The notes below the pieces were generated by a model, which ran no database searches, was not told the DNA's origin, and was given only the letters and a program-made list of their open reading frames with translations. A program made the position numbers and the translations under genes. Below, one piece after another: positions 1 to 64,000 of a DNA stretch of 64,000 bases; within the stretch, counting starts at the first letter, position 1, and every line of letters starts with the position of its first letter. The stretch is from a virus (lineage: Duplodnaviria > Heunggongvirae > Uroviricota > Caudoviricetes): positions 70,607 to 134,606 of IMG/VR virus record IMGVR_UViG_3300029288_000054; one strand, written 5' to 3'.

Positions 1-429
1 GTCGTTTTTGAACTGTGCATTCGGAGAGCCGCCAACTACAAACAAACCTTTGACGATGCCAACAGCAGTACATGTAAATAAAGCTTTGGTCGTGTTCGTT
101 GTAGCTTGACCAGACGCCGCATCAGTGACCCAGATCGGCCTAGTCGTCGCATCATCGGCGTTATTTGTATCTGTATAGCTGTCAAATTCGTCCCAGCCGT
201 TAGTCAGATTGATATTCCGATAAACATCAGTAGCGGCTAATGCGGAATAGCCAACATTGTCGATCAGACTAAGATACCAAGCGGTGATCTTCGGAGTATC
301 ATTCCATCCGATGTCGAGGAATCTATTCTTACCCTCGTTTGTTGTATCGTTCTTGCACGGATAGATGCCTATCAACTCGCCATTATACCAGTGCTCAACG
401 GAAAATCTGCCGCGTAAATGAAGATCCAT
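1..429 (-). CDS. Putative virion structural protein (3' end runs off the window; not in ORF track)
   Basis: Hand translation from ATG at 429: MDLHLRGRFSVEHWYNGELIGIYPCKNDTTNEGKNRFLDIGW...AWYLSLID...GWDEFDSY...RPIWVTDAASGQ..., open to position 1. Resembles small phage tail-associated proteins. CAAATTTA motif upstream. Confidence 0.7.
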   Translation of the reverse strand, partial: MDLHLRGRFSVEHWYNGELIGIYPCKNDTTNEGKNRFLDIGWNDTPKITAWYLSLIDNVGYSALAATDVYRNINLTNGWDEFDSYTDTNNADDATTRPIWVTDAASGQATTNTTKALFTCTAVGIVKGLFVVGGSPNAQFKND

Positions 430-442
430 GGCAATTTCTTCT

Positions 443-504
443 TTTAGTAGTAGTACGAAATGGTTTACGATAAATTTGAATTATCGTTAACCATACCTAC
501 TAAA
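443..504. promoter_or_regulatory. Imperfect inverted repeat/hairpin overlapping a CAAATTTA motif
   Basis: ATGGTTTACGATAA (460-473) pairs with TTATCGTTAACCAT (481-494) with 1 mismatch. Outer arms TTTAGTAG (443-450) and CTACTAAA (497-504). Confidence 0.55.
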
Positions 505-516
505 CGGCAAAGTACA

Positions 517-1650
517 TCAGTACTTGTTGAAATGCCGAGATAAGCAGAAATCGAGTGGAACGTCATCTGCTTCCGTGCCAATTTTTATAACCGTCGTTCC
601 AGCGTTATTCGGCACAGCATAAATGATCCCATTTGGAGCAAGAGCACAACCGCTCCATTTTGCACCAGTTCCTAAGCTACCAAAGGTGACAACTGTATCA
701 GTTGTCGGATCGATCATTAAAATAGTTGTTATAGAAGCACTATTCGTAGCGGCATAAATCATTCCATTTGGAGCTAGAGACCCGCCGAACCACTTGTATG
801 TAGTGGTGCCGAGCGAGCCGAAGGTCGTCACCGTATCTGTAGTAGGATCGATTTTCAACACTGCTGCATTACTGGACGGTATTCCATAAATCATTCCATT
901 CGGAGCCAGCACAGCACCAGACCATTTATAAGTCCCCGTGACCACAGAACCAAACGTCGTTATTGTATCAGTTGTTGGGTCGATCTTTAATATAGTCGTT
1001 GCGGTATATGGAATAGCATAAATCATGCCATTTGGAGCTAGGCAACCACCATACCAATTATCGGCACTTGCTAAATCACCGAATATCGTATATGTATCGG
1101 TCGTAGGGTCGATCTTTAGCACACCAGCATAATAACGTGGTGGCGAATAAATCATTCCATTTGCAGCAAGAATACTGCTTACAAATTTAGAGCTGCCGCT
1201 AAAAGTTCCGAAGGTTGTGCATGTGTCCGTCGTTGGGTCGATCTTTAATATAGCATCCGATCCATATGGTGCAGCATAAATCATGCCGTTTGGCGCTAAG
1301 CAACCACCGGCCCATTTATATGTCGTTGCTCCTAGGTCGCCGAATGTGGTAATGGCATCTGTGGTTGTATCAATCTTAAGTACTACTGCACTTGTAGACG
1401 GTATTCCATAGATGCATGAGTTAGGTGCCAATACAGCACCTTGGAATCCGGTAGCGGTAGAAATCTGAGAGGTCGTTCTTTGAGAACAAGCATAATTTAA
1501 TCCGACCCGCGCACAAACGGCTTTCTGTACTTGCTGCCATGCTAGCTTATTCACCTCCCATGCAGGGAAGTCGCCATGATTCAGCATATCTCCGCTACTT
1601 AACGAGCTTATAGAGTTAGCTTTTTCGACTAGTGGTTTTTGATATGCCAT
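517..1650 (-). CDS. Beta-propeller repeat protein, probably virion-associated
   Basis: About 7 tandem ~42-aa repeats W-x-G-x-x-LAPNGMIY-x-x-P...ILKIDPTTDT-x-TTFG. Confidence 0.8.
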   Translation of the reverse strand: MAYQKPLVEKANSISSLSSGDMLNHGDFPAWEVNKLAWQQVQKAVCARVGLNYACSQRTTSQISTATGFQGAVLAPNSCIYGIPSTSAVVLKIDTTTDAITTFGDLGATTYKWAGGCLAPNGMIYAAPYGSDAILKIDPTTDTCTTFGTFSGSSKFVSSILAANGMIYSPPRYYAGVLKIDPTTDTYTIFGDLASADNWYGGCLAPNGMIYAIPYTATTILKIDPTTDTITTFGSVVTGTYKWSGAVLAPNGMIYGIPSSNAAVLKIDPTTDTVTTFGSLGTTTYKWFGGSLAPNGMIYAATNSASITTILMIDPTTDTVVTFGSLGTGAKWSGCALAPNGIIYAVPNNAGTTVIKIGTEADDVPLDFCLSRHFNKY

Positions 1651-1710
1651 AACAAAATAATTTTGACATATAACAAGCCTGTCGTCCGCTGCTCGGAAAG
1701 TGCATCCGGA

Positions 1711-3438
1711 CTAAATTGATTGCCAGGTATCGCCGTTGAACCGCAAGAACGTCGTACCGTTATACCACTCGTCGCCCCAAATCGGGCTTCTTCCACCGAG
1801 TAGAATTATCAAACGCGGAAGAACATATTCCTCGTAGAATGCGTTTGCTGCTGTGTCAGTGTCGGGAGGTAGCTTCGTGTAATCGATACAAAGTTGGACC
1901 GTTCGACGTACAAGACCACCAGTATTACCATATCGGCTAATACCTTCAACGGGGATGATTCCCGTCTGCGAGTCGAGATCGATCGTGTTACCAAGACCTT
2001 GATCTCGCTCGCAGACGAACCGGTTTTCCTCGGAGGGAGGAATTGGTGTGGTAAGGCTGGATGTTGACCCAACCATTGCTCTGCATTGACCGTCCGTAGG
2101 CGTCCATCTCGGCACTCGGCTAATCGAGAAGGAACTCAATCTGGTGGCGGTTTGCAGGAATGTTGCAGACTGTTCCGGCAGAAGTGATTCGAAAGCATTG
2201 AAGAAGAGGTCAACGACGTTCGACGTCGAACCCCACAAGCTGCTCAGAACCACGTGTCCCCTACCGAAATCCTGGAAGTAAAGTTCGAAATCAGTTCCAG
2301 ATTGTAGTAGAAGGTCGTTGATTGGTTCAATCGCCACGATGTCGCCAGTTACCATATTCCGCATCAAGTCCAATCGTGCAAATTCGATTGGGTCTGGCGA
2401 CGGGCTTAATCTGGTGACGTTATGCGTTGCGAAGAAGAACCGCAATTGATCGTTTGTCGTTCCGACCGGTTGGATTCTACTGATCCACACCGGAAAGAAT
2501 GTACCACTTGTGTCGCCGGTCGGTTCATCTCCAGCGGGTGCCACGATGTTGAACTCGCGGAATATCGCGGCTGGGATTGTTACGACGAATGTGCCGCTTG
2601 ACGTCCTCGTGGCTTCGGCACCGAAAGGGAAGTTGAATGCATTTAACCACGACGACGCATCGCTTGCGATATTCGGGATGGCATTATTGCAACTATCAAC
2701 TAACATACCAGTGCCGTGACTTACCGGTATCGGAGAATAGCTGTTGATTTCGGACGGCGTAGCGCCAGTATTTGCGATCTGGTAGACTGTCGGTAGTATT
2801 GATCCAGGCGCGACAAGATTGTAGAACGCCTGGACAAGTGGGTCGTTCTGCGGTAGAGTTCGGAAGGTAATGAATCCGTCGATAGTCGCCGTTTCGCTAA
2901 TATCGATGTTTATCGGCTCTTCCGTGCATACGGTCAACCGCGATCTCTGATAGGTCAACTCGCTGTCAATCGTATAGTCGGCGGTGAACAGAGCGATCTC
3001 GGTCGGATTGTCGCCTTTGACAGCCGTGAAGATCAAGCGCAGAATGCCATTATAGGTGCCGGTTGTGCCTGGATTAGTACCAGTTTCGCGTTTGATTTTC
3101 GCCAGTCTAAAGTCATGCCAATCCTTTGGCGTCGACATATGCAAGTCCCAAATCCAGCCATTCGGCAACTGGGCATTGGTAGTCGAATTGACTACTATTG
3201 CTTGGATAAGGAATGGGAAAATTGCCTCGTGACCGATGCTGATGCTCAGCGAATCGAGGGTCTTCGCAAGGATGAGTTGTCGGAGAGTGATGTCCGCCAT
3301 CGGGCGATTCATTGCTTCGTAGTATACTGGGTCTGTTGGCGTGATCCAGCGAACGTTCAGGGTCGAATCAGCGGTTAGTGCCTGGAAAAGATTTCCAGGT
3401 GCAACCGTTGGGACCAGGCTGGGATTGATTGTCGGCAT
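1711..3438 (-). CDS. Putative virion structural protein (575 aa)
   Basis: Long ORF, T/P/S-rich with beta-type composition. GGAGAG RBS and CAAAGATA motif upstream. No family recognised. Confidence 0.6.
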   Translation of the reverse strand: MPTINPSLVPTVAPGNLFQALTADSTLNVRWITPTDPVYYEAMNRPMADITLRQLILAKTLDSLSISIGHEAIFPFLIQAIVVNSTTNAQLPNGWIWDLHMSTPKDWHDFRLAKIKRETGTNPGTTGTYNGILRLIFTAVKGDNPTEIALFTADYTIDSELTYQRSRLTVCTEEPINIDISETATIDGFITFRTLPQNDPLVQAFYNLVAPGSILPTVYQIANTGATPSEINSYSPIPVSHGTGMLVDSCNNAIPNIASDASSWLNAFNFPFGAEATRTSSGTFVVTIPAAIFREFNIVAPAGDEPTGDTSGTFFPVWISRIQPVGTTNDQLRFFFATHNVTRLSPSPDPIEFARLDLMRNMVTGDIVAIEPINDLLLQSGTDFELYFQDFGRGHVVLSSLWGSTSNVVDLFFNAFESLLPEQSATFLQTATRLSSFSISRVPRWTPTDGQCRAMVGSTSSLTTPIPPSEENRFVCERDQGLGNTIDLDSQTGIIPVEGISRYGNTGGLVRRTVQLCIDYTKLPPDTDTAANAFYEEYVLPRLIILLGGRSPIWGDEWYNGTTFLRFNGDTWQSI

Positions 3439-3475
3439 ATGTTCTCTCCATGTTAAACAATATTATCTTTGATTC

Positions 3476-4030
3476 CTACGAGCAAACACCAACCTGCTCA
3501 ATGGGAGGTGGATTGGTATGTTGCGTCGGATGGTCGTTAACTGTCTTTTCGCGATGGTGTGGGCAATAACCATAAATAGCTTTGGCGTGATTACAGTTAG
3601 CACAAAGAACCTGGAATCCAGGTGGGAAGTTGTTTCTAATTATCCACCAAATCACACTATAGCCTTTGCCGATATGCCTTCTGTGTTCTGCACCGTCGTT
3701 GTCAATATGGTCAATTTGTAGGAATTCTGGGGTTGTTTCGCCGCAGCAGGTGCATTTATAACCACCATACGCCATTATCACTTGATGGCGGATTCTACGA
3801 TTTGCTTTCTTGACACCCTCTCGACAAAATACACAGGTTTCTCCGTCTGATGCCGGTAGTCTACCACATTTACACAGTCCCTTTTCACGATATTTTGCTC
3901 TATAGCCACGATACCGTTTCCTGCATTCAGCACAAGCTCTACCTCCGTCGACCGGCTCGCGTCGACCACACATTGAACATAGACCCGCCGCAACCCAAGC
4001 AGCTCGACGTTTTCGCGTACTGTCTGACAT
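3476..4030 (-). CDS. Zn-finger/HNH-type endonuclease-like protein
   Basis: Repeated GLCxxCG/CxxC knuckles, then C-x-CCGE...LQIDHIDNDG...FQVLCANCN...CPH. Start placed at ATG 4030 (track gives 4048). Confidence 0.7.
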   Translation of the reverse strand: MSDSTRKRRAAWVAAGLCSMCGRREPVDGGRACAECRKRYRGYRAKYREKGLCKCGRLPASDGETCVFCREGVKKANRRIRHQVIMAYGGYKCTCCGETTPEFLQIDHIDNDGAEHRRHIGKGYSVIWWIIRNNFPPGFQVLCANCNHAKAIYGYCPHHREKTVNDHPTQHTNPPPIEQVGVCS

Positions 4031-4089
4031 AAAGTATCTACGAAACACAGTTTTGGCGGCATAATAGAAACGCTCCCTATGTCATGCTT

Positions 4090-4914
4090 TTAGACGCTGA
4101 ACAAATAAGGGTATTGTTCGAATATCCAATCTTCAGCTACACGGTATTGATGATGCTTGTGGAAATTATTTTGTACTTGTGGTGTGTGGTTATTATATAA
4201 TTCTGGTGAAAGCCTAATAATAATTTTATCTAACTCGTCGAGGTCGTTAAACGTAAATATGCCGCCTGCGTCGAAATATCGTTCGATATTCTTCGTACCC
4301 CAATAAATCGGGATAGTCCCCACTGCAAAACAATCTATCAGTTTCTCTGTAAAGTAGTCATCAAATTTCGAATTCTCCACTACTATAGAGAACATGAAAT
4401 CAATTAATGCATCTTCTTTATATTGTGTCGCTCGGTATTGTGGTCCGAATGGAGATATACATGGATATCGGCTAATTATTGCGTGGCGTAGTTGATGTCC
4501 AAGTGTCTGAGTCTTATCCGATGCTATAATTGAAACTAATTGTCGCTTTAGGTGAATGCCGACAGTGTGTTGGCGTGCACGCTGATCACCTACGCCAGGT
4601 ATCCAGCAACCACCGTATGGATAGAATAGGAATTTCTTATCGTCGACTAACGCTCGGTCATATGTCAGGATATAGTTGAATTGATTTGAATTCTTTTGTA
4701 TGTAGTCATAACTAGCTTGACATATGGCTGGTGGTTCTAATAACCAAGCTATCTTTCTGGCTGCTTGTGTAGAAGCAGCATTATTGAGGTAATGGTCTGT
4801 GAAGAAACAGATATTTTGCGGTGTCCGACACCAATTGAAATATTTTGGCATATTCCATCCACTTGACGAATAGACATGTGCAAAATTTGCGTCATACAAC
4901 CCAATTTGAAGCAT
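4090..4914 (-). CDS. Glycosyltransferase family 10 (alpha-1,3/4-fucosyltransferase-like)
   Basis: GT10 signature FSIVVENSKFDDYFTEKLIDCFAVGTIPIYWG; N-terminal WLLEPP motif. Confidence 0.85.
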   Translation of the reverse strand: MLQIGLYDANFAHVYSSSGWNMPKYFNWCRTPQNICFFTDHYLNNAASTQAARKIAWLLEPPAICQASYDYIQKNSNQFNYILTYDRALVDDKKFLFYPYGGCWIPGVGDQRARQHTVGIHLKRQLVSIIASDKTQTLGHQLRHAIISRYPCISPFGPQYRATQYKEDALIDFMFSIVVENSKFDDYFTEKLIDCFAVGTIPIYWGTKNIERYFDAGGIFTFNDLDELDKIIIRLSPELYNNHTPQVQNNFHKHHQYRVAEDWIFEQYPYLFSV

Positions 4915-4922
4915 TATTATCC

Positions 4923-5549
4923 CTAAATGCGAAACTTCGTCTTAATTCCAACTTCAACATGGACTCTGTTGAACATCTCGTTTGTTATATGATGGGCAGT
5001 TATTATATTATTACTAGCGGTCGGTCGCTCGTCTTCTTTGCCATAGGCAACAAATCGTTTGTCATTTATAATTGGTATCCCACTAGCACGCAGCAGTCCT
5101 CCGACCATTACGTCTTCGGCACCATGCGTGATCGTCATATGCTCAGCTACGATCTGAGCACATCGCCTCGATAATAGATAGCCAGCTCCACCAGAACAGA
5201 ATGAGCCAAAATCGATACCAACGTACTCGCCTTTTGGGCAATATTCCATTAAACGTATTGCTGCTACATAGGTGTCGTCGTCGCATTTAAATAGGTAATC
5301 CCAGTCATCTCGCTCTAATGCCCATTTACAAAACCATCTTGTTCGTTGCGGTAACGTTTCGTAGGAATCAGGACACGGTAACAATAGTGCGTGCCCATAA
5401 AGTTCTGGTGTAGATAATTTCTCAACGCCGAACAGCAACATTGATGGAATGCCAAGCAAATCGCAATCTGCCATCCATGTTCGCAGACAATTGTTTCGGC
5501 GATCAGGAGTTTTCCATCCAGCGGATGCACCAATTAGATAGCGTACCAT
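4923..5549 (-). CDS. Glycosyltransferase family 31 (Fringe/beta-1,3-galactosyltransferase-like)
   Basis: GT31 motifs DYLFKCDDDTYV, FCSGGAGYLLS and AEDVMVG, with a C-terminal H. Confidence 0.85.
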   Translation of the reverse strand: MVRYLIGASAGWKTPDRRNNCLRTWMADCDLLGIPSMLLFGVEKLSTPELYGHALLLPCPDSYETLPQRTRWFCKWALERDDWDYLFKCDDDTYVAAIRLMEYCPKGEYVGIDFGSFCSGGAGYLLSRRCAQIVAEHMTITHGAEDVMVGGLLRASGIPIINDKRFVAYGKEDERPTASNNIITAHHITNEMFNRVHVEVGIKTKFRI

Positions 5550-5610
5550 AGATTGTCAAAGATACTCAGGGAATTAAGTATAATGCCGTTCGAATTCCAA
5601 GGAGCTGATC

Positions 5611-6531
5611 GTGGATAAGCTTTACACAGTTCACAGATATTTTAATCAAGCATGCTCTGATGCTGGAATTCGTGCTGAATTGCTCGTCAGTGAAGACGAT
5701 GTGCGAGTCGCACTCGTCAGACAGCCGCTAGCCAAAATAACCGAAGGTCTTCGGAAAGCTGCAGTAGCTAGTGGAATTATCGCAGAGACGAGGATTATGC
5801 CGTCTGGCACAATGGTAATCATAACGTCGAATCCAAGTCTCAGCATATCGTCCATCGCGAATGCTGCCGAGTACAAATTCGGTAAGTTCTACCGCGATCT
5901 CAACGAGGCTTTCGACAAGCCGTGGGAGAAGAAGGACGAGAAGGACGAGAAGGACGAGAAGGAAGATGACAAGGATAAGCCGGATGAGAAGAAGAAAGAT
6001 TGGGAGCCGGACGAGGACGAACCACCTCGTGCTAAGGACCGCTTCTTCGAAGACCGCGAAGCTATGCTGACCAAGAGTATTGATGAGGCTCTTGACGGTA
6101 TCGCTGTCCCTGATGGTGCTGCGCAGCCGGGGGTTGGCGTCAAAATGCTCAACAAAGCATTGGCTGCCAAAACCAGATCTGGCATGACGTTAAAGGATGC
6201 ATTGAAGAAACAAGGTATCGTGTGGCATGTTGCGGAGCCGGGCTCTCATGTTGTCGTCTTCAAGGGTAAGAATGGCGATGAGAAGTGGCGAGTGGAGCCC
6301 ATGACGCTCTCTGATACGAAAGTATTTGAGAAGACGATGGAGGCTCTTTGGTCCGTGGCGTTGGGTAAAGCACCGAATGCCAAAGAGCTTGAACTCGACG
6401 CCGCCAAGCAGCGTGCTAAAGAATTAGGTGATCACCAGAAAGAAATTTCTGGACTGGTGGATCAGATCACCGGCAAGTATGCACCGCAACCAGTAGCAGG
6501 GGATAAGAATGCCGCCGTCAATCCCAGATAA
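5611..6531 (+). CDS. Hypothetical protein with a K/D/E-rich linker
   Basis: 306-aa ORF, GGAG RBS before GTG, KDE tandem repeat at ~5926-6018, CAAAGATA upstream. Confidence 0.7.
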   Translation: MDKLYTVHRYFNQACSDAGIRAELLVSEDDVRVALVRQPLAKITEGLRKAAVASGIIAETRIMPSGTMVIITSNPSLSISSIANAAEYKFGKFYRDLNEAFDKPWEKKDEKDEKDEKEDDKDKPDEKKKDWEPDEDEPPRAKDRFFEDREAMLTKSIDEALDGIAVPDGAAQPGVGVKMLNKALAAKTRSGMTLKDALKKQGIVWHVAEPGSHVVVFKGKNGDEKWRVEPMTLSDTKVFEKTMEALWSVALGKAPNAKELELDAAKQRAKELGDHQKEISGLVDQITGKYAPQPVAGDKNAAVNPR

Positions 6532-7159
6532 TAGGCTTCGGTTTCCGGCACCGCTCATTGATTTTGCCGCCGAAGTTGGTCTAACTGGGCAGGATCATGA
6601 GAGATTTCCCTATCCCGACGCGCAACCGCGATGGGATTGGATGTTGATGTGGTATATCAGCCTCCTGGCGAATCAAGCGTCTTATCAAGAACCGACACAA
6701 TATCGCGATGGGACGTTGTGGTTCGACTTGAACACTCTGACTCTGAAGATCTGGCGTAGCAGCCTAGAGAACATAACTGGCTCGTGGATGAGCTTAGGTA
6801 GCGTTATTGATCTTGAAACTATATCGGGCGTACCAGTCAAGCTGAGCGACTGGTATATCTCTACGAACAATAAGCTCTCTGGCGGTTCGCCGCAAATCAC
6901 TTTCAGTGGTAGCGTAACATCTGCCACAGCGACAGAAATTCCGGTACCAGTGACTCTGCAAGGCAACATTGACACATTTAAGACCAGGCCGTTTGTCTAT
7001 ATCAACGGTATATTGGTGGATCCACGAAAAGCTGAGTACTACACCGCGACGACCATTAAGCTAGTGAATCCGATTCAACTCGTTAAGGACGACAGATTCA
7101 CTATCGTCATTATGAACATATTACCAGCCAACTTCTCAATCCCGGATGTAGTGATTTAA
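6509..7159 (+). CDS. Putative virion structural protein
   Basis: EPT...DGTLWFD and VYINGILVDP...Y motifs of the kind seen in phage tail/baseplate accessory proteins. Confidence 0.6.
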   Translation: MPPSIPDNRLRFPAPLIDFAAEVGLTGQDHERFPYPDAQPRWDWMLMWYISLLANQASYQEPTQYRDGTLWFDLNTLTLKIWRSSLENITGSWMSLGSVIDLETISGVPVKLSDWYISTNNKLSGGSPQITFSGSVTSATATEIPVPVTLQGNIDTFKTRPFVYINGILVDPRKAEYYTATTIKLVNPIQLVKDDRFTIVIMNILPANFSIPDVVI

Positions 7160-7785
7160 TGATTACCATACTATTAGCAATCGATGGCATCGCGTTTTTA
7201 GCCATATTGGCAGTTCTCAGCATCATCTTTATCGTCTTGTCTGCCGTTGATGAGCCAAGCCCGCAAGGCTCCAGTATTGTTTTGCTCGTTGTATTGGTTC
7301 TAGCTGCGCTTTTCACGGAAGCCGGTCCTGCTGCATGGGCACAGCCATGGGCCGCAGCGCTGTACGCTGGCGGCTATTTTCTTGCCGGTTGTATCTATTC
7401 AATTTTCATCCGCTGGCCATTGTATCTTTATGGCTTGCGTAAGCGAGTGAAGACGGCAAGAGAAGAAATATCTGCCAAATACAGTTTGGCTCTCGCTGAT
7501 TTTGTAAAGAACAAGGATGCGTTCAAGAATTGGATGTCAAGCGTCTATGAGATCGGTCGATACAATGGTATGCGGGTTAACGATGATGGCGTCCTTACTC
7601 CGCCGCAGTACCACGACAATAAAGCACGACTACTAACGTGGGCGATACTTTGGCCGTGGAACGTTTTGTGGGTTTGCGTCCGCAAGCCCATCATCTGGAT
7701 TTTCGAGGAACTGCTCAACCTGCAAATCCTGAAGCGCATTTCGCAGGCAATGTCGAACTGGATGTTCAAGGATTTCAACAAGTAA
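7159..7785 (+). CDS. Membrane protein
   Basis: Three N-terminal hydrophobic segments plus a C-terminal WAILWPW segment. TAATG coupling to the upstream gene. Confidence 0.75.
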   Translation: MITILLAIDGIAFLAILAVLSIIFIVLSAVDEPSPQGSSIVLLVVLVLAALFTEAGPAAWAQPWAAALYAGGYFLAGCIYSIFIRWPLYLYGLRKRVKTAREEISAKYSLALADFVKNKDAFKNWMSSVYEIGRYNGMRVNDDGVLTPPQYHDNKARLLTWAILWPWNVLWVCVRKPIIWIFEELLNLQILKRISQAMSNWMFKDFNK

Positions 7786-8879
7786 TGGACGATTTGCCAA
7801 AGCGCGTCCTGTACCTAGACGATGAAAGATCTGATATGGAAAACGTCATAAATCTTAATGAATCATTTGGCAACATTTATGCCGGTAAGATCGAGATAAT
7901 CGTCAAGGACAGGCATGGGCGAGTGCTTGAGCATATGTGCGATCACAACATCGTCAAGATCGGGGCCAAAGAGATACTGGCGCACCGTTTGCCTTACGAG
8001 AAGATCTGGGACCCGAATGCAAGCAGCGGAGCCGGTGCTTGGGTAGCTAGCGGACTCAATGCTGCTGATTACGCACCGAAGTATATTATTTTTGGTGCTT
8101 CGTTCGATCCTGTTACTCTCGCTGCGCTCGACACGATGGACCCGCGATATTATACAACAGACCCGATTACGGGTCTGACGGTGCCGATCACTCTCGGTGT
8201 TGGTGCTGAATATGAGGGTGGCCTCATCAACGCCATTCCACTTTCCGACCCAGGAAGGCCATTGAAGAGGGTCGAACAGATTTATTACCAGGCGACATAT
8301 CAGCCTGCTGGAACGCCGTTAATGCAAGATGATGTTCGTGCGATGAACAACATTGTCGTATTCGAGACAACTCTTACTAAGGATGAGTACAACGGATTCG
8401 GTCTGACCGATACCGACTATTTCACCATAACCGAAGTTGCATTGGCTGGCGGTAAAGAGCTAGGTAATGACGATGTGGGCCAGTGCGAATGCGACCCGAA
8501 AACTCTATTCTTACAGGGTAAACCTGATGGGACACCTATAACTGTTAATGCTAGCGGCACCTCGACAGTTTCTATTGCCGTTCAAGATTTACCGTATTCC
8601 GATGTCGTTAATGTTGGCGACCAGATCAAGTTGGTTGCAGCTAATGGCTCGGTGCTATCGCAAATCAACGACCACTATTTGGTGACATCCAAATTGATCG
8701 GTGGCAGTGATATTGGGTTAGACCGAACACCAGTTGATCAAAACGGTGACCCAATTATCGGCACAATAGGGATGTTTAGAGACTCGCTACGAATCTTCTC
8801 TCATCGCATCCTAAAGACGCCATTCAAGAAGTCCACAGATTTCATGATCGTCGTGCGTTGGTCGATCATAATGAACTGA
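7785..8879 (+). CDS. Putative tail/baseplate structural protein
   Basis: GKIEIIVKD...HNIVKIGAKEILA...VFETTL...ITEVAL...FSHR...KSTDFMIVVRWSI pattern resembles phage tail-collar/baseplate proteins. Start at 7785 (TAATG) or 7836; the track start at 7638 is unlikely. Confidence 0.65.
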   Translation: MDDLPKRVLYLDDERSDMENVINLNESFGNIYAGKIEIIVKDRHGRVLEHMCDHNIVKIGAKEILAHRLPYEKIWDPNASSGAGAWVASGLNAADYAPKYIIFGASFDPVTLAALDTMDPRYYTTDPITGLTVPITLGVGAEYEGGLINAIPLSDPGRPLKRVEQIYYQATYQPAGTPLMQDDVRAMNNIVVFETTLTKDEYNGFGLTDTDYFTITEVALAGGKELGNDDVGQCECDPKTLFLQGKPDGTPITVNASGTSTVSIAVQDLPYSDVVNVGDQIKLVAANGSVLSQINDHYLVTSKLIGGSDIGLDRTPVDQNGDPIIGTIGMFRDSLRIFSHRILKTPFKKSTDFMIVVRWSIIMN

Positions 8880-9001
8880 TCGACAAAAGTGATCTTGCAA
8901 GCGGAGGCATGTTGTGTTTTAATATGCATTACAAGATCCGCCACTGGCTGCATCGACGACTTTCGTCGGTCTGGCTGCTCTTTCATTCATGGAGGGACCT
9001 G

Positions 9002-9517
9002 ATGAAGAAGGAGATGCAACGAGAGCCTGCTCAAAGTAATTGCAAAACCTATAAAAATCTCATCCAATCAATTCCTGCTAGCATCCGCTTTGTTTCCGGT
9101 CGCGATTTCCGACAAATTACAACAATAGAACGCGACAGCTTCAAATATCCCTGGACTACTAAAGATCTTCATTCTAAGCTGTGCGAAGATCACGTCGTTT
9201 GCTACGTCGTCGAGCATAATGGATTTATTGTGGCGTATGCCATAATTCAATATTACAAAGACCACATTGAATTATGTAATCTGGCTGTCGATAGTCATTA
9301 TCGCCGACGCAAAATAGCTTCTCTCATTATCAATATGCTCAAGATCAAGGCGTATCTTGAGGCTAAGGAATATATCTCGGCGTACGTAAGCGAATATAAT
9401 CTAGAGGCCCAGCTATTCCTCGGTAATAAAGATAATGGATTTGTCGCCAAGGAGGTGTTACGAGATTTTTATTCTGATGGGCATAGCGCATATTATATGG
9501 AATTTAGCCTTGTTTAG
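9002..9517 (+). CDS. rimI: RimI-like GNAT N-acetyltransferase
   Basis: IERDSFKYPWT...NLAVDSHYRRRKIA...VSEYNLEAQLF...GF...VLRDFY...AYYM. GGAGG RBS before ATG 9002. Confidence 0.75.
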   Translation: MKKEMQREPAQSNCKTYKNLIQSIPASIRFVSGRDFRQITTIERDSFKYPWTTKDLHSKLCEDHVVCYVVEHNGFIVAYAIIQYYKDHIELCNLAVDSHYRRRKIASLIINMLKIKAYLEAKEYISAYVSEYNLEAQLFLGNKDNGFVAKEVLRDFYSDGHSAYYMEFSLV

Positions 9518-9569
9518 ACAAATATAAAATTGTCCGGTGAGTGTCCATTTAACATAAGGAATCTGACCT

Positions 9570-9785
9570 ATGCCAGCCGTTAGCAAAGCGCAGCAAAATT
9601 TCATGGGTATGGTCCACAAGCATAAGGAAGAGGGCGGAAAGGCATCGCCAGCAGTCAAGAAAGCCGCCAAGAGCATGACGGACAAAGCGGCCAAGGACTT
9701 TGCTTCGACGAAAACGAAGGGCCTTCCGAAGCACGTCAAGAAAGAGTCCTTTGACCAGAAGCTGACAACCGCCCTATTTAGCTAA
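9570..9785 (+). CDS. Small basic protein, DUF3008-like
   Basis: MPAVSKAQQNFMGMV...AKSMT...DFASTKTKGLPKHV. AAGGA RBS and CAAATATA upstream. Confidence 0.7.
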   Translation: MPAVSKAQQNFMGMVHKHKEEGGKASPAVKKAAKSMTDKAAKDFASTKTKGLPKHVKKESFDQKLTTALFS

Positions 9786-9787
9786 TC

Positions 9788-10408
9788 ATGGCGGAAGATT
9801 ATTGTCAGATAGTACGTGACGAATTTCAATTGCTTGACAAGCGTAATCCGGACCAGTTGAGCAATTTCTTTATCCGCTATAGATTCTTCAGCACAGACGA
9901 CCTTGCGCAGGTTTTGTCTGTAAGTGGCAGATATATCAGAAAGATGAAGAATAGAACTGATATTAAGCGTACTACCTATAAACGTCAGATTACCAAGACT
10001 ATCAAGACACTACCTGATATTAAGCTAGAACCCGGTTGGGATTGTGCTGAATGGTGGCGGCATTATTATCGGATATATGGCGTTCGGATGCTATCAAAAA
10101 TCACTCACTTTAGCATACCGACCGTATGGCGGAAGTTGCATAAGCATAACATCCCTATACATCCAAAAGGAAAAAGGCTTTCTGCTAATCCGTGTTGTAA
10201 TTATGAATGGCTGAATGAGCATTATGTCGAAAAGCATTGGACCATTCCGAATTGTGCAAAAGCCGCTGGTGTATCAAACGACAGCATCACGACTTGGCTA
10301 AATCGCTTCAAAATCCAGGTAAGAACGAGAAATGCACCGAAGGTGGGCTTACCCTGGGATAGTACCGCTGTGGGTGAAACTCCTTGCGTCACAGTTGGAT
10401 CAGAGTGA
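9788..10408 (+). CDS. Multi-HTH DNA-binding protein
   Basis: Three HTH-like units (STDDLAQVLSVSGRYI; GVRMLSKITHFSIPTV; WLNEHYV...TIPNCAKAAGVSNDSITTWLNRFKI). Confidence 0.65.
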   Translation: MAEDYCQIVRDEFQLLDKRNPDQLSNFFIRYRFFSTDDLAQVLSVSGRYIRKMKNRTDIKRTTYKRQITKTIKTLPDIKLEPGWDCAEWWRHYYRIYGVRMLSKITHFSIPTVWRKLHKHNIPIHPKGKRLSANPCCNYEWLNEHYVEKHWTIPNCAKAAGVSNDSITTWLNRFKIQVRTRNAPKVGLPWDSTAVGETPCVTVGSE

Positions 10409-11423
10409 CATAGTTAAGATTGTATATGTAGAACAAACTCTTGTTCAAGCTGTCTACAAGACAGGTATACGCGAGACCTATAATTTCAAGATAAAGAGAC
10501 GTAAGAAAAAGAGACCAGACAATCATTACAACGTCTCACCAAGGTCAGCGGCGATACGGCATGAGATTCCAATATTTAAGGAATTCCGCCATGATCCGTT
10601 AGATGATTCACCCACTTATCATTGGTGTATCAACCGCAATCACTTCAATGAATCGACGCTGTTGGAACGACGCATAGCGTTCCACCATTTGCTGCGTGAG
10701 ATACTAAATACGAAGCCTGACCCAGACTGGTATCCTGATGAGATTCTAGAAGAAGATTGGAAACGCATCTTAGAATATCCGTCTGAGAAGTATATGCGAA
10801 ACGGTGCGTTGACGTGTTTTCCATACGGCAGATCCCCGCACTTCCATTTCAGAATACTTGAACATTTCTTCAATCCTGGCGGGAATCATCTTAGCCGTAC
10901 GCTATGTTTGGCATTAAGGCTCGTCTGCCGCAGGAAGAAATTACATATAAATTCATCAAATGTTCGGAAGGTCGCTAGATGGTATAGCAGACGAAGAATA
11001 ATAAGTCCTCTTCTATATTGTGCCTTATTTAAGGCGCTGAAAATCACTGGGCCTGTCGGCGACTTGCATCCCGGTCACGGTGCAAAAGCTCTTGCTTGTG
11101 CTATAATGGGGTTGCCATATTATACGGTGAGAGATGAGCGATTCCAGAAAGCACTTGATTTAGGGTTATCTAGTTTAACACGAGCTGATTTCGGTTGGCT
11201 AGAAGGCCAACAGGTTGATCTTCTTATATCTGACGACAATTTCAACAGTTTTCAGATGCCGACAGGCGACATATTAAACCAAGCTCGTAAGATGCTTTGT
11301 TATGTCCCGAAGGATGAGAGACGAGCATTAGTAGAGCAGTATAATCCTAGCACCACTTTACAACTATTCAACGATTCACAAGATAAGATGCTTCGAAATC
11401 CTAATTATCTGTTCTTGTGGTAG
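10332..11423 (+). CDS. Hypothetical protein with a degenerate methyltransferase-like C-terminus
   Basis: VGDLHPGHGAKALACA resembles a SAM-binding motif I, but there is no (D/N/S)PPY. Overlaps the upstream gene by 77 nt. Confidence 0.5.
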   Translation: MHRRWAYPGIVPLWVKLLASQLDQSDIVKIVYVEQTLVQAVYKTGIRETYNFKIKRRKKKRPDNHYNVSPRSAAIRHEIPIFKEFRHDPLDDSPTYHWCINRNHFNESTLLERRIAFHHLLREILNTKPDPDWYPDEILEEDWKRILEYPSEKYMRNGALTCFPYGRSPHFHFRILEHFFNPGGNHLSRTLCLALRLVCRRKKLHINSSNVRKVARWYSRRRIISPLLYCALFKALKITGPVGDLHPGHGAKALACAIMGLPYYTVRDERFQKALDLGLSSLTRADFGWLEGQQVDLLISDDNFNSFQMPTGDILNQARKMLCYVPKDERRALVEQYNPSTTLQLFNDSQDKMLRNPNYLFLW

Positions 11424-11431
11424 GTACCAGT

Positions 11432-11704
11432 ATGAAGATATTAACTCTACACATGACTTATTTCAGGCTTCCAGACGATTTTTCTGGTAGTATATCAGAT
11501 GCACTCAGAGCCATGGCGGACTACCGCGATAGTGTAGCTAGCACTTCGAAGCACAAACCAATGTTACCGCTACATACTCCATTATCTGAAGCGTTTGGTC
11601 TGATGTTTGATGAATTCATCGATGAGACACAGAATGGCAAGCGATTGGTTGGCATGATCCAACTCAATGACTTCGATCCGAAGGTGAAAGTTGCAGACCT
11701 GTAA
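11432..11704 (+). CDS. Hypothetical protein
   Basis: Follows the previous stop codon; start placed at ATG 11432. Confidence 0.6.
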   Translation: MKILTLHMTYFRLPDDFSGSISDALRAMADYRDSVASTSKHKPMLPLHTPLSEAFGLMFDEFIDETQNGKRLVGMIQLNDFDPKVKVADL

Positions 11705-11782
11705 TTCTACAAAAATACTTTATACAGTCGCCCCGGCTGGTGAGGCCGTTTGAATGTATAATTATCGCAAGAGTGAGTCACT

Positions 11783-14700
11783 ATGATACCAGCCACAGGA
11801 TCAATATTTTTCCGAGATGACTATGGCACGTTGTATTGGACTGAGTGGGAGACACTAAATGTAGACGGCATCAACATAGTGGATTATACCACTATTACGA
11901 AGATGCCGTACGTTTGGGGCGATATGCGAACCTACGATATTAGGTTCGTCGTCAACAATTCTTCGGCCACCGTTCGTGTGCAGGCTCCGAATGCTGATGC
12001 AGCCGAACAGATCATCTATGCCAGATATTATTGTTTCCAGGTCGTAATAATGTCGGTCACTGAAGTCGATATGGGAATCGACTACGGTAGGATCGATATG
12101 GACACGAAAAATGTCTATCGACGCGGTATCTGTACGGTAGAACGGCAAATTATCGAACCAAGTGCACTTGGATATATCGGATACATAATCGCTGAGAACA
12201 ATTCGCAATCTAAGTGCTATTTCAAGACAAGTTTTAATTGCAGTATCGCGCCGACAGATCGGTTCAGATATCACATGGACAACGCTGTATCTGGCAATGA
12301 ATCTTCGCCAGTCTTAGTTGGTCCGAGATTTACATGTCCAGGTGATTCCGATTTTGCATGCGTTTTCCAATGGGTGCTGCCTGATGGTAGCCTGCGGCCA
12401 GTTTGTGATAAAGAATCATTCTGGTTTGTTGATGTGTGGGGTCCAGACACTCTAATTTTATTGTCGCCAGCACCGTGCTTATCGCCATCGCTTTCACCAT
12501 CGATGTCGCCCTCGCTTAGTCCGTCGCTATCGCTATCACCATCTGCTAGCTTGTCGTTATCGTTGAGTCCGTCATTGTCGAGATCTTTAAGCCCATCGGT
12601 TTCGAGGTCTCCAAGTCCATCACTCTCGCTGTCACCATCAACTTCTAGATCACCGTCGTTATCAATTTCGCCATCTCTATCAGTATCGCTTTCGCCATCA
12701 ACCTCTAGATCGTTATCACCTTCAGCGTCAGTATCCGCATGGCGGTCCTTCTCAGTGTCGCCATCAATGCTGTCGCCGTCGCTTTCGCCGTCGCCTTCAC
12801 TCAGTAGGTCACCATCTGTAAGTTTGTCACCTTCAACCTCGTTATCTGTTTCGCCCTCGCCATCGGTATCACCATCGATCAGCTTATCGCCATCAGCTTC
12901 TAAGTCGTTGTCGCCTTCGATATCCATATCTCCATCAACAAGTATATCATTTTCACCATCAACTTCATTATCGCCATCTACTAGTATATCGCAGTCACCC
13001 AGTACGTCGTTTTCACCATCTCCGTCGTTATCACCGTCTAGAAGTGTTTCACCGTCGCCATCTACATCGACATCACCGGAGCCGTCCCCAGATCCAACAT
13101 CGCATGACTATGAAGACCCGCGTGTCGCATCTTCAAATGATGGAAGATTTGCAATCACTTGGATGGATATGACAAGCTCGTCAAATCCGATAGTTATGGC
13201 ACAAGCTTTTAGTGCTGCCGGAACGCCAGTCTCAGTGCAGTTTGTTGTCCCGAGTTATGGTAATCCATTAAGTAAGAATCCTGCTATTGTTATGGCCGAT
13301 GACGGCTCATTCTTTGTAGTAGTTTGGGTCGGTCCTGATAACGACTTCACGGGATGGAATGTTTGCGGTCGCATGTATACTGCTAATGGTATTCCGATGG
13401 GCGACCAGTTCCGTATTAGTGCTTTAGCGGATGCCGCGTGTTATACGCCATCTGTTGGTATTCGGCGTTATACTAGAGACTTTGTTGTTGTATGGTCCGA
13501 ATACTACAACATCAGCACAAATAACCCAGGTGTGCGCGTTTACGGGCAGCGTTTTAATTCTAGTGCCACAAAACAAGGTGGACAGTTCCAAATCTCACCG
13601 AACACCGGTGCCGACAGCAGCTATGGTTGGTTCCATAAATACCATCCAGATGTCGATGTTGCCGATAATGGCGATTTTGTCGTTGTTTGGGATGACGATT
13701 GGCGATCTGGCCAGAGCACGTTCTTGATTTATGGTATTCGCTTCAACGCTTCTGGTAGTCAGCTTGGGAATGAGTTCCAAATCTGCCAAAATCCGTCTAT
13801 GATGGACAGCGATGACTATATGATGCCGAGAGTGTCGGTTGCTGCTGATGGAAGGTTTGTAGTCGCATGGCATAAATATCAGGACGCTAGTGGATTCGGT
13901 GTTTATGCTCGATGTTTTAATGCTGGTGGTGGTGCAACGACAAATGAATTCATAGTAAACCAACATCAAACAAGCTATCAGTATTATCCGGATGTTGGAT
14001 GCGATAGAGCTGGTAACTTTACAATCGCATGGCATAGCTACAATAATCCCGATGATCCCATTACGACAGATTATGGTATTATTGCACGTCAGTTTAATGC
14101 TGCTGGCGGTGCGACGACAGATGAATATTGTGTTAACAACCCATATCTATCACATCGCGGCATTGGACATCAATATAACCCTGCTGTCGACCGCAAGTGC
14201 GGTAGTGGCCGATGGGTCACAGCTTGGTGGGGCTATCGAGGTGGAGCACCCTCTGGTGGCATATTAGGAATATGGCATGCGGAGAATGCAGGCAACCCAT
14301 TACCAGCAGTCACATGGGCATTGTCGGCTCCTACCTCAGGCACATACGGACAGGGTACATTAATCACTGGCGATTGGACTGGTAAGCACTGGAAGTCTGC
14401 TGGTTTTTATGAACCTACTACGTCCAGCTTCTTTTTAAGAAATTCGAATACATCAGGTAGAGCCGATATAGGTCTCAGTTATGGTCCTGGCAATTGGAAA
14501 CCGATAGCTGGCGATTGGACGAATAAGGGCTATGATAGCATCGGCTTGTATAATCCTGCAAATGCTACGTTTTATCTAAGAAATTCGAACACAAGCGGTG
14601 TTGCTGATACTTCGTTCGGATATGGTGGTGCTGGAAATAACTGGACGCCGATAGCTGGTGATTGGACAAATAAAGGTTACGACAGCATCGGCTTGTATAA

Positions 14701-15334
14701 TCCTGCAACTTCAACTTGGTATCTGCGAAATTCGAACACGGGCGGCGTAGCCGATATCACGTTCATTTTTGGTACACCTAATGTTGGCTGGCTACCGATC
14801 ATAGGAGATTGGAACGGCGATGGTGTCGATACAGTCGGCTTATACGATCCAGCGACATCAACGTTTCACTTGCGGAATTCGAATTCTGCTGGTGGTGACG
14901 ACATAACGTTTGTGTTCGGTACGCCGAGTTCTTGGAAGCCTGTTGCTGGTGACTGGAATGAGAAGGGCTACGATAGCGTCGGCTTATATGATTATTCTAC
15001 TGCGACATTCCACTTACGGAATTCAAACTCCGCTGGTAGCGACGACATAAGTTATCTTTACAGATGTGCAATACGAATTGCCTGGGACGGGTACGGCATG
15101 CAGAATGGTTATACTGTATGCTTGGGAGTTGCACCGGGCACAGACTTCACCAATGTCAGATGGGTTTCAATTGGTGCTATCCCTGCAATTAATGGTGGAG
15201 ATATGTGGTATTGGGATAGGTGTGATACTAATGGTACGCCTATCCCGGCGGGGACCTGGTATGTTTGTGGATATGTATGGGACGGGGCCAACCCGCATTA
15301 TAACCACGCTAGCACGTCGTTCGTTATCAGCTAA
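11783..15334 (+). CDS. Large modular surface/virion protein: N-terminal domain, Ser/Pro tract, (E/Q)F-x-(I/V) repeats and GDWnGDG (FG-GAP/VCBS-like) repeats
   Basis: About 210-aa S/P tract; about six repeats of type EFxVN...P-x-V-x-x-x-x-x-G-x-F-x-(I/V)-x-W; five repeats PIAGDW-x-x-x-G-x-D-x-(I/V)GLY-x-P...F-x-LRNSN. Confidence 0.8.
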   Translation: MIPATGSIFFRDDYGTLYWTEWETLNVDGINIVDYTTITKMPYVWGDMRTYDIRFVVNNSSATVRVQAPNADAAEQIIYARYYCFQVVIMSVTEVDMGIDYGRIDMDTKNVYRRGICTVERQIIEPSALGYIGYIIAENNSQSKCYFKTSFNCSIAPTDRFRYHMDNAVSGNESSPVLVGPRFTCPGDSDFACVFQWVLPDGSLRPVCDKESFWFVDVWGPDTLILLSPAPCLSPSLSPSMSPSLSPSLSLSPSASLSLSLSPSLSRSLSPSVSRSPSPSLSLSPSTSRSPSLSISPSLSVSLSPSTSRSLSPSASVSAWRSFSVSPSMLSPSLSPSPSLSRSPSVSLSPSTSLSVSPSPSVSPSISLSPSASKSLSPSISISPSTSISFSPSTSLSPSTSISQSPSTSFSPSPSLSPSRSVSPSPSTSTSPEPSPDPTSHDYEDPRVASSNDGRFAITWMDMTSSSNPIVMAQAFSAAGTPVSVQFVVPSYGNPLSKNPAIVMADDGSFFVVVWVGPDNDFTGWNVCGRMYTANGIPMGDQFRISALADAACYTPSVGIRRYTRDFVVVWSEYYNISTNNPGVRVYGQRFNSSATKQGGQFQISPNTGADSSYGWFHKYHPDVDVADNGDFVVVWDDDWRSGQSTFLIYGIRFNASGSQLGNEFQICQNPSMMDSDDYMMPRVSVAADGRFVVAWHKYQDASGFGVYARCFNAGGGATTNEFIVNQHQTSYQYYPDVGCDRAGNFTIAWHSYNNPDDPITTDYGIIARQFNAAGGATTDEYCVNNPYLSHRGIGHQYNPAVDRKCGSGRWVTAWWGYRGGAPSGGILGIWHAENAGNPLPAVTWALSAPTSGTYGQGTLITGDWTGKHWKSAGFYEPTTSSFFLRNSNTSGRADIGLSYGPGNWKPIAGDWTNKGYDSIGLYNPANATFYLRNSNTSGVADTSFGYGGAGNNWTPIAGDWTNKGYDSIGLYNPATSTWYLRNSNTGGVADITFIFGTPNVGWLPIIGDWNGDGVDTVGLYDPATSTFHLRNSNSAGGDDITFVFGTPSSWKPVAGDWNEKGYDSVGLYDYSTATFHLRNSNSAGSDDISYLYRCAIRIAWDGYGMQNGYTVCLGVAPGTDFTNVRWVSIGAIPAINGGDMWYWDRCDTNGTPIPAGTWYVCGYVWDGANPHYNHASTSFVIS
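12464..13096 (+). repeat. Ser/Pro-rich (SPSLSLSPS) coding low-complexity tract
   Basis: Direct translation; degenerate 4-6 aa units. Confidence 0.9.
14360..15055 (+). repeat. Five ~48-aa GDW...LRNSN coding repeats
   Basis: Direct translation. Repeats 2 and 3 are near-identical in DNA, with mostly synonymous differences in their first halves. Confidence 0.85.
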
Positions 15335-15591
15335 AGTACTCGCACTCCGCGATGTAGAATCATCACAAAGGTGGCTGGCTTATCGACAGCTATCGGTTTT
15401 TGCCACTCTTGAACTGTGATGTTCGCTTTCGGGTTGATATTAACCTGAAATCTGAAGGCTTCCTTCATCTGCTCGACGGTGCCTCTCTTGACTTCTTCAC
15501 CATTGATGAGTAGCCGCGCTCGTTGTGATTCATCGGGATTCACATAATGGGCTTTCGCTAAGAACTCATTAGCCGTTAGAGCGTCGGCCAA
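15331..15591 (-). CDS. Hypothetical protein (5' end uncertain, possibly frameshifted; see findings)
   Basis: The frame stays open upstream to 15729 without an ATG; an out-of-frame ATG lies at 15748. Confidence 0.55.
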   Translation of the reverse strand: MADALTANEFLAKAHYVNPDESQRARLLINGEEVKRGTVEQMKEAFRFQVNINPKANITVQEWQKPIAVDKPATFVMILHRGVRVL

Positions 15592-15806
15592 GACTTTCTC
15601 TACTAGCTTACCTTCGCTCTCCGAAGCGATTGGAATGACGAGGTTTATCGGGAACTGAGGAATTACTGTTGCGATGATGTCACCTCGTTTGTGTTGTGCG
15701 ATTACATTTTTAGATACGACTACTACAGGCTAGGAATAAAATACGCATCTACGTATTTTAAAAGGTTCACGTAGAATATAACCATCTCCCTAATTGGAGT
15801 TCAAAC

Positions 15807-16208
15807 ATGGACAAATGCAAGTGCAGCTGTGCTGTTCCGCCAGCGGTGAAGGATGAAGAGCAGAAGATTGAAGTGCCGCAGGTTTCTCCGGAGGTGCTGG
15901 CTCGGTCGAAGGAAGTCGACGACATGAGCACGCCGATCAGAACCATTATGTATGTCGAAGTCGGCAATCTCCCGCCAAACGAAGTCCGTGATATCGTTGC
16001 TTCTTTGACGGCGACTCTCCACCCCGGCCATCCACACTTCGTCGTGCCGCTTCGCAACGGCAAGATGAACACAGACCTCGACTTCGAGGCTGAAGTCCTA
16101 GAGTTTGTCAACGCGATCTGCGAAATCACCGATGATGGTGGCAGCGGTGCGAAGATCGTATTGAAGGACGGCTGCCACAACGTTGATGTGATCAGAGTCA
16201 GGATCTGA
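15807..16208 (+). CDS. Hypothetical protein
   Basis: GGAG RBS; YVEVGNLPP motif; C-ending codon bias. Confidence 0.75.
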   Translation: MDKCKCSCAVPPAVKDEEQKIEVPQVSPEVLARSKEVDDMSTPIRTIMYVEVGNLPPNEVRDIVASLTATLHPGHPHFVVPLRNGKMNTDLDFEAEVLEFVNAICEITDDGGSGAKIVLKDGCHNVDVIRVRI

Positions 16209-16210
16209 CG

Positions 16211-16384
16211 ATGATCGAGGCGTCGGTATCGATTGAAGACCTGAAAAGCCTTAAATCGATACATAATATCGATGCCGCGAAGGTCTTAGCTAGTACGATA
16301 GTCGACGAGATAGCTTGCGCATTAAAAGAGCCGGGTCAGCAATCCACTAACCCGGCTCTGTTTATCTTGTACTTGCGCGACTAG
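16211..16384 (+). CDS. Small ORF (57 aa, not in track) with a T4 gp23-like helix motif
   Basis: MIEASVSIEDLKSLKSIHNIDAAKVLASTIVDEIACALKE...; starts 2 nt after the previous stop. Confidence 0.45.
   Translation: MIEASVSIEDLKSLKSIHNIDAAKVLASTIVDEIACALKEPGQQSTNPALFILYLRD
16327..16359. terminator. Probable bidirectional intrinsic terminator between convergent genes
   Basis: AGAGCCGGGT/ACCCGGCTCT 10-bp stem, with an A-run on the left and GTTTAT on the right. Confidence 0.65.
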
Positions 16385-16860
16385 ACGCCTGGTTCGAACG
16401 TGCAGGCGAGAACGGCTTTGTCGATCATCGCGGTCAGAGCCGTCAGCATCGTCTCGATGTTGGTCGGCAATGTCGCCAATGGTGTCGTTGTGGAATGGTT
16501 GACGATGGCACCGTTCTCGTAAGTCACCGAGATTGGCACTGTCGTGTTGTCGTCCAATGTGAATGTCAGATTCAGGTGAATCACGACATCGTTGATGATT
16601 CTCGCGTCAGCGGGCGGCGTACTCATCCAGGAGAATCCTTCTGACAGCCCGACGCCTGCGATGAGGTTGGCTAACGGGTAGTACCATGCCAGATTGTACA
16701 TCTCGCCGGTAGCAATCTTGCTGCCGTCCTCATCAACGCTCCAGAGTAGATCGTTGACTAGATCGCGGGACTCAATCTGGCAATGGAAGTTGCCAACGTC
16801 GTTGTTGGAGTAAGCAATTACTCCAGAAAGAAAGCCAACTACACTATTAGCCGCTGCCAT
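16381..16860 (-). CDS. Putative structural protein
   Basis: GGAGG RBS before ATG 16860; CAAATTTA upstream; followed by a terminator. Confidence 0.65.
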   Translation of the reverse strand: MAAANSVVGFLSGVIAYSNNDVGNFHCQIESRDLVNDLLWSVDEDGSKIATGEMYNLAWYYPLANLIAGVGLSEGFSWMSTPPADARIINDVVIHLNLTFTLDDNTTVPISVTYENGAIVNHSTTTPLATLPTNIETMLTALTAMIDKAVLACTFEPGV

Positions 16861-16895
16861 ATGATGTTCCTCCAATACTATAAATTTGCCTGTGC

Positions 16896-19800
16896 CTAGG
16901 GGTTAATAATATTCAACTCGCCTGTTGACGAGTTGAATATCAACCACAACTGATCCAAGAAGGTTCCGTCTAGGATGGTTTTTGTGTGTGTCTCGCTCAA
17001 CTCACCATTCTGGTAGATTCGGAACGTAAAATCGGCATTACTACCGGTAGTACCAAGCCAAGTGCCATAACCATGTATTCCCTTCGTGCTGCCGGTCAGT
17101 TCCGATATGAGTCCAGAGTTTATTGTTCCTGTCTCAGAAAAATTACCTGGTTGGTTGTTTGTGTTGAGGGGATCAAATCGAACCCATTGGTCGAACTCGT
17201 CATAAACTGCAATGACTCCAGCGACAACAGGCTGTCCGGTATTATATGGGCTGTTGAAATCTGCTCTGACACCAGCACCAATACCAGGGTCGAGATCTCC
17301 CCACTGTCCCTCTAGTTCGCATGTCCAAATTGGAGGCTCTGGTGATGGCGACGGTGACGGATAAATGGTAACTGTACCATCTGTCGTATTGATCATCGCC
17401 CATGTGGTATCATTCGTGGAGTCGCGGGTCGTAGTATAGGTGCCGATGGAGATGCCATTTTTCTTGATATTCAGGTCAAGCTGTACCGACAATCTACCAT
17501 AACCGCTCTCATCAACATAGACCGAGGGGCTGATGTAAAAGATGTTGGCGTTTGTATTAGCACTTAGGTTAGCCGTAATATTCCATGTCGTTGTGCCTTC
17601 ATTCCAGATAATTGTTCCAGCCTCTGGTACTGACACGAATTGAATCCACGGCGGTTCCTCAAGCATTTGCATGTAATAAAACTGTCTCCCGCCCTGTTCA
17701 TCTAATGAGAATGCTTCTATCCACTGCGCGTCTCCTTGATATGACCAAAATAGCGATGGATCATAAATGAAAGGATCAACGCTCCATTGCAACCCGAAAT
17801 TAAGTGCCATATATCGGCTTGTTTCTGGATCAGGCTGCGTTCCAGATGGTGTTGCTGCAACCGTTAGCTCTGCAGTGTACTCATCAGTCACAGGAGATGG
17901 TTCTATGGAAGATGAAGGTTCAGGTGATGGCTCTGGAGAGGTGGAAGCTGAAGCTGAAGGTTCAGGCGATTCAGAAGGCGAAGGCGATAGGCTTAATGAT
18001 GCAGACGGTGATAACGAGGTCGATGGCGACGGGCTAAGAGACAGCGACGGAGATAAACTCGGCGACGGAGATGGTGACGGCGATGTCGTCATGAGCGTGA
18101 CTTCTGTCGTTTCACGAGCACCCATAACTTCACTATCAGCAGTCAGAATTATAGTTCGACCATAATCTGTTCCTGGGCCGACGTCGATATCTAGTGCGAC
18201 TACCGATCCCCAAGCACCATTTATGAACATGTAAGGTGATTCAACAGAATCAATATAAGACTCCTGGCCAGCAAAGCGTAGCTGGCATAGGTATCCATCG
18301 ATCGTCGCTGACCATGTAATTCGTGCAGTGCTAGGCGGTGCAGGTGTCTGATAAGCAGAGGTGCTATGCAGAAAAGCCGATGCAACTAGAGTGCTGCCTG
18401 GATTTAATAGCTCTGGTGCTTCGACTGCTAGAGTGTAAATCGGGACCGGAGGCACCAGATAGTCTGGTGTATATCCGGGGCTGTCAATCGCCACAGCAGT
18501 ACCATACTGACATGACAATGAGCCGAGACAAAGCTCGAACATGTTTATTTGTCGTTGGAAGGTCTGACCATCGGGGTACTCATCCCAAACGAGCTGGCCG
18601 TCAAAAGCGAGATCAGAGACACCGATCTTCTCTTCGGCATACAGCATCGTATCTATTGTTATTTTATCAGGATTGAAGTCATAGCCGTATCTCGTTTCGC
18701 CATCTGAGAAGGTAAATGGCAAAGCATCGTCTTGATAGTCGTGTATCGGGCAGAGTAGAACATCGGTCCCGGCTGTTGGTGATGTACCGCCGTCGCATAG
18801 CAGAGCTGCACATCCACAATCTGTTCTATATCCATTTGTATAAAGTATGCCGCTGATAAAGAAGAATAACACATCTGTGCCTGTTGGCATAGATCTATCG
18901 ATTTCTAGTTCATTGAATAATTCTGTAAACGTACCATTTCTATCGAAATCATCCGGCACGTAAGGCTGGTAGCCGTGTGCAGCAGGATAACCATCAATAT
19001 AATCAATGTAATACGGTGACGTTCCTTGACATCTCGCTGCTGTTGAGAACAGCGGCGTTGTCATGGCGTTTATCACATTATCAGCCGTGCAAGAGCTGAT
19101 GTTAACCACTACATCATCTGTGTCGCACTCGCTGAACACTAAATCAGCCGAGTCAAGAACCGTCTTATACACTTTGACGGTAACGTAACTCTCAGTAGCC
19201 TCTATAATCTTAGCAGATAAAGAATAAATGCTGTCAGGTAGGTTTTTAAGCTCGATACCGATTGTGATTGTTGGCAACCGGCTAAAAGTGTAGCCATATG
19301 ACCATCTGACGCCACCGACAACGTAATCTTTCGCTATGGAGATTATTGATCTCGATGGCGGCAACATCGTCTCTAGCGTGATGGCTGGGTTGCCAGTCGA
19401 TTGAGTAGAATAAATCGAATGTATAACATCGCTGTCGTCGAATCTCTTATTTGTGCCGAGGATATGTGAACCGAAGCTTGGAATATCTGGTTGCAATCCA
19501 TTCGCGACAATAACAAACGGAGCGTAGTCGAATACCAGATATTGGTCGCCAGATGTTGCCGTCTCAAGCTTCGCGTGTAGATAAGTCGGCTGTCTACATG
19601 CTTGGTCATATGGTCCGCAATTTGTGCTGTATTGATCGTCCCAAGGCTTCGCTACCCATTTTGGATGTGTGAAGTCGGATTCGAGCTTGTTGATTGTTGC
19701 GAATCTAGTGCCAGGAAAATGCATCAGCGGTACTTGGATACCAAGACTACGCCTCTGCAATGCGAGCATGTTCTTTTCACCACAAGCTCCATCCGTTAAA

Positions 19801-22800
19801 TAGGGCCGGTTAGTAAAATGGACATTCTCGCCATCGACGGTATCGTATCCTCGCAACAGTCGTCCTAAGAAGTTATTGTTGGTCGAAGGCAGATTCTCGT
19901 TGTATGATTGTTTTAATGCCGGACCCTGCACTGAATTCGTCAGTTCAGATGTGGCCTGGAATGAATAATAGACGCCATCCCCAAAGTTTATCTTACAGAT
20001 AGTAGCCTGGTATTGCTCCGTGCTAACCATCGTCATTCTGCGAAGTATTTCGTCTTCAACGCGACCTTTATAGCAGTAGTCAGATATACCATCAAGCTTA
20101 CAGAATCGATTGGGAAATACCGAGAATTCTTTCGTGAATGGCCCATATTCAGAAGCATCGTTATTCGTCGAAGCATCAGCACCGGTCGGATAGAAGCTGC
20201 CATGAATGATATTGTCGATAGGAGACAAATCAGTTGTTGATTGACTTGCTATGCTTGGCGTATTCGATATCGGGGTTGGATCATATACAATGCTTTCGTT
20301 TTCGGTATTCTGACCCGGTACAAGTCTATCTTGACCGCGATAGGTGAATTTGCAGCAAGGATTATCAATGTCATCTACACACGGCTTAGATGGATCACCC
20401 CATGCACAACTATCTGCCGGTGGTGTAGGCGGTAGCTTCTCATCACCAATCTGTGTGACGATTCTCTCAATGCAAGTCGGGTTGGGAGAATCGATAGTTG
20501 CTGGCTTTTCCAGATAGCGATTAACGTCAACCCATGCTTGAAATTCTTCCGGAAGATTCGCCAGTATTCTCTTACGTAGCGCAATATCTTCTGGCTTATA
20601 TCCGAGATCACTTGGATCAACTGAGCATTCGCCAGTTGGAATTTCTGGTAAAATGGCCGGTGGCACCTGTAACTTACCGGCATCGATATCCCAGCGTTGC
20701 TCTAGATCACCACCGACACAGAACGGAGTGACTTGATATGTCTCATCTAGATTGGAATGATAGATAAGAGTGTTCAATAATGAATGGAATGCTTTGATCT
20801 TGAACAGATAATCGATCAAGAACTCAAGTATATCACCACCAATCTGCTCGCCATTTTGTGTCAGCAATTGTATGTCAAAACGGTTGCTATATAAGTCTTT
20901 AATACTATCAGGAACAATCAACTCTTCGCGGCTATACGTAGCGAAGGCATATAATAGAAGCTCACTATCCGCAGCGTGTGGCCCTTTCTGACCGTACTTG
21001 TCGTCAAATTGAATCGAACCGTTAAATGTGAGATGTAGCAGGTTGGCATTTCTATCAATTCTGACACCGTTCGACACAAACGGTGGCTGGTCGCCGGTAG
21101 ATCGATCGTCACCATTACCAACCGTAGCCGATCGATCAATCACAACCCTGGACCAGCTTACAACACCAGCAGTCTCGTCATTCAGCAGCGTCGTCGTTCT
21201 GCATACCTTCGGGATGCGCGTATATAACAAGCTTTGAGCGATGTTTTGGAACGGTACTGAAACCGTAATGAGAGAATCGCTAAGGACTGCCGTAACTGTC
21301 CTTTCAGTTTCACCATTGACGATAACCGTGTCGCCAATCTCGAAGTCAGTTAAGAATAAGGTGCTGCTGTTGCCATACAGATTCGTGTTTTCGTTGGTAG
21401 AGACGGTACCTCGACCCGGTATTTTCCAGCTACCGGGATCATTATTACAATTCGCTGCGGCTGTCCCGATGCTGCACGAAATCTCTTCTAGGCGTTTGTA
21501 TGCCCTACTGACATAAGCATAGGTCGTCCATTGGCTATCTGATCCAGTATTGCTTGTGTCGTTTTGGAACGGTATCGTAACAGTCAAATGATGGTTATCT
21601 AAAATAGTGGCTACGATTCTGGTAGTTTCGTTCGCCACCGATACCGTATCGCCTACTACGAAATCATTCGTGAATTGTGTGTCTGAATCGCCGAAAAGAT
21701 CGATAGTCTGGTTTGTAGAGACTTGACCAGAGCCTATGATGTTCTTCTGCACCAGGTACGCATCTAATGTGATATCGCCTTCTTGAACCGTGTTGACGAT
21801 ACCTTGAACTTCATCAGTGAATGTTGGTCGATATAAGAGCGGAATGGTTAATTCACCGAAACCGCTTGTGTTATAGCCGACAAGCACAGGCTCAATCTGG
21901 CAACTCTCTTCTATCTTAATCTCTTGGTTGGCGTAGGCTGATGGCAGCTTTTCCCCAGGACGTATTAGTCTCTTGCCGTCCTTAGACCAGTATAGCTTGT
22001 TGACATAGACGATATAACCGAACAACTCAAAGAGATCGTAGATGGCGTTCCGTGAGCCCTTTAACTGTTGCAATCTTACAACATTGCGTAGCATCGTCTT
22101 ACGCAGACGATAAAGGCTCTGTGGGAAGTATGGTAGATCAAGGCCAAGCAGGAAGCTAAGATATGGAACGAATTGCGGTGTTATCCAATCGACCCAGTTG
22201 ACGCTACCAAGCAAATACTGTTCGTCGAAAATGTCTTGTAGAATGTCGGTGAAAGGGCGATAGAATTCGATTGTCGTATCTATGCTCTTCTGGTCGCTGG
22301 TCATGTAAGGAGCAGGAGTCAGATTAACCGTCTCCTGCATGACCTGACCGGGGTGATTCATTCTGAACCGCTTGACCGACGTGGCTTTTCTGGTCGGATC
22401 AATGCAATTTAGCTGCCCTGGTGTTGATCTGCTCTCGACTCTAGCATAGTACTGTGCTTGATAAGTGATATTATACCAATCTGGTGGCAGTTGTTCGGTA
22501 TCGATCTTGATATCGCTGAGATCGTAGTAGTTAGCAGTCGGGTAATATCTGATCAGACCACAGCATCCTGACGCGGTAGTGTATTGCATCAAGTCGCCAC
22601 CGACAGCCTCTGAATAATCAATCGGCTGTAGTGTCTCTAGAATAGCGGTTTCTATAGTACAATCGGCGTACAGATAAGGATTGGAGTCATTCTGATATTG
22701 GTTGCCAGTAGCTACAATCCTGAAGAATTGTTGTGAATCTGGATGGATCATTCTGTCGATGAGTTCATTCATCGACACATTCTTCGCGAATAGCTCGTGA

Positions 22801-23126
22801 TCGGGCGACATCAGCCCTATCGGTATCTGCCCAGCAACCAATGCCTTATGTGGTACGTCTTCTATGACGATTCTTACCGCAGCACCACTGCAGAATTCGT
22901 TGCATGTGGTCGTTTTGACACCCATACAATCGCATTCTACTCCGCCACCACAATCGCAGTTCTGGACGATAATGCTAGAATTATCTATAGGCAATCCCGC
23001 GATATCTCTGCGATCAGTCTCCATCAAAATCATCGGGAGTCCGAAGGGTCGATACGCGGTGCGATTATTGTTGACTGGCAGCAGAACCCATGTGGGAATG
23101 TGCGGGTTTGTTTGCATAGTACTCAT
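16896..23126 (-). CDS. Giant baseplate wedge/tail protein (~2076 aa)
   Basis: Segment PQFVPYLSFLLGLDLP...RKTMLRNVVRLQQLKGSRNAIYDLFELFGY resembles P2 gpI/T4 gp7-type wedge domains. Two VSTN...F..DF..GDTV.V..ET.R.V fibre-type repeats and S/P linkers near the C-terminus. Start placed at ATG 23126 (AAGGA RBS); track gives 23153. Confidence 0.7.
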   Translation of the reverse strand: MSTMQTNPHIPTWVLLPVNNNRTAYRPFGLPMILMETDRRDIAGLPIDNSSIIVQNCDCGGGVECDCMGVKTTTCNEFCSGAAVRIVIEDVPHKALVAGQIPIGLMSPDHELFAKNVSMNELIDRMIHPDSQQFFRIVATGNQYQNDSNPYLYADCTIETAILETLQPIDYSEAVGGDLMQYTTASGCCGLIRYYPTANYYDLSDIKIDTEQLPPDWYNITYQAQYYARVESRSTPGQLNCIDPTRKATSVKRFRMNHPGQVMQETVNLTPAPYMTSDQKSIDTTIEFYRPFTDILQDIFDEQYLLGSVNWVDWITPQFVPYLSFLLGLDLPYFPQSLYRLRKTMLRNVVRLQQLKGSRNAIYDLFELFGYIVYVNKLYWSKDGKRLIRPGEKLPSAYANQEIKIEESCQIEPVLVGYNTSGFGELTIPLLYRPTFTDEVQGIVNTVQEGDITLDAYLVQKNIIGSGQVSTNQTIDLFGDSDTQFTNDFVVGDTVSVANETTRIVATILDNHHLTVTIPFQNDTSNTGSDSQWTTYAYVSRAYKRLEEISCSIGTAAANCNNDPGSWKIPGRGTVSTNENTNLYGNSSTLFLTDFEIGDTVIVNGETERTVTAVLSDSLITVSVPFQNIAQSLLYTRIPKVCRTTTLLNDETAGVVSWSRVVIDRSATVGNGDDRSTGDQPPFVSNGVRIDRNANLLHLTFNGSIQFDDKYGQKGPHAADSELLLYAFATYSREELIVPDSIKDLYSNRFDIQLLTQNGEQIGGDILEFLIDYLFKIKAFHSLLNTLIYHSNLDETYQVTPFCVGGDLEQRWDIDAGKLQVPPAILPEIPTGECSVDPSDLGYKPEDIALRKRILANLPEEFQAWVDVNRYLEKPATIDSPNPTCIERIVTQIGDEKLPPTPPADSCAWGDPSKPCVDDIDNPCCKFTYRGQDRLVPGQNTENESIVYDPTPISNTPSIASQSTTDLSPIDNIIHGSFYPTGADASTNNDASEYGPFTKEFSVFPNRFCKLDGISDYCYKGRVEDEILRRMTMVSTEQYQATICKINFGDGVYYSFQATSELTNSVQGPALKQSYNENLPSTNNNFLGRLLRGYDTVDGENVHFTNRPYLTDGACGEKNMLALQRRSLGIQVPLMHFPGTRFATINKLESDFTHPKWVAKPWDDQYSTNCGPYDQACRQPTYLHAKLETATSGDQYLVFDYAPFVIVANGLQPDIPSFGSHILGTNKRFDDSDVIHSIYSTQSTGNPAITLETMLPPSRSIISIAKDYVVGGVRWSYGYTFSRLPTITIGIELKNLPDSIYSLSAKIIEATESYVTVKVYKTVLDSADLVFSECDTDDVVVNISSCTADNVINAMTTPLFSTAARCQGTSPYYIDYIDGYPAAHGYQPYVPDDFDRNGTFTELFNELEIDRSMPTGTDVLFFFISGILYTNGYRTDCGCAALLCDGGTSPTAGTDVLLCPIHDYQDDALPFTFSDGETRYGYDFNPDKITIDTMLYAEEKIGVSDLAFDGQLVWDEYPDGQTFQRQINMFELCLGSLSCQYGTAVAIDSPGYTPDYLVPPVPIYTLAVEAPELLNPGSTLVASAFLHSTSAYQTPAPPSTARITWSATIDGYLCQLRFAGQESYIDSVESPYMFINGAWGSVVALDIDVGPGTDYGRTIILTADSEVMGARETTEVTLMTTSPSPSPSPSLSPSLSLSPSPSTSLSPSASLSLSPSPSESPEPSASASTSPEPSPEPSSSIEPSPVTDEYTAELTVAATPSGTQPDPETSRYMALNFGLQWSVDPFIYDPSLFWSYQGDAQWIEAFSLDEQGGRQFYYMQMLEEPPWIQFVSVPEAGTIIWNEGTTTWNITANLSANTNANIFYISPSVYVDESGYGRLSVQLDLNIKKNGISIGTYTTTRDSTNDTTWAMINTTDGTVTIYPSPSPSPEPPIWTCELEGQWGDLDPGIGAGVRADFNSPYNTGQPVVAGVIAVYDEFDQWVRFDPLNTNNQPGNFSETGTINSGLISELTGSTKGIHGYGTWLGTTGSNADFTFRIYQNGELSETHTKTILDGTFLDQLWLIFNSSTGELNIINP

Positions 23127-23200
23127 TCTTCCTTCATCGTATCTACCAACCACTTATCTTTCATAGGCAAACATATAACGAACAAACGCATAGAGATCTC

Positions 23201-23449
23201 ATGTATACTACCAGAATTGCCTCAACAATTTCAGAACAGATAGGCGAACAGCCACAAGAATTGTTCGACAGATATTTAGAATCTGTCGAAGCCATAACGT
23301 TCGAGGAATTCCAAGGCTATTGCTCTATGAAAGGAATTACGATCACGGAAGATATGTTCGTTGATCTTTTAGCGAACAACCGCGAATACCTTTTCACAGA
23401 GAGCGAAGAAGGTTGGCTACCGACCAAACTGGACGAGCTAGGATTATAA
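23201..23449 (+). CDS. Small acidic hypothetical protein
   Basis: Divergent from the baseplate gene; CAAACATA upstream. Confidence 0.65.
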   Translation: MYTTRIASTISEQIGEQPQELFDRYLESVEAITFEEFQGYCSMKGITITEDMFVDLLANNREYLFTESEEGWLPTKLDELGL

Positions 23450-23662
23450 GTCTGAGGAGCAAGCTGGCTCGGGAATGCACTTGCTATAGAGCATCTTTTG
23501 AAGGTCGCCATCTGGAGTTATGTCTATCCAGAACTGATATATTACAATCGGGCGATTATCAACGATGAACTTCATCTGCTCTTCGCGTGTCTTGCACGAA
23601 TAGACTTCCGCTTTGCTTGTTGTGTAGGTCACAGTGATATCCTCGCCATTTACTCTTATCAT
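23444..23662 (-). CDS. Hypothetical protein
   Basis: Last gene of a coupled minus-strand run. Confidence 0.55.
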   Translation of the reverse strand: MIRVNGEDITVTYTTSKAEVYSCKTREEQMKFIVDNRPIVIYQFWIDITPDGDLQKMLYSKCIPEPACSSDL

Positions 23663-23681
23663 GACTTATAGAATACTTAAA

Positions 23682-23984
23682 TCATTCATCCAGTATAGCG
23701 CTTCTGCGGCGCTGTGATTGAATGTTAGTATCTACCAAGTCAGTGACTCGTGTCTCCCATGCGTGAACTATTGAATCTATAGCAGCTTTATGCTTCACAT
23801 CGGCGACATTAGCGATGCACTTGAATATCCACATCGGCCATTCGCCTTTACGATATATATGGTAATACTTGGCAACTACATTGCCATCGTAATCTGTAAT
23901 ATATAATTCACTCGATGTCGGGATATACCAGACTTTCGCCCATACATTGTATTTGTCGAATTTGATCGTCTGTGGGTCGAGCAT
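23682..23984 (-). CDS. Hypothetical protein
   Basis: Member of the coupled minus-strand run. Confidence 0.6.
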   Translation of the reverse strand: MLDPQTIKFDKYNVWAKVWYIPTSSELYITDYDGNVVAKYYHIYRKGEWPMWIFKCIANVADVKHKAAIDSIVHAWETRVTDLVDTNIQSQRRRSAILDE

Positions 23985-23986
23985 AA

Positions 23987-24265
23987 TTAATCCAAATTGA
24001 TAACACGTTCGACATCCACCGGCGTAGGTGTTAATTCTGGCTTCGAATCAGGATCGATTATGTGCCGATATTTTGTACGCAGCTTCTTAATCGTCTCTGG
24101 ATCTGGACGCCATCTCGGCTCTTGTTGCGGTGGCGGTTGTGCCTTAAGCCATTCGGAATAGCCCTCTAGAATTTGGGCATTCCTGTGTTGCTGACTTCTA
24201 GCCTGCTTTAAGACGAGCAAGACGGCTAGTGGAACAATACCAGCGACAACCCACAGAAAAATCAT
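23987..24265 (-). CDS. Small membrane-anchored protein
   Basis: N-terminal hydrophobic helix; AAAGGA RBS. Confidence 0.65.
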   Translation of the reverse strand: MIFLWVVAGIVPLAVLLVLKQARSQQHRNAQILEGYSEWLKAQPPPQQEPRWRPDPETIKKLRTKYRHIIDPDSKPELTPTPVDVERVINLD

Positions 24266-24284
24266 ATCTCAATCCTTTGAGTGA

Positions 24285-24614
24285 CTATCGCATCTTTGCC
24301 AAGTCAGAGCGGTCCAATTTCAAACCGAACGTTATTAGGGCTTCTCTGGCGTCGAACCATTCCTTGATCTTAGTTTGACATTCTGGGTGAGTGCCGCTGA
24401 TCTTGCTAGATATCCAACAATGGCTGCACCCAGGATCGGCTCTTGCGGCCATGAATCTGGTGAATTCATCTGGCATTGCATCACTTTCGACCAAGCTGAA
24501 TAAGGTACGATCCATCTTGCCTACTTCAACCATCATTTCACCAGATACTTTACCCTTGGCGTATTCGTGTATCAACGCCCAGTCGTAGATTGTCCGCTGC
24601 TGTTCTGGTGTCAT
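24285..24614 (-). CDS. Hypothetical protein
   Basis: Overlaps the upstream stop; CxxC motif. Confidence 0.6.
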   Translation of the reverse strand: MTPEQQRTIYDWALIHEYAKGKVSGEMMVEVGKMDRTLFSLVESDAMPDEFTRFMAARADPGCSHCWISSKISGTHPECQTKIKEWFDAREALITFGLKLDRSDLAKMR

Positions 24615-24871
24615 TTCTTATTCTTGCATGGGCAATCTGGATCGTGCATTAGCTGTGTCCCGGATAATTCTGGGCCTGAACGTCCGAGGGTCCACTCCAT
24701 AATCATATATCGATGGCCCTCGAAGTCAAATGACGATTGTTTCACAAGCGTCGTATTGACTTCGACTCGGGCTGCTTGTTTGTGTGGGTTGAGAATGAAA
24801 TAGCCGAATATCGCTATACCAGTCATAATCATAGTGCCAGCGATAATCGTAACGATTTGGGATGTTTTCAT
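24611..24871 (-). CDS. Small membrane-anchored protein with an HDPDCPC C-terminus
   Basis: N-terminal TM segment, FEGHRY and H-x-P-D-C-P-C motifs. Confidence 0.65.
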   Translation of the reverse strand: MKTSQIVTIIAGTMIMTGIAIFGYFILNPHKQAARVEVNTTLVKQSSFDFEGHRYMIMEWTLGRSGPELSGTQLMHDPDCPCKNKK

Positions 24872-25092
24872 TTCTTATCAACAGCTTTCGCCAGTGCAGA
24901 GATACCATGCGAGATCTGGTTAGCCGCCTTCGCCAATTCGCTGATTTCGTGGCCAACAGAAAGAGTAGCGCAGACTTGAGCTAAAGCGATTCGTTCGGAA
25001 AGTGTAAGCGGCTCTTTCTTAGACTTCGCTCTATCCTTGACGATCTCACTAACTAGATTGCAGGCTTCTAGGCTGGCTTGACTCGGGAACAT
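24868..25092 (-). CDS. Hypothetical protein
   Basis: ATGA overlap with the next gene. Confidence 0.6.
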   Translation of the reverse strand: MFPSQASLEACNLVSEIVKDRAKSKKEPLTLSERIALAQVCATLSVGHEISELAKAANQISHGISALAKAVDKK

Positions 25093-25100
25093 ATGTACAC

Positions 25101-25286
25101 CTATGGTAAATTGTAATGTTTCTTAACTCGCTCAACCAACTCCTTGTCAACTGTTTGTGGCTTGTCGAGTTTTTGTAATTCGTTGTCGTAATAATAAACA
25201 GCTACAATCAACGACGACCGCACAATTGTCCAAGACGCGATGAAGATCAAAAGGGCACAAATCAGTCGCCATCGCCATTTATTCAT
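25101..25286 (-). CDS. Small membrane protein
   Basis: MNKWRWRLICALLIFIASWTIV...; start uncertain (track gives 25358). Confidence 0.5.
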   Translation of the reverse strand: MNKWRWRLICALLIFIASWTIVRSSLIVAVYYYDNELQKLDKPQTVDKELVERVKKHYNLP

Positions 25287-25367
25287 GGTTTGCCCAGCCT
25301 GATAGTTTGGCCTATGTGCTGGCCTGTCAATACATATCGCCAAGTTGTTTTGCACCAATGGCCCTCT

Positions 25368-25697
25368 TTAACCCACCATTGGTGTGGTAGTGCGTTCCAA
25401 AATCTTAGCAATAATCTCATTGCGATCCCTATTGAACAGCGTTGAACTACAACCGCAACCAAAAGCGGGGCAGTCATCTTTATGTCCGCAGTCTTCTACA
25501 TGAGCAATGATCTCCGCATAGCGACCGCATAGATAAGTCCCATCTTGTTGCGCTTCTAGAAAAGTGCATTGATGTTTATCCTTATCCCATTCACCCCACG
25601 GGCATGGCCCTTGCTTACAGCAAAAACCACATCTCACACAGCCTCGCGATCTCATGTCGTCGCAGCGGGAGTCGATGGGAGTCGAACCCATAATCAC
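25368..25697 (-). CDS. CxxCxxCC (YkgJ-like) Zn/Fe-binding cysteine cluster protein
   Basis: CVRCGFCC...CPW...CTFL...C..Y...CPAFGCGC. Confidence 0.7.
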   Translation of the reverse strand: MIMGSTPIDSRCDDMRSRGCVRCGFCCKQGPCPWGEWDKDKHQCTFLEAQQDGTYLCGRYAEIIAHVEDCGHKDDCPAFGCGCSSTLFNRDRNEIIAKILERTTTPMVG

Positions 25698-25724
25698 GCC
25701 TCCGTGATACCTGAAAGCCCTAAC

Positions 25725-26468
25725 TTATGCTGGGCTATGTGCCGCACGGGCCGTTGCGCTGACGGCTGGACCGGCACTTTGGTTTTCGGTTGACGTGTCG
25801 CACCTGCCGACCCCGGAAGGTTTATCGAACCAACGGTCATACATGCCGGAGAGAAATTCCTTCGAGAACACATATCCAGATCTATCGCCGATAACTGCAT
25901 CGACGTTGCATCGTGGGCAGATAGCAGTATTCAAATTATCTGCCCACTTCTTGACCTCTGATGGTGCGAATATTTCTCCACAATAGAAACACCCGCAATT
26001 AGTGCTTCGAATAACTTCGCTGCGATTATTGACTGCGTGAATGTGTGCTTTTTCATAATCTGACTGGTCAGGGGCTTCAATCGGCTCGTCTTCATCGCCG
26101 TTCTCTTGTGCCTCTAAGACTGTCAGTTTCTTGATGTAATAATCATCAACGATATCAAGAGTCTTCAATCGCTCTGCAATCTCTTTTCGTTCTTTTCGAA
26201 CTTCCTCCAATAACTCACGGACCATCGCAGCAGTGATCTTCGGAGGCTTTTCAGATCGTTCCATCGGTACCAGCTTGATAGTACCTATTTTGGGCGGTTT
26301 TTGTGCCTTCGGTGGTTTGAGCGTGTATTCTTTCAACCCACGCTCCTTGATGAGAGCTAACGTTGCGTTTCGAACTTCTTCTGATACTTTTCGAATATGC
26401 CGTGTGAATTGAGCGTTTACTCGACCGGCACCATTCATATACATCCCAACTAGCTTCTCGGCAGTCAT
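25725..26468 (-). CDS. Coiled-coil protein with a C-terminal CGCFYC...CPxC Zn-binding domain
   Basis: H...N...I..S..CGCFYC..IF...EV..W...TAICPRC.VDAVIGD.SG...FL..M...WF. Start placed at 26468, coupled to the upstream stop (track gives 26552). Confidence 0.65.
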   Translation of the reverse strand: MTAEKLVGMYMNGAGRVNAQFTRHIRKVSEEVRNATLALIKERGLKEYTLKPPKAQKPPKIGTIKLVPMERSEKPPKITAAMVRELLEEVRKERKEIAERLKTLDIVDDYYIKKLTVLEAQENGDEDEPIEAPDQSDYEKAHIHAVNNRSEVIRSTNCGCFYCGEIFAPSEVKKWADNLNTAICPRCNVDAVIGDRSGYVFSKEFLSGMYDRWFDKPSGVGRCDTSTENQSAGPAVSATARAAHSPA

Positions 26469-26469
26469 A

Positions 26470-26622
26470 CTATTGGACATGTTTGGCGACCTTAGCGTCT
26501 TTGATAGTGGTATCTGTAGATTGTAGCGCTTGTCGGCTTCGATGCCGACCATATTTCTTCATTCTGGAGTAGGACTTTCGATGTCCTTGATTAACCTTCT
26601 CTTCTCTACCAGATCGGCTCAT
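26470..26622 (-). CDS. Small basic hypothetical protein
   Basis: MSRSGREEKVNQGHRKSYSRMKKYGRHRSRQ...; stop is adjacent to the next start. Confidence 0.5.
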   Translation of the reverse strand: MSRSGREEKVNQGHRKSYSRMKKYGRHRSRQALQSTDTTIKDAKVAKHVQ

Positions 26623-26815
26623 ATTAGTAAAACAACCATTTGAAGATATCGACGCTCCAGAAACCGACACTGGCGGCACATATTCCTATTATACTATTCC
26701 GGCCTATTGCACGCAATGGTATATTTCTCTTATAGGAAACGCGAACAAGCACCCATGCAAATTTGTCGAGAGAACAAGTATAATAACAAACACGAACTTG
26801 TATACTTGCCCCATA

Positions 26816-27055
26816 TCACCACCCGTCGAAATCCGTTAGGTTGATAGTTTCACCGGTCAGGTTATTCTTGACCTCGGTAACGAGTCCGAGAGACGTTGGT
26901 GTGAACATATAGGTCAAAGCCCCACCAGAGCACCCATAATAAGCTTCTCCCTCATGCTCCACGCTTGTCCCCTTTTGTTGCTCGATGACTTTCTTGTCCT
27001 GCTCAGCGGACCAAGCTCTAAGTTGCTCCGCTTGTTTCGCATCTAATCCGAACAT
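26816..27055 (-). CDS. Conserved phage hypothetical protein
   Basis: G..GG.LTY.FTPTSLG....V.N..TGE.I.LTD...W pattern, which I recall from large phages. Confidence 0.7.
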   Translation of the reverse strand: MFGLDAKQAEQLRAWSAEQDKKVIEQQKGTSVEHEGEAYYGCSGGALTYMFTPTSLGLVTEVKNNLTGETINLTDFDGW

Positions 27056-27321
27056 TATAAGTCAGCCTCCATGTCGTCGTCGAATTCGTTTATAGCATGA
27101 TTGAGTCGCACCACGATGGTTTTGGCGATTTTTCTTGCATCAGCCAACGTAGTTTTTCGTTTTCCGGGTTTGCCGCCATATGCTTCTTGCTGCCCTGCTG
27201 GGCAGTGCCCGCGTTCAATCAGGCCATCGATTATTGGTTGCAACATATCACGACATGTTGCAACTTCATTTGAGAAATGGCCGCAAATCACCGCTCTTTC
27301 GCCAGCATCCAACTTTTTCAT
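27055..27321 (-). CDS. Hypothetical protein
   Basis: Coupled to neighbours on both sides. Confidence 0.6.
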   Translation of the reverse strand: MKKLDAGERAVICGHFSNEVATCRDMLQPIIDGLIERGHCPAGQQEAYGGKPGKRKTTLADARKIAKTIVVRLNHAINEFDDDMEADL

Positions 27322-28403
27322 ATTTCAATTCTGTGCAGTTCTGGTACTTCTCGTGCATAGTATTTGATGTTCCCTAACATACGGCACTGCTCACCGGCAC
27401 AAATGCTACCGTGCCCCAGCAGATTCACAAAGAACCAGTTGAGGTCGCCATCGGGAATGGTCCACAATATCTCATTTACTTCCTCTATTGCACCACAAGG
27501 AATGATTTTCTTAGTCGTAGGTGCACCGTGGACGTAGGTGTGGCTATGAATCATGAAATTGATTCGTGGGAAGGTCTTATATAGAGCTAGTTGGATTGGC
27601 GTATCGACAGATGGTTTGTTACTACCGTAATAGCCAACACTTTTCGGGGTGTCCTCGACAGCCACAAAGCTGTTGATGCCTAGGCTACGTTTATCGATAT
27701 TCCTTCTCGTAACGTAGATCTTGTCTTTGCTGCGAAATGATGAAAATCCAACCTCGCATCTGAACGATGCATTACCCAAGAATCTACTGGTTGGAGCGTG
27801 TATCAGCCTATGAAACTTCGCGGCATACATCCCAACCAATGCCATGAACTCGTCGGTAATTTCTTCATCCAAATTAGGAATTGGTGCTGCTTCGCCAACT
27901 TGCATACTTGGCTTTCTGGTGAATTCGCGAAGCTGTTTTAGCCTGCCCGAAATTGCCAGGGCCAACTGTTTGGGGTCGTGGGCTGACCTTATAAAACAGT
28001 TACCAAGTGGGTCGAGAAGATTGGCGTCCACGCCTTCTCTCTGTTTGATGAACTCTACTAACAGGTTGCTCTTCGTTTGCAATGCTCTGGCGATGAGTTC
28101 TAGACAGCTATACTTGTTCCCGTCGTTGCGTTTCGACGTTATCAGCATGCATGTTGGATTGATTTTCTTAATCTCTCTGACCAACTTCGGCTTATGGTTC
28201 GGAACGTCAGCGAACCATAAGATGGTGTTGAATTTGGTGAAGTCGATATTGGCCAAATCATCGAATTTGCCACCATTGAATACCTTATAGCTTTTGAATT
28301 GGCCATTAGCGAGCAAGTGGCTAATTAACGCATCGCCATAAGATGAAGGCCGACCACCAGCATCGCTGAAGGTTCCAACAACGAATAGAGCTTTCATTTT
28401 CAT
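27318..28403 (-). CDS. Class II aldolase/adducin-domain protein with an unknown N-terminal domain
   Basis: GNASFR...KPSVDTPIQLALY...FMIHSHTY...NLLGHG (metal-binding H-x-H...H). Confidence 0.75.
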   Translation of the reverse strand: MKMKALFVVGTFSDAGGRPSSYGDALISHLLANGQFKSYKVFNGGKFDDLANIDFTKFNTILWFADVPNHKPKLVREIKKINPTCMLITSKRNDGNKYSCLELIARALQTKSNLLVEFIKQREGVDANLLDPLGNCFIRSAHDPKQLALAISGRLKQLREFTRKPSMQVGEAAPIPNLDEEITDEFMALVGMYAAKFHRLIHAPTSRFLGNASFRCEVGFSSFRSKDKIYVTRRNIDKRSLGINSFVAVEDTPKSVGYYGSNKPSVDTPIQLALYKTFPRINFMIHSHTYVHGAPTTKKIIPCGAIEEVNEILWTIPDGDLNWFFVNLLGHGSICAGEQCRMLGNIKYYAREVPELHRIEI

Positions 28404-28405
28404 AG

Positions 28406-28609
28406 TTAGCAGGAGCCGAATTTGAACGAGTAAAAACTATCACCATCTGAATTCGGCTGGACACCCAATTCTTCAAGTCGTTTCAGGTCTTCTGGAGACA
28501 CACCATCTGGCGAAACGGCAATCATGAGTTCGTCATGTGTGCAATTCGTCGGATACGACGGGTTGCCGTATTTTCGCAGGATCGTCAGAGCTTCAATCAA
28601 ATCGTCCAT
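28406..28609 (-). CDS. Conserved phage hypothetical protein
   Basis: DLIEALTILRKY...PT.C.HDEL...VS.EDL.RL.ELG...F.S..FGSC. Confidence 0.7.
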   Translation of the reverse strand: MDDLIEALTILRKYGNPSYPTNCTHDELMIAVSPDGVSPEDLKRLEELGVQPNSDGDSFYSFKFGSC

Positions 28610-28878
28610 TATAGCAGCTTCTCCTCAGTGATTTTGAACAAACCGTCGATGTGCAAGTTGCAGACATCGAACTCCTCATGCCCGAAATTCTCTTGCAAAA
28701 AATCAAACAAGCTGTCGTCATGATGATCTGCAGCCTTTATCTGCAGATCAACCAAGAACTCTCTTGCCTGCTTTTCATCACCGAATTTCTTGGTGAACGG
28801 TAGTGCTAGGTAATGATTACCGTCAGCGGCAGATTCCGAAACGCCAACTCGAATCCTGATTTCAAAATGGGTGTTCAT
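28609..28878 (-). CDS. Hypothetical protein
   Basis: Coupled to neighbours on both sides. Confidence 0.6.
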   Translation of the reverse strand: MNTHFEIRIRVGVSESAADGNHYLALPFTKKFGDEKQAREFLVDLQIKAADHHDDSLFDFLQENFGHEEFDVCNLHIDGLFKITEEKLL

Positions 28879-29360
28879 GGTTGTATTGCGTCTTGAGGAA
28901 GCCCTTTTTCGTAGAGATCGAATGAGTCTAAATCACCGAACACACCATACTTCTTTCTCTGCAGCGCTCTTTGATAGACGAAAGACTTGTTCAGATGGAC
29001 GCCGAGATACGCAACGCCACCCTCATCCCATGTCGGATCAATGACGCGATTTGAAGCATCGACACACCAGCCGTGATGAACCGGGAAGAGGGTATTAGCT
29101 GGCATGGCTATACCTTCGACGTAGATATAGCCCTTATTGCTCATGAGCCTGAATGCATTCATGAAGCACAATTTTGCTTTGCCACGCTTGATGTCTGCCG
29201 GTAGCGGGCTTACGACGTCAAATCTGCCGATCTTCGACACGATATCCTCGACACCGCGATATATCCAGTCGCTAGCGAACAGATCACGCTGTAGCTTCGC
29301 CATCTGTTCGACATATTGCTTCAAGTTTTCTTCGTGTTCAGTCATTTCAGCATCAACCAA
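28875..29360 (-). CDS. Phage protein with a putative Cys-His-Asp (transglutaminase-like) triad
   Basis: CFMNA...YVEGIA...HHGWCVD...VIDPTW...YLGV. Confidence 0.6.
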   Translation of the reverse strand: MVDAEMTEHEENLKQYVEQMAKLQRDLFASDWIYRGVEDIVSKIGRFDVVSPLPADIKRGKAKLCFMNAFRLMSNKGYIYVEGIAMPANTLFPVHHGWCVDASNRVIDPTWDEGGVAYLGVHLNKSFVYQRALQRKKYGVFGDLDSFDLYEKGLPQDAIQP

Positions 29361-29650
29361 ATCGGACGACCGAATTTACTAGATGGCTTTCTCGGCTGCG
29401 ACCACAACCGATAATGTTTCTCGCATGCTTTCTTTGCTGCGTTCATCGTCTTAAATAGCCGCTTTGGCGACACAAAATCCCACATTTCGCTATCGTTCGG
29501 CAAGACTATTCTGACCGAAGCTTGAAATCTTGGTAGTACCTCAACATCGTAGCATCTGTCTCGCCACACTATGCGATATTGTTCTTTGGACAGCCACACC
29601 TTATGGTGTTTCTGGCTCTGTCCCTTGATTCGTTTGCGTTTGAAATCCAT
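29342..29650 (-). CDS. Basic hypothetical protein
   Basis: Directly downstream of the ligase-like gene. Confidence 0.6.
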   Translation of the reverse strand: MDFKRKRIKGQSQKHHKVWLSKEQYRIVWRDRCYDVEVLPRFQASVRIVLPNDSEMWDFVSPKRLFKTMNAAKKACEKHYRLWSQPRKPSSKFGRPIWLMLK

Positions 29651-29653
29651 TTA

Positions 29654-30367
29654 TTAATTTCGGTGCCTTCCAGTTCGCACCCGGCTTCTCGCCGACCACT
29701 CTGTGTTGTTAGATTCGTGCCCGTTGTCTGGTTTCAATACGCCTTGCGGATCTTTTGCAATTATGCCTTCGAGCACAGGCTCACCACCAGTCTCAGTCGA
29801 CCACCCAGCGGCTTTGTTGACGGCCTGGGTGAACTCCCAAATGCTGTTGAAGTCTTCGGAAACTCGCGGCAGAAAGATGTGTTCGCTGAGTCGGACGCCG
29901 AAATCGAACTCTTTGCCGTTGATTGTGACGATGAACGACTTGCCACCGGCTGCGACCGCTTTTTCGAGCAACCAATTGTAGCGTTCTTGGTAGGTCGAGC
30001 CGATCAGCCAATCACCTTCGCGAACCAGGATGTCCCAGATGACGAATAGGCCGGAGATATGCTTATTCTTGCCGTCGAGAAGGCCACCGTCGAGGTAGGA
30101 CCAATTCGAGATATCAAGGCCAAGAACATCGCGGAAGACTGTCAATAGTTCTTCACGGAGTTCGGCGGTGAGTTTGAACGTCTTATGGGTGCTGTTGTGG
30201 CGGTTGAATATCTCGACACCACTGTTGCTTACAGCGATCTCGGTCCGCTTGTCGTTGTACTTGATCTGCCCGACCCACCCATACTGGGAGTACATCTGAA
30301 CTTGGGAGAATGGGATAGCATCCTTCATCGGACGCGGCGGGTAGATGTATCTTTGAGCTATTTTCAT
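29654..30367 (-). CDS. ATP-dependent ligase-type nucleotidyltransferase (adenylation domain only)
   Basis: Motif I QIKYNDKR, motif III LDGGLL, motif IIIa VIWDIL, Y.ERY..L and motif IV EGIIAKDP. The protein ends before any OB-fold. Confidence 0.7.
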   Translation of the reverse strand: MKIAQRYIYPPRPMKDAIPFSQVQMYSQYGWVGQIKYNDKRTEIAVSNSGVEIFNRHNSTHKTFKLTAELREELLTVFRDVLGLDISNWSYLDGGLLDGKNKHISGLFVIWDILVREGDWLIGSTYQERYNWLLEKAVAAGGKSFIVTINGKEFDFGVRLSEHIFLPRVSEDFNSIWEFTQAVNKAAGWSTETGGEPVLEGIIAKDPQGVLKPDNGHESNNTEWSARSRVRTGRHRN

Positions 30368-30368
30368 G

Positions 30369-30454
30369 ATTTCCTCTGATTTATTATAGCACGACGATCG
30401 ATCTCTCTTAATTAACGATGAATACTCGTGATGCTATAATAAATCAGAGGAAAT
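30369..30454. promoter_or_regulatory. Perfect 23-bp inverted repeat forming twin divergent extended -10 promoter + RBS cassettes
   Basis: ATTTCCTCTGATTTATTATAGCA (30369-30391) and TGCTATAATAAATCAGAGGAAAT (30432-30454). Each arm contains TGnTATAAT and GAGG and is followed within 1-3 nt by an ATG. Confidence 0.85.
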
Positions 30455-30457
30455 TAT

Positions 30458-30736
30458 ATGCAAGACATCTGGCCGAAATTCGTCGAATGTATTCAAGGGA
30501 TGTCATTTGGCGTTAAATATTACAGGTACGATAACGCCACTTCCAAAGGTGTTCCGTTCGATACAAACAATAGGCAAGTTGTGTTGAGCGATAATCCACT
30601 GACCAGGATGCTTCAAGAGGGTAAGCCTTTTGAGACCCCACACCCGCGATGCCTTTGGAAGGTGCGGCTTGAGGAACCGCGATACAATAGGCCAAGGCAA
30701 AGGCCAGTTTGCGAACGATTCATCATGCTAGACTAG
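30458..30736 (+). CDS. Hypothetical protein
   Basis: GAGG RBS and promoter immediately upstream. Confidence 0.7.
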   Translation: MQDIWPKFVECIQGMSFGVKYYRYDNATSKGVPFDTNNRQVVLSDNPLTRMLQEGKPFETPHPRCLWKVRLEEPRYNRPRQRPVCERFIMLD

Positions 30737-30746
30737 AGAGGCAACA

Positions 30747-31295
30747 ATGAGAACGGTTTTGAAAAGAGGGCAACGAGTCGACATTTATCGTCCGGCTGTT
30801 ATGGGCACTGTGGCTGAAATAGAGGGTGCTGCTACTCTCATTCAGTTAGTGCGGAAAAATCACACATCGATTCCGCCATTCGAGACTTGGACGGTCAAGT
30901 TCGACGATGATGAAGAGCCGGTGCAGCGAGATATACCAGTCAAGCTGCCTCAAATTGCTGGTATGGCATCAAGTCTTGCTAGGCTTCCAGAAAGCCGAAA
31001 TCTTTTGGCATTCATGGCGGAGGCTGGCATATCGAACGACTGGGTTGATACTTCCGGCATCGCAGCTTACACAAGCGGTAAGGTCTTGAGCAACGAGGTC
31101 GGTGCCGTGGAACTGGCTGGCAGTAGGAAGATCAACGAAGAGATGCTCATACATCTTGAGCATGGCAAGACCAAGATCGTTCTCAACCTCAATACGCTGT
31201 TGGTGTTGGCGTCAAGCTACATACGCCAACAATTCAACATAGCAGCCGAAGCAGCAGAAAACAGAAATGAATTGCCAGATAGTGATTCCCGCTAG
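30747..31295 (+). CDS. Hypothetical protein
   Basis: GAGG RBS; same operon as kdsB. Confidence 0.7.
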   Translation: MRTVLKRGQRVDIYRPAVMGTVAEIEGAATLIQLVRKNHTSIPPFETWTVKFDDDEEPVQRDIPVKLPQIAGMASSLARLPESRNLLAFMAEAGISNDWVDTSGIAAYTSGKVLSNEVGAVELAGSRKINEEMLIHLEHGKTKIVLNLNTLLVLASSYIRQQFNIAAEAAENRNELPDSDSR

Positions 31296-32010
31296 GATCG
31301 GTTCGACACGCTTAGAACGTAAGCTCTTACTGCGGGCAACCGGTAAACCTCTCATCCAACACACATGGGAAGCTGCTATCGGCTCCACTCGTGCATCAGG
31401 CGTTTGTGTAGCTACCGATAGTAAGGAAATCTTTGATGAGGTCGAGTCGTTTGGTGGTATAGCTGTTATAACTAGCTCGCTACCAAATAGCGGCACTGAT
31501 AGGGTAGCAGAAGTCGCAAGGCGTATGACAAACGTCGACATCTTCGTCAATCTGCAAGGCGACGAGCCTGAGATATCGGCCAGGACCATCGATCTAGCTA
31601 TCGAAATGTTGGCGAATCCATACATCAATATGAGCACGATAGCTACTCCGATTCGAGACAAGAAGCATCTTGATGATCCTGCTTGTGTCAAGGTGATATT
31701 CGATGTTATAGGCAAGACTGCGTACTATTTCAGCCGAAGTGCTATCCCTTATCCGCGATGCTGGGACGACGCCTACCTATCATTGCCTACCTTTTTCCAG
31801 CATATAGGCATCTATGCCTATCGACGAAGATTCCTATTACAAATGGCTGCTATGCCTCCAGGTAGATTAGAAACGATTGAGAAGCTGGAGCAACTTAGAG
31901 TCATAGAAGCTGGCTTGCCAATAGCTGTCGGTGTTGTAGATGAACCGACGTTCGGAATAGATACTCTCGAAGACTATTTAGAATTCGTGAGAAGGCAGAA
32001 GACTACTTAG
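31267..32010 (+). CDS. kdsB: 3-deoxy-manno-octulosonate cytidylyltransferase (CMP-Kdo synthetase)
   Basis: VIPARIGSTRL..K, VATD, SGTDRVAEVA, VNLQGDEP, VKV, YFSRSAIPY, HIGIYAYR, LETIEKLEQLR and GIDTLED are all present. Confidence 0.93.
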   Translation: MNCQIVIPARIGSTRLERKLLLRATGKPLIQHTWEAAIGSTRASGVCVATDSKEIFDEVESFGGIAVITSSLPNSGTDRVAEVARRMTNVDIFVNLQGDEPEISARTIDLAIEMLANPYINMSTIATPIRDKKHLDDPACVKVIFDVIGKTAYYFSRSAIPYPRCWDDAYLSLPTFFQHIGIYAYRRRFLLQMAAMPPGRLETIEKLEQLRVIEAGLPIAVGVVDEPTFGIDTLEDYLEFVRRQKTT

Positions 32011-32294
32011 GGCTGCCACGGATATTTCTGATCCGACCGCACGTTGGTCTGATATGCGGTTTTACCTACTTCAAGCTCGGCGGCAGTCAACTCGACCCAT
32101 TCTTGTTTGCCGAACCTGTGGCCATTTCTGCCCATGCCGCTCGCCATTGACAGGCGATTCACGACACCGCCAGTCACTCCAACAAACTCAGAAACAGGAG
32201 CACAGGTGATTTTGGATGGCAGGTTGTTCGCTAGAACTACGAAGCCATTAATCACTGGGACTTGCCGAACGACCGTAATTGTTTCAAAGCTCAT
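32007..32294 (-). CDS. Hypothetical protein (possibly structural)
   Basis: ATGA-coupled to 32291-32530. Confidence 0.6.
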   Translation of the reverse strand: MSFETITVVRQVPVINGFVVLANNLPSKITCAPVSEFVGVTGGVVNRLSMASGMGRNGHRFGKQEWVELTAAELEVGKTAYQTNVRSDQKYPWQP

Positions 32295-32530
32295 GATGCA
32301 TAGCTCTGTGCGACTGTCAGCAGATTCTGACTAGCCAAATTGTGGAGTTGGCCATAGTTGACGCGAGATTGCTCGATGACGACCTTCTTACCTGGTGAGA
32401 TGGTCAGTAGGCCGTGAGCAGTCTGTGCCACATCACCGACAGCAGCCGCATCACCTGCCTGATAATTGATGCTAACTGGCTGATGAGAGTTGTTGCCAAG
32501 AACGTATACTGGTATGCTTGCGGTCGCCAT
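32291..32530 (-). CDS. Small hypothetical protein (possibly structural)
   Basis: AGGAG RBS and CAAAGCTA motif upstream. Confidence 0.7.
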   Translation of the reverse strand: MATASIPVYVLGNNSHQPVSINYQAGDAAAVGDVAQTAHGLLTISPGKKVVIEQSRVNYGQLHNLASQNLLTVAQSYAS

Positions 32531-32570
32531 ATCGAATCTCCTGTTCTATGGTAGCTTTGAATAGAAGCAC

Positions 32571-32741
32571 TCAGGTTTTCTCGGCGTAGTATTCGTGCTC
32601 TATTTCTTCCTGCTCATCAGGATCGAGCTTTTCGACACCAAGCTTCTTAGCGGTTGCGATTGATCTTTTTGCCTTTTCCGGCAACAGATTCTTGTCGTCT
32701 TCCACCAGAATTGCGTTTAGCACTGCGTCGAAGTGTCTCAT
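32571..32741 (-). CDS. Small acidic protein (56 aa, not in track)
   Basis: MRHFDAVLNAILVEDDKNLLPEKAKRSIATAKKLGVEKLDPDEQEEIEHEYYAEKT; CAAATATA lies 5 nt upstream of the ATG. Confidence 0.6.
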   Translation of the reverse strand: MRHFDAVLNAILVEDDKNLLPEKAKRSIATAKKLGVEKLDPDEQEEIEHEYYAEKT

Positions 32742-33129
32742 CCGTGTATATTTGAATATCGCCGCTTCCTGGATTAGAGAAGATAATATATTTCCCTATC
32801 TTCTGACGCATAGATTCCTCGTATTCTTTGCGGGGCGATTTTAAGAGATCGAGGAATAATTTTATGGCTGCGTCAACATCTTCGTCTTTGAATGTAACGT
32901 AATAAATAGTCGGGAGAGGCATCTTACCCGATTCTGGGTCGTCATCCCACGATTCTTCTACAGCTATTTCCCACTCTTTACCTTTTTTCATCCGACTGAT
33001 ACATACAAGCTTCGGATCGTGGGCGAAGACGTGTGCCGTCCCCTCGTATGGGTTATTTAGAACTTGGAGGATCTTCTGGTACGTTAACTTGACTGACCGG
33101 CCAAATGTATCAGAAGCGATTATTTCCAT
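32647..33129 (-). CDS. Hypothetical protein
   Basis: 160-aa ORF whose last ~31 codons overlap the gene at 32571-32741. Confidence 0.6.
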   Translation of the reverse strand: MEIIASDTFGRSVKLTYQKILQVLNNPYEGTAHVFAHDPKLVCISRMKKGKEWEIAVEESWDDDPESGKMPLPTIYYVTFKDEDVDAAIKLFLDLLKSPRKEYEESMRQKIGKYIIFSNPGSGDIQIYTDETLRRSAKRNSGGRRQESVAGKGKKINRNR

Positions 33130-33287
33130 AGTGATTTAGAATACCAAATAGGTGATTTCTGCGCCTGTGGCAGCCCTAGCCAAAAATAATATACCATTGC
33201 ACGGGAGTCCTCTGTGTATTTTAATGGTATAGTTCCTGATGACACAGGAGTGATTACAGGTTTCGTTAACCCTCGGAGGAATCTGAC

Positions 33288-33782
33288 ATGTTGAGTTCCA
33301 TTCTAGTTTCTGTGGCGATGCTTGGTTCACCATGCACTCCCGCCGCCTGTGCTCCAGCCGCTTGTGCCCCTGCCGCTACTTGTGCTACTACCGAGAAGGT
33401 CCGTGAAGTGCGAGCTCCGGTTCGTAAGATCGTCACCGCCTTGGCCAGTATCCACGAGAATCGGAAGGAAGCCCGTACGGCGAGAAGCGAAGAGCGAAAA
33501 GCGAAGAGAGCTTGCGCCCCTGCGGCTTGTGCTCCAGCAGCCTGTGCCCCTGCAGTTTGTGCTCCAGCGGCCTGCGCTCCGGCAGCTTGCACCGAAGTGG
33601 CTTGTGCCAAAAGAGTCGCCAGAGTCGAACGAGTCCGCGAGGTTAAGGTCCGCGAGGTCAAGATTGTGAAGGTTGAGCGTCGTCGTCATAAGGAGCCGAA
33701 GGCTTGTGCCCCGGCAGCTTGTGCTCAAGCCGCTCCGACTTGCCCTATGACCAGTCCAGCGCCTCCGGTACCCAGCAAGTAA
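33288..33782 (+). CDS. Secreted Cys/Ala/Pro-rich protein with CAPAA repeats
   Basis: GGAGG RBS, signal-peptide-like N-terminus, three clusters of (C)APAA(C) repeats separated by basic tracts, downstream hairpin. Confidence 0.8.
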   Translation: MLSSILVSVAMLGSPCTPAACAPAACAPAATCATTEKVREVRAPVRKIVTALASIHENRKEARTARSEERKAKRACAPAACAPAACAPAVCAPAACAPAACTEVACAKRVARVERVREVKVREVKIVKVERRRHKEPKACAPAACAQAAPTCPMTSPAPPVPSK

Positions 33783-33805
33783 TTGCAGGTCCGGATCGAC
33801 ACATA

Positions 33806-33835
33806 CAACGGCGTACTGATCCCAGTACGCCGTTG
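33806..33835. terminator. 13-bp perfect hairpin after the CAPAA gene
   Basis: CAACGGCGTACTG-ATCC-CAGTACGCCGTTG; no U-tract. Confidence 0.6.
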
Positions 33836-33870
33836 CTGTATAGGTAAATAATTAAGACAAGGAATTCACA

Positions 33871-34089
33871 ATGCAAATCTATCAGCTTACCGATGCGGAA
33901 CGAGAAACGATCGAGCATACCACAGGACCAAGGAATGTAATCTTGGTTGTCTGCGATTACGGCGGAGATATCGGATGTTGCGTCGATTATGCGGCGTTAA
34001 TTAGTGAAGAGTTCGTACTCTACCACGACGCAATCGCACCGTTAGATACCAGTAGAATTAAAGAGTATACGCCGACGCAGCCAGAGTGA
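33871..34089 (+). CDS. Hypothetical protein
   Basis: AAGGA RBS. Confidence 0.65.
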   Translation: MQIYQLTDAERETIEHTTGPRNVILVVCDYGGDIGCCVDYAALISEEFVLYHDAIAPLDTSRIKEYTPTQPE

Positions 34090-34344
34090 TCAGACTAGCA
34101 AATACGTGATGATTTGCGTCTGATCCATATGCTTCAAGATGAAGTCGTCTGTCGCCTCAAGTTCTAAGTATGTCTTCGGCGTCGGATTCGTCGCCGTATT
34201 CGGGATCGAGGAGTCCGCAATAACGCGAGGCTCCGTTGAAGCCTGCGTCATTTGGCCAATTGTGGCTTCATTCTTCTTGATCACCACGCCAAGCGAGTTG
34301 ACCGGCAATAACGCAATTTGTGCTATATGAATTGGTGTAGCCAT
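34090..34344 (-). CDS. Hypothetical protein
   Basis: GAAGG RBS; converges on and abuts 33871-34089. Confidence 0.65.
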   Translation of the reverse strand: MATPIHIAQIALLPVNSLGVVIKKNEATIGQMTQASTEPRVIADSSIPNTATNPTPKTYLELEATDDFILKHMDQTQIITYLLV

Positions 34345-34374
34345 CGTTCAGCCTTCTTTCAAGAGGGATCTATT

Positions 34375-34665
34375 CTAGATTTGCTGTAGTCTATCTACCA
34401 GCTTTAATTTTCTCTCTTCTAAACGTCTCAATATCTCGCCAGCTATAGCCTCATCATCGCCACCAAATGGATTATCTGGTGCCGACTTGACTGCGGCGAG
34501 AGCTTTATCAATCCACGCGGCTGACTCTTTCGCTATCTGAGTCAGTTTATTCGGAGTTGTTATCGCTTCGAAGACGTCTTTTGGACCGCCGTTCGGCGGT
34601 ACTATAATTGAAGACATGCGATGGCATATGAGCTTTCGCACGTTTGGCCCAATTACTTTACCCAT
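34375..34665 (-). CDS. Hypothetical protein
   Basis: GGAGG RBS. Confidence 0.7.
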   Translation of the reverse strand: MGKVIGPNVRKLICHRMSSIIVPPNGGPKDVFEAITTPNKLTQIAKESAAWIDKALAAVKSAPDNPFGGDDEAIAGEILRRLEERKLKLVDRLQQI

Positions 34666-34756
34666 TCCGGCCTCCGCGATATCTACACAAAGTTATTGGT
34701 GTCCCAGATTTGTCTTGGTTTCTATCAACGCCGCAAAAATAAGAGGGTGACCGCAT

Positions 34757-35035
34757 ATGAATACAATATATGACACCAGGATAAATTATGCCAGCGGTGG
34801 GGTTGTATGGACTTTCGACATGCCATTCGAACATCCTCCAGTGGTGTGTATAGGAGTGCAGCTAAATAACCTGCCTGACAGCATATATCCCATATCGCAC
34901 AAAATTGTTAGTTTGACAGCAACATCGGTGACGATCAAGGTCTATAAGGTTGAATTGACGGATCTTAGAGACCTTCTCTTTAGTGAGTGTGCGACCAATG
35001 ATGTCGTCGTTCACATAACGGCTGAGGGAGAATAA
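34757..35035 (+). CDS. Small beta-sandwich-type protein leading the collagen cassette; paralogous to an insert in the baseplate protein
   Basis: GGVVWTF..PF..PP.V.IG.QL.NLPDSIY.IS.KI...T...VTIKVYK...L.FSEC.T.DVVV.I matches the minus-strand segment at ~19092-19330. Confidence 0.75.
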
Positions 35036-38000
35036 TGTTAAGTAATACTGACAGGTTGGTCACAAAAGCAGCCGCCGACTACACTATAAGAGTAGGCGCA
35101 ACCGATTCTGAATATACGTCAATTCAAGAAGCTATCAACCATGCGGTCGATAAAGACGTCATCTTTGTCAAGCCGGGTGTGTATAATGAAAATCTGGTAG
35201 TCAACAAACTACTAACGATTTATGCAGAAGATAGCGACAACACGACCATCACTGGCGATGGCGTAACTCCTGCTGTCCATATCACCGCCCCAGGTGGAGC
35301 ATTCAAGCAGTTCGGTATCACCGCCTTATCGAATAACCAGACAGGCATCTTTTTAGATAATTCGGCCAGTATTGATTCATTCCTTATCGAAGGATGCGCG
35401 TGCTTTGGGAATAAGAACGGCATCGAGCTAAACAACAGCAAGAACAACAATATTGGCAACAACGTATTAACTGGCAATCGACAGTTCGGTATCTTGTTGC
35501 GTGACGGATCAGACAACAATACTGTAAGTGCTAATATTGCAACTGGCAACGCTGACGGTATCGGAGTCAATAATTCGACCGGCAATGTCGGTGAAGAGAA
35601 TAACGTCACTGGAAACGTCAACACCGGTTATTCCTTTGTATATGCTTCTGGGAACAACTTCTCGGAATGCACAACAAAGTCGAATAATATCGGCATGTAC
35701 TTCCAGAACTCAACGAACAATAGATTCCACTATAACGAAGTAGTCGACAACCTCGACGCGATCAAAATGGTTGCTTCTTCATCCAATACGGTGGAGAGCA
35801 ACACGATTCTTGAGCGGACTGTAGGATCATCGATTACTCTTGATGCCGACTGCAGCAGCAATAGAATAAATCATAATACTTATCGTATCCCGGCTATTGA
35901 TCTCGGGACAGATAACGTTTTTGTCAACAACCATTCTCTTTCGCCATCATTGCAATACGACGTAGCGACTGTCCGATACGTCAACAGCATGATCCAGCCA
36001 GGCGGTGAGAGTAGCGACGTTGTTTGTGGTGTACTTCGCGCTATCAACGGTGCGACTCTCAAGTGGAAGTTTTACTCATCTAACCATATCAGGTTATATA
36101 ATACTGACGTTTCAGCTTGGGAGATAATCGAAGTCGGTACAGAACCGACAGCCGCAAACACAGACCAGGACATGTGTGGTGATGTCCTTGCGGCAGATCT
36201 CGTTTATGACGTTTTCGCCGTCTATAACTCGACGCTGACTTCATTTGACATCACGTTTGCACCATGGAAGATCGTGTCGACTGATGGAGCCAATAATCCA
36301 GGGACAACAACATGCACGACAACGATGACGTCGGATGTCACACCTGTGCCAGAGGTTGTGAGTGCAAGTAGTGAATTATATGGTGCGTGGAATGCTTTCA
36401 GCGACGATCCAGTACGATATTGGTCGTCTACACCGACGCCGCTAGCTACGTCCGCATTCATTAAATATGACTTCAACGTTCCAACAATCGTCAATAAGTA
36501 TGCATTGAAGTCAAACCAGAACATCGCATTCCCGACTACTTTTTCACTTGCTGGATCAAATAACGACATCGATTATACGTTATTGGATTCGCGAACGGGC
36601 ATTGTCGGTCCTGGCGACGACGCATGGACGACGTATTACACATTCAATAACGGTACGGCTTATCGTTATTATAAGCTAGTAACGAATTGCCCTGCTGATG
36701 CTGGCTACGGTGCGATGTATGTCGAGCTAACTGCGGTTAAGTTGGTTCGAGGTCTACCATCGAATTCCAGAGCTAATTATTGGATCACCGGAACAAATTA
36801 TCGCGTCGGCGATCGTGTCATTCACGGTGACGCCTACATCTGCTTGGTAGCTCATACCGCTGATGATTTCGCTACTGATTTAGCCAGCGGTAGATGGGTT
36901 CTTGGCGATCCTTGTGGGCTTGGTATCTTCGAAGGCGTACCGGTTTATGCAGATTCAGGCGTATATCGCAGCTATCGATGGCTCGGTATGGTATCACTCT
37001 ACACGCAAGGAGGCGCAGCAAATTTCAGCAACTCGCTGATAAGCAACTTCTACAACCCAATTGATAGAAATAAAGAGAATGGAGATGTTGTAGTCGAGAC
37101 TGGTGCTCTCGGCAATGTGGTGCTCGGCACGATCGATTTTCCACGTGGCGATGGTCTTCCAGGCCAAGTCCTTGAGACTGATGGTGCTGGGCATTTAAAT
37201 TGGGTTAATAACGGTGCTGACTTACTAAGCACCGACGTTGTTGGCGGCAACTTACATGTTGCTAGCCCAACTAACCTGACATGGAACTACGTAGAATCCA
37301 ATGAGATTCGGTTGTTCAATGGTTCTATAAATTCATGGCAGACTGTACGATGTGCAACGCCACCATCTGCATCGAACATCGTTAACGATATGGACGCGAC
37401 CCCATTGATGTCGCATAGAGTTTATGACGTCTTTGGTTTCTTCCGCACCGATACGGTTTTTGAATTAGAATTCGCTCCTTGGAAGTTTGTTCCATCGGAC
37501 GGTATATACAATCCCGGTACGACCACGTGCACGGCGAAGATGACTGGCTTCAATTCGCCGACGCCAAATGCTATAATCACAAGCTCAACCGGCGTTACAT
37601 ATGCCGATATTGACAACACTTATTATTATGGTTGGTATGCATTTAGCCAGTTAAATAATAACGTCGGTTGGGCAGTTCAAATTGGCGGTTATTCGTACAC
37701 GCCCGGTGATCCGTTCCAACAGCCTATGTGGATCACCTACGATTTTGGGCCAACCACCAAGAAGGTCATCAACAAGTACGCTTGGAAAGCGAAAAAATAC
37801 TATCCATCGTTGCCGAGAGACTGGACGGTATCTGGATCGAACGACAATGTTAACTGGTCAATACTCGATACGAAAGTTGGTATTGATCCGCCACCGGGCA
37901 TTGGCATATGGTCGCAATACTTCACGTTCAATAATGCGATCGCCTATAGGTTCTATCGTATCGATGTCACGGCGTGCACATATCCATGGCAATGCTCATA

Positions 38001-41000
38001 TTGGTATGTGTATTATCTAGCTACGATTGGCGAGATCGTGTTGATCGAGTCGAATGCTGTAGCAGAAAGCCGTATCGATACTTGGTTGTCCGGCGTGCAT
38101 TATGGTGTTGGTACGAGAGTATCACACTCATATGTTTATGCTTGTGTTAGCAGCCACGTGTCATACGATTTTGATACCGATCTGGCAGCCGGTCGATGGA
38201 TTCAGGTCGATTCGGACGGTCTTGCGACTTTAGATGGCGTTCCTGTTTATGTGCCATCTGGTGATTACAAGGGACATCGCTGGCTCGGCACTATCGTCAT
38301 GGACGATAACGCTGGGACGCCGGTTTATAATCCTGACCGTTTGACGAATTTTTATAATCTTATTGAGCGGCGCAGAGATGGTGAGCAGGTAACAATCAGC
38401 GGCGAGCAAGTTGGAATCGGTTTGTATAATCCAACGGCTCGTCTGCACATCAAAGCAGGTGAGGCAGCACCGGGCGGGGCACCTCTCAAGTTAACGACTG
38501 GCGATGTGCTAGCTGTTCCGGAGCCAGGAGCAGTCGAGTTCATTAGAGACGACGTTTATTTCACCATTACTACAGATGGAGCTAGAAAAGGCTTCGTGTT
38601 GAATGATGGTACTCGTCTTACTCCAAACAGAATACCGTTTGCTGGAACACGTGGTCGCCTAGTTGACAGCACAGGGCTATCATATAGTGCTGCTGATGGG
38701 CTACAAGTCAACGGTGTCCACTCCCAAACGGATCAAGACTTGTTACTTGATGCTTGGGGTACTAACAAGCATGTCATCATTAGCAATCTGAGATTCCCGA
38801 ACACTGACGGTACTACAGGTCAAGTGTTGGTGACTGATGGCTTGCGGCATCTGTCGTGGTCGTCAAATGGCGTATTCGGTGCAACTGGACCCATTGGACT
38901 TACTGGTGCTACTGGTCCTTCTGGCGGACCAGTTGGTGCTACTGGTTCAACTGGACCGGTCGGTTCGGTTGGCCCAATCGGGCCTCGTGGTGCCACTGGT
39001 TTAGGTGCTACTGGCTCTACTGGTCCGGTTGGAGCGTCCGGGCCTGCCGGTGGACCGATTGGAGCAACCGGTGAAGCTGGTCCAGTTGGTGCTACCGGTT
39101 TCACAGGACCGAGAGGTTCTACTGGTATCGGCGACATTGGCTCAACTGGAGCAACTGGTGTTCCAGGTTCTACTGGTCCTTCTGGCGGTCCTGTTGGTGC
39201 AACTGGAGCAACAGGTTTCACCGGCGAAACTGGTGCTACTGGACCTGCTGGTGGTCCTACTGGAGCAACTGGAGCAACTGGTATTGGTCTAACAGGCTCC
39301 ACAGGTGCATACGGCTCTACTGGTGCAACTGGTCTTTCCGGTGCTACTGGTCCTGGTGGAGGACCGACCGGTGCGACCGGTCCTACTGGCGCAATCGGTG
39401 CGACCGGTATGGGTGCCTCAGGTTCGGGTGCTGAAGGTGCTACTGGTCCAGCAGGACAGCCTGGTGCTACTGGTCCAAGTGGTGGCGAACCAGGTGCAAC
39501 TGGCACACATGGTGCGACAGGTGCAACTGGCTGGACCGGCTTTACAGGTGCGACTGGTGCGACTGGTATAGGTATCACTGGTTTACCAGGTGCCAGCGGT
39601 GCAATAGGTGCAACAGGCACACATGGGTCTACTGGCCCTTCTGGTGGTCCAATTGGTGCAACCGGTACACAAGGGTCAAGCGGTATCAGTGGCTCAACCG
39701 GTTATTCTGGTGCTACTGGTGCCACAGGCGTGAGCGTCACTGGTCCTCCTGGTGCTACTGGTCCTTCTGGCGGTCCTGTTGGTGCGACAGGTGCAACCGG
39801 AACTGCTGGCGGTACCGGTGCCACGGGCTGGGGTGGTGCCACAGGCACAAGAGGTGCAACAGGTGCGATTGGCCTGACCGGTTCTACTGGCCTTTCTGGC
39901 GCTAGTGGCATTGGTGCAACAGGTCCACTTGGCCCTATTGGTTCATCTGGTGCGACGGGCTTCATTGGTGCTACTGGTCTTCCTGGTGCATCAGGCCCAT
40001 ATGGTGGCCCAATTGGTGCAACTGGCCCATCTGGTGCTAGCGGTGCTACCGGCTTCGATGGTGCAACCGGATTCACTGGTGCTACCGGATTAGCTGGTTC
40101 AACAGGTGTCGACGGTGCTTCGGGTGCTTCTGGCGCAACAGGTGTTCAGGGAGCAAGCGGTACTCAAGGAGCAAGTGGCTTAGCTGGTGCTACGGGCATC
40201 GGGGCTTCTGGTGCAACAGGTATTGATGGGGCGACAGGCTCAACTGGTCCTATTGGCTTGACTGGAGCAACAGGTATCGACGGAGCTAGCGGCGCTTCTG
40301 GAGCTACAGGCGTTCAAGGAGCAAGCGGCATTGGTGCTTCAGGCGTTCAAGGCGCATCAGGCTTGACCGGATATACCGGTCTTACTGGCTCAACCGGACC
40401 ACAAGGCGCTACTGGTGCTGGCCTCACTGGTGCTACAGGTATCGACGGTGCATCTGGTGCGACTGGGGTACAAGGATCAACAGGCCCGCAGGGTGCGACT
40501 GGACCTGGTGCTTCAGGTGCAACTGGTATTGGTGCTTCTGGTGCGACAGGCTACACTGGTTTTCAAGGCGACCCAGGCCCTCAAGGTGCTAGCGGTGCAA
40601 CAGGCGTCCAAGGTGCTTCTGGTATTGGTGCCACTGGTCTTGAGGGAGCGTCTGGTGCTTCCGGCGCAACTGGTGTTCAAGGAGCAAGTGGTGCTGAAGG
40701 TGCTACAGGGGCAGGAGCCACTGGAGTAGACGGAGCTTCTGGTGCTACAGGCATCGGAGCTACTGGTCCTCAAGGTGCGACTGGACCAGGAGCTACAGGC
40801 ATTGATGGTGCCTCTGGTGCAACAGGCGCAGATGGAGCGACCGGCCCTCAAGGTTCGACAGGACCAGAGGGAGCAACTGGACCCGGAGCTACTGGTATTG
40901 ATGGGGCTTCTGGTGCCACTGGCGTGCAAGGCGCTTCTGGTATCTCTGGTGCATCTGGTACTATTGGAGTTGACGGTGCATCTGGACCAACTGGTTCTAC

Positions 41001-42885
41001 TGGCCCGATCGGTGCGACCGGCATTGGGGCTTCTGGTGCTACTGGCTTTGAGGGAGCATCTGGCGTTGTCGGTGCTTCAGGCCCTCAAGGTGCTACCGGT
41101 ATTGATGGTGCAACCGGCCCTGTTGGTGCTTCCGGTGCTATCGGGGTTATCGGCACGCCGACTATTGGTGATTACACTAGTGGTCTATTTCCGTGGACGC
41201 CGACAACACTTATAGCAGATGCCGAACAGTCTGTGAATGAATTCATGGCAGCACTAGCACCACCATTAGCACCGGAGTTCAGCATGTATGACGGCACGCA
41301 GCTTGGTGTTACCGGCAAGATGAGCTATGATGCTTCGCATATCATAACTGACATCTACGGTGTTGACGGCATCGGCAATCTCACCGCCGTAAATGTTGAT
41401 GAAGCCTTCACAGCAGCGGCATTGACTGGAATGCGAAGAGGCATATTCAGTGCTTCTACAACAACCTTTACTGGCAAGCTTGCTTCCAATGTTCAGCAAG
41501 GCACTGGTGATCCGACACCGGCATATCCGGCTTACGCTTTCAAGGATGGCGATGAAGGCACGTTGGATCTATACATCAACACCGACGCTGCTCCAACTTA
41601 TAGCCTCGACCTCGCTGCCAACCAAGGCTCTGGCACTTATGTTAATGGCGATGGCAGTGGATTTGTGCTGACTGCTGTTACGAGCGAGAAATTCCCGAAC
41701 GGGACTGACTTCACACTATTCAAGTACCGCACTGGCACGTGGGTCGTCGGCGGTAACGATTTGCGAGAAGGTTGGAACTACATTCGCATCACCCACACTG
41801 TCGGCACCAGCAGGCCAGTAGTCAACCTTTATCTCGACTTCGTTCGTGATTTGAATACGACTGCTACAGCTTTCAGCAGCGAATCGATGTCGGGATTCAG
41901 CGGAACAGGCAGTAAGTACCTGTCAGGCGTTGAATTCTACACTGGTGGGTCTGCCACCTACAACAACACCGTTGATAACCTCTACCGGAACACGTATTAT
42001 TCTGGTAGCGATGCATTGGCTTACACGGTCACTAATGCCCAAGCGATTGCCAGCGATACTTTGGCTACCGGTGCTGGTGATGAAGCCAAACAAGTTGTTA
42101 TTAGTAAGACTGCTCATCTCATTGCTTCTGGTACACGATTGATTAGCCAGTCTATGACCGTGAGAACTGTTGCTAAACGGACGGTCCAGACACAACAAAC
42201 TTCAACCGGCGCATCAATCAGCGGAATCTTGTTGGATAACGTAGCAGCAACATCAACTATCACCTTGGAGGGATTTGATGATGAGAACTACCGGTTACCG
42301 TCCGGCAGTGATTTTGATTCTTCCAGCACGGCTGTAACTGGCTCTTGGGATTCCACAATTTCGCTGGTTGATAGTGGATCTTATCCCGATGGTTTGCAAG
42401 AGATAACTAGCCAACTAGTTTATCCGGTGGCGGATTACTCAATCATCCCGAATGGTCCGCCGTCGAACGTCAATTACTCAACAGGAGTGAGTGGCGCTAG
42501 GACATATTACCGATTCTTCGATATGTCGCCAACTGGTCGATCCAATTTCATGATCTCTGTGAATGGAGCTGGCACGATCAGAGCTAATAGCTACAGCATG
42601 ACTAATGGCTCTGATGATCTGAAAGTCGATATCAAGCTGCCCAATGGCAGTGCGGAAGGTACTGGCTGGTTAGATGTGACAGCATTATTTATCAGTGGAA
42701 ACTGGGCTGACGGCGATGGATGTTTGTTGGGTGGAACGTTTGCAATGAATACGCCATTGCAAGCACTCACTGTTGGCACGAAAAATACAGCGGCGACATC
42801 GGTTAATGGCAAGGTCTTTATTCGAATTCGAGTGCCACAGGCGTGGACCGGGAATTTGACGAGCATCACTTTCGCTGGAGTTTAA
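35035..42885 (+). CDS. Giant collagen-like tail fibre/appendage protein (2616 aa): pectin-lyase-type beta-helix, two discoidin (F5/8C) + CBM5/12-like units, collagen rod, C-terminal domain
   Basis: YTSIQEAIN...[16 protein letters not shown] followed by N-rich GIxL repeats; W.AF...YDF...NKY...P..(F/W)...GSN...LD...AYR.Y(K/R) twice; W..G..Y.VG.RV.H..Y.C...H...DF.TDLA.GRW twice; FP..DG..GQVL.TDG...L.W twice; about 760 aa of G-X-Y at ~38878-41155. Confidence 0.85.
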
Positions 42886-42886
42886 T

Positions 42887-44380
42887 ATGGCGTTGTCAAC
42901 CGATACAATGGCCCAGATGGCGTTGAAATTCCTACTCGGGAAGAGCGACACCAATTATGCACAAAAGGGTCCGAATAACGAGGCCGAGGCGTATAATCTT
43001 ATTATCGCTGCATCTAAGGTCTGGGTCGATATTATACCGACTACGCCACCTGCTCACGATACAGCTATAGTTTCATGTCTTGATGGCGGTTCTGGCAACT
43101 ATGCCAAAGCTGATCTTGTTGCAGATCCAACATCTAACGGCCAGGCATTCTTTGCAGTTTATCCCACTGGCCATCCGAATGTTGGCGAACGAGTTAAGAA
43201 CGCAATCGCACCGAATTATGGCACCGGATATGAAGCACAGTTGTATGCCGGTGCTACATTAATTGGTGGTGGTGATGCAAGAAATTGGATTTATCAATAT
43301 GAATCTGGCGTGCTATTCCAGCAGACCGCTAGTGCATCACCAACACCAACAACAATTAAGCTTTACGTTTATATTGGTGAAACGCTTGCCAGTAAAATCG
43401 CTTCAGGTCTATTGACTGGTGCCACAGGAGCTACAGGTGTCGCCGGAGCGACTGGACCTGTTGGGGCCACAGGTATCGCAGGTGCATCTGGAACGATTGG
43501 TCTCGACGGTGCTTCAGGTGCAACTGGTGTTCAGGGCGCTTCAGGCATCGATGGTGCTTCTGGTTACATTGGCGTCGATGGAGCGTCTGGTGCGACCGGC
43601 CCAATAGGTGCCACTGGCTTAGGTGCTTCTGGTGCCACAGGTGCAGACGGTGCCACAGGGCCGGTTGGTGCTACTGGGCCTATCGGAGCAACCGGTGTTG
43701 ACGGAGCATCAGGTGCCTCGGGAGCTACAGGAGTTCAAGGTGCCTCTGGCGTAATAGGTGTTGATGGAGCATCCGGAGCATCAGGAGCCACAGGTGTTCA
43801 AGGTGCTAGCGGTATCGGTGCTACCGGTATCGACGGTGCCTCTGGAGCTACCGGAGCAACTGGTGTACAGGGTGCATCAGGTCCAACGGGGATTGATGGT
43901 GCTTCTGGTGCCACAGGACCAGTAGGTGCTACCGGTGCAGGTGAGCCTGGTGCGACTGGTTCTATTGGCCCAGATGGTGCATCTGGTGCGACCGGCCCAG
44001 TAGGCGCTACCGGTATTGCTGACTTCATTACCGGAACATTTACTAATGACGATCTAGTTGGTACGATTTTAACGATCACACATACCAGAGGTAATGTAAT
44101 ATTGCCCTTCATAGTAAGCGATGATGACGGCAATAATATAGCATTCGATACGACGGCAGTCATATTTAGCAACAATCAAATTACTATCGATTTTACTGGC
44201 TTTGGGGCGTTGGTTGGGACCTGGAAGTATGCTTTTGGTGGTTCAAGTGCACCGGGTGCAACAGGACCCGCTCCATCTGGGTTGAGCGGCACTAAGATTT
44301 ATTACGTTGCTGATACGAGCGGTGGTTCGCCAACTAGGAAGTTGACTTTCATCAACGGTATCTTGGTGTCCGAAACGTAA
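42887..44380 (+). CDS. Collagen-like fibre protein (497 aa)
   Basis: Globular N-domain, about 200-aa GAT/GAS rod, GTFTNDDL...WKYAFGGSS module, C-terminal LTF.NGIL motif. Confidence 0.85.
43757..43858 (+). repeat. 102-bp exact direct repeat, copy 1 (copy 2 at 45115-45216)
   Basis: GGTGTTGATGGAGCATCCGG...GGAGCTACCGGAGCA is identical in two different collagen genes. Confidence 0.85.
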
Positions 44381-44430
44381 GGGCTAATCCGCAATCAAAA
44401 ATCTTGTAGCCCCAATAAGAGGACAAGAAC

Positions 44431-46035
44431 ATGAACTTCCTGAAGTATAGAAATATCAAGCTTGACACCGCACCAACCAACAATCCACCGGCTGGTACGA
44501 TTTATGAGTGGCACACTACCGTAGGTACGGAGGTGTTTGTCCACTATCGCCTACCAGACGGAACGGACGTAACCGGCAACATCAGTGGTGCCACCGGTGC
44601 GACTGGTGTGCCCGGTGCTACTGGTATTTCTGGGGCCACCGGCGTTGATGGTGCTTCAGGTGCTACAGGAGCAGACGGAGCCACTGGCTTAACAGGTGCC
44701 ACTGGTATTTCTGGAGCTACTGGTGTTGACGGAGCTTCAGGAGCCACAGGCGTTCAAGGTGCTTCTGGTATTGCTGGGGCTACTGGTGTTGACGGAGCTT
44801 CAGGTGCGACCGGAGCTGATGGTGCTACGGGCCTAACCGGTGCTACAGGCATCGACGGGGCAAGTGGTGCATCAGGGGCTACTGGCGTACAGGGTGCTTC
44901 TGGTATCGGTGCTACCGGTATCGACGGAGCTTCAGGTGCGACTGGTGCAGATGGAGCCACCGGTTTAACTGGAGCTACAGGAATTGATGGGGCTAGCGGT
45001 GCTTCAGGCGCAACTGGCGTTCAGGGTGCCTCAGGTATCGCAGGAGCAACCGGTGTTGACGGAGCATCAGGTGCGACTGGTGCAGATGGAGCCACCGGTT
45101 TAACAGGTGCCACTGGTGTTGATGGAGCATCCGGAGCATCAGGAGCCACAGGTGTTCAAGGTGCTAGCGGTATCGGTGCTACCGGTATCGACGGTGCCTC
45201 TGGAGCTACCGGAGCAGACGGAGCATCTGGTCTTACTGGTGCTACCGGTATTGACGGTGCTTCTGGTGCTACGGGCGTTCAAGGCGCTTCTGGTATTGGT
45301 GCTACAGGCATCGACGGTGCCTCTGGAGCTACCGGAGCAGACGGAGCATCTGGTCTTACTGGTGCTACCGGTATTGACGGAGCTTCCGGTATCGGTGCGA
45401 CCGGTATTGACGGAGCCTCTGGTGCTACTGGTGCTCAAGGCTCAACAGGACCTATTGGTGCAACTGGTGTCACAGAGTACATCGAAGGTACGTTCACCAA
45501 TGACGATCTGGTTGTCGGGGCAACCGGCCTCTTAACAATCAGCCACACCAAGGGTAATGTCGCGTTGCCATTCATTATCACCGACAACAATGGTGATAAT
45601 GTGACGGTTGATTCGACTGCCGTTAGATTCGCCAATAACCAGATCACGGTCGATCTATACAATAATGGTGCGATTGCTGGAACCTGGAAGTATGCCTTTG
45701 GTGGTTCTTCTGATTCGTACAACATCCAGGGGATTAATCCACAAATAGGTACCACCTACGAACTAGCCATTGGCGATGCCGGTAAGATGGTCACCCTGAC
45801 AAATGCTAATCCAATTACTGTTACTATACCAGCCAGTGGTACAGTAGGCTTCTTGCTTGGTACACGCATTGACCTAGTTCAAGGCGGAGCTGGAAAGGTA
45901 ACAGTTGCCGGTGCATCTGGCGTCGTCGTTAATTCGAAGGCAAGCAATAAGTCAATAGCTGCCACTAATGTGGAGGTCACTCTCAAGAAAGAGGCTACCG
46001 ACACTTGGTATCTGTTCGGTGACTTGATTGCCTAA
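44431..46035 (+). CDS. Collagen-like fibre protein (534 aa)
   Basis: About 300-aa GAT/GAS rod, GTFTNDDL module and a C-terminal YEL...DAGK.V...N...ITVTIP...F..GT.I...Q.GAG.VTV...W.L.GDL domain typical of phage fibres. GAGG RBS. Confidence 0.88.
45115..45216 (+). repeat. 102-bp exact direct repeat, copy 2
   Basis: Identical to 43757-43858. In addition, 45174-45224 is identical to 46655-46705. Confidence 0.85.
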
Positions 46036-46064
46036 CGCCAAGCGGCGTAAAACTAGATTCTTAC

Positions 46065-46095
46065 CAGCACGGCCCGCAATTCGCGGGCCGTGCTG
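46065..46095 (+). terminator. GC-rich 13-bp hairpin terminator
   Basis: CAGCACGGCCCGC-AATTC-GCGGGCCGTGCTG followed by TTCT. Confidence 0.7.
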
Positions 46096-46181
46096 TTCTG
46101 TAAGTACTATAGGAGCATCTGCCTAACGGCGTATCAAACATATGATAGCAGACCTGCATTAAGCAATAGTAGGTAATAACT

Positions 46182-49100
46182 ATGGATTTCGTAAAATTTC
46201 AAAGCATCAAGTTATCAGATGCACCCGCCCAGGGCGATAATCCACCTCCGGGGGTAGTCTACGAATGGGCTACTGTTGTCGGAACTGATGTTTTGACCCA
46301 TTATCGTCATTCTGATGGAACCGATGTTATAGAGAGTGTCGACGGAGCTACCGGTGCGACTGGGGCTGACGGTGCTTCTGGATTAACTGGTGCGACTGGA
46401 ATCGGTGGGGCTACTGGTATAACGGGATCTTCAGGGGCAGAGGGGGCCACAGGTTTAACCGGTGCTACTGGTATAGGTGCTTCAGGTGCTACTGGGGCTG
46501 ATGGAGCCACGGGCTTAACTGGTGCTACCGGTGCTGGTATCGATGGAGCCACTGGTCTTTCTGGTGCTAGCGGTGCTACTGGTATAGGTGCATCGGGAGC
46601 TACTGGGGCTGACGGAGCCACAGGCCCGCAGGGTGCTACCGGCGTTGGGATTGACGGTGCTACCGGTATCGACGGTGCCTCTGGAGCTACCGGAGCAGAC
46701 GGAGCCACTGGCTTAATCGGTGCCACAGGCTTAACCGGTGCCACAGGTCTTGGTGCTTCTGGTGCAACTGGGTCCGCTGGTGTCGATGGTGCTACCGGTA
46801 TCAACGGTGCCTCTGGAGCCACTGGGACTCAGGGTGCTTCTGGTGCCATCGGAGCAACGGGAGCTGGTATCGACGGGGCTACTGGTGTCGACGGGGCATC
46901 TGGAGCCACCGGTGCCGATGGTGCAACGGGATTAACAGGAGCCACCGGAGCTGGTATAGACGGGGCCACAGGTGTAGACGGGGCCTCTGGGGCTACAGGA
47001 ACAGACGGAGCATCGGGAGCGACTGGTACCCAGGGTGCATCCGGGGCTATCGGAGCCACTGGTGTTGGGATCGACGGCGCTACAGGCCCACAGGGTATTG
47101 ATGGGGCTTCAGGTGCCACAGGCGTCCAAGGTGCTAGCGGTGCTATCGGAGCCACTGGTGTTGGGATCGATGGTTCTACTGGCGTCGATGGGGCGTCTGG
47201 TGCTACAGGAGTAGACGGAGCATCAGGTGCCACAGGTACACAAGGAGCTTCAGGTACTGCCGGTGCTACTGGCACTGGTCTTGATGGTGCATCTGGTGCC
47301 ACAGGTATACAGGGAGCTTCAGGCCCTCAAGGCGAAACTGGTGGAGCATCTGGTCCTGCTGGTTCTACTGGTCCTGTCGGCGTTGACGGTGCTTCTGGTA
47401 CTGTTGGAGCGACAGGTGCTACTGGTGCTGGTATTGATGGTGCATCCGGCCCACAAGGTATCGATGGAGCTTCAGGTGCAACCGGTGTACAAGGAGCTTC
47501 TGGTACTGCTGGTGCGACTGGTGCTGGTGTCGACGGTGCTTCTGGAATTGCAGGGTCAACCGGTCTTGATGGTGCATCTGGTGCTACAGGCCCACAAGGT
47601 GAAACTGGTGGAGCATCTGGTCCTTCAGGTGCCACTGGTGCTACCGGTTCAGAGGGTGTTTCTGGTGCAACAGGTACAGTAGGTGCGTCAGGCCCTGGTA
47701 CTGCAGATGGTGCCTATAATTCCGGCACAACGACTGCTACTGGCCAGATGACATCGATGACAGAACCAGCACCTTATGAGGTGATTGTTAGCTCTACTGG
47801 TATCATCTATAAGGAAATAGACAACGATTATTTATATGGTTGGTATGCTTTCGACCAGATAACGCGATCGATTGGTTGGGGTGTTTGTATTGGTGGTTCC
47901 GGATACACACCAGGCGATCCGTTCGAAACAGCGATGTGGGTGATATACGACTTTAGTGATGGACAGAAGAAAGTCATTAACAAGTATGCATTCTATGCAA
48001 GAATACTCAATACAGCATTGCCACGCGATTGGACGTTATCAGGTTCCAATGATAATTCAAATTGGACGGTGCTTGATGCGAGAACGGGAGTTGAACCACC
48101 TGGCTCGACAGTAACATGGTCTGATTACTTCACATTCTATAACAGTGTAGCCTATCGCTACTACAAGATCGACGTAACCAAATGTACATATCCATACTAT
48201 CATCAATATAACAGTGTGCCATATTGGTTTGCGGAAATCGGCCAGCTAAAACTTGTCGAATATCCGATGGTTTATGGTGCGACTGGATATACCGGCGCGA
48301 CTGGATACACCGGTGCTACTGGTATTCAAGGTGAAACTGGCGGAGCATCTGGTCCTTCAGGTGCCACAGGTGCTACAGGCATTGGAGCCACAGGCCCACA
48401 AGGTGCCACTGGTGCTGGTGTCACTGGAGCTACTGGCCCAACGGGTGCTACAGGTATCCAAGGTGAAACAGGTGGAGCATCTGGACCTGAAGGTCCCACA
48501 GGAGCATCTGGAGTTCAAGGCGCAACAGGTATCCGTGGCGCTTCAGGTGCTTCAGGCGCAACAGGACCTGAAGGACAAATCGGTGCTACAGGCATTCAGG
48601 GCGAGACTGGCGGTGCATCTGGGCCTTCTGGAGCTTCGGGTGCTTCAGGGGCAACGGGTGTTCAAGGTGCTTCAGGATCTATTGGCGCTACCGGTCTCGG
48701 TGCTTCTGGGGCTACTGGACTTACTGGTGCCACCGGCGTACAAGGCCAGACAGGTACCGGTGTTAATGGTGCAACAGGATCAACAGGACCTGTTGGGGCA
48801 ACTGGTGAAACAGGCTCTACAGGTCCGCAAGGAGAAACAGGCGGAGCATCAGGCCCTGTCGGTGCTTCGGGACCGCAAGGTGAAACCGGAGCTACCGGTC
48901 CTGTCGGTTTAAATGGTGCTTCTGGATCGACTGGTCCTGTTGGTGCTTCGGGTGCTACTGGCCTCACTGGTGCTAGTGGTGTCGGCTTAACTGGTGCGAC
49001 AGGACCAGGTGCTACTGGCCTTACCGGCGCAACAGGTGTAACAGGCTCATCAGGCCCGCAAGGTGAAACTGGTGGAGCATCAGGACCTGCTGGAGCATCT

Positions 49101-50534
49101 GGAGCTACCGGCACTTCCGGTTTATCTGGTGCGACCGGTTCTACAGGCATTCAAGGTGCAACAGGCATCCGTGGAGCATCTGGTGTTGGTGCCACTGGAG
49201 CAACTGGTGTTGCTGGGGCCACAGGCCCCAGCCAAGGGCCTGTTGGTGCCACCGGTTACACTGGCCCGACAGGATCAACAGGTCCTGCTGGTGCCACAGG
49301 CATCAGAGGAGCAAGTGGTGCTTCTGGTACAGACGGTGCTACCGGTTATACTGGTGCTACAGGTATTCAAGGTGAGACTGGTGGAGCATCTGGTCCGCAA
49401 GGCGTTGATGGTGCCACAGGCCCTCAAGGCGAAACTGGTGGAGCATCTGGTCCTGCTGGTTCTACTGGTATTTCTGGTGCGACTGGTGCAACAGGTCTCT
49501 CCGGCTCGGCTGGTGCGACAGGCTCGACAGGACCGCAGGGCGTACAGGGTGCATCTGGAGTACAAGGAGAACAGGGTGCTTCTGGCGTTCAAGGTGCTTC
49601 TGGTGATCTTGGTTTAACTGGTTCCACAGGCCCAGAAGGTGCTACTGGAATTGGTGCCACCGGAATGGTTGGTGCCACTGGTGCTTCTGGTGCAACCGGT
49701 CCAGAAGGATCGACGGGTCCGGTCGGAGCGTCTGGCCCGCAAGGCGAGACTGGCGGTGCGTCTGGCCCAGTTGGAGCTACAGGCCCGCAAGGTGAAACTG
49801 GCGGTGCATCTGGTCCAGTTGGTTCAACTGGCCCGCAAGGTGAAACTGGTGGTGCTTCTGGTCCAGTTGGTTCAACTGGTGCTACTGGCATCGAAGGAGC
49901 AACAGGCGTAGCTGGTGCGACCGGTATTGACGGTGCTAGCGGTGCTTCTGGTGCCACAGGCGTTCAAGGTGCTTCGGGATTAACTGGTGCAACAGGATCT
50001 GTAGGATTGACAGGAGCTACCGGAAGCACCGGTATTAGAGGAGCAAGTGGTGCATCAGTAACAGGTGCATCTGGTGCATCTGGTGCAACAGGATTCATCG
50101 GTGCAACTGGTGTTGTCGGCTTATCAGGAGCAACAGGATCGACCGGCCCACAAGGTGCGACAGGAGCAGGCTTAACCGGGTCTACCGGAATTGAAGGTGC
50201 TACCGGCGCGACTGGATTAGCTATCGATGGTGCTACTGGTTATACTGGCGCTACTGGATATACCGGTGCAACTGGAATTCAAGGTGACACAGGCGGTGCA
50301 TCTGGTCCAGTTGGTCCAACTGGCTCCACTGGCCCTGGAGGCGGTGATCCTGGTGCGACTGGACCCGCTGGAATCGATGGAGCATCTGGACTTGATGGAG
50401 CATCTGGGACAGCTGGAGCATCGGGTATAGCTGGAGCAACAGGACCGTCGACACTCCCAGAAACACCAGTCACAGATGGTGACTATATATTAAGAGTGAC
50501 TGACGGCGTTGCGGCTTGGATGATTCCGACCTAA
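46182..50534 (+). CDS. Collagen-like fibre protein (1450 aa) with a central discoidin (F5/8C) domain
   Basis: Two G-X-Y rods (~46340-47700 and ~48277-50450) flank a discoidin-like domain; short C-terminal DGDY.L.V..G...W motif. Confidence 0.88.
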
Positions 50535-51640
50535 GAAACAAGAGCACGTTCGATTTCTTTTGATGCATTCTCTAATCCGCCGTCAAAGCGGATCAAACGT
50601 GCACCTTTCTTCATGTTCGCAGTAATCTGCGATTGGAACGAATGAGAGATGAACTTCTTCCACATAATGATAATGTCTGCGGAAGAATCGAACCGGCTGC
50701 GGTTCTTGTCAATGACGTCGACCCTGATCCTGCCCCTCAGAGAGTCGACAACGATTGCGATTTGATCGGCCTTAAAACCGACGAACGCAACCTGAGGAAG
50801 CTTGGCAGGGGCCGCAGCCTTTTCTTGTTGTTGTCGGCGTAACTTCTCTGTCGGCAACTCTGCGAGTAGCCGGGACAACATCGTCAGATTCTCTTCTAAT
50901 AGCTTAGAATGCTGCGTAGTGTGCGAAATCACTCGCATGAAAGCTTGGGCGATGATGGCATCTGGCGAAATGCAGTCAAGGATCGTCTGCTCAGAGAAGC
51001 GAGAGCAGAGATCATATGGCGACAGATTATCGATGACCTTGGTCGTCAGATGTTGAATCTCTTCATCGGTGAGAGAATCGATGACTTCTTGCCGACTTGG
51101 TGCCGCCTTCCGGCGATCGAGTTCAGCTTTCGCTGATTGCAGTTCACGCTCAACATCGAACCACTTAAGGCGATTATATTCGATCAGCCGTTTGTTCAAC
51201 TCGGTGACAAGGCCAGCGTGTGTTGGACGACGTTGCTCTTCCGGCATCATTTTCATGATGCGAGCGGCGAGATTGGTTAGCCCAGTTGTCGGCTCTTTAA
51301 GACATAGAGCAGAAACCCTCGACACTAAGAATTCCCACTCGTCTTCACCCCAAAAGACCTTTTTGGTATTCACACGCATGTTAGCGTGGCCATTGCCTTC
51401 ATGATTACCAACGGGTATAATCGCCGGTTGTAGCGAGCCGTTGGTGTTCTGTAAGGCGATTGAAAGCCTGCCCTTGATCTCGATTTTGCGATGGTCGAGA
51501 GTTCGCTTCAAATCAGCGATCTGCTCTGGCGACATCTTTGATATCGACTTTCCGGCTCTGATTCGATCTGCTTTCGTTGCGGATTGATAGAGGCAGATCC
51601 ACTCGTCGGTCGACGGAATGGTGGTCGGCATAGTGACCAT
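50531..51640 (-). CDS. Hypothetical protein with a C-terminal DUF2325-like Rossmannoid domain
   Basis: C-terminal VAFVG...[14 protein letters not shown]...GG pattern; GAGG RBS; TGTTATAAT promoter at ~51692-51700 on the minus strand. Confidence 0.65.
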
Positions 51641-51750
51641 GAAATATCCTCACGATAAGAGACATAGCGAAACTGGTTAACCACGTGGTCTATTATAACA
51701 CAATGAGAGGGCCTTGTGAATTATATTTACCCACATCCCTCTCTAGCGGA

Positions 51751-52557
51751 TTATATCGTGAAAACATGATGTACTCGCGGCTTGCCGTATTGGCTAGGTG
51801 CCGTGATGACTTTTAGATTTGGCACTATGTCGACTTCGCCGCCGCTGTGAGTATGCCCGCACAGAGCAGTCAACTGACATTCAGGGTTTTCTGACGCTAC
51901 GGCGAGTAGGACTTTACCAGTAGCTTCACATGCAAAGTACGGAAGAAAATCATCACTAGACATAGCTCCCTCATGCCATGCCGCCTCTTTAAATGGCGGG
52001 ACATGTGTAGCGACAATAACATGTTTATATTTCTCGGCTGCTGGATATAATACGAGAGATAGATGCTTTGCTGCTTCGTCACCCAACTTTTCGAGCATTG
52101 TGCGAAGTCTGTCTTTGTCGAGGCTGCCCCTTCTCCAACAGTTTAACTCTTCTATAAGAGTGAAGTCGTTGAGAATGACGCTTGAGCCAGACAAATCGCC
52201 GAACCTGCCATCGGCCCATCCATCATGTCCGAGCAATGCAGTATCGCCAGACAACTCGATGGTCGGTATATTGCTGAGATAGTGAAGATTGCGACTCGAA
52301 TAGGCAAGCCTTGAAACCATCCGACGCACATCTTTGATGGAACTTCGATAGAAGTCGTGGTTCCCTAGCACAAAATAGACCGGTTTGTCGTATTTTGTGT
52401 CGAAATAATGAAGTGTTTCACAAATGTCGGTACTCTCATCGATATCACCAGTTAAGACGAGAGCATCGGCCTTATCTCTGATGATATCAATATATTCGAG
52501 AAGCTCGTTTCTGCTTAAGAAATTCAGATGAACATCACTGGCCCAGGCTAATCGCAT
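51751..52557 (-). CDS. Calcineurin-like metallophosphoesterase (CpdA/Icc-like)
   Basis: SDVHL, LTGDI, VLGNHD, THVPP and CGHTH motifs. Confidence 0.9.
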   Translation of the reverse strand: MRLAWASDVHLNFLSRNELLEYIDIIRDKADALVLTGDIDESTDICETLHYFDTKYDKPVYFVLGNHDFYRSSIKDVRRMVSRLAYSSRNLHYLSNIPTIELSGDTALLGHDGWADGRFGDLSGSSVILNDFTLIEELNCWRRGSLDKDRLRTMLEKLGDEAAKHLSLVLYPAAEKYKHVIVATHVPPFKEAAWHEGAMSSDDFLPYFACEATGKVLLAVASENPECQLTALCGHTHSGGEVDIVPNLKVITAPSQYGKPRVHHVFTI

Positions 52558-52946
52558 TAATATCCTTCCGATTTGCGAAACTTTTGCACAGCGCTACAAA
52601 CAGCTTTACATTGATCGACGTCGAACATACCGATATGACACTTATCAAGCGGTATATCTAGCGTTCGCGACAGCCACGCATAAGCGCGGCTACGATTCAT
52701 CATCCCGCCTTTCCAGAGCTTGTCGAATTTCTCATGTGCTTGTTTCTTCCAATATCGAAGTTCTGGGTTAGCTAAACGCCCAAGCGGCTTTTCTGTCCCT
52801 TTCTGGCACCCGGCATAAGCATCACATTTCGGCCAGTTAGAGCAAATCCAAACATTGCCGTATGATTTGCCATAAATGATGGAAGAGTCTTTGCAGACCA
52901 CCTCACCACCACAATATGGACATATAGAGGCTTTTGTTTTGCTCAT
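52557..52946 (-). CDS. DUF3268-like zinc-finger protein
   Basis: CPYCG...C...C.AY.GC...PLGRLAN.ELR..K..AH..FD.LWK...R..AY.WL...L......CHIGMFD...C. Confidence 0.85.
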   Translation of the reverse strand: MSKTKASICPYCGGEVVCKDSSIIYGKSYGNVWICSNWPKCDAYAGCQKGTEKPLGRLANPELRYWKKQAHEKFDKLWKGGMMNRSRAYAWLSRTLDIPLDKCHIGMFDVDQCKAVCSAVQKFRKSEGY

Positions 52947-53677
52947 AGACGCTCAATTTCGAGATTGTGTTCTTTCGCGATCTCACTACAGTATAGCGGC
53001 TCTAATTCGACGATTGTGCAAGCATAACCAAGAGGCTTGCAGACACGGAGCGTTGTAGCTGTGCCTCCGAACGGATCAAGTATAGTGCCATCATCTGGCG
53101 TTGTCATCTTTAAGCATCGTTCAATCAAGCCTTCATGTAACTGGGTAGGACACCATCTACGACGTTGTTTTGAGTTGCCTGTTACTCGCGGAAAATGAAA
53201 GACGTCGCCAGGCACTCTACCACGAGGATCAGCACGTTTATCACCATTCGCTTGACGCCAAGACATAACTCTGATGTTGTCCGGAAATAATGGTGCATCA
53301 TGCCAACGAATTCGTAGTATTGGCCTGAAGTTATTGCCCAAATCCTTCTGGTTGTGCTGGCCGAAAGTGAATACTTGCACGCAATGCTTGTATTCTAATG
53401 CTCCACCAAATTGGCCAACCAAATCGGTTACTATTGGCCCTAACTGGAACGTCCATAGAGCATTATAAGAAAGCCATACAGTTTTAGCACGAAGTACAAA
53501 ATTATTTAACCATTGACGCATCAGCGATATATAGTCGTCACTCGTTATCTTGTCGCAAAATGTGTCATACTTCAGATCGATCCCGTCCGGAGGGTCCGCC
53601 ATTATAGTATCCCATTTGCGATCAGGCACCGATTTTAAATATTCAAGACAATTACCGTTTATTATTTCGTGCTTCAT
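52943..53677 (-). CDS. N6/N4 DNA methyltransferase (beta class) with a variant DPPD motif
   Basis: GNCLEYL, ADPPD (motif IV), GDVF, CPTQL...LIERCL, ILDPFGGTATT (motif I), VELEP.Y. Confidence 0.85.
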   Translation of the reverse strand: MKHEIINGNCLEYLKSVPDRKWDTIMADPPDGIDLKYDTFCDKITSDDYISLMRQWLNNFVLRAKTVWLSYNALWTFQLGPIVTDLVGQFGGALEYKHCVQVFTFGQHNQKDLGNNFRPILRIRWHDAPLFPDNIRVMSWRQANGDKRADPRGRVPGDVFHFPRVTGNSKQRRRWCPTQLHEGLIERCLKMTTPDDGTILDPFGGTATTLRVCKPLGYACTIVELEPLYCSEIAKEHNLEIERL

Positions 53678-54182
53678 ATGGTAGATGTTTCCATGTTAAA
53701 TTACGACGTGCATGATCGATGCAGGCAGGACTCACTAAATAATCCCTAGCGAGCTGCGCTGTACTTTTGTCACTCTTACGAATTGTCAGAACATCTGCTT
53801 CGGACAGAACGGATTTCCCTGAACTTTCACCCTTCTGATATGTTTTGCCACGACGACCTTTAGAATCCATATCATCCACATTAGCTTTCTGATCCCCTAA
53901 AAATAAATGTCTTGGATTAACACAACGAGAATTGTCGCAGCGATGTAATACTAAATTGTCGCCTGGGTCGACTCCATAATATAGAAAGTAAGCTATCCGA
54001 TGAGCGACATATGTGCCGTGAAATATCGAGAATCTACCATATCCGTCTTTATCACATCTTCCTTGCCACTCTATACACGATCCTCTTCGCTTAGTATGTG
54101 ACCAGAATCGGAAAGAGACTTTACCTATATCTATCTGATACAGCGGCACTATTTTCTTGGTTTTACCTTGGTGATTCGACAT
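53652..54182 (-). CDS. HNH homing endonuclease
   Basis: FW...C.EWQG...DGYG.F...AHRIAY...VLHRCDN..CVNP.HLFLG....N..DM..KGR, plus a C-terminal HTH. Confidence 0.9.
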   Translation of the reverse strand: MSNHQGKTKKIVPLYQIDIGKVSFRFWSHTKRRGSCIEWQGRCDKDGYGRFSIFHGTYVAHRIAYFLYYGVDPGDNLVLHRCDNSRCVNPRHLFLGDQKANVDDMDSKGRRGKTYQKGESSGKSVLSEADVLTIRKSDKSTAQLARDYLVSPACIDHARRNLTWKHLPYEARNNKR

Positions 54183-54378
54183 TTATTCCGCGCACCGCTT
54201 GTTCCGCTGCTGATACGGCGACTATCGCCGCACAATTCAAGATAGCTGACGAGTATTTTGATTCGTCGAACCAGCAACAGACAACCGAGCCTTCGTTGAT
54301 TGTGTGATCTACTGTCATAATAGGTCCGCCCGACTTCAGACGAACCAAACTGCCACTCTCAAATACTATCTTGGCCAT
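54163..54378 (-). CDS. DUF2158/YodC-like small protein
   Basis: F..G..VRLKSGGPIMTV...V.C.WFD; AGGGAG RBS before ATG 54378. Confidence 0.85.
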   Translation of the reverse strand: MAKIVFESGSLVRLKSGGPIMTVDHTINEGSVVCCWFDESKYSSAILNCAAIVAVSAAEQAVRGINVESPR

Positions 54379-54465
54379 GGTTTCTCCCTTATTATTAAAC
54401 ACTATCGAAATACCTAAAACAATTATAGCGATAACGTATGTAAAACTGTAGTTGAAAGATATAGT

Positions 54466-54651
54466 ATGCACTACGACGAATATAAACCTACCGCAGAAGA
54501 GATCGAGATAGAGAAAGAAGCAATCAAGCAGCAACGAATAGAAAAACTGAAAAACACCAAGACGGTCAAAAACGCCAGTCGCACCTATCAGAGAAGAATA
54601 ACCAATGTTCCAACAGACACCAGACCCGTTGTTGGGTCTAAGTATCAATAG
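54466..54651 (+). CDS. Small hypothetical protein
   Basis: Y.PTAEEIE..K..I motif; GAAAGATA lies 4 nt before the ATG. Confidence 0.6.
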   Translation: MHYDEYKPTAEEIEIEKEAIKQQRIEKLKNTKTVKNASRTYQRRITNVPTDTRPVVGSKYQ

Positions 54652-55189
54652 TAAATCTCTGATGTTGCCTGAGGAATTGAATGCACTATTTAATCTAGTA
54701 CCGAGAGATGGGATAGTTCTGGAGATTGGAACATTTCACGGTGCTACTGTTGCACAATTAGCCATCAAAAACCCAGGCGTCCTATTTTATAGCGTCGACC
54801 CATTATTTTGGAAGCGGGCAGGGTTAAAATGGTATGAAAACCGGCAACCGAATATGCGCCTGCTTACTGGCACATCTGCTGACCTGATAGTATTGAAAAC
54901 AGGCCGCGTCTTTGATCTAATAATTGTTGATGGCGACCATTCCTATGACGCTTGCTACAACGATCTTAAGGTTAGTGAAAAACTGATAAAACCTGGATGC
55001 CCAATCGCTGTCCATGACTATGCGAGAGGAACGTTGCGAAAGACGTTGGCTAGGGCCGTAGTGCGTGCCGTTAACCACTTCTGCAGGGTTCGGAGATATA
55101 AGATAAGAGAAATAGTAGGGACTATGGCAATCTTAGAGGTGAATAATGACCAGAATGAGCCGAAAAGAGAGCCGGATCGAAACGAGTGA
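54605..55189 (+). CDS. Class I SAM methyltransferase (Methyltransf_24-like)
   Basis: VLEIGTFHG, YSVDP, G.S, FDLIIVDGDHSYD...DL, L.KPG..I..HDY. Start may be 54662. Confidence 0.85.
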   Translation: MFQQTPDPLLGLSINSKSLMLPEELNALFNLVPRDGIVLEIGTFHGATVAQLAIKNPGVLFYSVDPLFWKRAGLKWYENRQPNMRLLTGTSADLIVLKTGRVFDLIIVDGDHSYDACYNDLKVSEKLIKPGCPIAVHDYARGTLRKTLARAVVRAVNHFCRVRRYKIREIVGTMAILEVNNDQNEPKREPDRNE

Positions 55190-55394
55190 AATCCCGAGAC
55201 ACCAGAAGAAGGCTCCGAAGAAGAAGCCATATGGAATAGAGTATTTCAGTAATTGGTTCGGCTGCTGGGAATGTCATAACTGGTACGCCACGAAGAAGGC
55301 TAGAGATGATGCTTTCAAGAATCTAATCACAAAGACGGACGGGCTAACGGGGATGAGAGCTACCAAAATGCCGAGAAAAGTGGATAGAAAATGA
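55146..55394 (+). CDS. Basic hypothetical protein
   Basis: GAGGTG RBS; WY.TKKARDDA motif; ATGA/TAG overlap with the next gene. Confidence 0.65.
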   Translation: MTRMSRKESRIETSEIPRHQKKAPKKKPYGIEYFSNWFGCWECHNWYATKKARDDAFKNLITKTDGLTGMRATKMPRKVDRK

Positions 55395-56218
55395 GCCGTG
55401 TGCTTCCAATCGAACCACATGTGAGTAAGCGTCGAAATAATCCGTGCCCATGCGGTAGTGGGCGTAAATTCAAACACTGTTGCATACACAAGAAAGCATA
55501 TCAAATGTCAGACACTCCGATAACAGATGCCGCGAAACAGTTAGATATCCAGAAACGTCGTGCCGCAGAAGCTGAATTTTGGGGCAACTGTTATGATATG
55601 AACGCTCTCGGCGAAATCGTCAAGCAAACAACCTATGCCACTGAGATGGGCATTTTTGATGAGTATGGCGATTTGGGCGGCGATATCGACCTGGATGGCG
55701 CGTCGGTCACGGATATCGGATCGGGACCATGGTCATTGCTTCTGAGATGTTACAACTCTGGTGGATTGATTGCAGTCGATCCGATTCCGTGGCCAACGTC
55801 CGTCTTGCGTAGGTATGCAACCTATAATATTCAGTTCATTCAAAAGGGCGGTGAAGAGATCGGCGACCTTCCGATGGCCGATGAGGTATGGATTTATAAC
55901 TGCCTTCAACATGTCGAAGACCCGCTCTTGGTGATTGCAAACGCCAGGAGAATCGGTAGAAGAATTCGCATCTTTGAATGGCTCAATACACCAACAGATA
56001 CATATCACCTGCACACACTTACTTCGGAAATGCTTATGCAGGCATTCTCTGGAGCGGCGGTGGAGCGTGTGCGGACGATTTCGCTAACAGGCAGATGTTT
56101 AGGAACGGCGTTCGTCGGCAGTTTCGTCGCCAACCCAATCATCAGGTTACACGAACCGAAGATCAAGAAGCCGATAACAGGTCCGGTTCTCGGTAAGACT
56201 GATCTTTCTGGCTATTAA
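55391..56218 (+). CDS. SEC-C motif fused to a class I methyltransferase-like domain
   Basis: RNNPCPCGSGRKFKHCC, then DIGSGP, AVDP and D.VWIYNCLQHVEDP...RIFEW. Confidence 0.8.
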   Translation: MSRVLPIEPHVSKRRNNPCPCGSGRKFKHCCIHKKAYQMSDTPITDAAKQLDIQKRRAAEAEFWGNCYDMNALGEIVKQTTYATEMGIFDEYGDLGGDIDLDGASVTDIGSGPWSLLLRCYNSGGLIAVDPIPWPTSVLRRYATYNIQFIQKGGEEIGDLPMADEVWIYNCLQHVEDPLLVIANARRIGRRIRIFEWLNTPTDTYHLHTLTSEMLMQAFSGAAVERVRTISLTGRCLGTAFVGSFVANPIIRLHEPKIKKPITGPVLGKTDLSGY

Positions 56219-56265
56219 CAAACTATTATGATCGTGCTATAACCTGCTGAAGGTGAGGAGTATTC

Positions 56266-56682
56266 ATGTGGTTTCGACGTAAAAAGCAGGAGCAGACTGA
56301 ACCGGTCAGACAGAAGAGAAAACCACGGGAATGGTCGTTCCAAAAGGATAGCTTGATTGATATTCTCAAGCTCTATGATGATATGATGTCATCCATTTCT
56401 ATCATTGGCCCAACTATCACTTTGAGGCGGCTGCTACCTAAATATCTGTTTTGGCAGAAAGTCGTCGAAGTCCTCCCGGATACTCGCGGTATCGCCATAA
56501 AAGTAGAGGAGACGAAGGACTGGCGATGCTTGAAGCTGGTGGAAGTCGTGCCGGACGATGAATATGAACCGGAGCCTATTCCGTCACCACCACCGGAGAC
56601 TGTTGAGCCGTCACCGCCACCGGAGAGAGCCGAACTCAATCAGCTATTAGACGAAATCGAGGCTAAGCCTGATCTAGGATAA
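56266..56682 (+). CDS. Hypothetical protein with a Pro/Glu-rich tail
   Basis: GAGGAG RBS; TCGTGCTATAA promoter-like motif at 56232-56242. Confidence 0.7.
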   Translation: MWFRRKKQEQTEPVRQKRKPREWSFQKDSLIDILKLYDDMMSSISIIGPTITLRRLLPKYLFWQKVVEVLPDTRGIAIKVEETKDWRCLKLVEVVPDDEYEPEPIPSPPPETVEPSPPPERAELNQLLDEIEAKPDLG

Positions 56683-56697
56683 CGAAGCGGAGCTATC

Positions 56698-56862
56698 ATG
56701 GGCGAGATATCGCAAGATATGGTTACTGGTCTTTGTTGTTCTCATTGTGGAACATTCTTTGTTACGGAACACGGCTACCCTGTGCTCTGTCACGATTGTT
56801 ATGATAATGAGACGCCAGTAGAAAGGGCAGGACTGCAGCGGGCAACAGAGAACGAACTTTAA
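56698..56862 (+). CDS. Small Zn-ribbon phage protein (54 aa, not in track)
   Basis: MGEISQDMVTGLCCSHCG...HGYPVLCHDC; GGAG RBS. Confidence 0.7.
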   Translation: MGEISQDMVTGLCCSHCGTFFVTEHGYPVLCHDCYDNETPVERAGLQRATENEL

Positions 56863-56873
56863 TCACTTGGTTT

Positions 56874-57006
56874 GGACGACGGCCCTTATCCGGGCGGGAA
56901 ACGCTATTGCGGGTCGAGGGATGGTTGCAAGTCCCAGTGCCCCTAAGGCTAACAGCGGTTGCATCCGGAAGGTGTCCGCGATTGTGGTAATCCTTCGTCG
57001 TCGTCC
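56874..57006 (+). ncRNA. Candidate structured RNA (multi-branch, ~133 nt), family unknown
   Basis: GC-rich intergenic segment closed by GGACGAC/GTCGTCC, with several internal hairpins and a downstream T-run. Confidence 0.45.
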
Positions 57007-57022
57007 GCTTTTTGGAGGATAT

Positions 57023-57223
57023 ATGACTCGCAAAGAGACACTACAAGAAATTCTGCCATATACAACGCAGATGTTGCATCGGACGCAAGACACTCTCCAC
57101 AAGCATCAAACCGGTGTGTGGAGTAGCGACCCGAAATATATCGCTAATGCCGAGGCCAAAACTCAAAAATGGATTCGGTGGCGCGATTTGATCGAAGAAC
57201 TGATTGCGGAGTGTCCAGACTAA
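57023..57223 (+). CDS. Hypothetical protein
   Basis: GGAGG RBS before ATG 57023; the track start at 56867 is unlikely. Confidence 0.7.
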   Translation: MTRKETLQEILPYTTQMLHRTQDTLHKHQTGVWSSDPKYIANAEAKTQKWIRWRDLIEELIAECPD

Positions 57224-57224
57224 T

Positions 57225-57989
57225 ATGGAAGACAGGAAACCGGTTGATTGTGTTGCTACTCGAACTGCTAAAGCTGCCGGAATACCCATTGACGAAATAT
57301 GGGAAGATGAAGCGCAGTCACAGTCGCAGAAACCCAAAGATTTGAGTCGATACGGCTTGGATAGGCGTATCGATATCAGACTCGATGAGGCGTTCAATGA
57401 GCAGAAGCCAGCGAAAAGTCAATGGGATCAGATGGTTGATATGTTCTATTGCAGAACGAACCATCACGTAGCGCTGGTTAACAAATATGCCGAAATCATT
57501 TACTACAAGTTTCCCGAAATCTGTGCCGAGTTGGTCACTAACGCTCGGCAGCACGACGCTAGCAAATATCAGTCACCAGAATACATTCCATACGTTTACC
57601 TGACATGGGGCAAACGAAACAATATGGATTTCACAAAAATCTGTGAAGATATGCCTGAGTGTAGACTGCAAGGCTTCAAATCACCAGTAAATATTCTGGC
57701 TGCAATCGACAAAGCTACTTTTCACCACATCACGACCAACAAGCATCACCCAGAAGCACACGACCCCAAAATAAGGCCGAAATGGGAGGCGAAACAAACA
57801 ATCGTTGTCGCCACTGCGATGGATACGCTCAGTTTGGCTGAAATGTGTGCTGATTGGGCTGCTATGTCAGCAGAATTAGGTACCAATCTCGCTGAATGGG
57901 CCTATAAGAACATCAACAAATGGCGGTTTCATCCACATCAGAAGCGTCAAATCACTGGTTTCTTAACTACTTGCATACAAAATGGCTGA
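57225..57989 (+). CDS. HD-like protein (DUF5662-like)
   Basis: T..H...V...HDASK...E...H...NKHHPEAH...M....L.EM.ADW.AMS. Confidence 0.75.
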   Translation: MEDRKPVDCVATRTAKAAGIPIDEIWEDEAQSQSQKPKDLSRYGLDRRIDIRLDEAFNEQKPAKSQWDQMVDMFYCRTNHHVALVNKYAEIIYYKFPEICAELVTNARQHDASKYQSPEYIPYVYLTWGKRNNMDFTKICEDMPECRLQGFKSPVNILAAIDKATFHHITTNKHHPEAHDPKIRPKWEAKQTIVVATAMDTLSLAEMCADWAAMSAELGTNLAEWAYKNINKWRFHPHQKRQITGFLTTCIQNG

Positions 57990-58140
57990 AACAATACAAG
58001 AGCTACAAGCTAAACTTGATCGTTTGACGTTAGCACGTGCACACCACGTGACGGAACCTGCGACAAAGAGCGAATTCACAAAATTGATTCGTTCGACACG
58101 AGCCAAAATACGCCGGTTGGAGAAGAAAAAGCCATCGTGA
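57982..58140 (+). CDS. Small coiled-coil protein (52 aa, not in track)
   Basis: MAETIQELQAKLDRL...; overlaps both neighbours in the usual coupled way. Confidence 0.55.
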   Translation: MAETIQELQAKLDRLTLARAHHVTEPATKSEFTKLIRSTRAKIRRLEKKKPS

Positions 58141-58604
58141 TGCCAATGCAGGTTTTCCAGCTACAAGCACGTGGTAAAGACACGTTTGGTTGTGAGCGGA
58201 CAATAACGATATACAATACAGTTGTTTTCGCGACATACAAACTCGCTGAGAAGCGAATAGAGAAGTTTCGCGAGGCGGTTGTTGATCGAATAATTCAGCC
58301 AGTAGTTTTTATTGTGCCAATGGACGTGATCACAGACGAAACGAACGAATTACCTGCAAGTTACACACCGTCCATCTATGGGCCACCTGCAGTAGAAAAA
58401 CGTAACGAAATTGTCTATGCTGCTGGCTACGAAGAGAAGCCCGGCTCATTCGGGATGTATGATGGTCCAACACCATCGTTGCAGGAGATTCTAGAGTCAA
58501 TACCGTGTGGCGTTAACCCGTGTATCATCAGATTCAATTTAGACGGATCTGAGCAAGTCCTCTATCGATGGGACGACGATGATCGTTCCTGGAAACTGCA
58601 ATAA
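58137..58604 (+). CDS. Hypothetical protein
   Basis: Member of the coupled plus-strand run. Confidence 0.65.
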   Translation: MMPMQVFQLQARGKDTFGCERTITIYNTVVFATYKLAEKRIEKFREAVVDRIIQPVVFIVPMDVITDETNELPASYTPSIYGPPAVEKRNEIVYAAGYEEKPGSFGMYDGPTPSLQEILESIPCGVNPCIIRFNLDGSEQVLYRWDDDDRSWKLQ

Positions 58605-59260
58605 TGGAAATACCAAAAACAGTTCAAAGAGCTATTCTAGCAGACGCGGCAAAGGACGAATGTGATGTCGCTGCTGGTGTGCTTGCAATGCAAGATATGC
58701 TACGAACAGCAGTGGATGAAAAAGGAGCTCCTTTTGCTGCTCTTATCGAATCTGATATCAAAGCACATCCACCCCAGGTTAAGAAACATACTTGCCACGA
58801 CTGCGGTGTCTCTGAAGGCGAGCTTCATCAATATGGCTGCGATATGGAGCGATGCCCCTTTTGTGGTAATCAACTCATATCATGCGGTTGTTGCTACGAT
58901 CTACTCAGTGTTGACCATGGCGAAGGTACATGGGCCTTTTCTAATGGCCTAACAGTGGCACAGGAGGCACAGTGGAAGAAGATTCTCGCCGAGAAGGGTC
59001 GTGTGCCATATATCGTCTTCCCGAATATTTGTCGCCGTTGCGGCCAACTATGGCCAGCCATGTTTGGAGTTCCTACCGCCGACTGGGAAAAGTATGTCCC
59101 AATTCGACATCGTGAAGAGATGTTGTGTTTAGACTGTTATAAGGCCATTAAGTTTATGGTCGATAACGCGAAGGGATCTACCTGTGGCATAACAAGTCCA
59201 AGCGAAGAGCTAGTGCAGCAAGTCGTTGATGGGATGGTAGCTGCCGAGAAGAGGGTATAA
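58604..59260 (+). CDS. Cys-rich Zn-binding protein
   Basis: CHDCGV..G.LH..GCDMERCP.CG.QL.SC.C, and C.RCG...LC..CY. Confidence 0.75.
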   Translation: MEIPKTVQRAILADAAKDECDVAAGVLAMQDMLRTAVDEKGAPFAALIESDIKAHPPQVKKHTCHDCGVSEGELHQYGCDMERCPFCGNQLISCGCCYDLLSVDHGEGTWAFSNGLTVAQEAQWKKILAEKGRVPYIVFPNICRRCGQLWPAMFGVPTADWEKYVPIRHREEMLCLDCYKAIKFMVDNAKGSTCGITSPSEELVQQVVDGMVAAEKRV

Positions 59261-59262
59261 TC

Positions 59263-59883
59263 ATGGAAGAGCAGAAATTGAAGAAGATCAGGGTGTCTGG
59301 TACGCAGCATCGCGGGCGCGATCAAGGTAGTGTTACTGTCGGCGAATTGACCCCAGAAGAGATGGAGACGATAGAAGCATTTACACTTGGTACTTGCTGG
59401 ATTAGAGTATCTGAGGATGGACGCCTTGAGAAACGAGAGAGATTTGCGGAGTTGCCGGGTCCGATTGAAGATCCGCATATTTTGCCCAAGTGGGTGCCGC
59501 TAATTGATTGGACCAAAGAAGCTCCATTTCTTTGTAATCCCCAACCGCCCCTACCAGACGAGCCAGAACCGAAATACGACCATCCAGCCATTATAGTAAA
59601 GTATCTGTGTGGCTATAACAACACGCCATACGAGGTTGAGGCCAGAAGGTTGCAGTCCTACGGCTTCGAGTGCCTTCGCTCTCGCCGTGGCAATGATGGG
59701 CGTTTTTGGGAGATCTGGTATCTTCCCGGTTATTATCACGCAAAAGGCAAGTTGCGAGATGCCATGGCTCTGAAAAGCGATTCGGCAGACCAGATCAAAA
59801 CAGCCGTCGATTTTCTATGTCGTAATGTTTCATTTGGTGCCCTTGACGTATGTTATCAACGCGCAGCGATGGTGATAGATTAA
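59263..59883 (+). CDS. Hypothetical protein
   Basis: Member of the coupled plus-strand run. Confidence 0.7.
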   Translation: MEEQKLKKIRVSGTQHRGRDQGSVTVGELTPEEMETIEAFTLGTCWIRVSEDGRLEKRERFAELPGPIEDPHILPKWVPLIDWTKEAPFLCNPQPPLPDEPEPKYDHPAIIVKYLCGYNNTPYEVEARRLQSYGFECLRSRRGNDGRFWEIWYLPGYYHAKGKLRDAMALKSDSADQIKTAVDFLCRNVSFGALDVCYQRAAMVID

Positions 59884-60062
59884 TGGATGTGATCCATCCA
59901 GCAGTGCGACTATCTAATGGTCGCACTGTTTATCCTACTGGCTTAGAATGGCTGTTGGGATTTGCGATTGGCGGCTGCAAATGGGCACAAGACGCGCTAC
60001 CAGGCGCGATTGAAGTCTATAAACAAGACGAGATTGAAAAACACTTCGGGGAGAACATATGA
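59883..60062 (+). CDS. Small hypothetical protein
   Basis: TAATG coupling at 59883 and ATGA overlap at the 3' end. Confidence 0.55.
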   Translation: MDVIHPAVRLSNGRTVYPTGLEWLLGFAIGGCKWAQDALPGAIEVYKQDEIEKHFGENI

Positions 60063-60562
60063 CGTTTGAGGATCTGTGGCGAGAGTATGAAGAAACAAAA
60101 GAAGCACTGAATGCTATAGAACCGACGCAAGGGCCGGTTACTGAACAATATCCGAAAATTGATGAGTTGCGTACTGAATTGAGACGCAAGACGCAGGCAG
60201 TATTGGGGCATCCTTATTCTTTTGAACATGTCCAATGTTGGATGGTTGATGCTGTCGGGCACCAAACCGAATGCGACGTTTCGCCAGAACTTGTGGCAGA
60301 ATTAGAAGAAGATGCCATACAAGGGTTAGGGCATAAATACATGGAAAAGTTTGGTGCATTACCAGCCGAAGTTAGAGCCCTCATGTCAGATTGGGATTTG
60401 ACAGACTCTGGTGGTGGCTGTGGCAGTTGGCATCTAGGTTGCCACTGCACTGAATCTGAAGCAAAAGAGTTATGCACCGCCCTACACAATCGCTTCCAGC
60501 ATGCGATTGATAGAGGCATTCTCGTGGTAAGGCGATCATTTTGGTCGCTGCGACTTGTTTAG
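60059..60562 (+). CDS. Hypothetical protein
   Basis: GGGGAG RBS. Confidence 0.7.
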   Translation: MTFEDLWREYEETKEALNAIEPTQGPVTEQYPKIDELRTELRRKTQAVLGHPYSFEHVQCWMVDAVGHQTECDVSPELVAELEEDAIQGLGHKYMEKFGALPAEVRALMSDWDLTDSGGGCGSWHLGCHCTESEAKELCTALHNRFQHAIDRGILVVRRSFWSLRLV

Positions 60563-60855
60563 ATTTCGAGTTTCTTGTGCTTCGCCAACTCGGCATCAAA
60601 TCGCTTAAGTAGTCGTTTATTCTCTTGTCTTTGTTTGAATGCTTGTAAATCTGCACCACTCATAGCTTGAAACGCTGCCAACTCTGCGTCGATTGGATTA
60701 GATATATCGGCGGATCGGAGCCTACGAAACTGCTCGCGATCAGATTCGGGTGCATTGAGAACGACTTGCCCAGGCCCACCACTCCATCTACCTGAATGCG
60801 AGTTCAGACTATGGGCTAAGAGATACTTATCAATGGTGTCTGAGGGCTTCGTCAT
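60559..60855 (-). CDS. Hypothetical protein
   Basis: Start placed at MTKPS (60855); track gives 60939. Confidence 0.5.
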   Translation of the reverse strand: MTKPSDTIDKYLLAHSLNSHSGRWSGGPGQVVLNAPESDREQFRRLRSADISNPIDAELAAFQAMSGADLQAFKQRQENKRLLKRFDAELAKHKKLEI

Positions 60856-61558
60856 ATACGGTAATTTTCGACGGTAGTTCCTTATGCCAGGCAATGAGTT
60901 TGTCCAACCATTCGTCCTCGGTCGGATAGTGTGTAGCATCTGGTTTGCTTATCCACTCGTCTCCTTCCATTTCCATGGCGTTATTCTCTTCATCGAGCCA
61001 CCAGTGTTCCCCGACGCCATAGCCGCCAACTGCAAGATAATTCGTGCCATCGGGGTAGCGAATCCAGTTGAATGAAACGTATGGGTCGGTCATCATTTGT
61101 ACCGCCCAACGCACTTCTGTCGCATTGCTCTCGATCCACTTCAGTATGTCGTCTGGCGTTGGCGTAACGCCGCCGTGATAGAAAGGTCCGTCCTCAGAAT
61201 CATCCCACTCACACGCTTTTATCTCGACACCATCAAGCGTGATCTTGACATAACCCTTGTGATTGACAAGACCGACGCCACTAAGATTACCGACAACGAC
61301 GTGATGTGCGTGTCCGATAAGCCATGGATCTCGATCAGTATCCAGCTTTATCGATCGATCGTGATTCGGCTCTGCTTTACCAAAGTTCGGATCGGCTTTC
61401 AACAGAGCGTCGAATTTGAAGCCTGTTGTTTTTTCTAGTGGCCTATCATCGCCGGGGCCTTCTGAGTGTAAGCTGGCGTCTTCGGCAGGTTTAAAGCGTT
61501 CAGGCTTTTCACCGTCTTTGAATTTCCAACACAATCCGCCATAATCAGAGTAGGACAT
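60830..61558 (-). CDS. Hypothetical protein
   Basis: MSYSDYGG...HHVVVG...GYGVG; start placed at 61558, next to the upstream stop. Confidence 0.7.
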   Translation of the reverse strand: MSYSDYGGLCWKFKDGEKPERFKPAEDASLHSEGPGDDRPLEKTTGFKFDALLKADPNFGKAEPNHDRSIKLDTDRDPWLIGHAHHVVVGNLSGVGLVNHKGYVKITLDGVEIKACEWDDSEDGPFYHGGVTPTPDDILKWIESNATEVRWAVQMMTDPYVSFNWIRYPDGTNYLAVGGYGVGEHWWLDEENNAMEMEGDEWISKPDATHYPTEDEWLDKLIAWHKELPSKITVYDEALRHH

Positions 61559-61559
61559 A

Positions 61560-61769
61560 TTAAGGCTCTCTTGCGTAGTTCTTTCTACCTCGCACAGTAT
61601 CACCACCACGTTTCGCAAGATCAAAGAAATCCTGCCATGGGTCGTGTCCGAGAGGCGAAACATCCCAGGGATACCATTTGCGTCTAATTTCTTCTAATGT
61701 AGAGCGCTTCCACGCTAAACATATGCTTGTGCAACTGCGAATGATTTTGATTGCAATTCTACGTCTCAT
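61560..61769 (-). CDS. Small basic hypothetical protein
   Basis: ATGA coupling. Confidence 0.55.
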   Translation of the reverse strand: MRRRIAIKIIRSCTSICLAWKRSTLEEIRRKWYPWDVSPLGHDPWQDFFDLAKRGGDTVRGRKNYAREP

Positions 61770-62029
61770 AGTCCATGAACGGTGCGAATCTCGATGGTTT
61801 CCGGGTCAACCACTCTCGGGTCGCTTTTTTCGATCATTCTAGAGCCATCAGGATTATAACACGACAAACACTCTTGTGGCTTCCACTCGTATGGTGGATT
61901 TTGCCAAACGCCGACACGCATCCTCACAACGATTTTAGCATCCGCAAAACACCAACAGCCACCAGACACGCTACGATTATAGAAGTCGTCGTGGCACCCA
62001 TCACACATCGATTTAGACTTTTCGGTCAT
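61766..62029 (-). CDS. Small Cys-rich phage protein
   Basis: C.GC..DFYN...CW....AK.V.......Q.PPY.......CY. Confidence 0.7.
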   Translation of the reverse strand: MTEKSKSMCDGCHDDFYNRSVSGGCWCFADAKIVVRMRVGVWQNPPYEWKPQECLSCYNPDGSRMIEKSDPRVVDPETIEIRTVHGL

Positions 62030-62196
62030 AGCTTGCCTTTGTTATGTAGGTATATCACCATCGCAGCCGCCGACCCACCAAGTATGAAACCGACAACAGT
62101 GCCGAGTTGCAGTGTTCTGCTAATATAACCGGCAGATATGCAAGCGACCAAGAACACAACAGGGAACCGCAATTCACATAGTACTTGATGTATCAT
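62026..62196 (-). CDS. Small two-TM membrane protein (56 aa, not in track)
   Basis: MIHQVLCELRFPVVFLVACISAGY...GTVVGFILGGSAAMVIYL; ATGA overlap with the next gene. Confidence 0.55.
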   Translation of the reverse strand: MIHQVLCELRFPVVFLVACISAGYISRTLQLGTVVGFILGGSAAAMVIYLHNKGKL

Positions 62197-62398
62197 TTGG
62201 TCTCAATAATTTGAGTATAGCCTCGTCTTCCGCTGGTGCCCCGCCCCATGATTTACCGCATTGGCACATAATCACGGTAGATCCGTCCGCGTGGATGATG
62301 TCAATAGCACAGTGCAAATGGAACAGTATATGCCAAAAACGTCTGAATCGTGCCCATGGGTGTATCTGTCGAAGGTAATATAACAAAAGACGCTTCAT
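62174..62398 (-). CDS. Hypothetical protein
   Basis: Member of the coupled minus-strand run. Confidence 0.55.
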   Translation of the reverse strand: MKRLLLYYLRQIHPWARFRRFWHILFHLHCAIDIIHADGSTVIMCQCGKSWGGAPAEDEAILKLLRPNDTSSTM

Positions 62399-62562
62399 AC
62401 TGCTATGAACTCCGAAAATTGTAATGGGTCAAAGACAGTGATATCTTCTTGCGGTCCCGTGAACTCATCACGGAACGCTTGAATTTGTCCTTCGGTATAA
62501 AAACCAAGATCAACTGTTCCCCAATCGAATTTGACGATAAGCGAGAAGACTTTCTCAGGCAT
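62395..62562 (-). CDS. Small hypothetical protein (55 aa, not in track)
   Basis: MPEKVFSLIVKFDWG...; TGATG and ATGA couplings on the two sides. Confidence 0.6.
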   Translation of the reverse strand: MPEKVFSLIVKFDWGTVDLGFYTEGQIQAFRDEFTGPQEDITVFDPLQFSEFIAV

Positions 62563-62879
62563 CACCATTCTCCGCCATGCCTAACTCTCATTACATCAAG
62601 ACGACACGCTTCCTCTACCGCGATGTCACCTATGTTCTCGCATTCGGCTGTTTCCCATTCAACCCACGATCCGTCAGGCCCATCGGTGTCATCATCCGGG
62701 TCGAATTCTTCTAAGCCTCCTGAGTTGCTGACATCGCCAATGGTGCCGTTGGCAACCAAGAAGTTGTCATAGTCAGCGAGGGCGTCGAGTACCTTCTTAG
62801 CCTCAACGAGCCCGACAACAGGGACATAGAACGATTCTTTATTCGGTGGATGATTCCACCAGACGCGAAGTTTCTTCAT
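62562..62879 (-). CDS. P22 gp17-like (superinfection exclusion gene product 17 family) protein
   Basis: KLRVWW...F.V.V....E...V.DALADYD.F...N..GLE.FD...W.EW matches the P22 gp17 pattern as I recall it. Confidence 0.7.
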   Translation of the reverse strand: MKKLRVWWNHPPNKESFYVPVVGLVEAKKVLDALADYDNFLVANGTIGDVSNSGGLEEFDPDDDTDGPDGSWVEWETAECENIGDIAVEEACRLDVMRVRHGGEW

Positions 62880-62880
62880 G

Positions 62881-63330
62881 TTATTTCTTGCAGTATCGAG
62901 CAGCCGTGATAGCTGAGACACCGAGTGCCTTGCCGATTGCCCTGAACGATTTGCCCTTCGCGTGAAGCTGTTTCGCTTTCTTAGCTAGCCGCTCCCGCTT
63001 GACCTTCTCTGCCTTCGCAGCTTTCGCCGCTACCACTTTGGCCTGTTTGTCGACCTGTTTGACGAACTTATCAGCCTTCGCAGTGTACTTCTCGACTTCC
63101 TTCTCGATAGTCGAGAGGTTGATGCTAACGCCACTGCGATGTGCCATCACTTGGCTCTGCAGATTCTCGCCGAACTCGGCAATCATGCCCGATCCACGCT
63201 TCTTCTTGATGAACTTTGCGAGTTCGTCACAGAAATCGACGTCGATGGTGACGACCATGTATTCGGTTGGATCGACATCGAAGGGCTTGTTAGCAGGCTT
63301 GGTAGCGGACTTCTGAACTTTCTTCGCCAT
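62881..63330 (-). CDS. Basic protein with a C-terminal HTH
   Basis: A..LH.KG.S.RAI.K.LGVS..T..RY; AGGAG RBS. Confidence 0.75.
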   Translation of the reverse strand: MAKKVQKSATKPANKPFDVDPTEYMVVTIDVDFCDELAKFIKKKRGSGMIAEFGENLQSQVMAHRSGVSINLSTIEKEVEKYTAKADKFVKQVDKQAKVVAAKAAKAEKVKRERLAKKAKQLHAKGKSFRAIGKALGVSAITAARYCKK

Positions 63331-63346
63331 TGATTGGCTCTCCTAA

Positions 63347-64000
63347 TTAAAGTGTGATACCGTATCTAGACTCACAGATTTGTTTGTACAAGGCCGCAAT
63401 CTTTTTGCGGTCTGGTGAATCTCGCAGTGTCGACGCTTTGCAGAGAGCATCCAATCGGGCATCCAATCCGTCTGCAATAGCTTCAATATCCTCATACTTC
63501 CATTCGCCTCTCAAAATCCCTCGCAATTCTTCTGCATCGGGACGTCTTACCAAGACCTTACGATCGCGTAGAATCTCTTCGGCCATACGAGATAGCCGAA
63601 TAAGATGCATGCTATGCTTTACATCATAACCATACTTACGCTCTAGCTCCTTACGAGCCGGATTGCGTTCCTTGTCCCATTTACGATATGAGTTCCAGAT
63701 TTGCAGTGCTGTAGCATATCGCCTTTCTTGGGCGACTTGATCTTTCGAACCATCGGCAGCCCACTCGTCTGGTAACGACAAGATAGCGTTCTGATGTTCC
63801 TTTGGAATCTTGCTATTTTCAGGCAACCCAAATTCTTGCCGAGTTGGCTGGTGGGTTGGCGGGTTGATCAGATAGCCGCGATGCGTCTTGATGCGTTTGA
63901 GTTGTTGAATAGCATAGCCAGCAAACGTCCAGCGAGCCTTCTTCGACAGGAATAAGTCACGGTGAGATCGTATCAGTTCCCATTCTGGTGTACTGACATC
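63347..64000 (-). CDS. Pol-beta superfamily nucleotidyltransferase (RlaP/T4 NrdC.11-like), 5' end outside the window
   Basis: Frame open to 64000: LIRSHRDLFLSKKARWTFAGYAIQQLKRI...RNPAR.ELE.KYGYD.KH.MHLIRL...EIL...RPDAEEL..I..G. Confidence 0.8.
   Translation of the reverse strand, partial: DVSTPEWELIRSHRDLFLSKKARWTFAGYAIQQLKRIKTHRGYLINPPTHQPTRQEFGLPENSKIPKEHQNAILSLPDEWAADGSKDQVAQERRYATALQIWNSYRKWDKERNPARKELERKYGYDVKHSMHLIRLSRMAEEILRDRKVLVRRPDAEELRGILRGEWKYEDIEAIADGLDARLDALCKASTLRDSPDRKKIAALYKQICESRYGITL

Follow-up and report, generated by a model that had tools for sequence, protein, structure and literature searches.

The stretch of DNA analysed here (the window) comprises 64,000 nucleotides from the 388-kb genome of an uncultured T4-like jumbo phage that encodes about 12 sugar-transferring enzymes. 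The genes of the window that are considered below are the following:

3476..4048, - strand: HNH homing endonuclease, directly downstream of GT10 (phrog_2255 HNH endonuclease, 2.9e-12)
4090..4914, - strand: GT10, alpha-1,3/4-fucosyltransferase-like, 274 aa, soluble GT-B (Pfam PF00852 Glyco_transf_10, 1.4e-8)
4923..5549, - strand: GT31, beta-1,3-Gal/GlcNAc-transferase-like, 208 aa, soluble GT-A (Pfam PF01762 Galactosyl_T, 8.3e-11)
8858..9517, + strand: GNAT acetyltransferase, possible sugar/protein N/O-acetylase (Pfam PF00583, 7.6e-11)
11783..15334, + strand: protein of 1183 aa, with an SPSLS tract of 213 aa (aa 234-446) ahead of repeat domains, candidate acceptor of O-glycans
16896..23153, - strand: clade-conserved protein of 2085 aa in which aa 1680-1756 form a 77-aa SP tract, candidate acceptor
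31267..32010, + strand: KdsB, CMP-Kdo synthetase (Pfam CTP_transf_3, 2.9e-46)
35035..42885, + strand: fibre protein of 2616 aa, about 650-710 aa of which are collagen (GAT, GAS, GST), matching PHROG tail-fibre families
42887..44380, + strand: collagen protein of 497 aa (195 aa in the repeats)
44431..46035, + strand: collagen protein of 534 aa (288 aa in the repeats)
46182..50534, + strand: collagen protein of 1450 aa (about 1030-1110 aa in the repeats)
54605..55189, + strand: Methyltransf_24 class-I SAM methyltransferase, candidate sugar O-methyltransferase (Pfam PF13578, 1.6e-13)

The first-pass annotation had described the adjacent GT10 and GT31 genes as glycosyltransferases of these families, and both assignments hold. 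The GT10 protein scores 35 bits against a Pfam cut-off of 23.9 and contains the motif FSIVVENS..DYFTEK; its family profile matches the H. pylori alpha1,3-fucosyltransferase (2NZW, 4e-15) and FUT9, and H. pylori FucT and FUT9 are also the best Foldseek matches of its AF2 model (pLDDT 95.8). The GT31 protein (42.5 bits, cut-off 23) carries the DDD and ED motifs and is closest to C1GalT1 and B3GALT6, with profile matches to Drosophila C1GalT1 (7Q4I, 8e-15) and B3GALT6, and its AF2 model (pLDDT 97.0) aligns with GT31 enzymes at Foldseek TM-scores of 0.73-0.79, with C1GalT1 and B3GALT6 again ranking first.

The pair had also been placed among structural genes, which is not borne out: its neighbours are the HNH endonuclease, the GNAT gene and unannotated genes, and the core genes for baseplate and capsid are located some 220-250 kb past the end of the window. 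Among 22 related phage records (6 of them at least 90% complete), an orthologue of the GT31 gene was found only in G001, at a syntenic site from which GT10 is absent; an orthologue of the GNAT gene lies near it. In the two nearest relatives (G001 and G002) GT10 is flanked by genes for GT25 and GT11 and is distant from GT31; the HNH gene is missing at the junction of GT31 and a 576-aa gene in G001. The adjacency of GT10 and GT31 results from a recent, HNH-associated relocation of GT10, of which the HNH gene is likely the vehicle or marker.

Potential acceptor sequences are abundant. GAT, GAS and GST are indeed the commonest collagen triplets of the window, as originally noted, albeit in about 2,200-2,300 aa of collagen rather than roughly 2,400 aa: runs of at least six triplets add up to 2,169 aa (654 aa in 35035-42885 and 1032 aa in 46182-50534), and runs of at least three triplets to 2,310 aa. 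In these collagens Thr and Ser account for 59% at the Y position and Pro for 6.5%, with 6 Lys. Thr-rich triplets of the GAT type are typical of viral collagens as a whole, and a (GPT)10 triple helix forms only with galactosylated Thr (PMC11923368). The long Ser/Pro tracts reported for two other large proteins were located as SPSLS tracts in 11783-15334 and 16896-23153. In the former, 88 of the 110 Ser/Thr sites of the tract have Pro at -1, +1 or +3 (290/365, or 79%, over the tracts), and the protein has no hydrophobic segment. The latter gave no PHROG or PDB match, and has orthologues in G001, G006 and G010. Four further collagen genes and three further Ser/Thr/Pro-tract genes are located outside the window. 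No gene for a tract or collagen protein is found inside the canonical T4-like structural module; we assume that these proteins are on the virion from their fibre-like architecture and collagen-driven PHROG matches.

No priming glycosyltransferase had been seen in the window, and the whole genome was searched for one. A GT27 candidate with intact motifs was found outside the window, as the last gene of a cluster that begins with Ser/Thr/Pro-tract fibre genes. All five genes are on the same strand with gaps of at most 9 nt (coordinates on G000:C1):

278970-281771: SP-tract fibre gene
281779-284580: PT/SP-tract fibre paralogue
284510-286450: GT2 gene
286450-287091: MptE-like (Maf-like) gene
287101-288609: GT27 polypeptide-GalNAc-transferase homologue fused to an MptE/Maf-like domain

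The MptE/Maf-like assignments score under the Pfam cut-off. The single GT27 sequence matches human GalNAc-T2 with an E-value of 1.3e-46, and the family profile (16 sequences) matches PDB entries at 4.5e-69 to 3e-45, which are polypeptide GalNAc-transferases only; the next fold relative follows at 2e-10. The protein retains intact DxH, WGxENxE and C-His motifs, and DxH in place of DxD is a mark of the polypeptide O-glycosyltransferase families GT27 and GT60 (PMC7185993). Neither a GT27-like gene nor this GT31-like gene was found in deposited phage genomes.

The order of the GT27 cluster is repeated in IMG/VR contigs of the same lineage that carry the GT27 gene. Since the cluster is embedded in the replication module, with its genes for helicase, SbcD and a split DNA polymerase, this conserved order may represent general synteny of related phages. 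In a gain/loss pattern drawn from very few independent lineages, all relatives with an intact GT27 (7/7) have upstream fibre genes with Ser/Thr tracts or collagen, and G001 and other close relatives also have GT2 and/or MptE-like genes; in G006 and L334 the GT27 domain is degenerate (KDK for DxH, Val for His), and the GT2 and MptE-like accessory genes and the Ser/Thr tract are absent.

A search of the genome for nucleotide-sugar genes yielded equivalogs of GalE and GMD and an Fcl-like gene. GMD, Fcl and the double GT2 persist in relatives that have little or no collagen, and GalE is missing from G001. KdsB is confirmed (NCBIfam, 259 bits, cut-off 193). Two small-molecule-type methyltransferases had been proposed to supply or cap sugars: 54605-55189 is the only one of a sugar type that was found, with homologues that adjoin GT10-like genes in four other phage loci; 52943-53677, the second methylase examined, is of the N6/N4 type that acts on DNA. 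Other transferase-type genes in the genome are GT11, FkbM, GT25, further GT2 genes and a GT4 plus methyltransferase gene. No member of the PGT, WecA/MraY, Wzy/WaaL or Wzx families was found in the phage genome, in a search that gave matches in control genomes, and no membrane-like segment was found in any phage glycosyltransferase or candidate acceptor.

We propose, with a probability of about one half, that the phage encodes a soluble protein O-glycosylation pathway of the cytoplasm, in which the GT31 and GT10 enzymes of the window act in elongation or capping. The GT27-type polypeptide HexNAc (probably GalNAc) transferase would prime Ser/Thr residues of the long Ser/Pro/Thr fibre stalks, and possibly also the Y-position Thr/Ser residues of (GAT/GAS)n collagen. 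The GT31 enzyme, being most like C1GalT1, would add a beta-1,3-linked sugar, and the GT11, GT10 and GT25 enzymes would add fucose or galactose. Finally, the glycan could be completed by methyltransferases (FkbM, Methyltransf_24), by the GNAT and perhaps by addition of a KdsB-activated Kdo-type sugar. Donors would be supplied by the phage's own GalE and GMD plus Fcl. Family identities, intact catalytic motifs, gene clustering, gain/loss across relatives and the lack of lipid-linked machinery are established directly; we infer acceptors, sugars, the order of steps and the virion destination of the glycoproteins.

In the mucin-type route of animals, GALNT (GT27) is followed by C1GALT1 (GT31), and then by FUT1/2 (GT11) and FUT3-9 (GT10). 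The same four CAZy families are present in the phage, each with its catalytic motifs intact, together with dense Ser/Thr/Pro tracts as acceptor-like sequences and with GalE and GMD plus Fcl as sources of UDP-Gal(NAc) and GDP-Fuc. Unlike the animal enzymes, those of the phage are short and soluble, without membrane anchor or stem, and an MptE/Maf-like domain takes the place of the ricin lectin domain of GALNT. The phage reactions would run in the bacterial cytoplasm, and the set is extended by GT25, additional GT2 genes, methyltransferases and KdsB.

The proposed action of phage glycosyltransferases, in the cytoplasm of the host, on structural proteins of the same phage has a parallel in mycobacteriophage virions (Freeman et al. 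2023, as cited in PMC12619734). According to that citing account, these small siphoviruses have glycosyltransferase genes adjoining the capsid and tail-tube genes, the C-termini of whose products are modified. In contrast, the present T4-like jumbo phage has a far larger, eukaryote-like enzyme set, with mucin-like stalks and collagen as presumed targets. Collagen repeats of the G-X-Thr type with a glycosyltransferase gene nearby, and with direct O-glycosylation of the repeat Thr, are found in BclA of B. anthracis and in BclA3/SgtA; C. difficile SgtA, encoded adjoining bclA3, glycosylates Thr of the collagen repeats (PMC7157674). However, SgtA, an O-GlcNAc transferase, belongs to a different family and its gene is immediately upstream of its substrate gene, whereas no glycosyltransferase gene abuts the collagen genes of the window, and the phage repeats are Gly-Ala-Thr/Ser instead of Gly-Pro-Thr. 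Giant viruses (chloroviruses, Mimivirus fibrils) also decorate virion proteins independently of the host, with their own glycosyltransferases and nucleotide-sugar pathways (PMC9614988). Mimivirus likewise has collagen-like genes, but the hosts are eukaryotic, and the glycosyltransferase families and glycans are others; PBCV-1 A64R resembles the GT31-like model only distantly in fold.

A rather unlikely alternative is that the glycosyltransferases, GDP-fucose genes and KdsB modify host LPS, O-antigen or capsule during infection, and that the collagens and Ser/Pro tracts are unrelated. Superinfection exclusion, receptor masking or metabolic takeover would then be the purpose, as proposed for the 'LPS/cell-wall' clusters of T4-like cyanophages. 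These islands (e.g. in S-SSM7), of putative function, contain homologous GT10-like genes with 31-34% identity, as well as SDR dehydratase, aminotransferase and methyltransferase genes. The GT10-like and GT31-like genes found elsewhere in IMG/VR are in nucleotide-sugar islands that resemble them. GT10-like genes adjoin epimerase/dehydratase, DegT, FkbM and PhoH genes in at least 593 IMG/VR contigs, and are also present in huge phages and in the Synechococcus phages S-SSM7 and S-SM2; GT31-like genes adjoin GMD in 33 loci. The expected co-occurrence with collagens failed to appear, collagen neighbours being present at 0/80 GT10-like and 3/80 GT31-like loci. Moreover, for the bacterial GT10, GT11, GT25 and GT31 enzymes that have been characterised the substrate is LPS or O-antigen (PMC4202792; PF01755, from its Pfam name), and KdsB, whose product is an LPS-core sugar donor, and GT25 suggest LPS-type chemistry. 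Against host-envelope modification stand the lack of a phage-encoded priming phosphoglycosyl transferase, flippase, polymerase and ligase, and of a membrane anchor in any of the glycosyltransferases; also, the sole recognisable initiating enzyme is from a polypeptide-acting family and clustered with Ser/Thr-tract genes. As the phage could use host lipid-linked intermediates at the cytoplasmic face, these arguments only weaken the alternative.

Roles could also be mixed, with the GT27 cluster glycosylating its adjacent fibres, GT31 and the relocated GT10 serving a separate glycan pathway (e.g. one for sugars of the host surface, or for an oligo- or polysaccharide in free form) and the collagens unglycosylated. 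GT10, GT31 and GT27 are indeed separated by 140-210 kb, and the usual companions of GT10 are GT11, GT25 and FkbM. GAT-type triplets are common throughout viral collagens (PMC11923368), PHROG tail-fibre families strongly match these repeats, and small collagen genes occur without GT10 or GT31 in G010 and probably G006. We nevertheless regard such a division as quite unlikely: GT10, GT11, GT25, GT31, GT2, MptE-like genes and intact GT27 are restricted to one subclade, which is the same one that shows massive expansion of collagen and Ser/Thr tracts, and the closest solved relatives of GT31 include an enzyme that extends GalNAc-Ser/Thr.

Glycosylation of hydroxymethylated bases of phage DNA by one or more of the GT-A enzymes is highly improbable, even though glycosylation of 5hmC is known for phage GT-A enzymes that have R...DDD...ED motifs and are often encoded near polymerase/helicase genes (bioRxiv 10.1101/2023.12.21.572611), such as those which the GT27 cluster adjoins. 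No thymidylate-synthase-type hydroxymethylase was found with a search that gave matches in controls, and no Tet/JBP dioxygenase, a weaker result as controls were also without matches. To our knowledge, GT27-type DxH enzymes, GT10, GT11 and the GDP-fucose pathway are not known from DNA modification.

The core idea of the first-pass annotation, a phage O-glycosylation system for Ser/Thr-rich tracts, is strengthened by the GT27 and donor genes outside the window. The evidence first cited for it is weak, since the GT10-GT31 adjacency is recent, a canonical structural module is absent there and collagen neighbours are all but lacking elsewhere. We know of no isolated phage of the T4-like jumbo type with self-glycosylation of fibre proteins. 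The glycosyltransferase set of the present phage, including an enzyme of the mucin-initiating type encoded next to fibre genes with Ser/Thr/Pro stalks, suggests that it probably sugar-coats its own fibre proteins.

A candidate priming glycosyltransferase, which the first-pass annotation had noted as lacking from the window and proposed to seek in the rest of the genome, is encoded outside the window at positions 287101-288609 of the full genome (G000:C1). Its 502-residue product matches only polypeptide GalNAc-transferases in PDB, with human GalNAc-T2 (1.3e-46) aligned over the whole catalytic domain; each of the 16 matches of the single-protein search is such a transferase or, under the title 'Glycosyl transferase', a related entry. 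A profile of 25 members of this GT27-like family recovered the same 16 sequences at 4.5e-69 to 3e-45, the next best being chondroitin synthase (2e-10). Judged by these profiles, the catalytic domain is related to GT27 specifically, and not to generic GT2 enzymes. The protein carries DAH at 84-86 (DxH motif), WGCENIE at 178-184 (WGxENxE motif) and a C-terminal His (H206), all conserved in 21 of the 25 family members. DxH in place of DxD is specific to GT27 and GT60, the two families of polypeptide Ser/Thr O-glycosyltransferases (PMC7185993). The C-terminal 220 residues are MptE/Maf-like, with a weak Pfam match (2.5e-6) and PF01973 recorded on most homologues; this assignment is weak, since sequence searches recovered no Maf-type structure for the MptE-like domains. 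A ricin-type lectin domain was not found, nor was a type-II membrane anchor, the protein having no hydrophobic segment; it is therefore not a canonical GALNT, and its GT27-like catalytic domain stands in an architecture that is new. The family is rare: 59 members, mostly from large contigs, occur in the protein collection, and 11 IMG/VR contigs encode it; pattern-based scans, which may undercount, gave no homologue in 50,697 deposited GenBank phage genomes and three MAG hits in a species-genome collection of about 185,000 prokaryotes.

The IMG/VR record that holds the window, at bases 70,607-134,606, belongs to an uncultured phage (388,105 bp, 99% complete, 47% GC). This phage is T4-like, with a Gp23-type capsid gene at 382,640-384,280 and gp25- and gp6-type baseplate genes at 355.8-357.5 kb, so that a long distance separates the window from the canonical modules for head and baseplate; the initial description of its glycosyltransferase pair as lying among structural genes was not substantiated. 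Megablast found nothing among GenBank phages that matches the window. Relatives were collected by capsid gene and split into two groups, i.e. a tight subclade from a single metagenome, consisting of G001 (complete, 364 kb) and the fragments G002-G005, and farther relatives with complete genomes (G006, G007 and G010-G012).

The GT27-like gene is part of a cluster on one strand with gaps of at most 9 nt, in the order SP-tract fibre, PT/SP-tract paralogue, GT2, MptE-like protein and GT27-MptE, followed by a Volactin-like actin homologue, a split DNA polymerase and a second collagen cluster. Transfer of GalNAc to polypeptide Ser/Thr is predicted for this enzyme solely from such context, i.e. from the position of the gene behind two fibre genes with Ser/Thr/Pro tracts. 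Within this lineage, the IMG/VR contigs with the GT27-like gene show the same order from the fibre genes to GT27. In seven close relatives with an intact GT27 gene and readable upstream DNA, fibre genes with Ser/Thr tracts are found in all seven (7/7), some of them also with collagen; one IMG/VR locus (L332, 57% identity) was left out of this reading, as its contig stops 6.5 kb upstream. G006 and IMG/VR locus L334 (33% identity) have KDK in place of DxH and Val in place of the His. Both lack the GT2 gene as well as the MptE-like one, and their fibre homologue is tract-free or contains a poly-Pro linker. GT10, GT11, GT25, GT31, FkbM and GT4 plus methyltransferase genes are confined to G000 and G001, as compared to G006 and G010. 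Collagen amounts to 3,120 residues (8 proteins) in G000, 2,019 in G001, about 0-57 in G006 and 330 in G010, and Ser/Thr-tract proteins number five in G000 and four in G001. This pattern of gain and loss is coherent, yet it represents approximately one evolutionary event, and the cluster is located inside a syntenic replication module.

Several other features of this region were observed. The degenerate GT27-like gene is still retained (L333:3288-4721, corresponding to G006, and L334:9860-11410), and by analogy with COSMC, which serves C1GALT1, its product may be a pseudo-enzyme or scaffold. At the two ends of the 'linear' 354-kb G006 record, matches to the collagen model on the same strand (G006:C1:4-120 and 353946-354083) suggest that the genome is circularly permuted and that a single collagen gene runs across its ends, at a distance of about 3 kb from the degenerate gene. 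The Volactin homologue (460 residues, archaeal actin family, PF25216 at 9.6e-42; G000:C1:288699-290081, equivalent to L093:17099-18481) separates the GT27-like gene from the DNA polymerase, is 55-57% identical in G006/L334, above its neighbours, and may be an actin-like cytoskeletal protein of the phage. The family-B DNA polymerase is split into exonuclease and polymerase parts (G000:C1:290091-291494 and 292710-295514) with three small ORFs between them; two relatives, IMG/VR loci L325 and L327, show a further split within the polymerase part, in L325 around a 567-residue ORF, which suggests mobile insertions in this gene.

Sugar genes of the full genome were listed by homology to neighbours of GT10 genes in other phages and subsequently by Pfam and NCBIfam, and further ones may exist.

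Sugar genes of the full genome (positions in G000)
205859-206872, GalE (equivalog)
213517-214389, GT2
238975-239664, GT25
239636-240400, GT11
240402-240995, FkbM methyltransferase
269667-271283, GT2 with HtrL
271697-273439, GT4-like with methyltransferase
284510-286450, GT2 of 646 residues, no PDB match
321236-323065, double GT2, weak chondroitin-synthase match only
377229-378242, GMD (equivalog)
378239-379180, Fcl-like GDP-fucose synthase

Hence the rest of the genome does encode enzymes for donor supply (GalE, GMD, Fcl-like), and the identity of the GDP-fucose cassette formed by GMD and the Fcl-like enzyme was confirmed by NCBIfam/Pfam. GMD, Fcl and the double GT2 are kept in G001, G006 and G010, i.e. 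also where collagen is scarce. In the window, KdsB was confirmed; where two small-molecule-type methyltransferases had been described, one Methyltransf_24 enzyme is present, and the other methylase tested is a DNA N6/N4 methylase. The GT2 protein at G000:C1:213517-214389 weakly resembles SunS-type peptide S-glycosyltransferases (4e-10, well short of the cut-off), and about 14 kb away lies the gene of a radical SAM/SPASM enzyme (G000:C1:228029-228850); both are conserved in G001 and may mark a peptide-modification system.

The glycosyltransferases could possibly remodel the host surface by way of host lipid carriers, as the presence of KdsB, GT25 and cyanophage-type islands would favour, and host enzymes could still serve for lipid-linked glycans. 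Against this, the lipid-linked pathway families PF02397, PF00953, PF04932 and PF01943 are absent from the 99%-complete genome: searches for a phosphoglycosyl transferase, a WecA/MraY-type enzyme, Wzy/WaaL and Wzx, all four of which were positive in control genomes, found none in G000, and none of its glycosyltransferases has a membrane-like segment. DNA glycosylation was set aside, since G000 has no thymidylate-synthase-type hydroxymethylase; a Tet/JBP dioxygenase was not found in G000 either, with the controls also silent for that family.

The pair of glycosyltransferases from which the glycosylation proposal started lies in the window, together with the following features.

Features of the window (window positions)
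3476-4048, HNH-type homing endonuclease gene, flanking GT10
4090-4914, minus strand, GT10
4923-5549, minus strand, GT31
9788-10408, HNH-type homing endonuclease gene
11783-15334, gene with SPSLS-type tract of 213 residues
16896-23153, gene with SPSLS-type tract of 77 residues
35035-42885, 42887-44380, 44431-46035 and 46182-50534, collagen genes
53652-54182, HNH-type homing endonuclease gene

Both family assignments were borne out, as each protein exceeds its Pfam threshold and profile searches and Foldseek return the same enzymes. GT10 scores 35 bits with PF00852 (cut-off 23.9), and a profile of 32 GT10-like relatives matches H. pylori alpha1,3-FucT (4e-15), human FUT9 (4.5e-7) and plant FucTA. 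Its AF2 model (pLDDT 95.8) has 2NZX/2NZW and FUT9 as best Foldseek matches, indicating a GT-B fold, and the donor-binding motif FSIVVENS..DYFTEK is present, with E180, N181, E190 and K191 (nearly) invariant in the family alignment. Use of GDP-fucose by GT10 would be indirectly supported by the GMD and Fcl-like genes of the phage; another 6-deoxy sugar is a possible donor, since in other phages the family adjoins DegT and dehydratase genes. GT31 scores 42.5 bits with PF01762 (cut-off 23), and a profile of 31 GT31-like relatives matches Drosophila C1GalT1 (8e-15) as well as B3GALT6, B3GNT2 and B3GLCT. The DDD (D90, D91, D92) and ED (E145, D146) motifs are invariant, and the AF2 model (pLDDT 97.0) gives Foldseek TM-scores of 0.73-0.79 to B3GALT6, C1GalT1 and B3GNT2, indicating a GT-A fold. 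In both profile search and Foldseek, GT31 scores similarly against solved relatives that differ in acceptor, core-1 C1GalT1 included. Where cellular relatives of the GT31-like protein are named, they all belong to Planctomycetes (Blastopirellula, Bremerella, Pirellulales), a weak hint on gene origin or host. About 3 kb from the pair, on the minus strand at 517-1650, a 377-residue protein with DUF6923 repeats (2.9e-14) shows a weak, sub-threshold tachylectin-like match and is possibly a beta-propeller lectin.

The adjacency of the pair turned out to carry little meaning. Among 22 related records, a GT31 orthologue occurs in G001 alone and GT10 orthologues in G001 and G002, where GT10 is flanked by a GT25 gene and a GT11-FkbM pair, the block being syntenic with 231-247 kb of G000; at that site in G000, GT25 abuts GT11 and GT10 is cleanly absent. 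The GT31 gene of G001 is immediately adjacent to the orthologue of the 575-residue gene at 1711-3438 of the window, and in G000 the HNH endonuclease gene and GT10 are inserted between these two. The adjacency thus arose by a recent relocation linked to a homing endonuclease, and the pair is not a conserved unit. GT10-like genes are widespread, with 935 entries in the protein collection and at least 593 contigs in IMG/VR, and are also present in Synechococcus phages (e.g. S-SSM7) and huge phages of 636-735 kb; GT31-like genes were found on 82 IMG/VR contigs, of which 80 loci were kept. The IMG/VR counts are from alignment-based scans; single-protein scans gave no match for either. Co-occurrence with collagen genes was not borne out: within 10 kb of 80 sampled GT10-like loci, neither collagen (0/80) nor a GT31 homologue (0/80) was found, the neighbours being SDR epimerase/dehydratases (41), DegT aminotransferases (30), FkbM methyltransferases, dUTPase and PhoH. 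GT31-like loci have GMD (33/80), PhoH and GT2-like genes as neighbours, and collagen nearby in 3/80.

The Thr/Ser-rich collagen of the window, originally put at roughly 2,400 residues, was counted as 2,169 residues of strict Gly-X-Y (runs of at least 6 triplets), or 2,310 by a looser count, in four genes, with GAT, GAS and GST as the commonest triplets; the two long Ser/Pro tracts were likewise recovered. Four further collagen genes (295.6-304.8 kb) and three further Ser/Thr/Pro-tract genes lie outside the window, and Pfam Collagen matches were found in relatives. In the collagens, Ala occupies 46% of X, Thr/Ser 59% of Y and Pro only 6.5% of X/Y positions, with 6 Lys. Proline at -1, +1 or +3 of Ser/Thr is a context favoured by GALNT enzymes, and 290 of the 365 Ser/Thr (79%) in the five tracts have it. 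Stability of the collagen triple helix without modification is doubtful by analogy with (Gly-Pro-Thr)10, which is a random coil unless Thr is galactosylated (PMC11923368). Bacterial and viral collagens contain Thr-rich triplets anomalously often, and the glycosylation of these is a stated open question (PMC11923368); in C. difficile, SgtA, encoded beside bclA3, O-glycosylates Thr of collagen repeats (PMC7157674). The fibre proteins encoded at G000:C1:278970-284580 and their orthologues in IMG/VR loci L325-L331 have differing low-complexity stalks (SPSLS-type, TTTPxP-type, collagen or poly-Pro) at the same position, so by sequence the stalks behave as interchangeable spacer modules. PHROG, Pfam and PDB gave no match for the genes directly beside the GT pair, the two Ser/Pro-tract proteins or the N-terminal 900 residues of the 2616-residue collagen protein, and a structural role for these is therefore putative. 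A candidate late-promoter motif, CAAANWTA, occurs upstream of 36 of 517 genes, among them several collagen and Ser/Pro-tract genes; it is absent upstream of the capsid gene, of GT31/GT10 and of the GT27 cluster, and was rejected as an argument on timing.

Taken together, cytoplasmic O-glycosylation of the phage's own Ser/Thr-rich fibre proteins is most likely, in which the GT27-like enzyme would initiate a glycan that GT31, GT11, GT10 and GT25 would extend with phage-made donors. This reading is based on family identities, motifs, clustering, phyletic pattern and the absence of lipid-linked machinery; from these we infer which proteins accept which sugars, the order of the steps, a location on the virion and whatever role the collagens may have. 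The original proposal is thus partly supported: it gains the GT27 cluster, the donors and the phyletic pattern, and loses the GT10-GT31 adjacency and structural setting as its evidence. More tentatively, with perhaps one chance in four, a lineage of T4-like jumbo phages may possess a eukaryote-style mucin-type pathway that works in the bacterial cytoplasm: GT27 initiation would be followed by GT31 core extension and GT11/GT10 fucosylation from phage-made UDP-Gal(NAc) and GDP-Fuc. On the virion fibres, the Ser/Pro/Thr stalks and the (Gly-Ala-Thr)n collagens, which are poor in proline, would thereby become mucin-like, possibly Lewis/H-like, glycoproteins, and glycosylated Thr would stabilise the triple helix in place of hydroxyproline.

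Initiation of the polypeptide GalNAc-transferase type is regarded as a eukaryotic trait, and to our knowledge mycobacteriophages are so far the only phages shown to glycosylate virions with enzymes of their own. A literature search found no publication on a GT27-type enzyme or mucin-type pathway in a phage. Virion glycosylation as such is already known, in mycobacteriophages (as cited in PMC12619734) and in giant viruses (PMC9614988). If the mucin-type pathway is real, it would provide a compact set of soluble enzymes, expressible in E. coli, for mucin-type glycans, and glycosylation for stability of bacterial and viral Thr-rich collagens would become directly testable (PMC11923368). Some jumbo phages would then be glycan-coated, which could affect adsorption, adherence to mucus, and recognition by defence systems and grazers.
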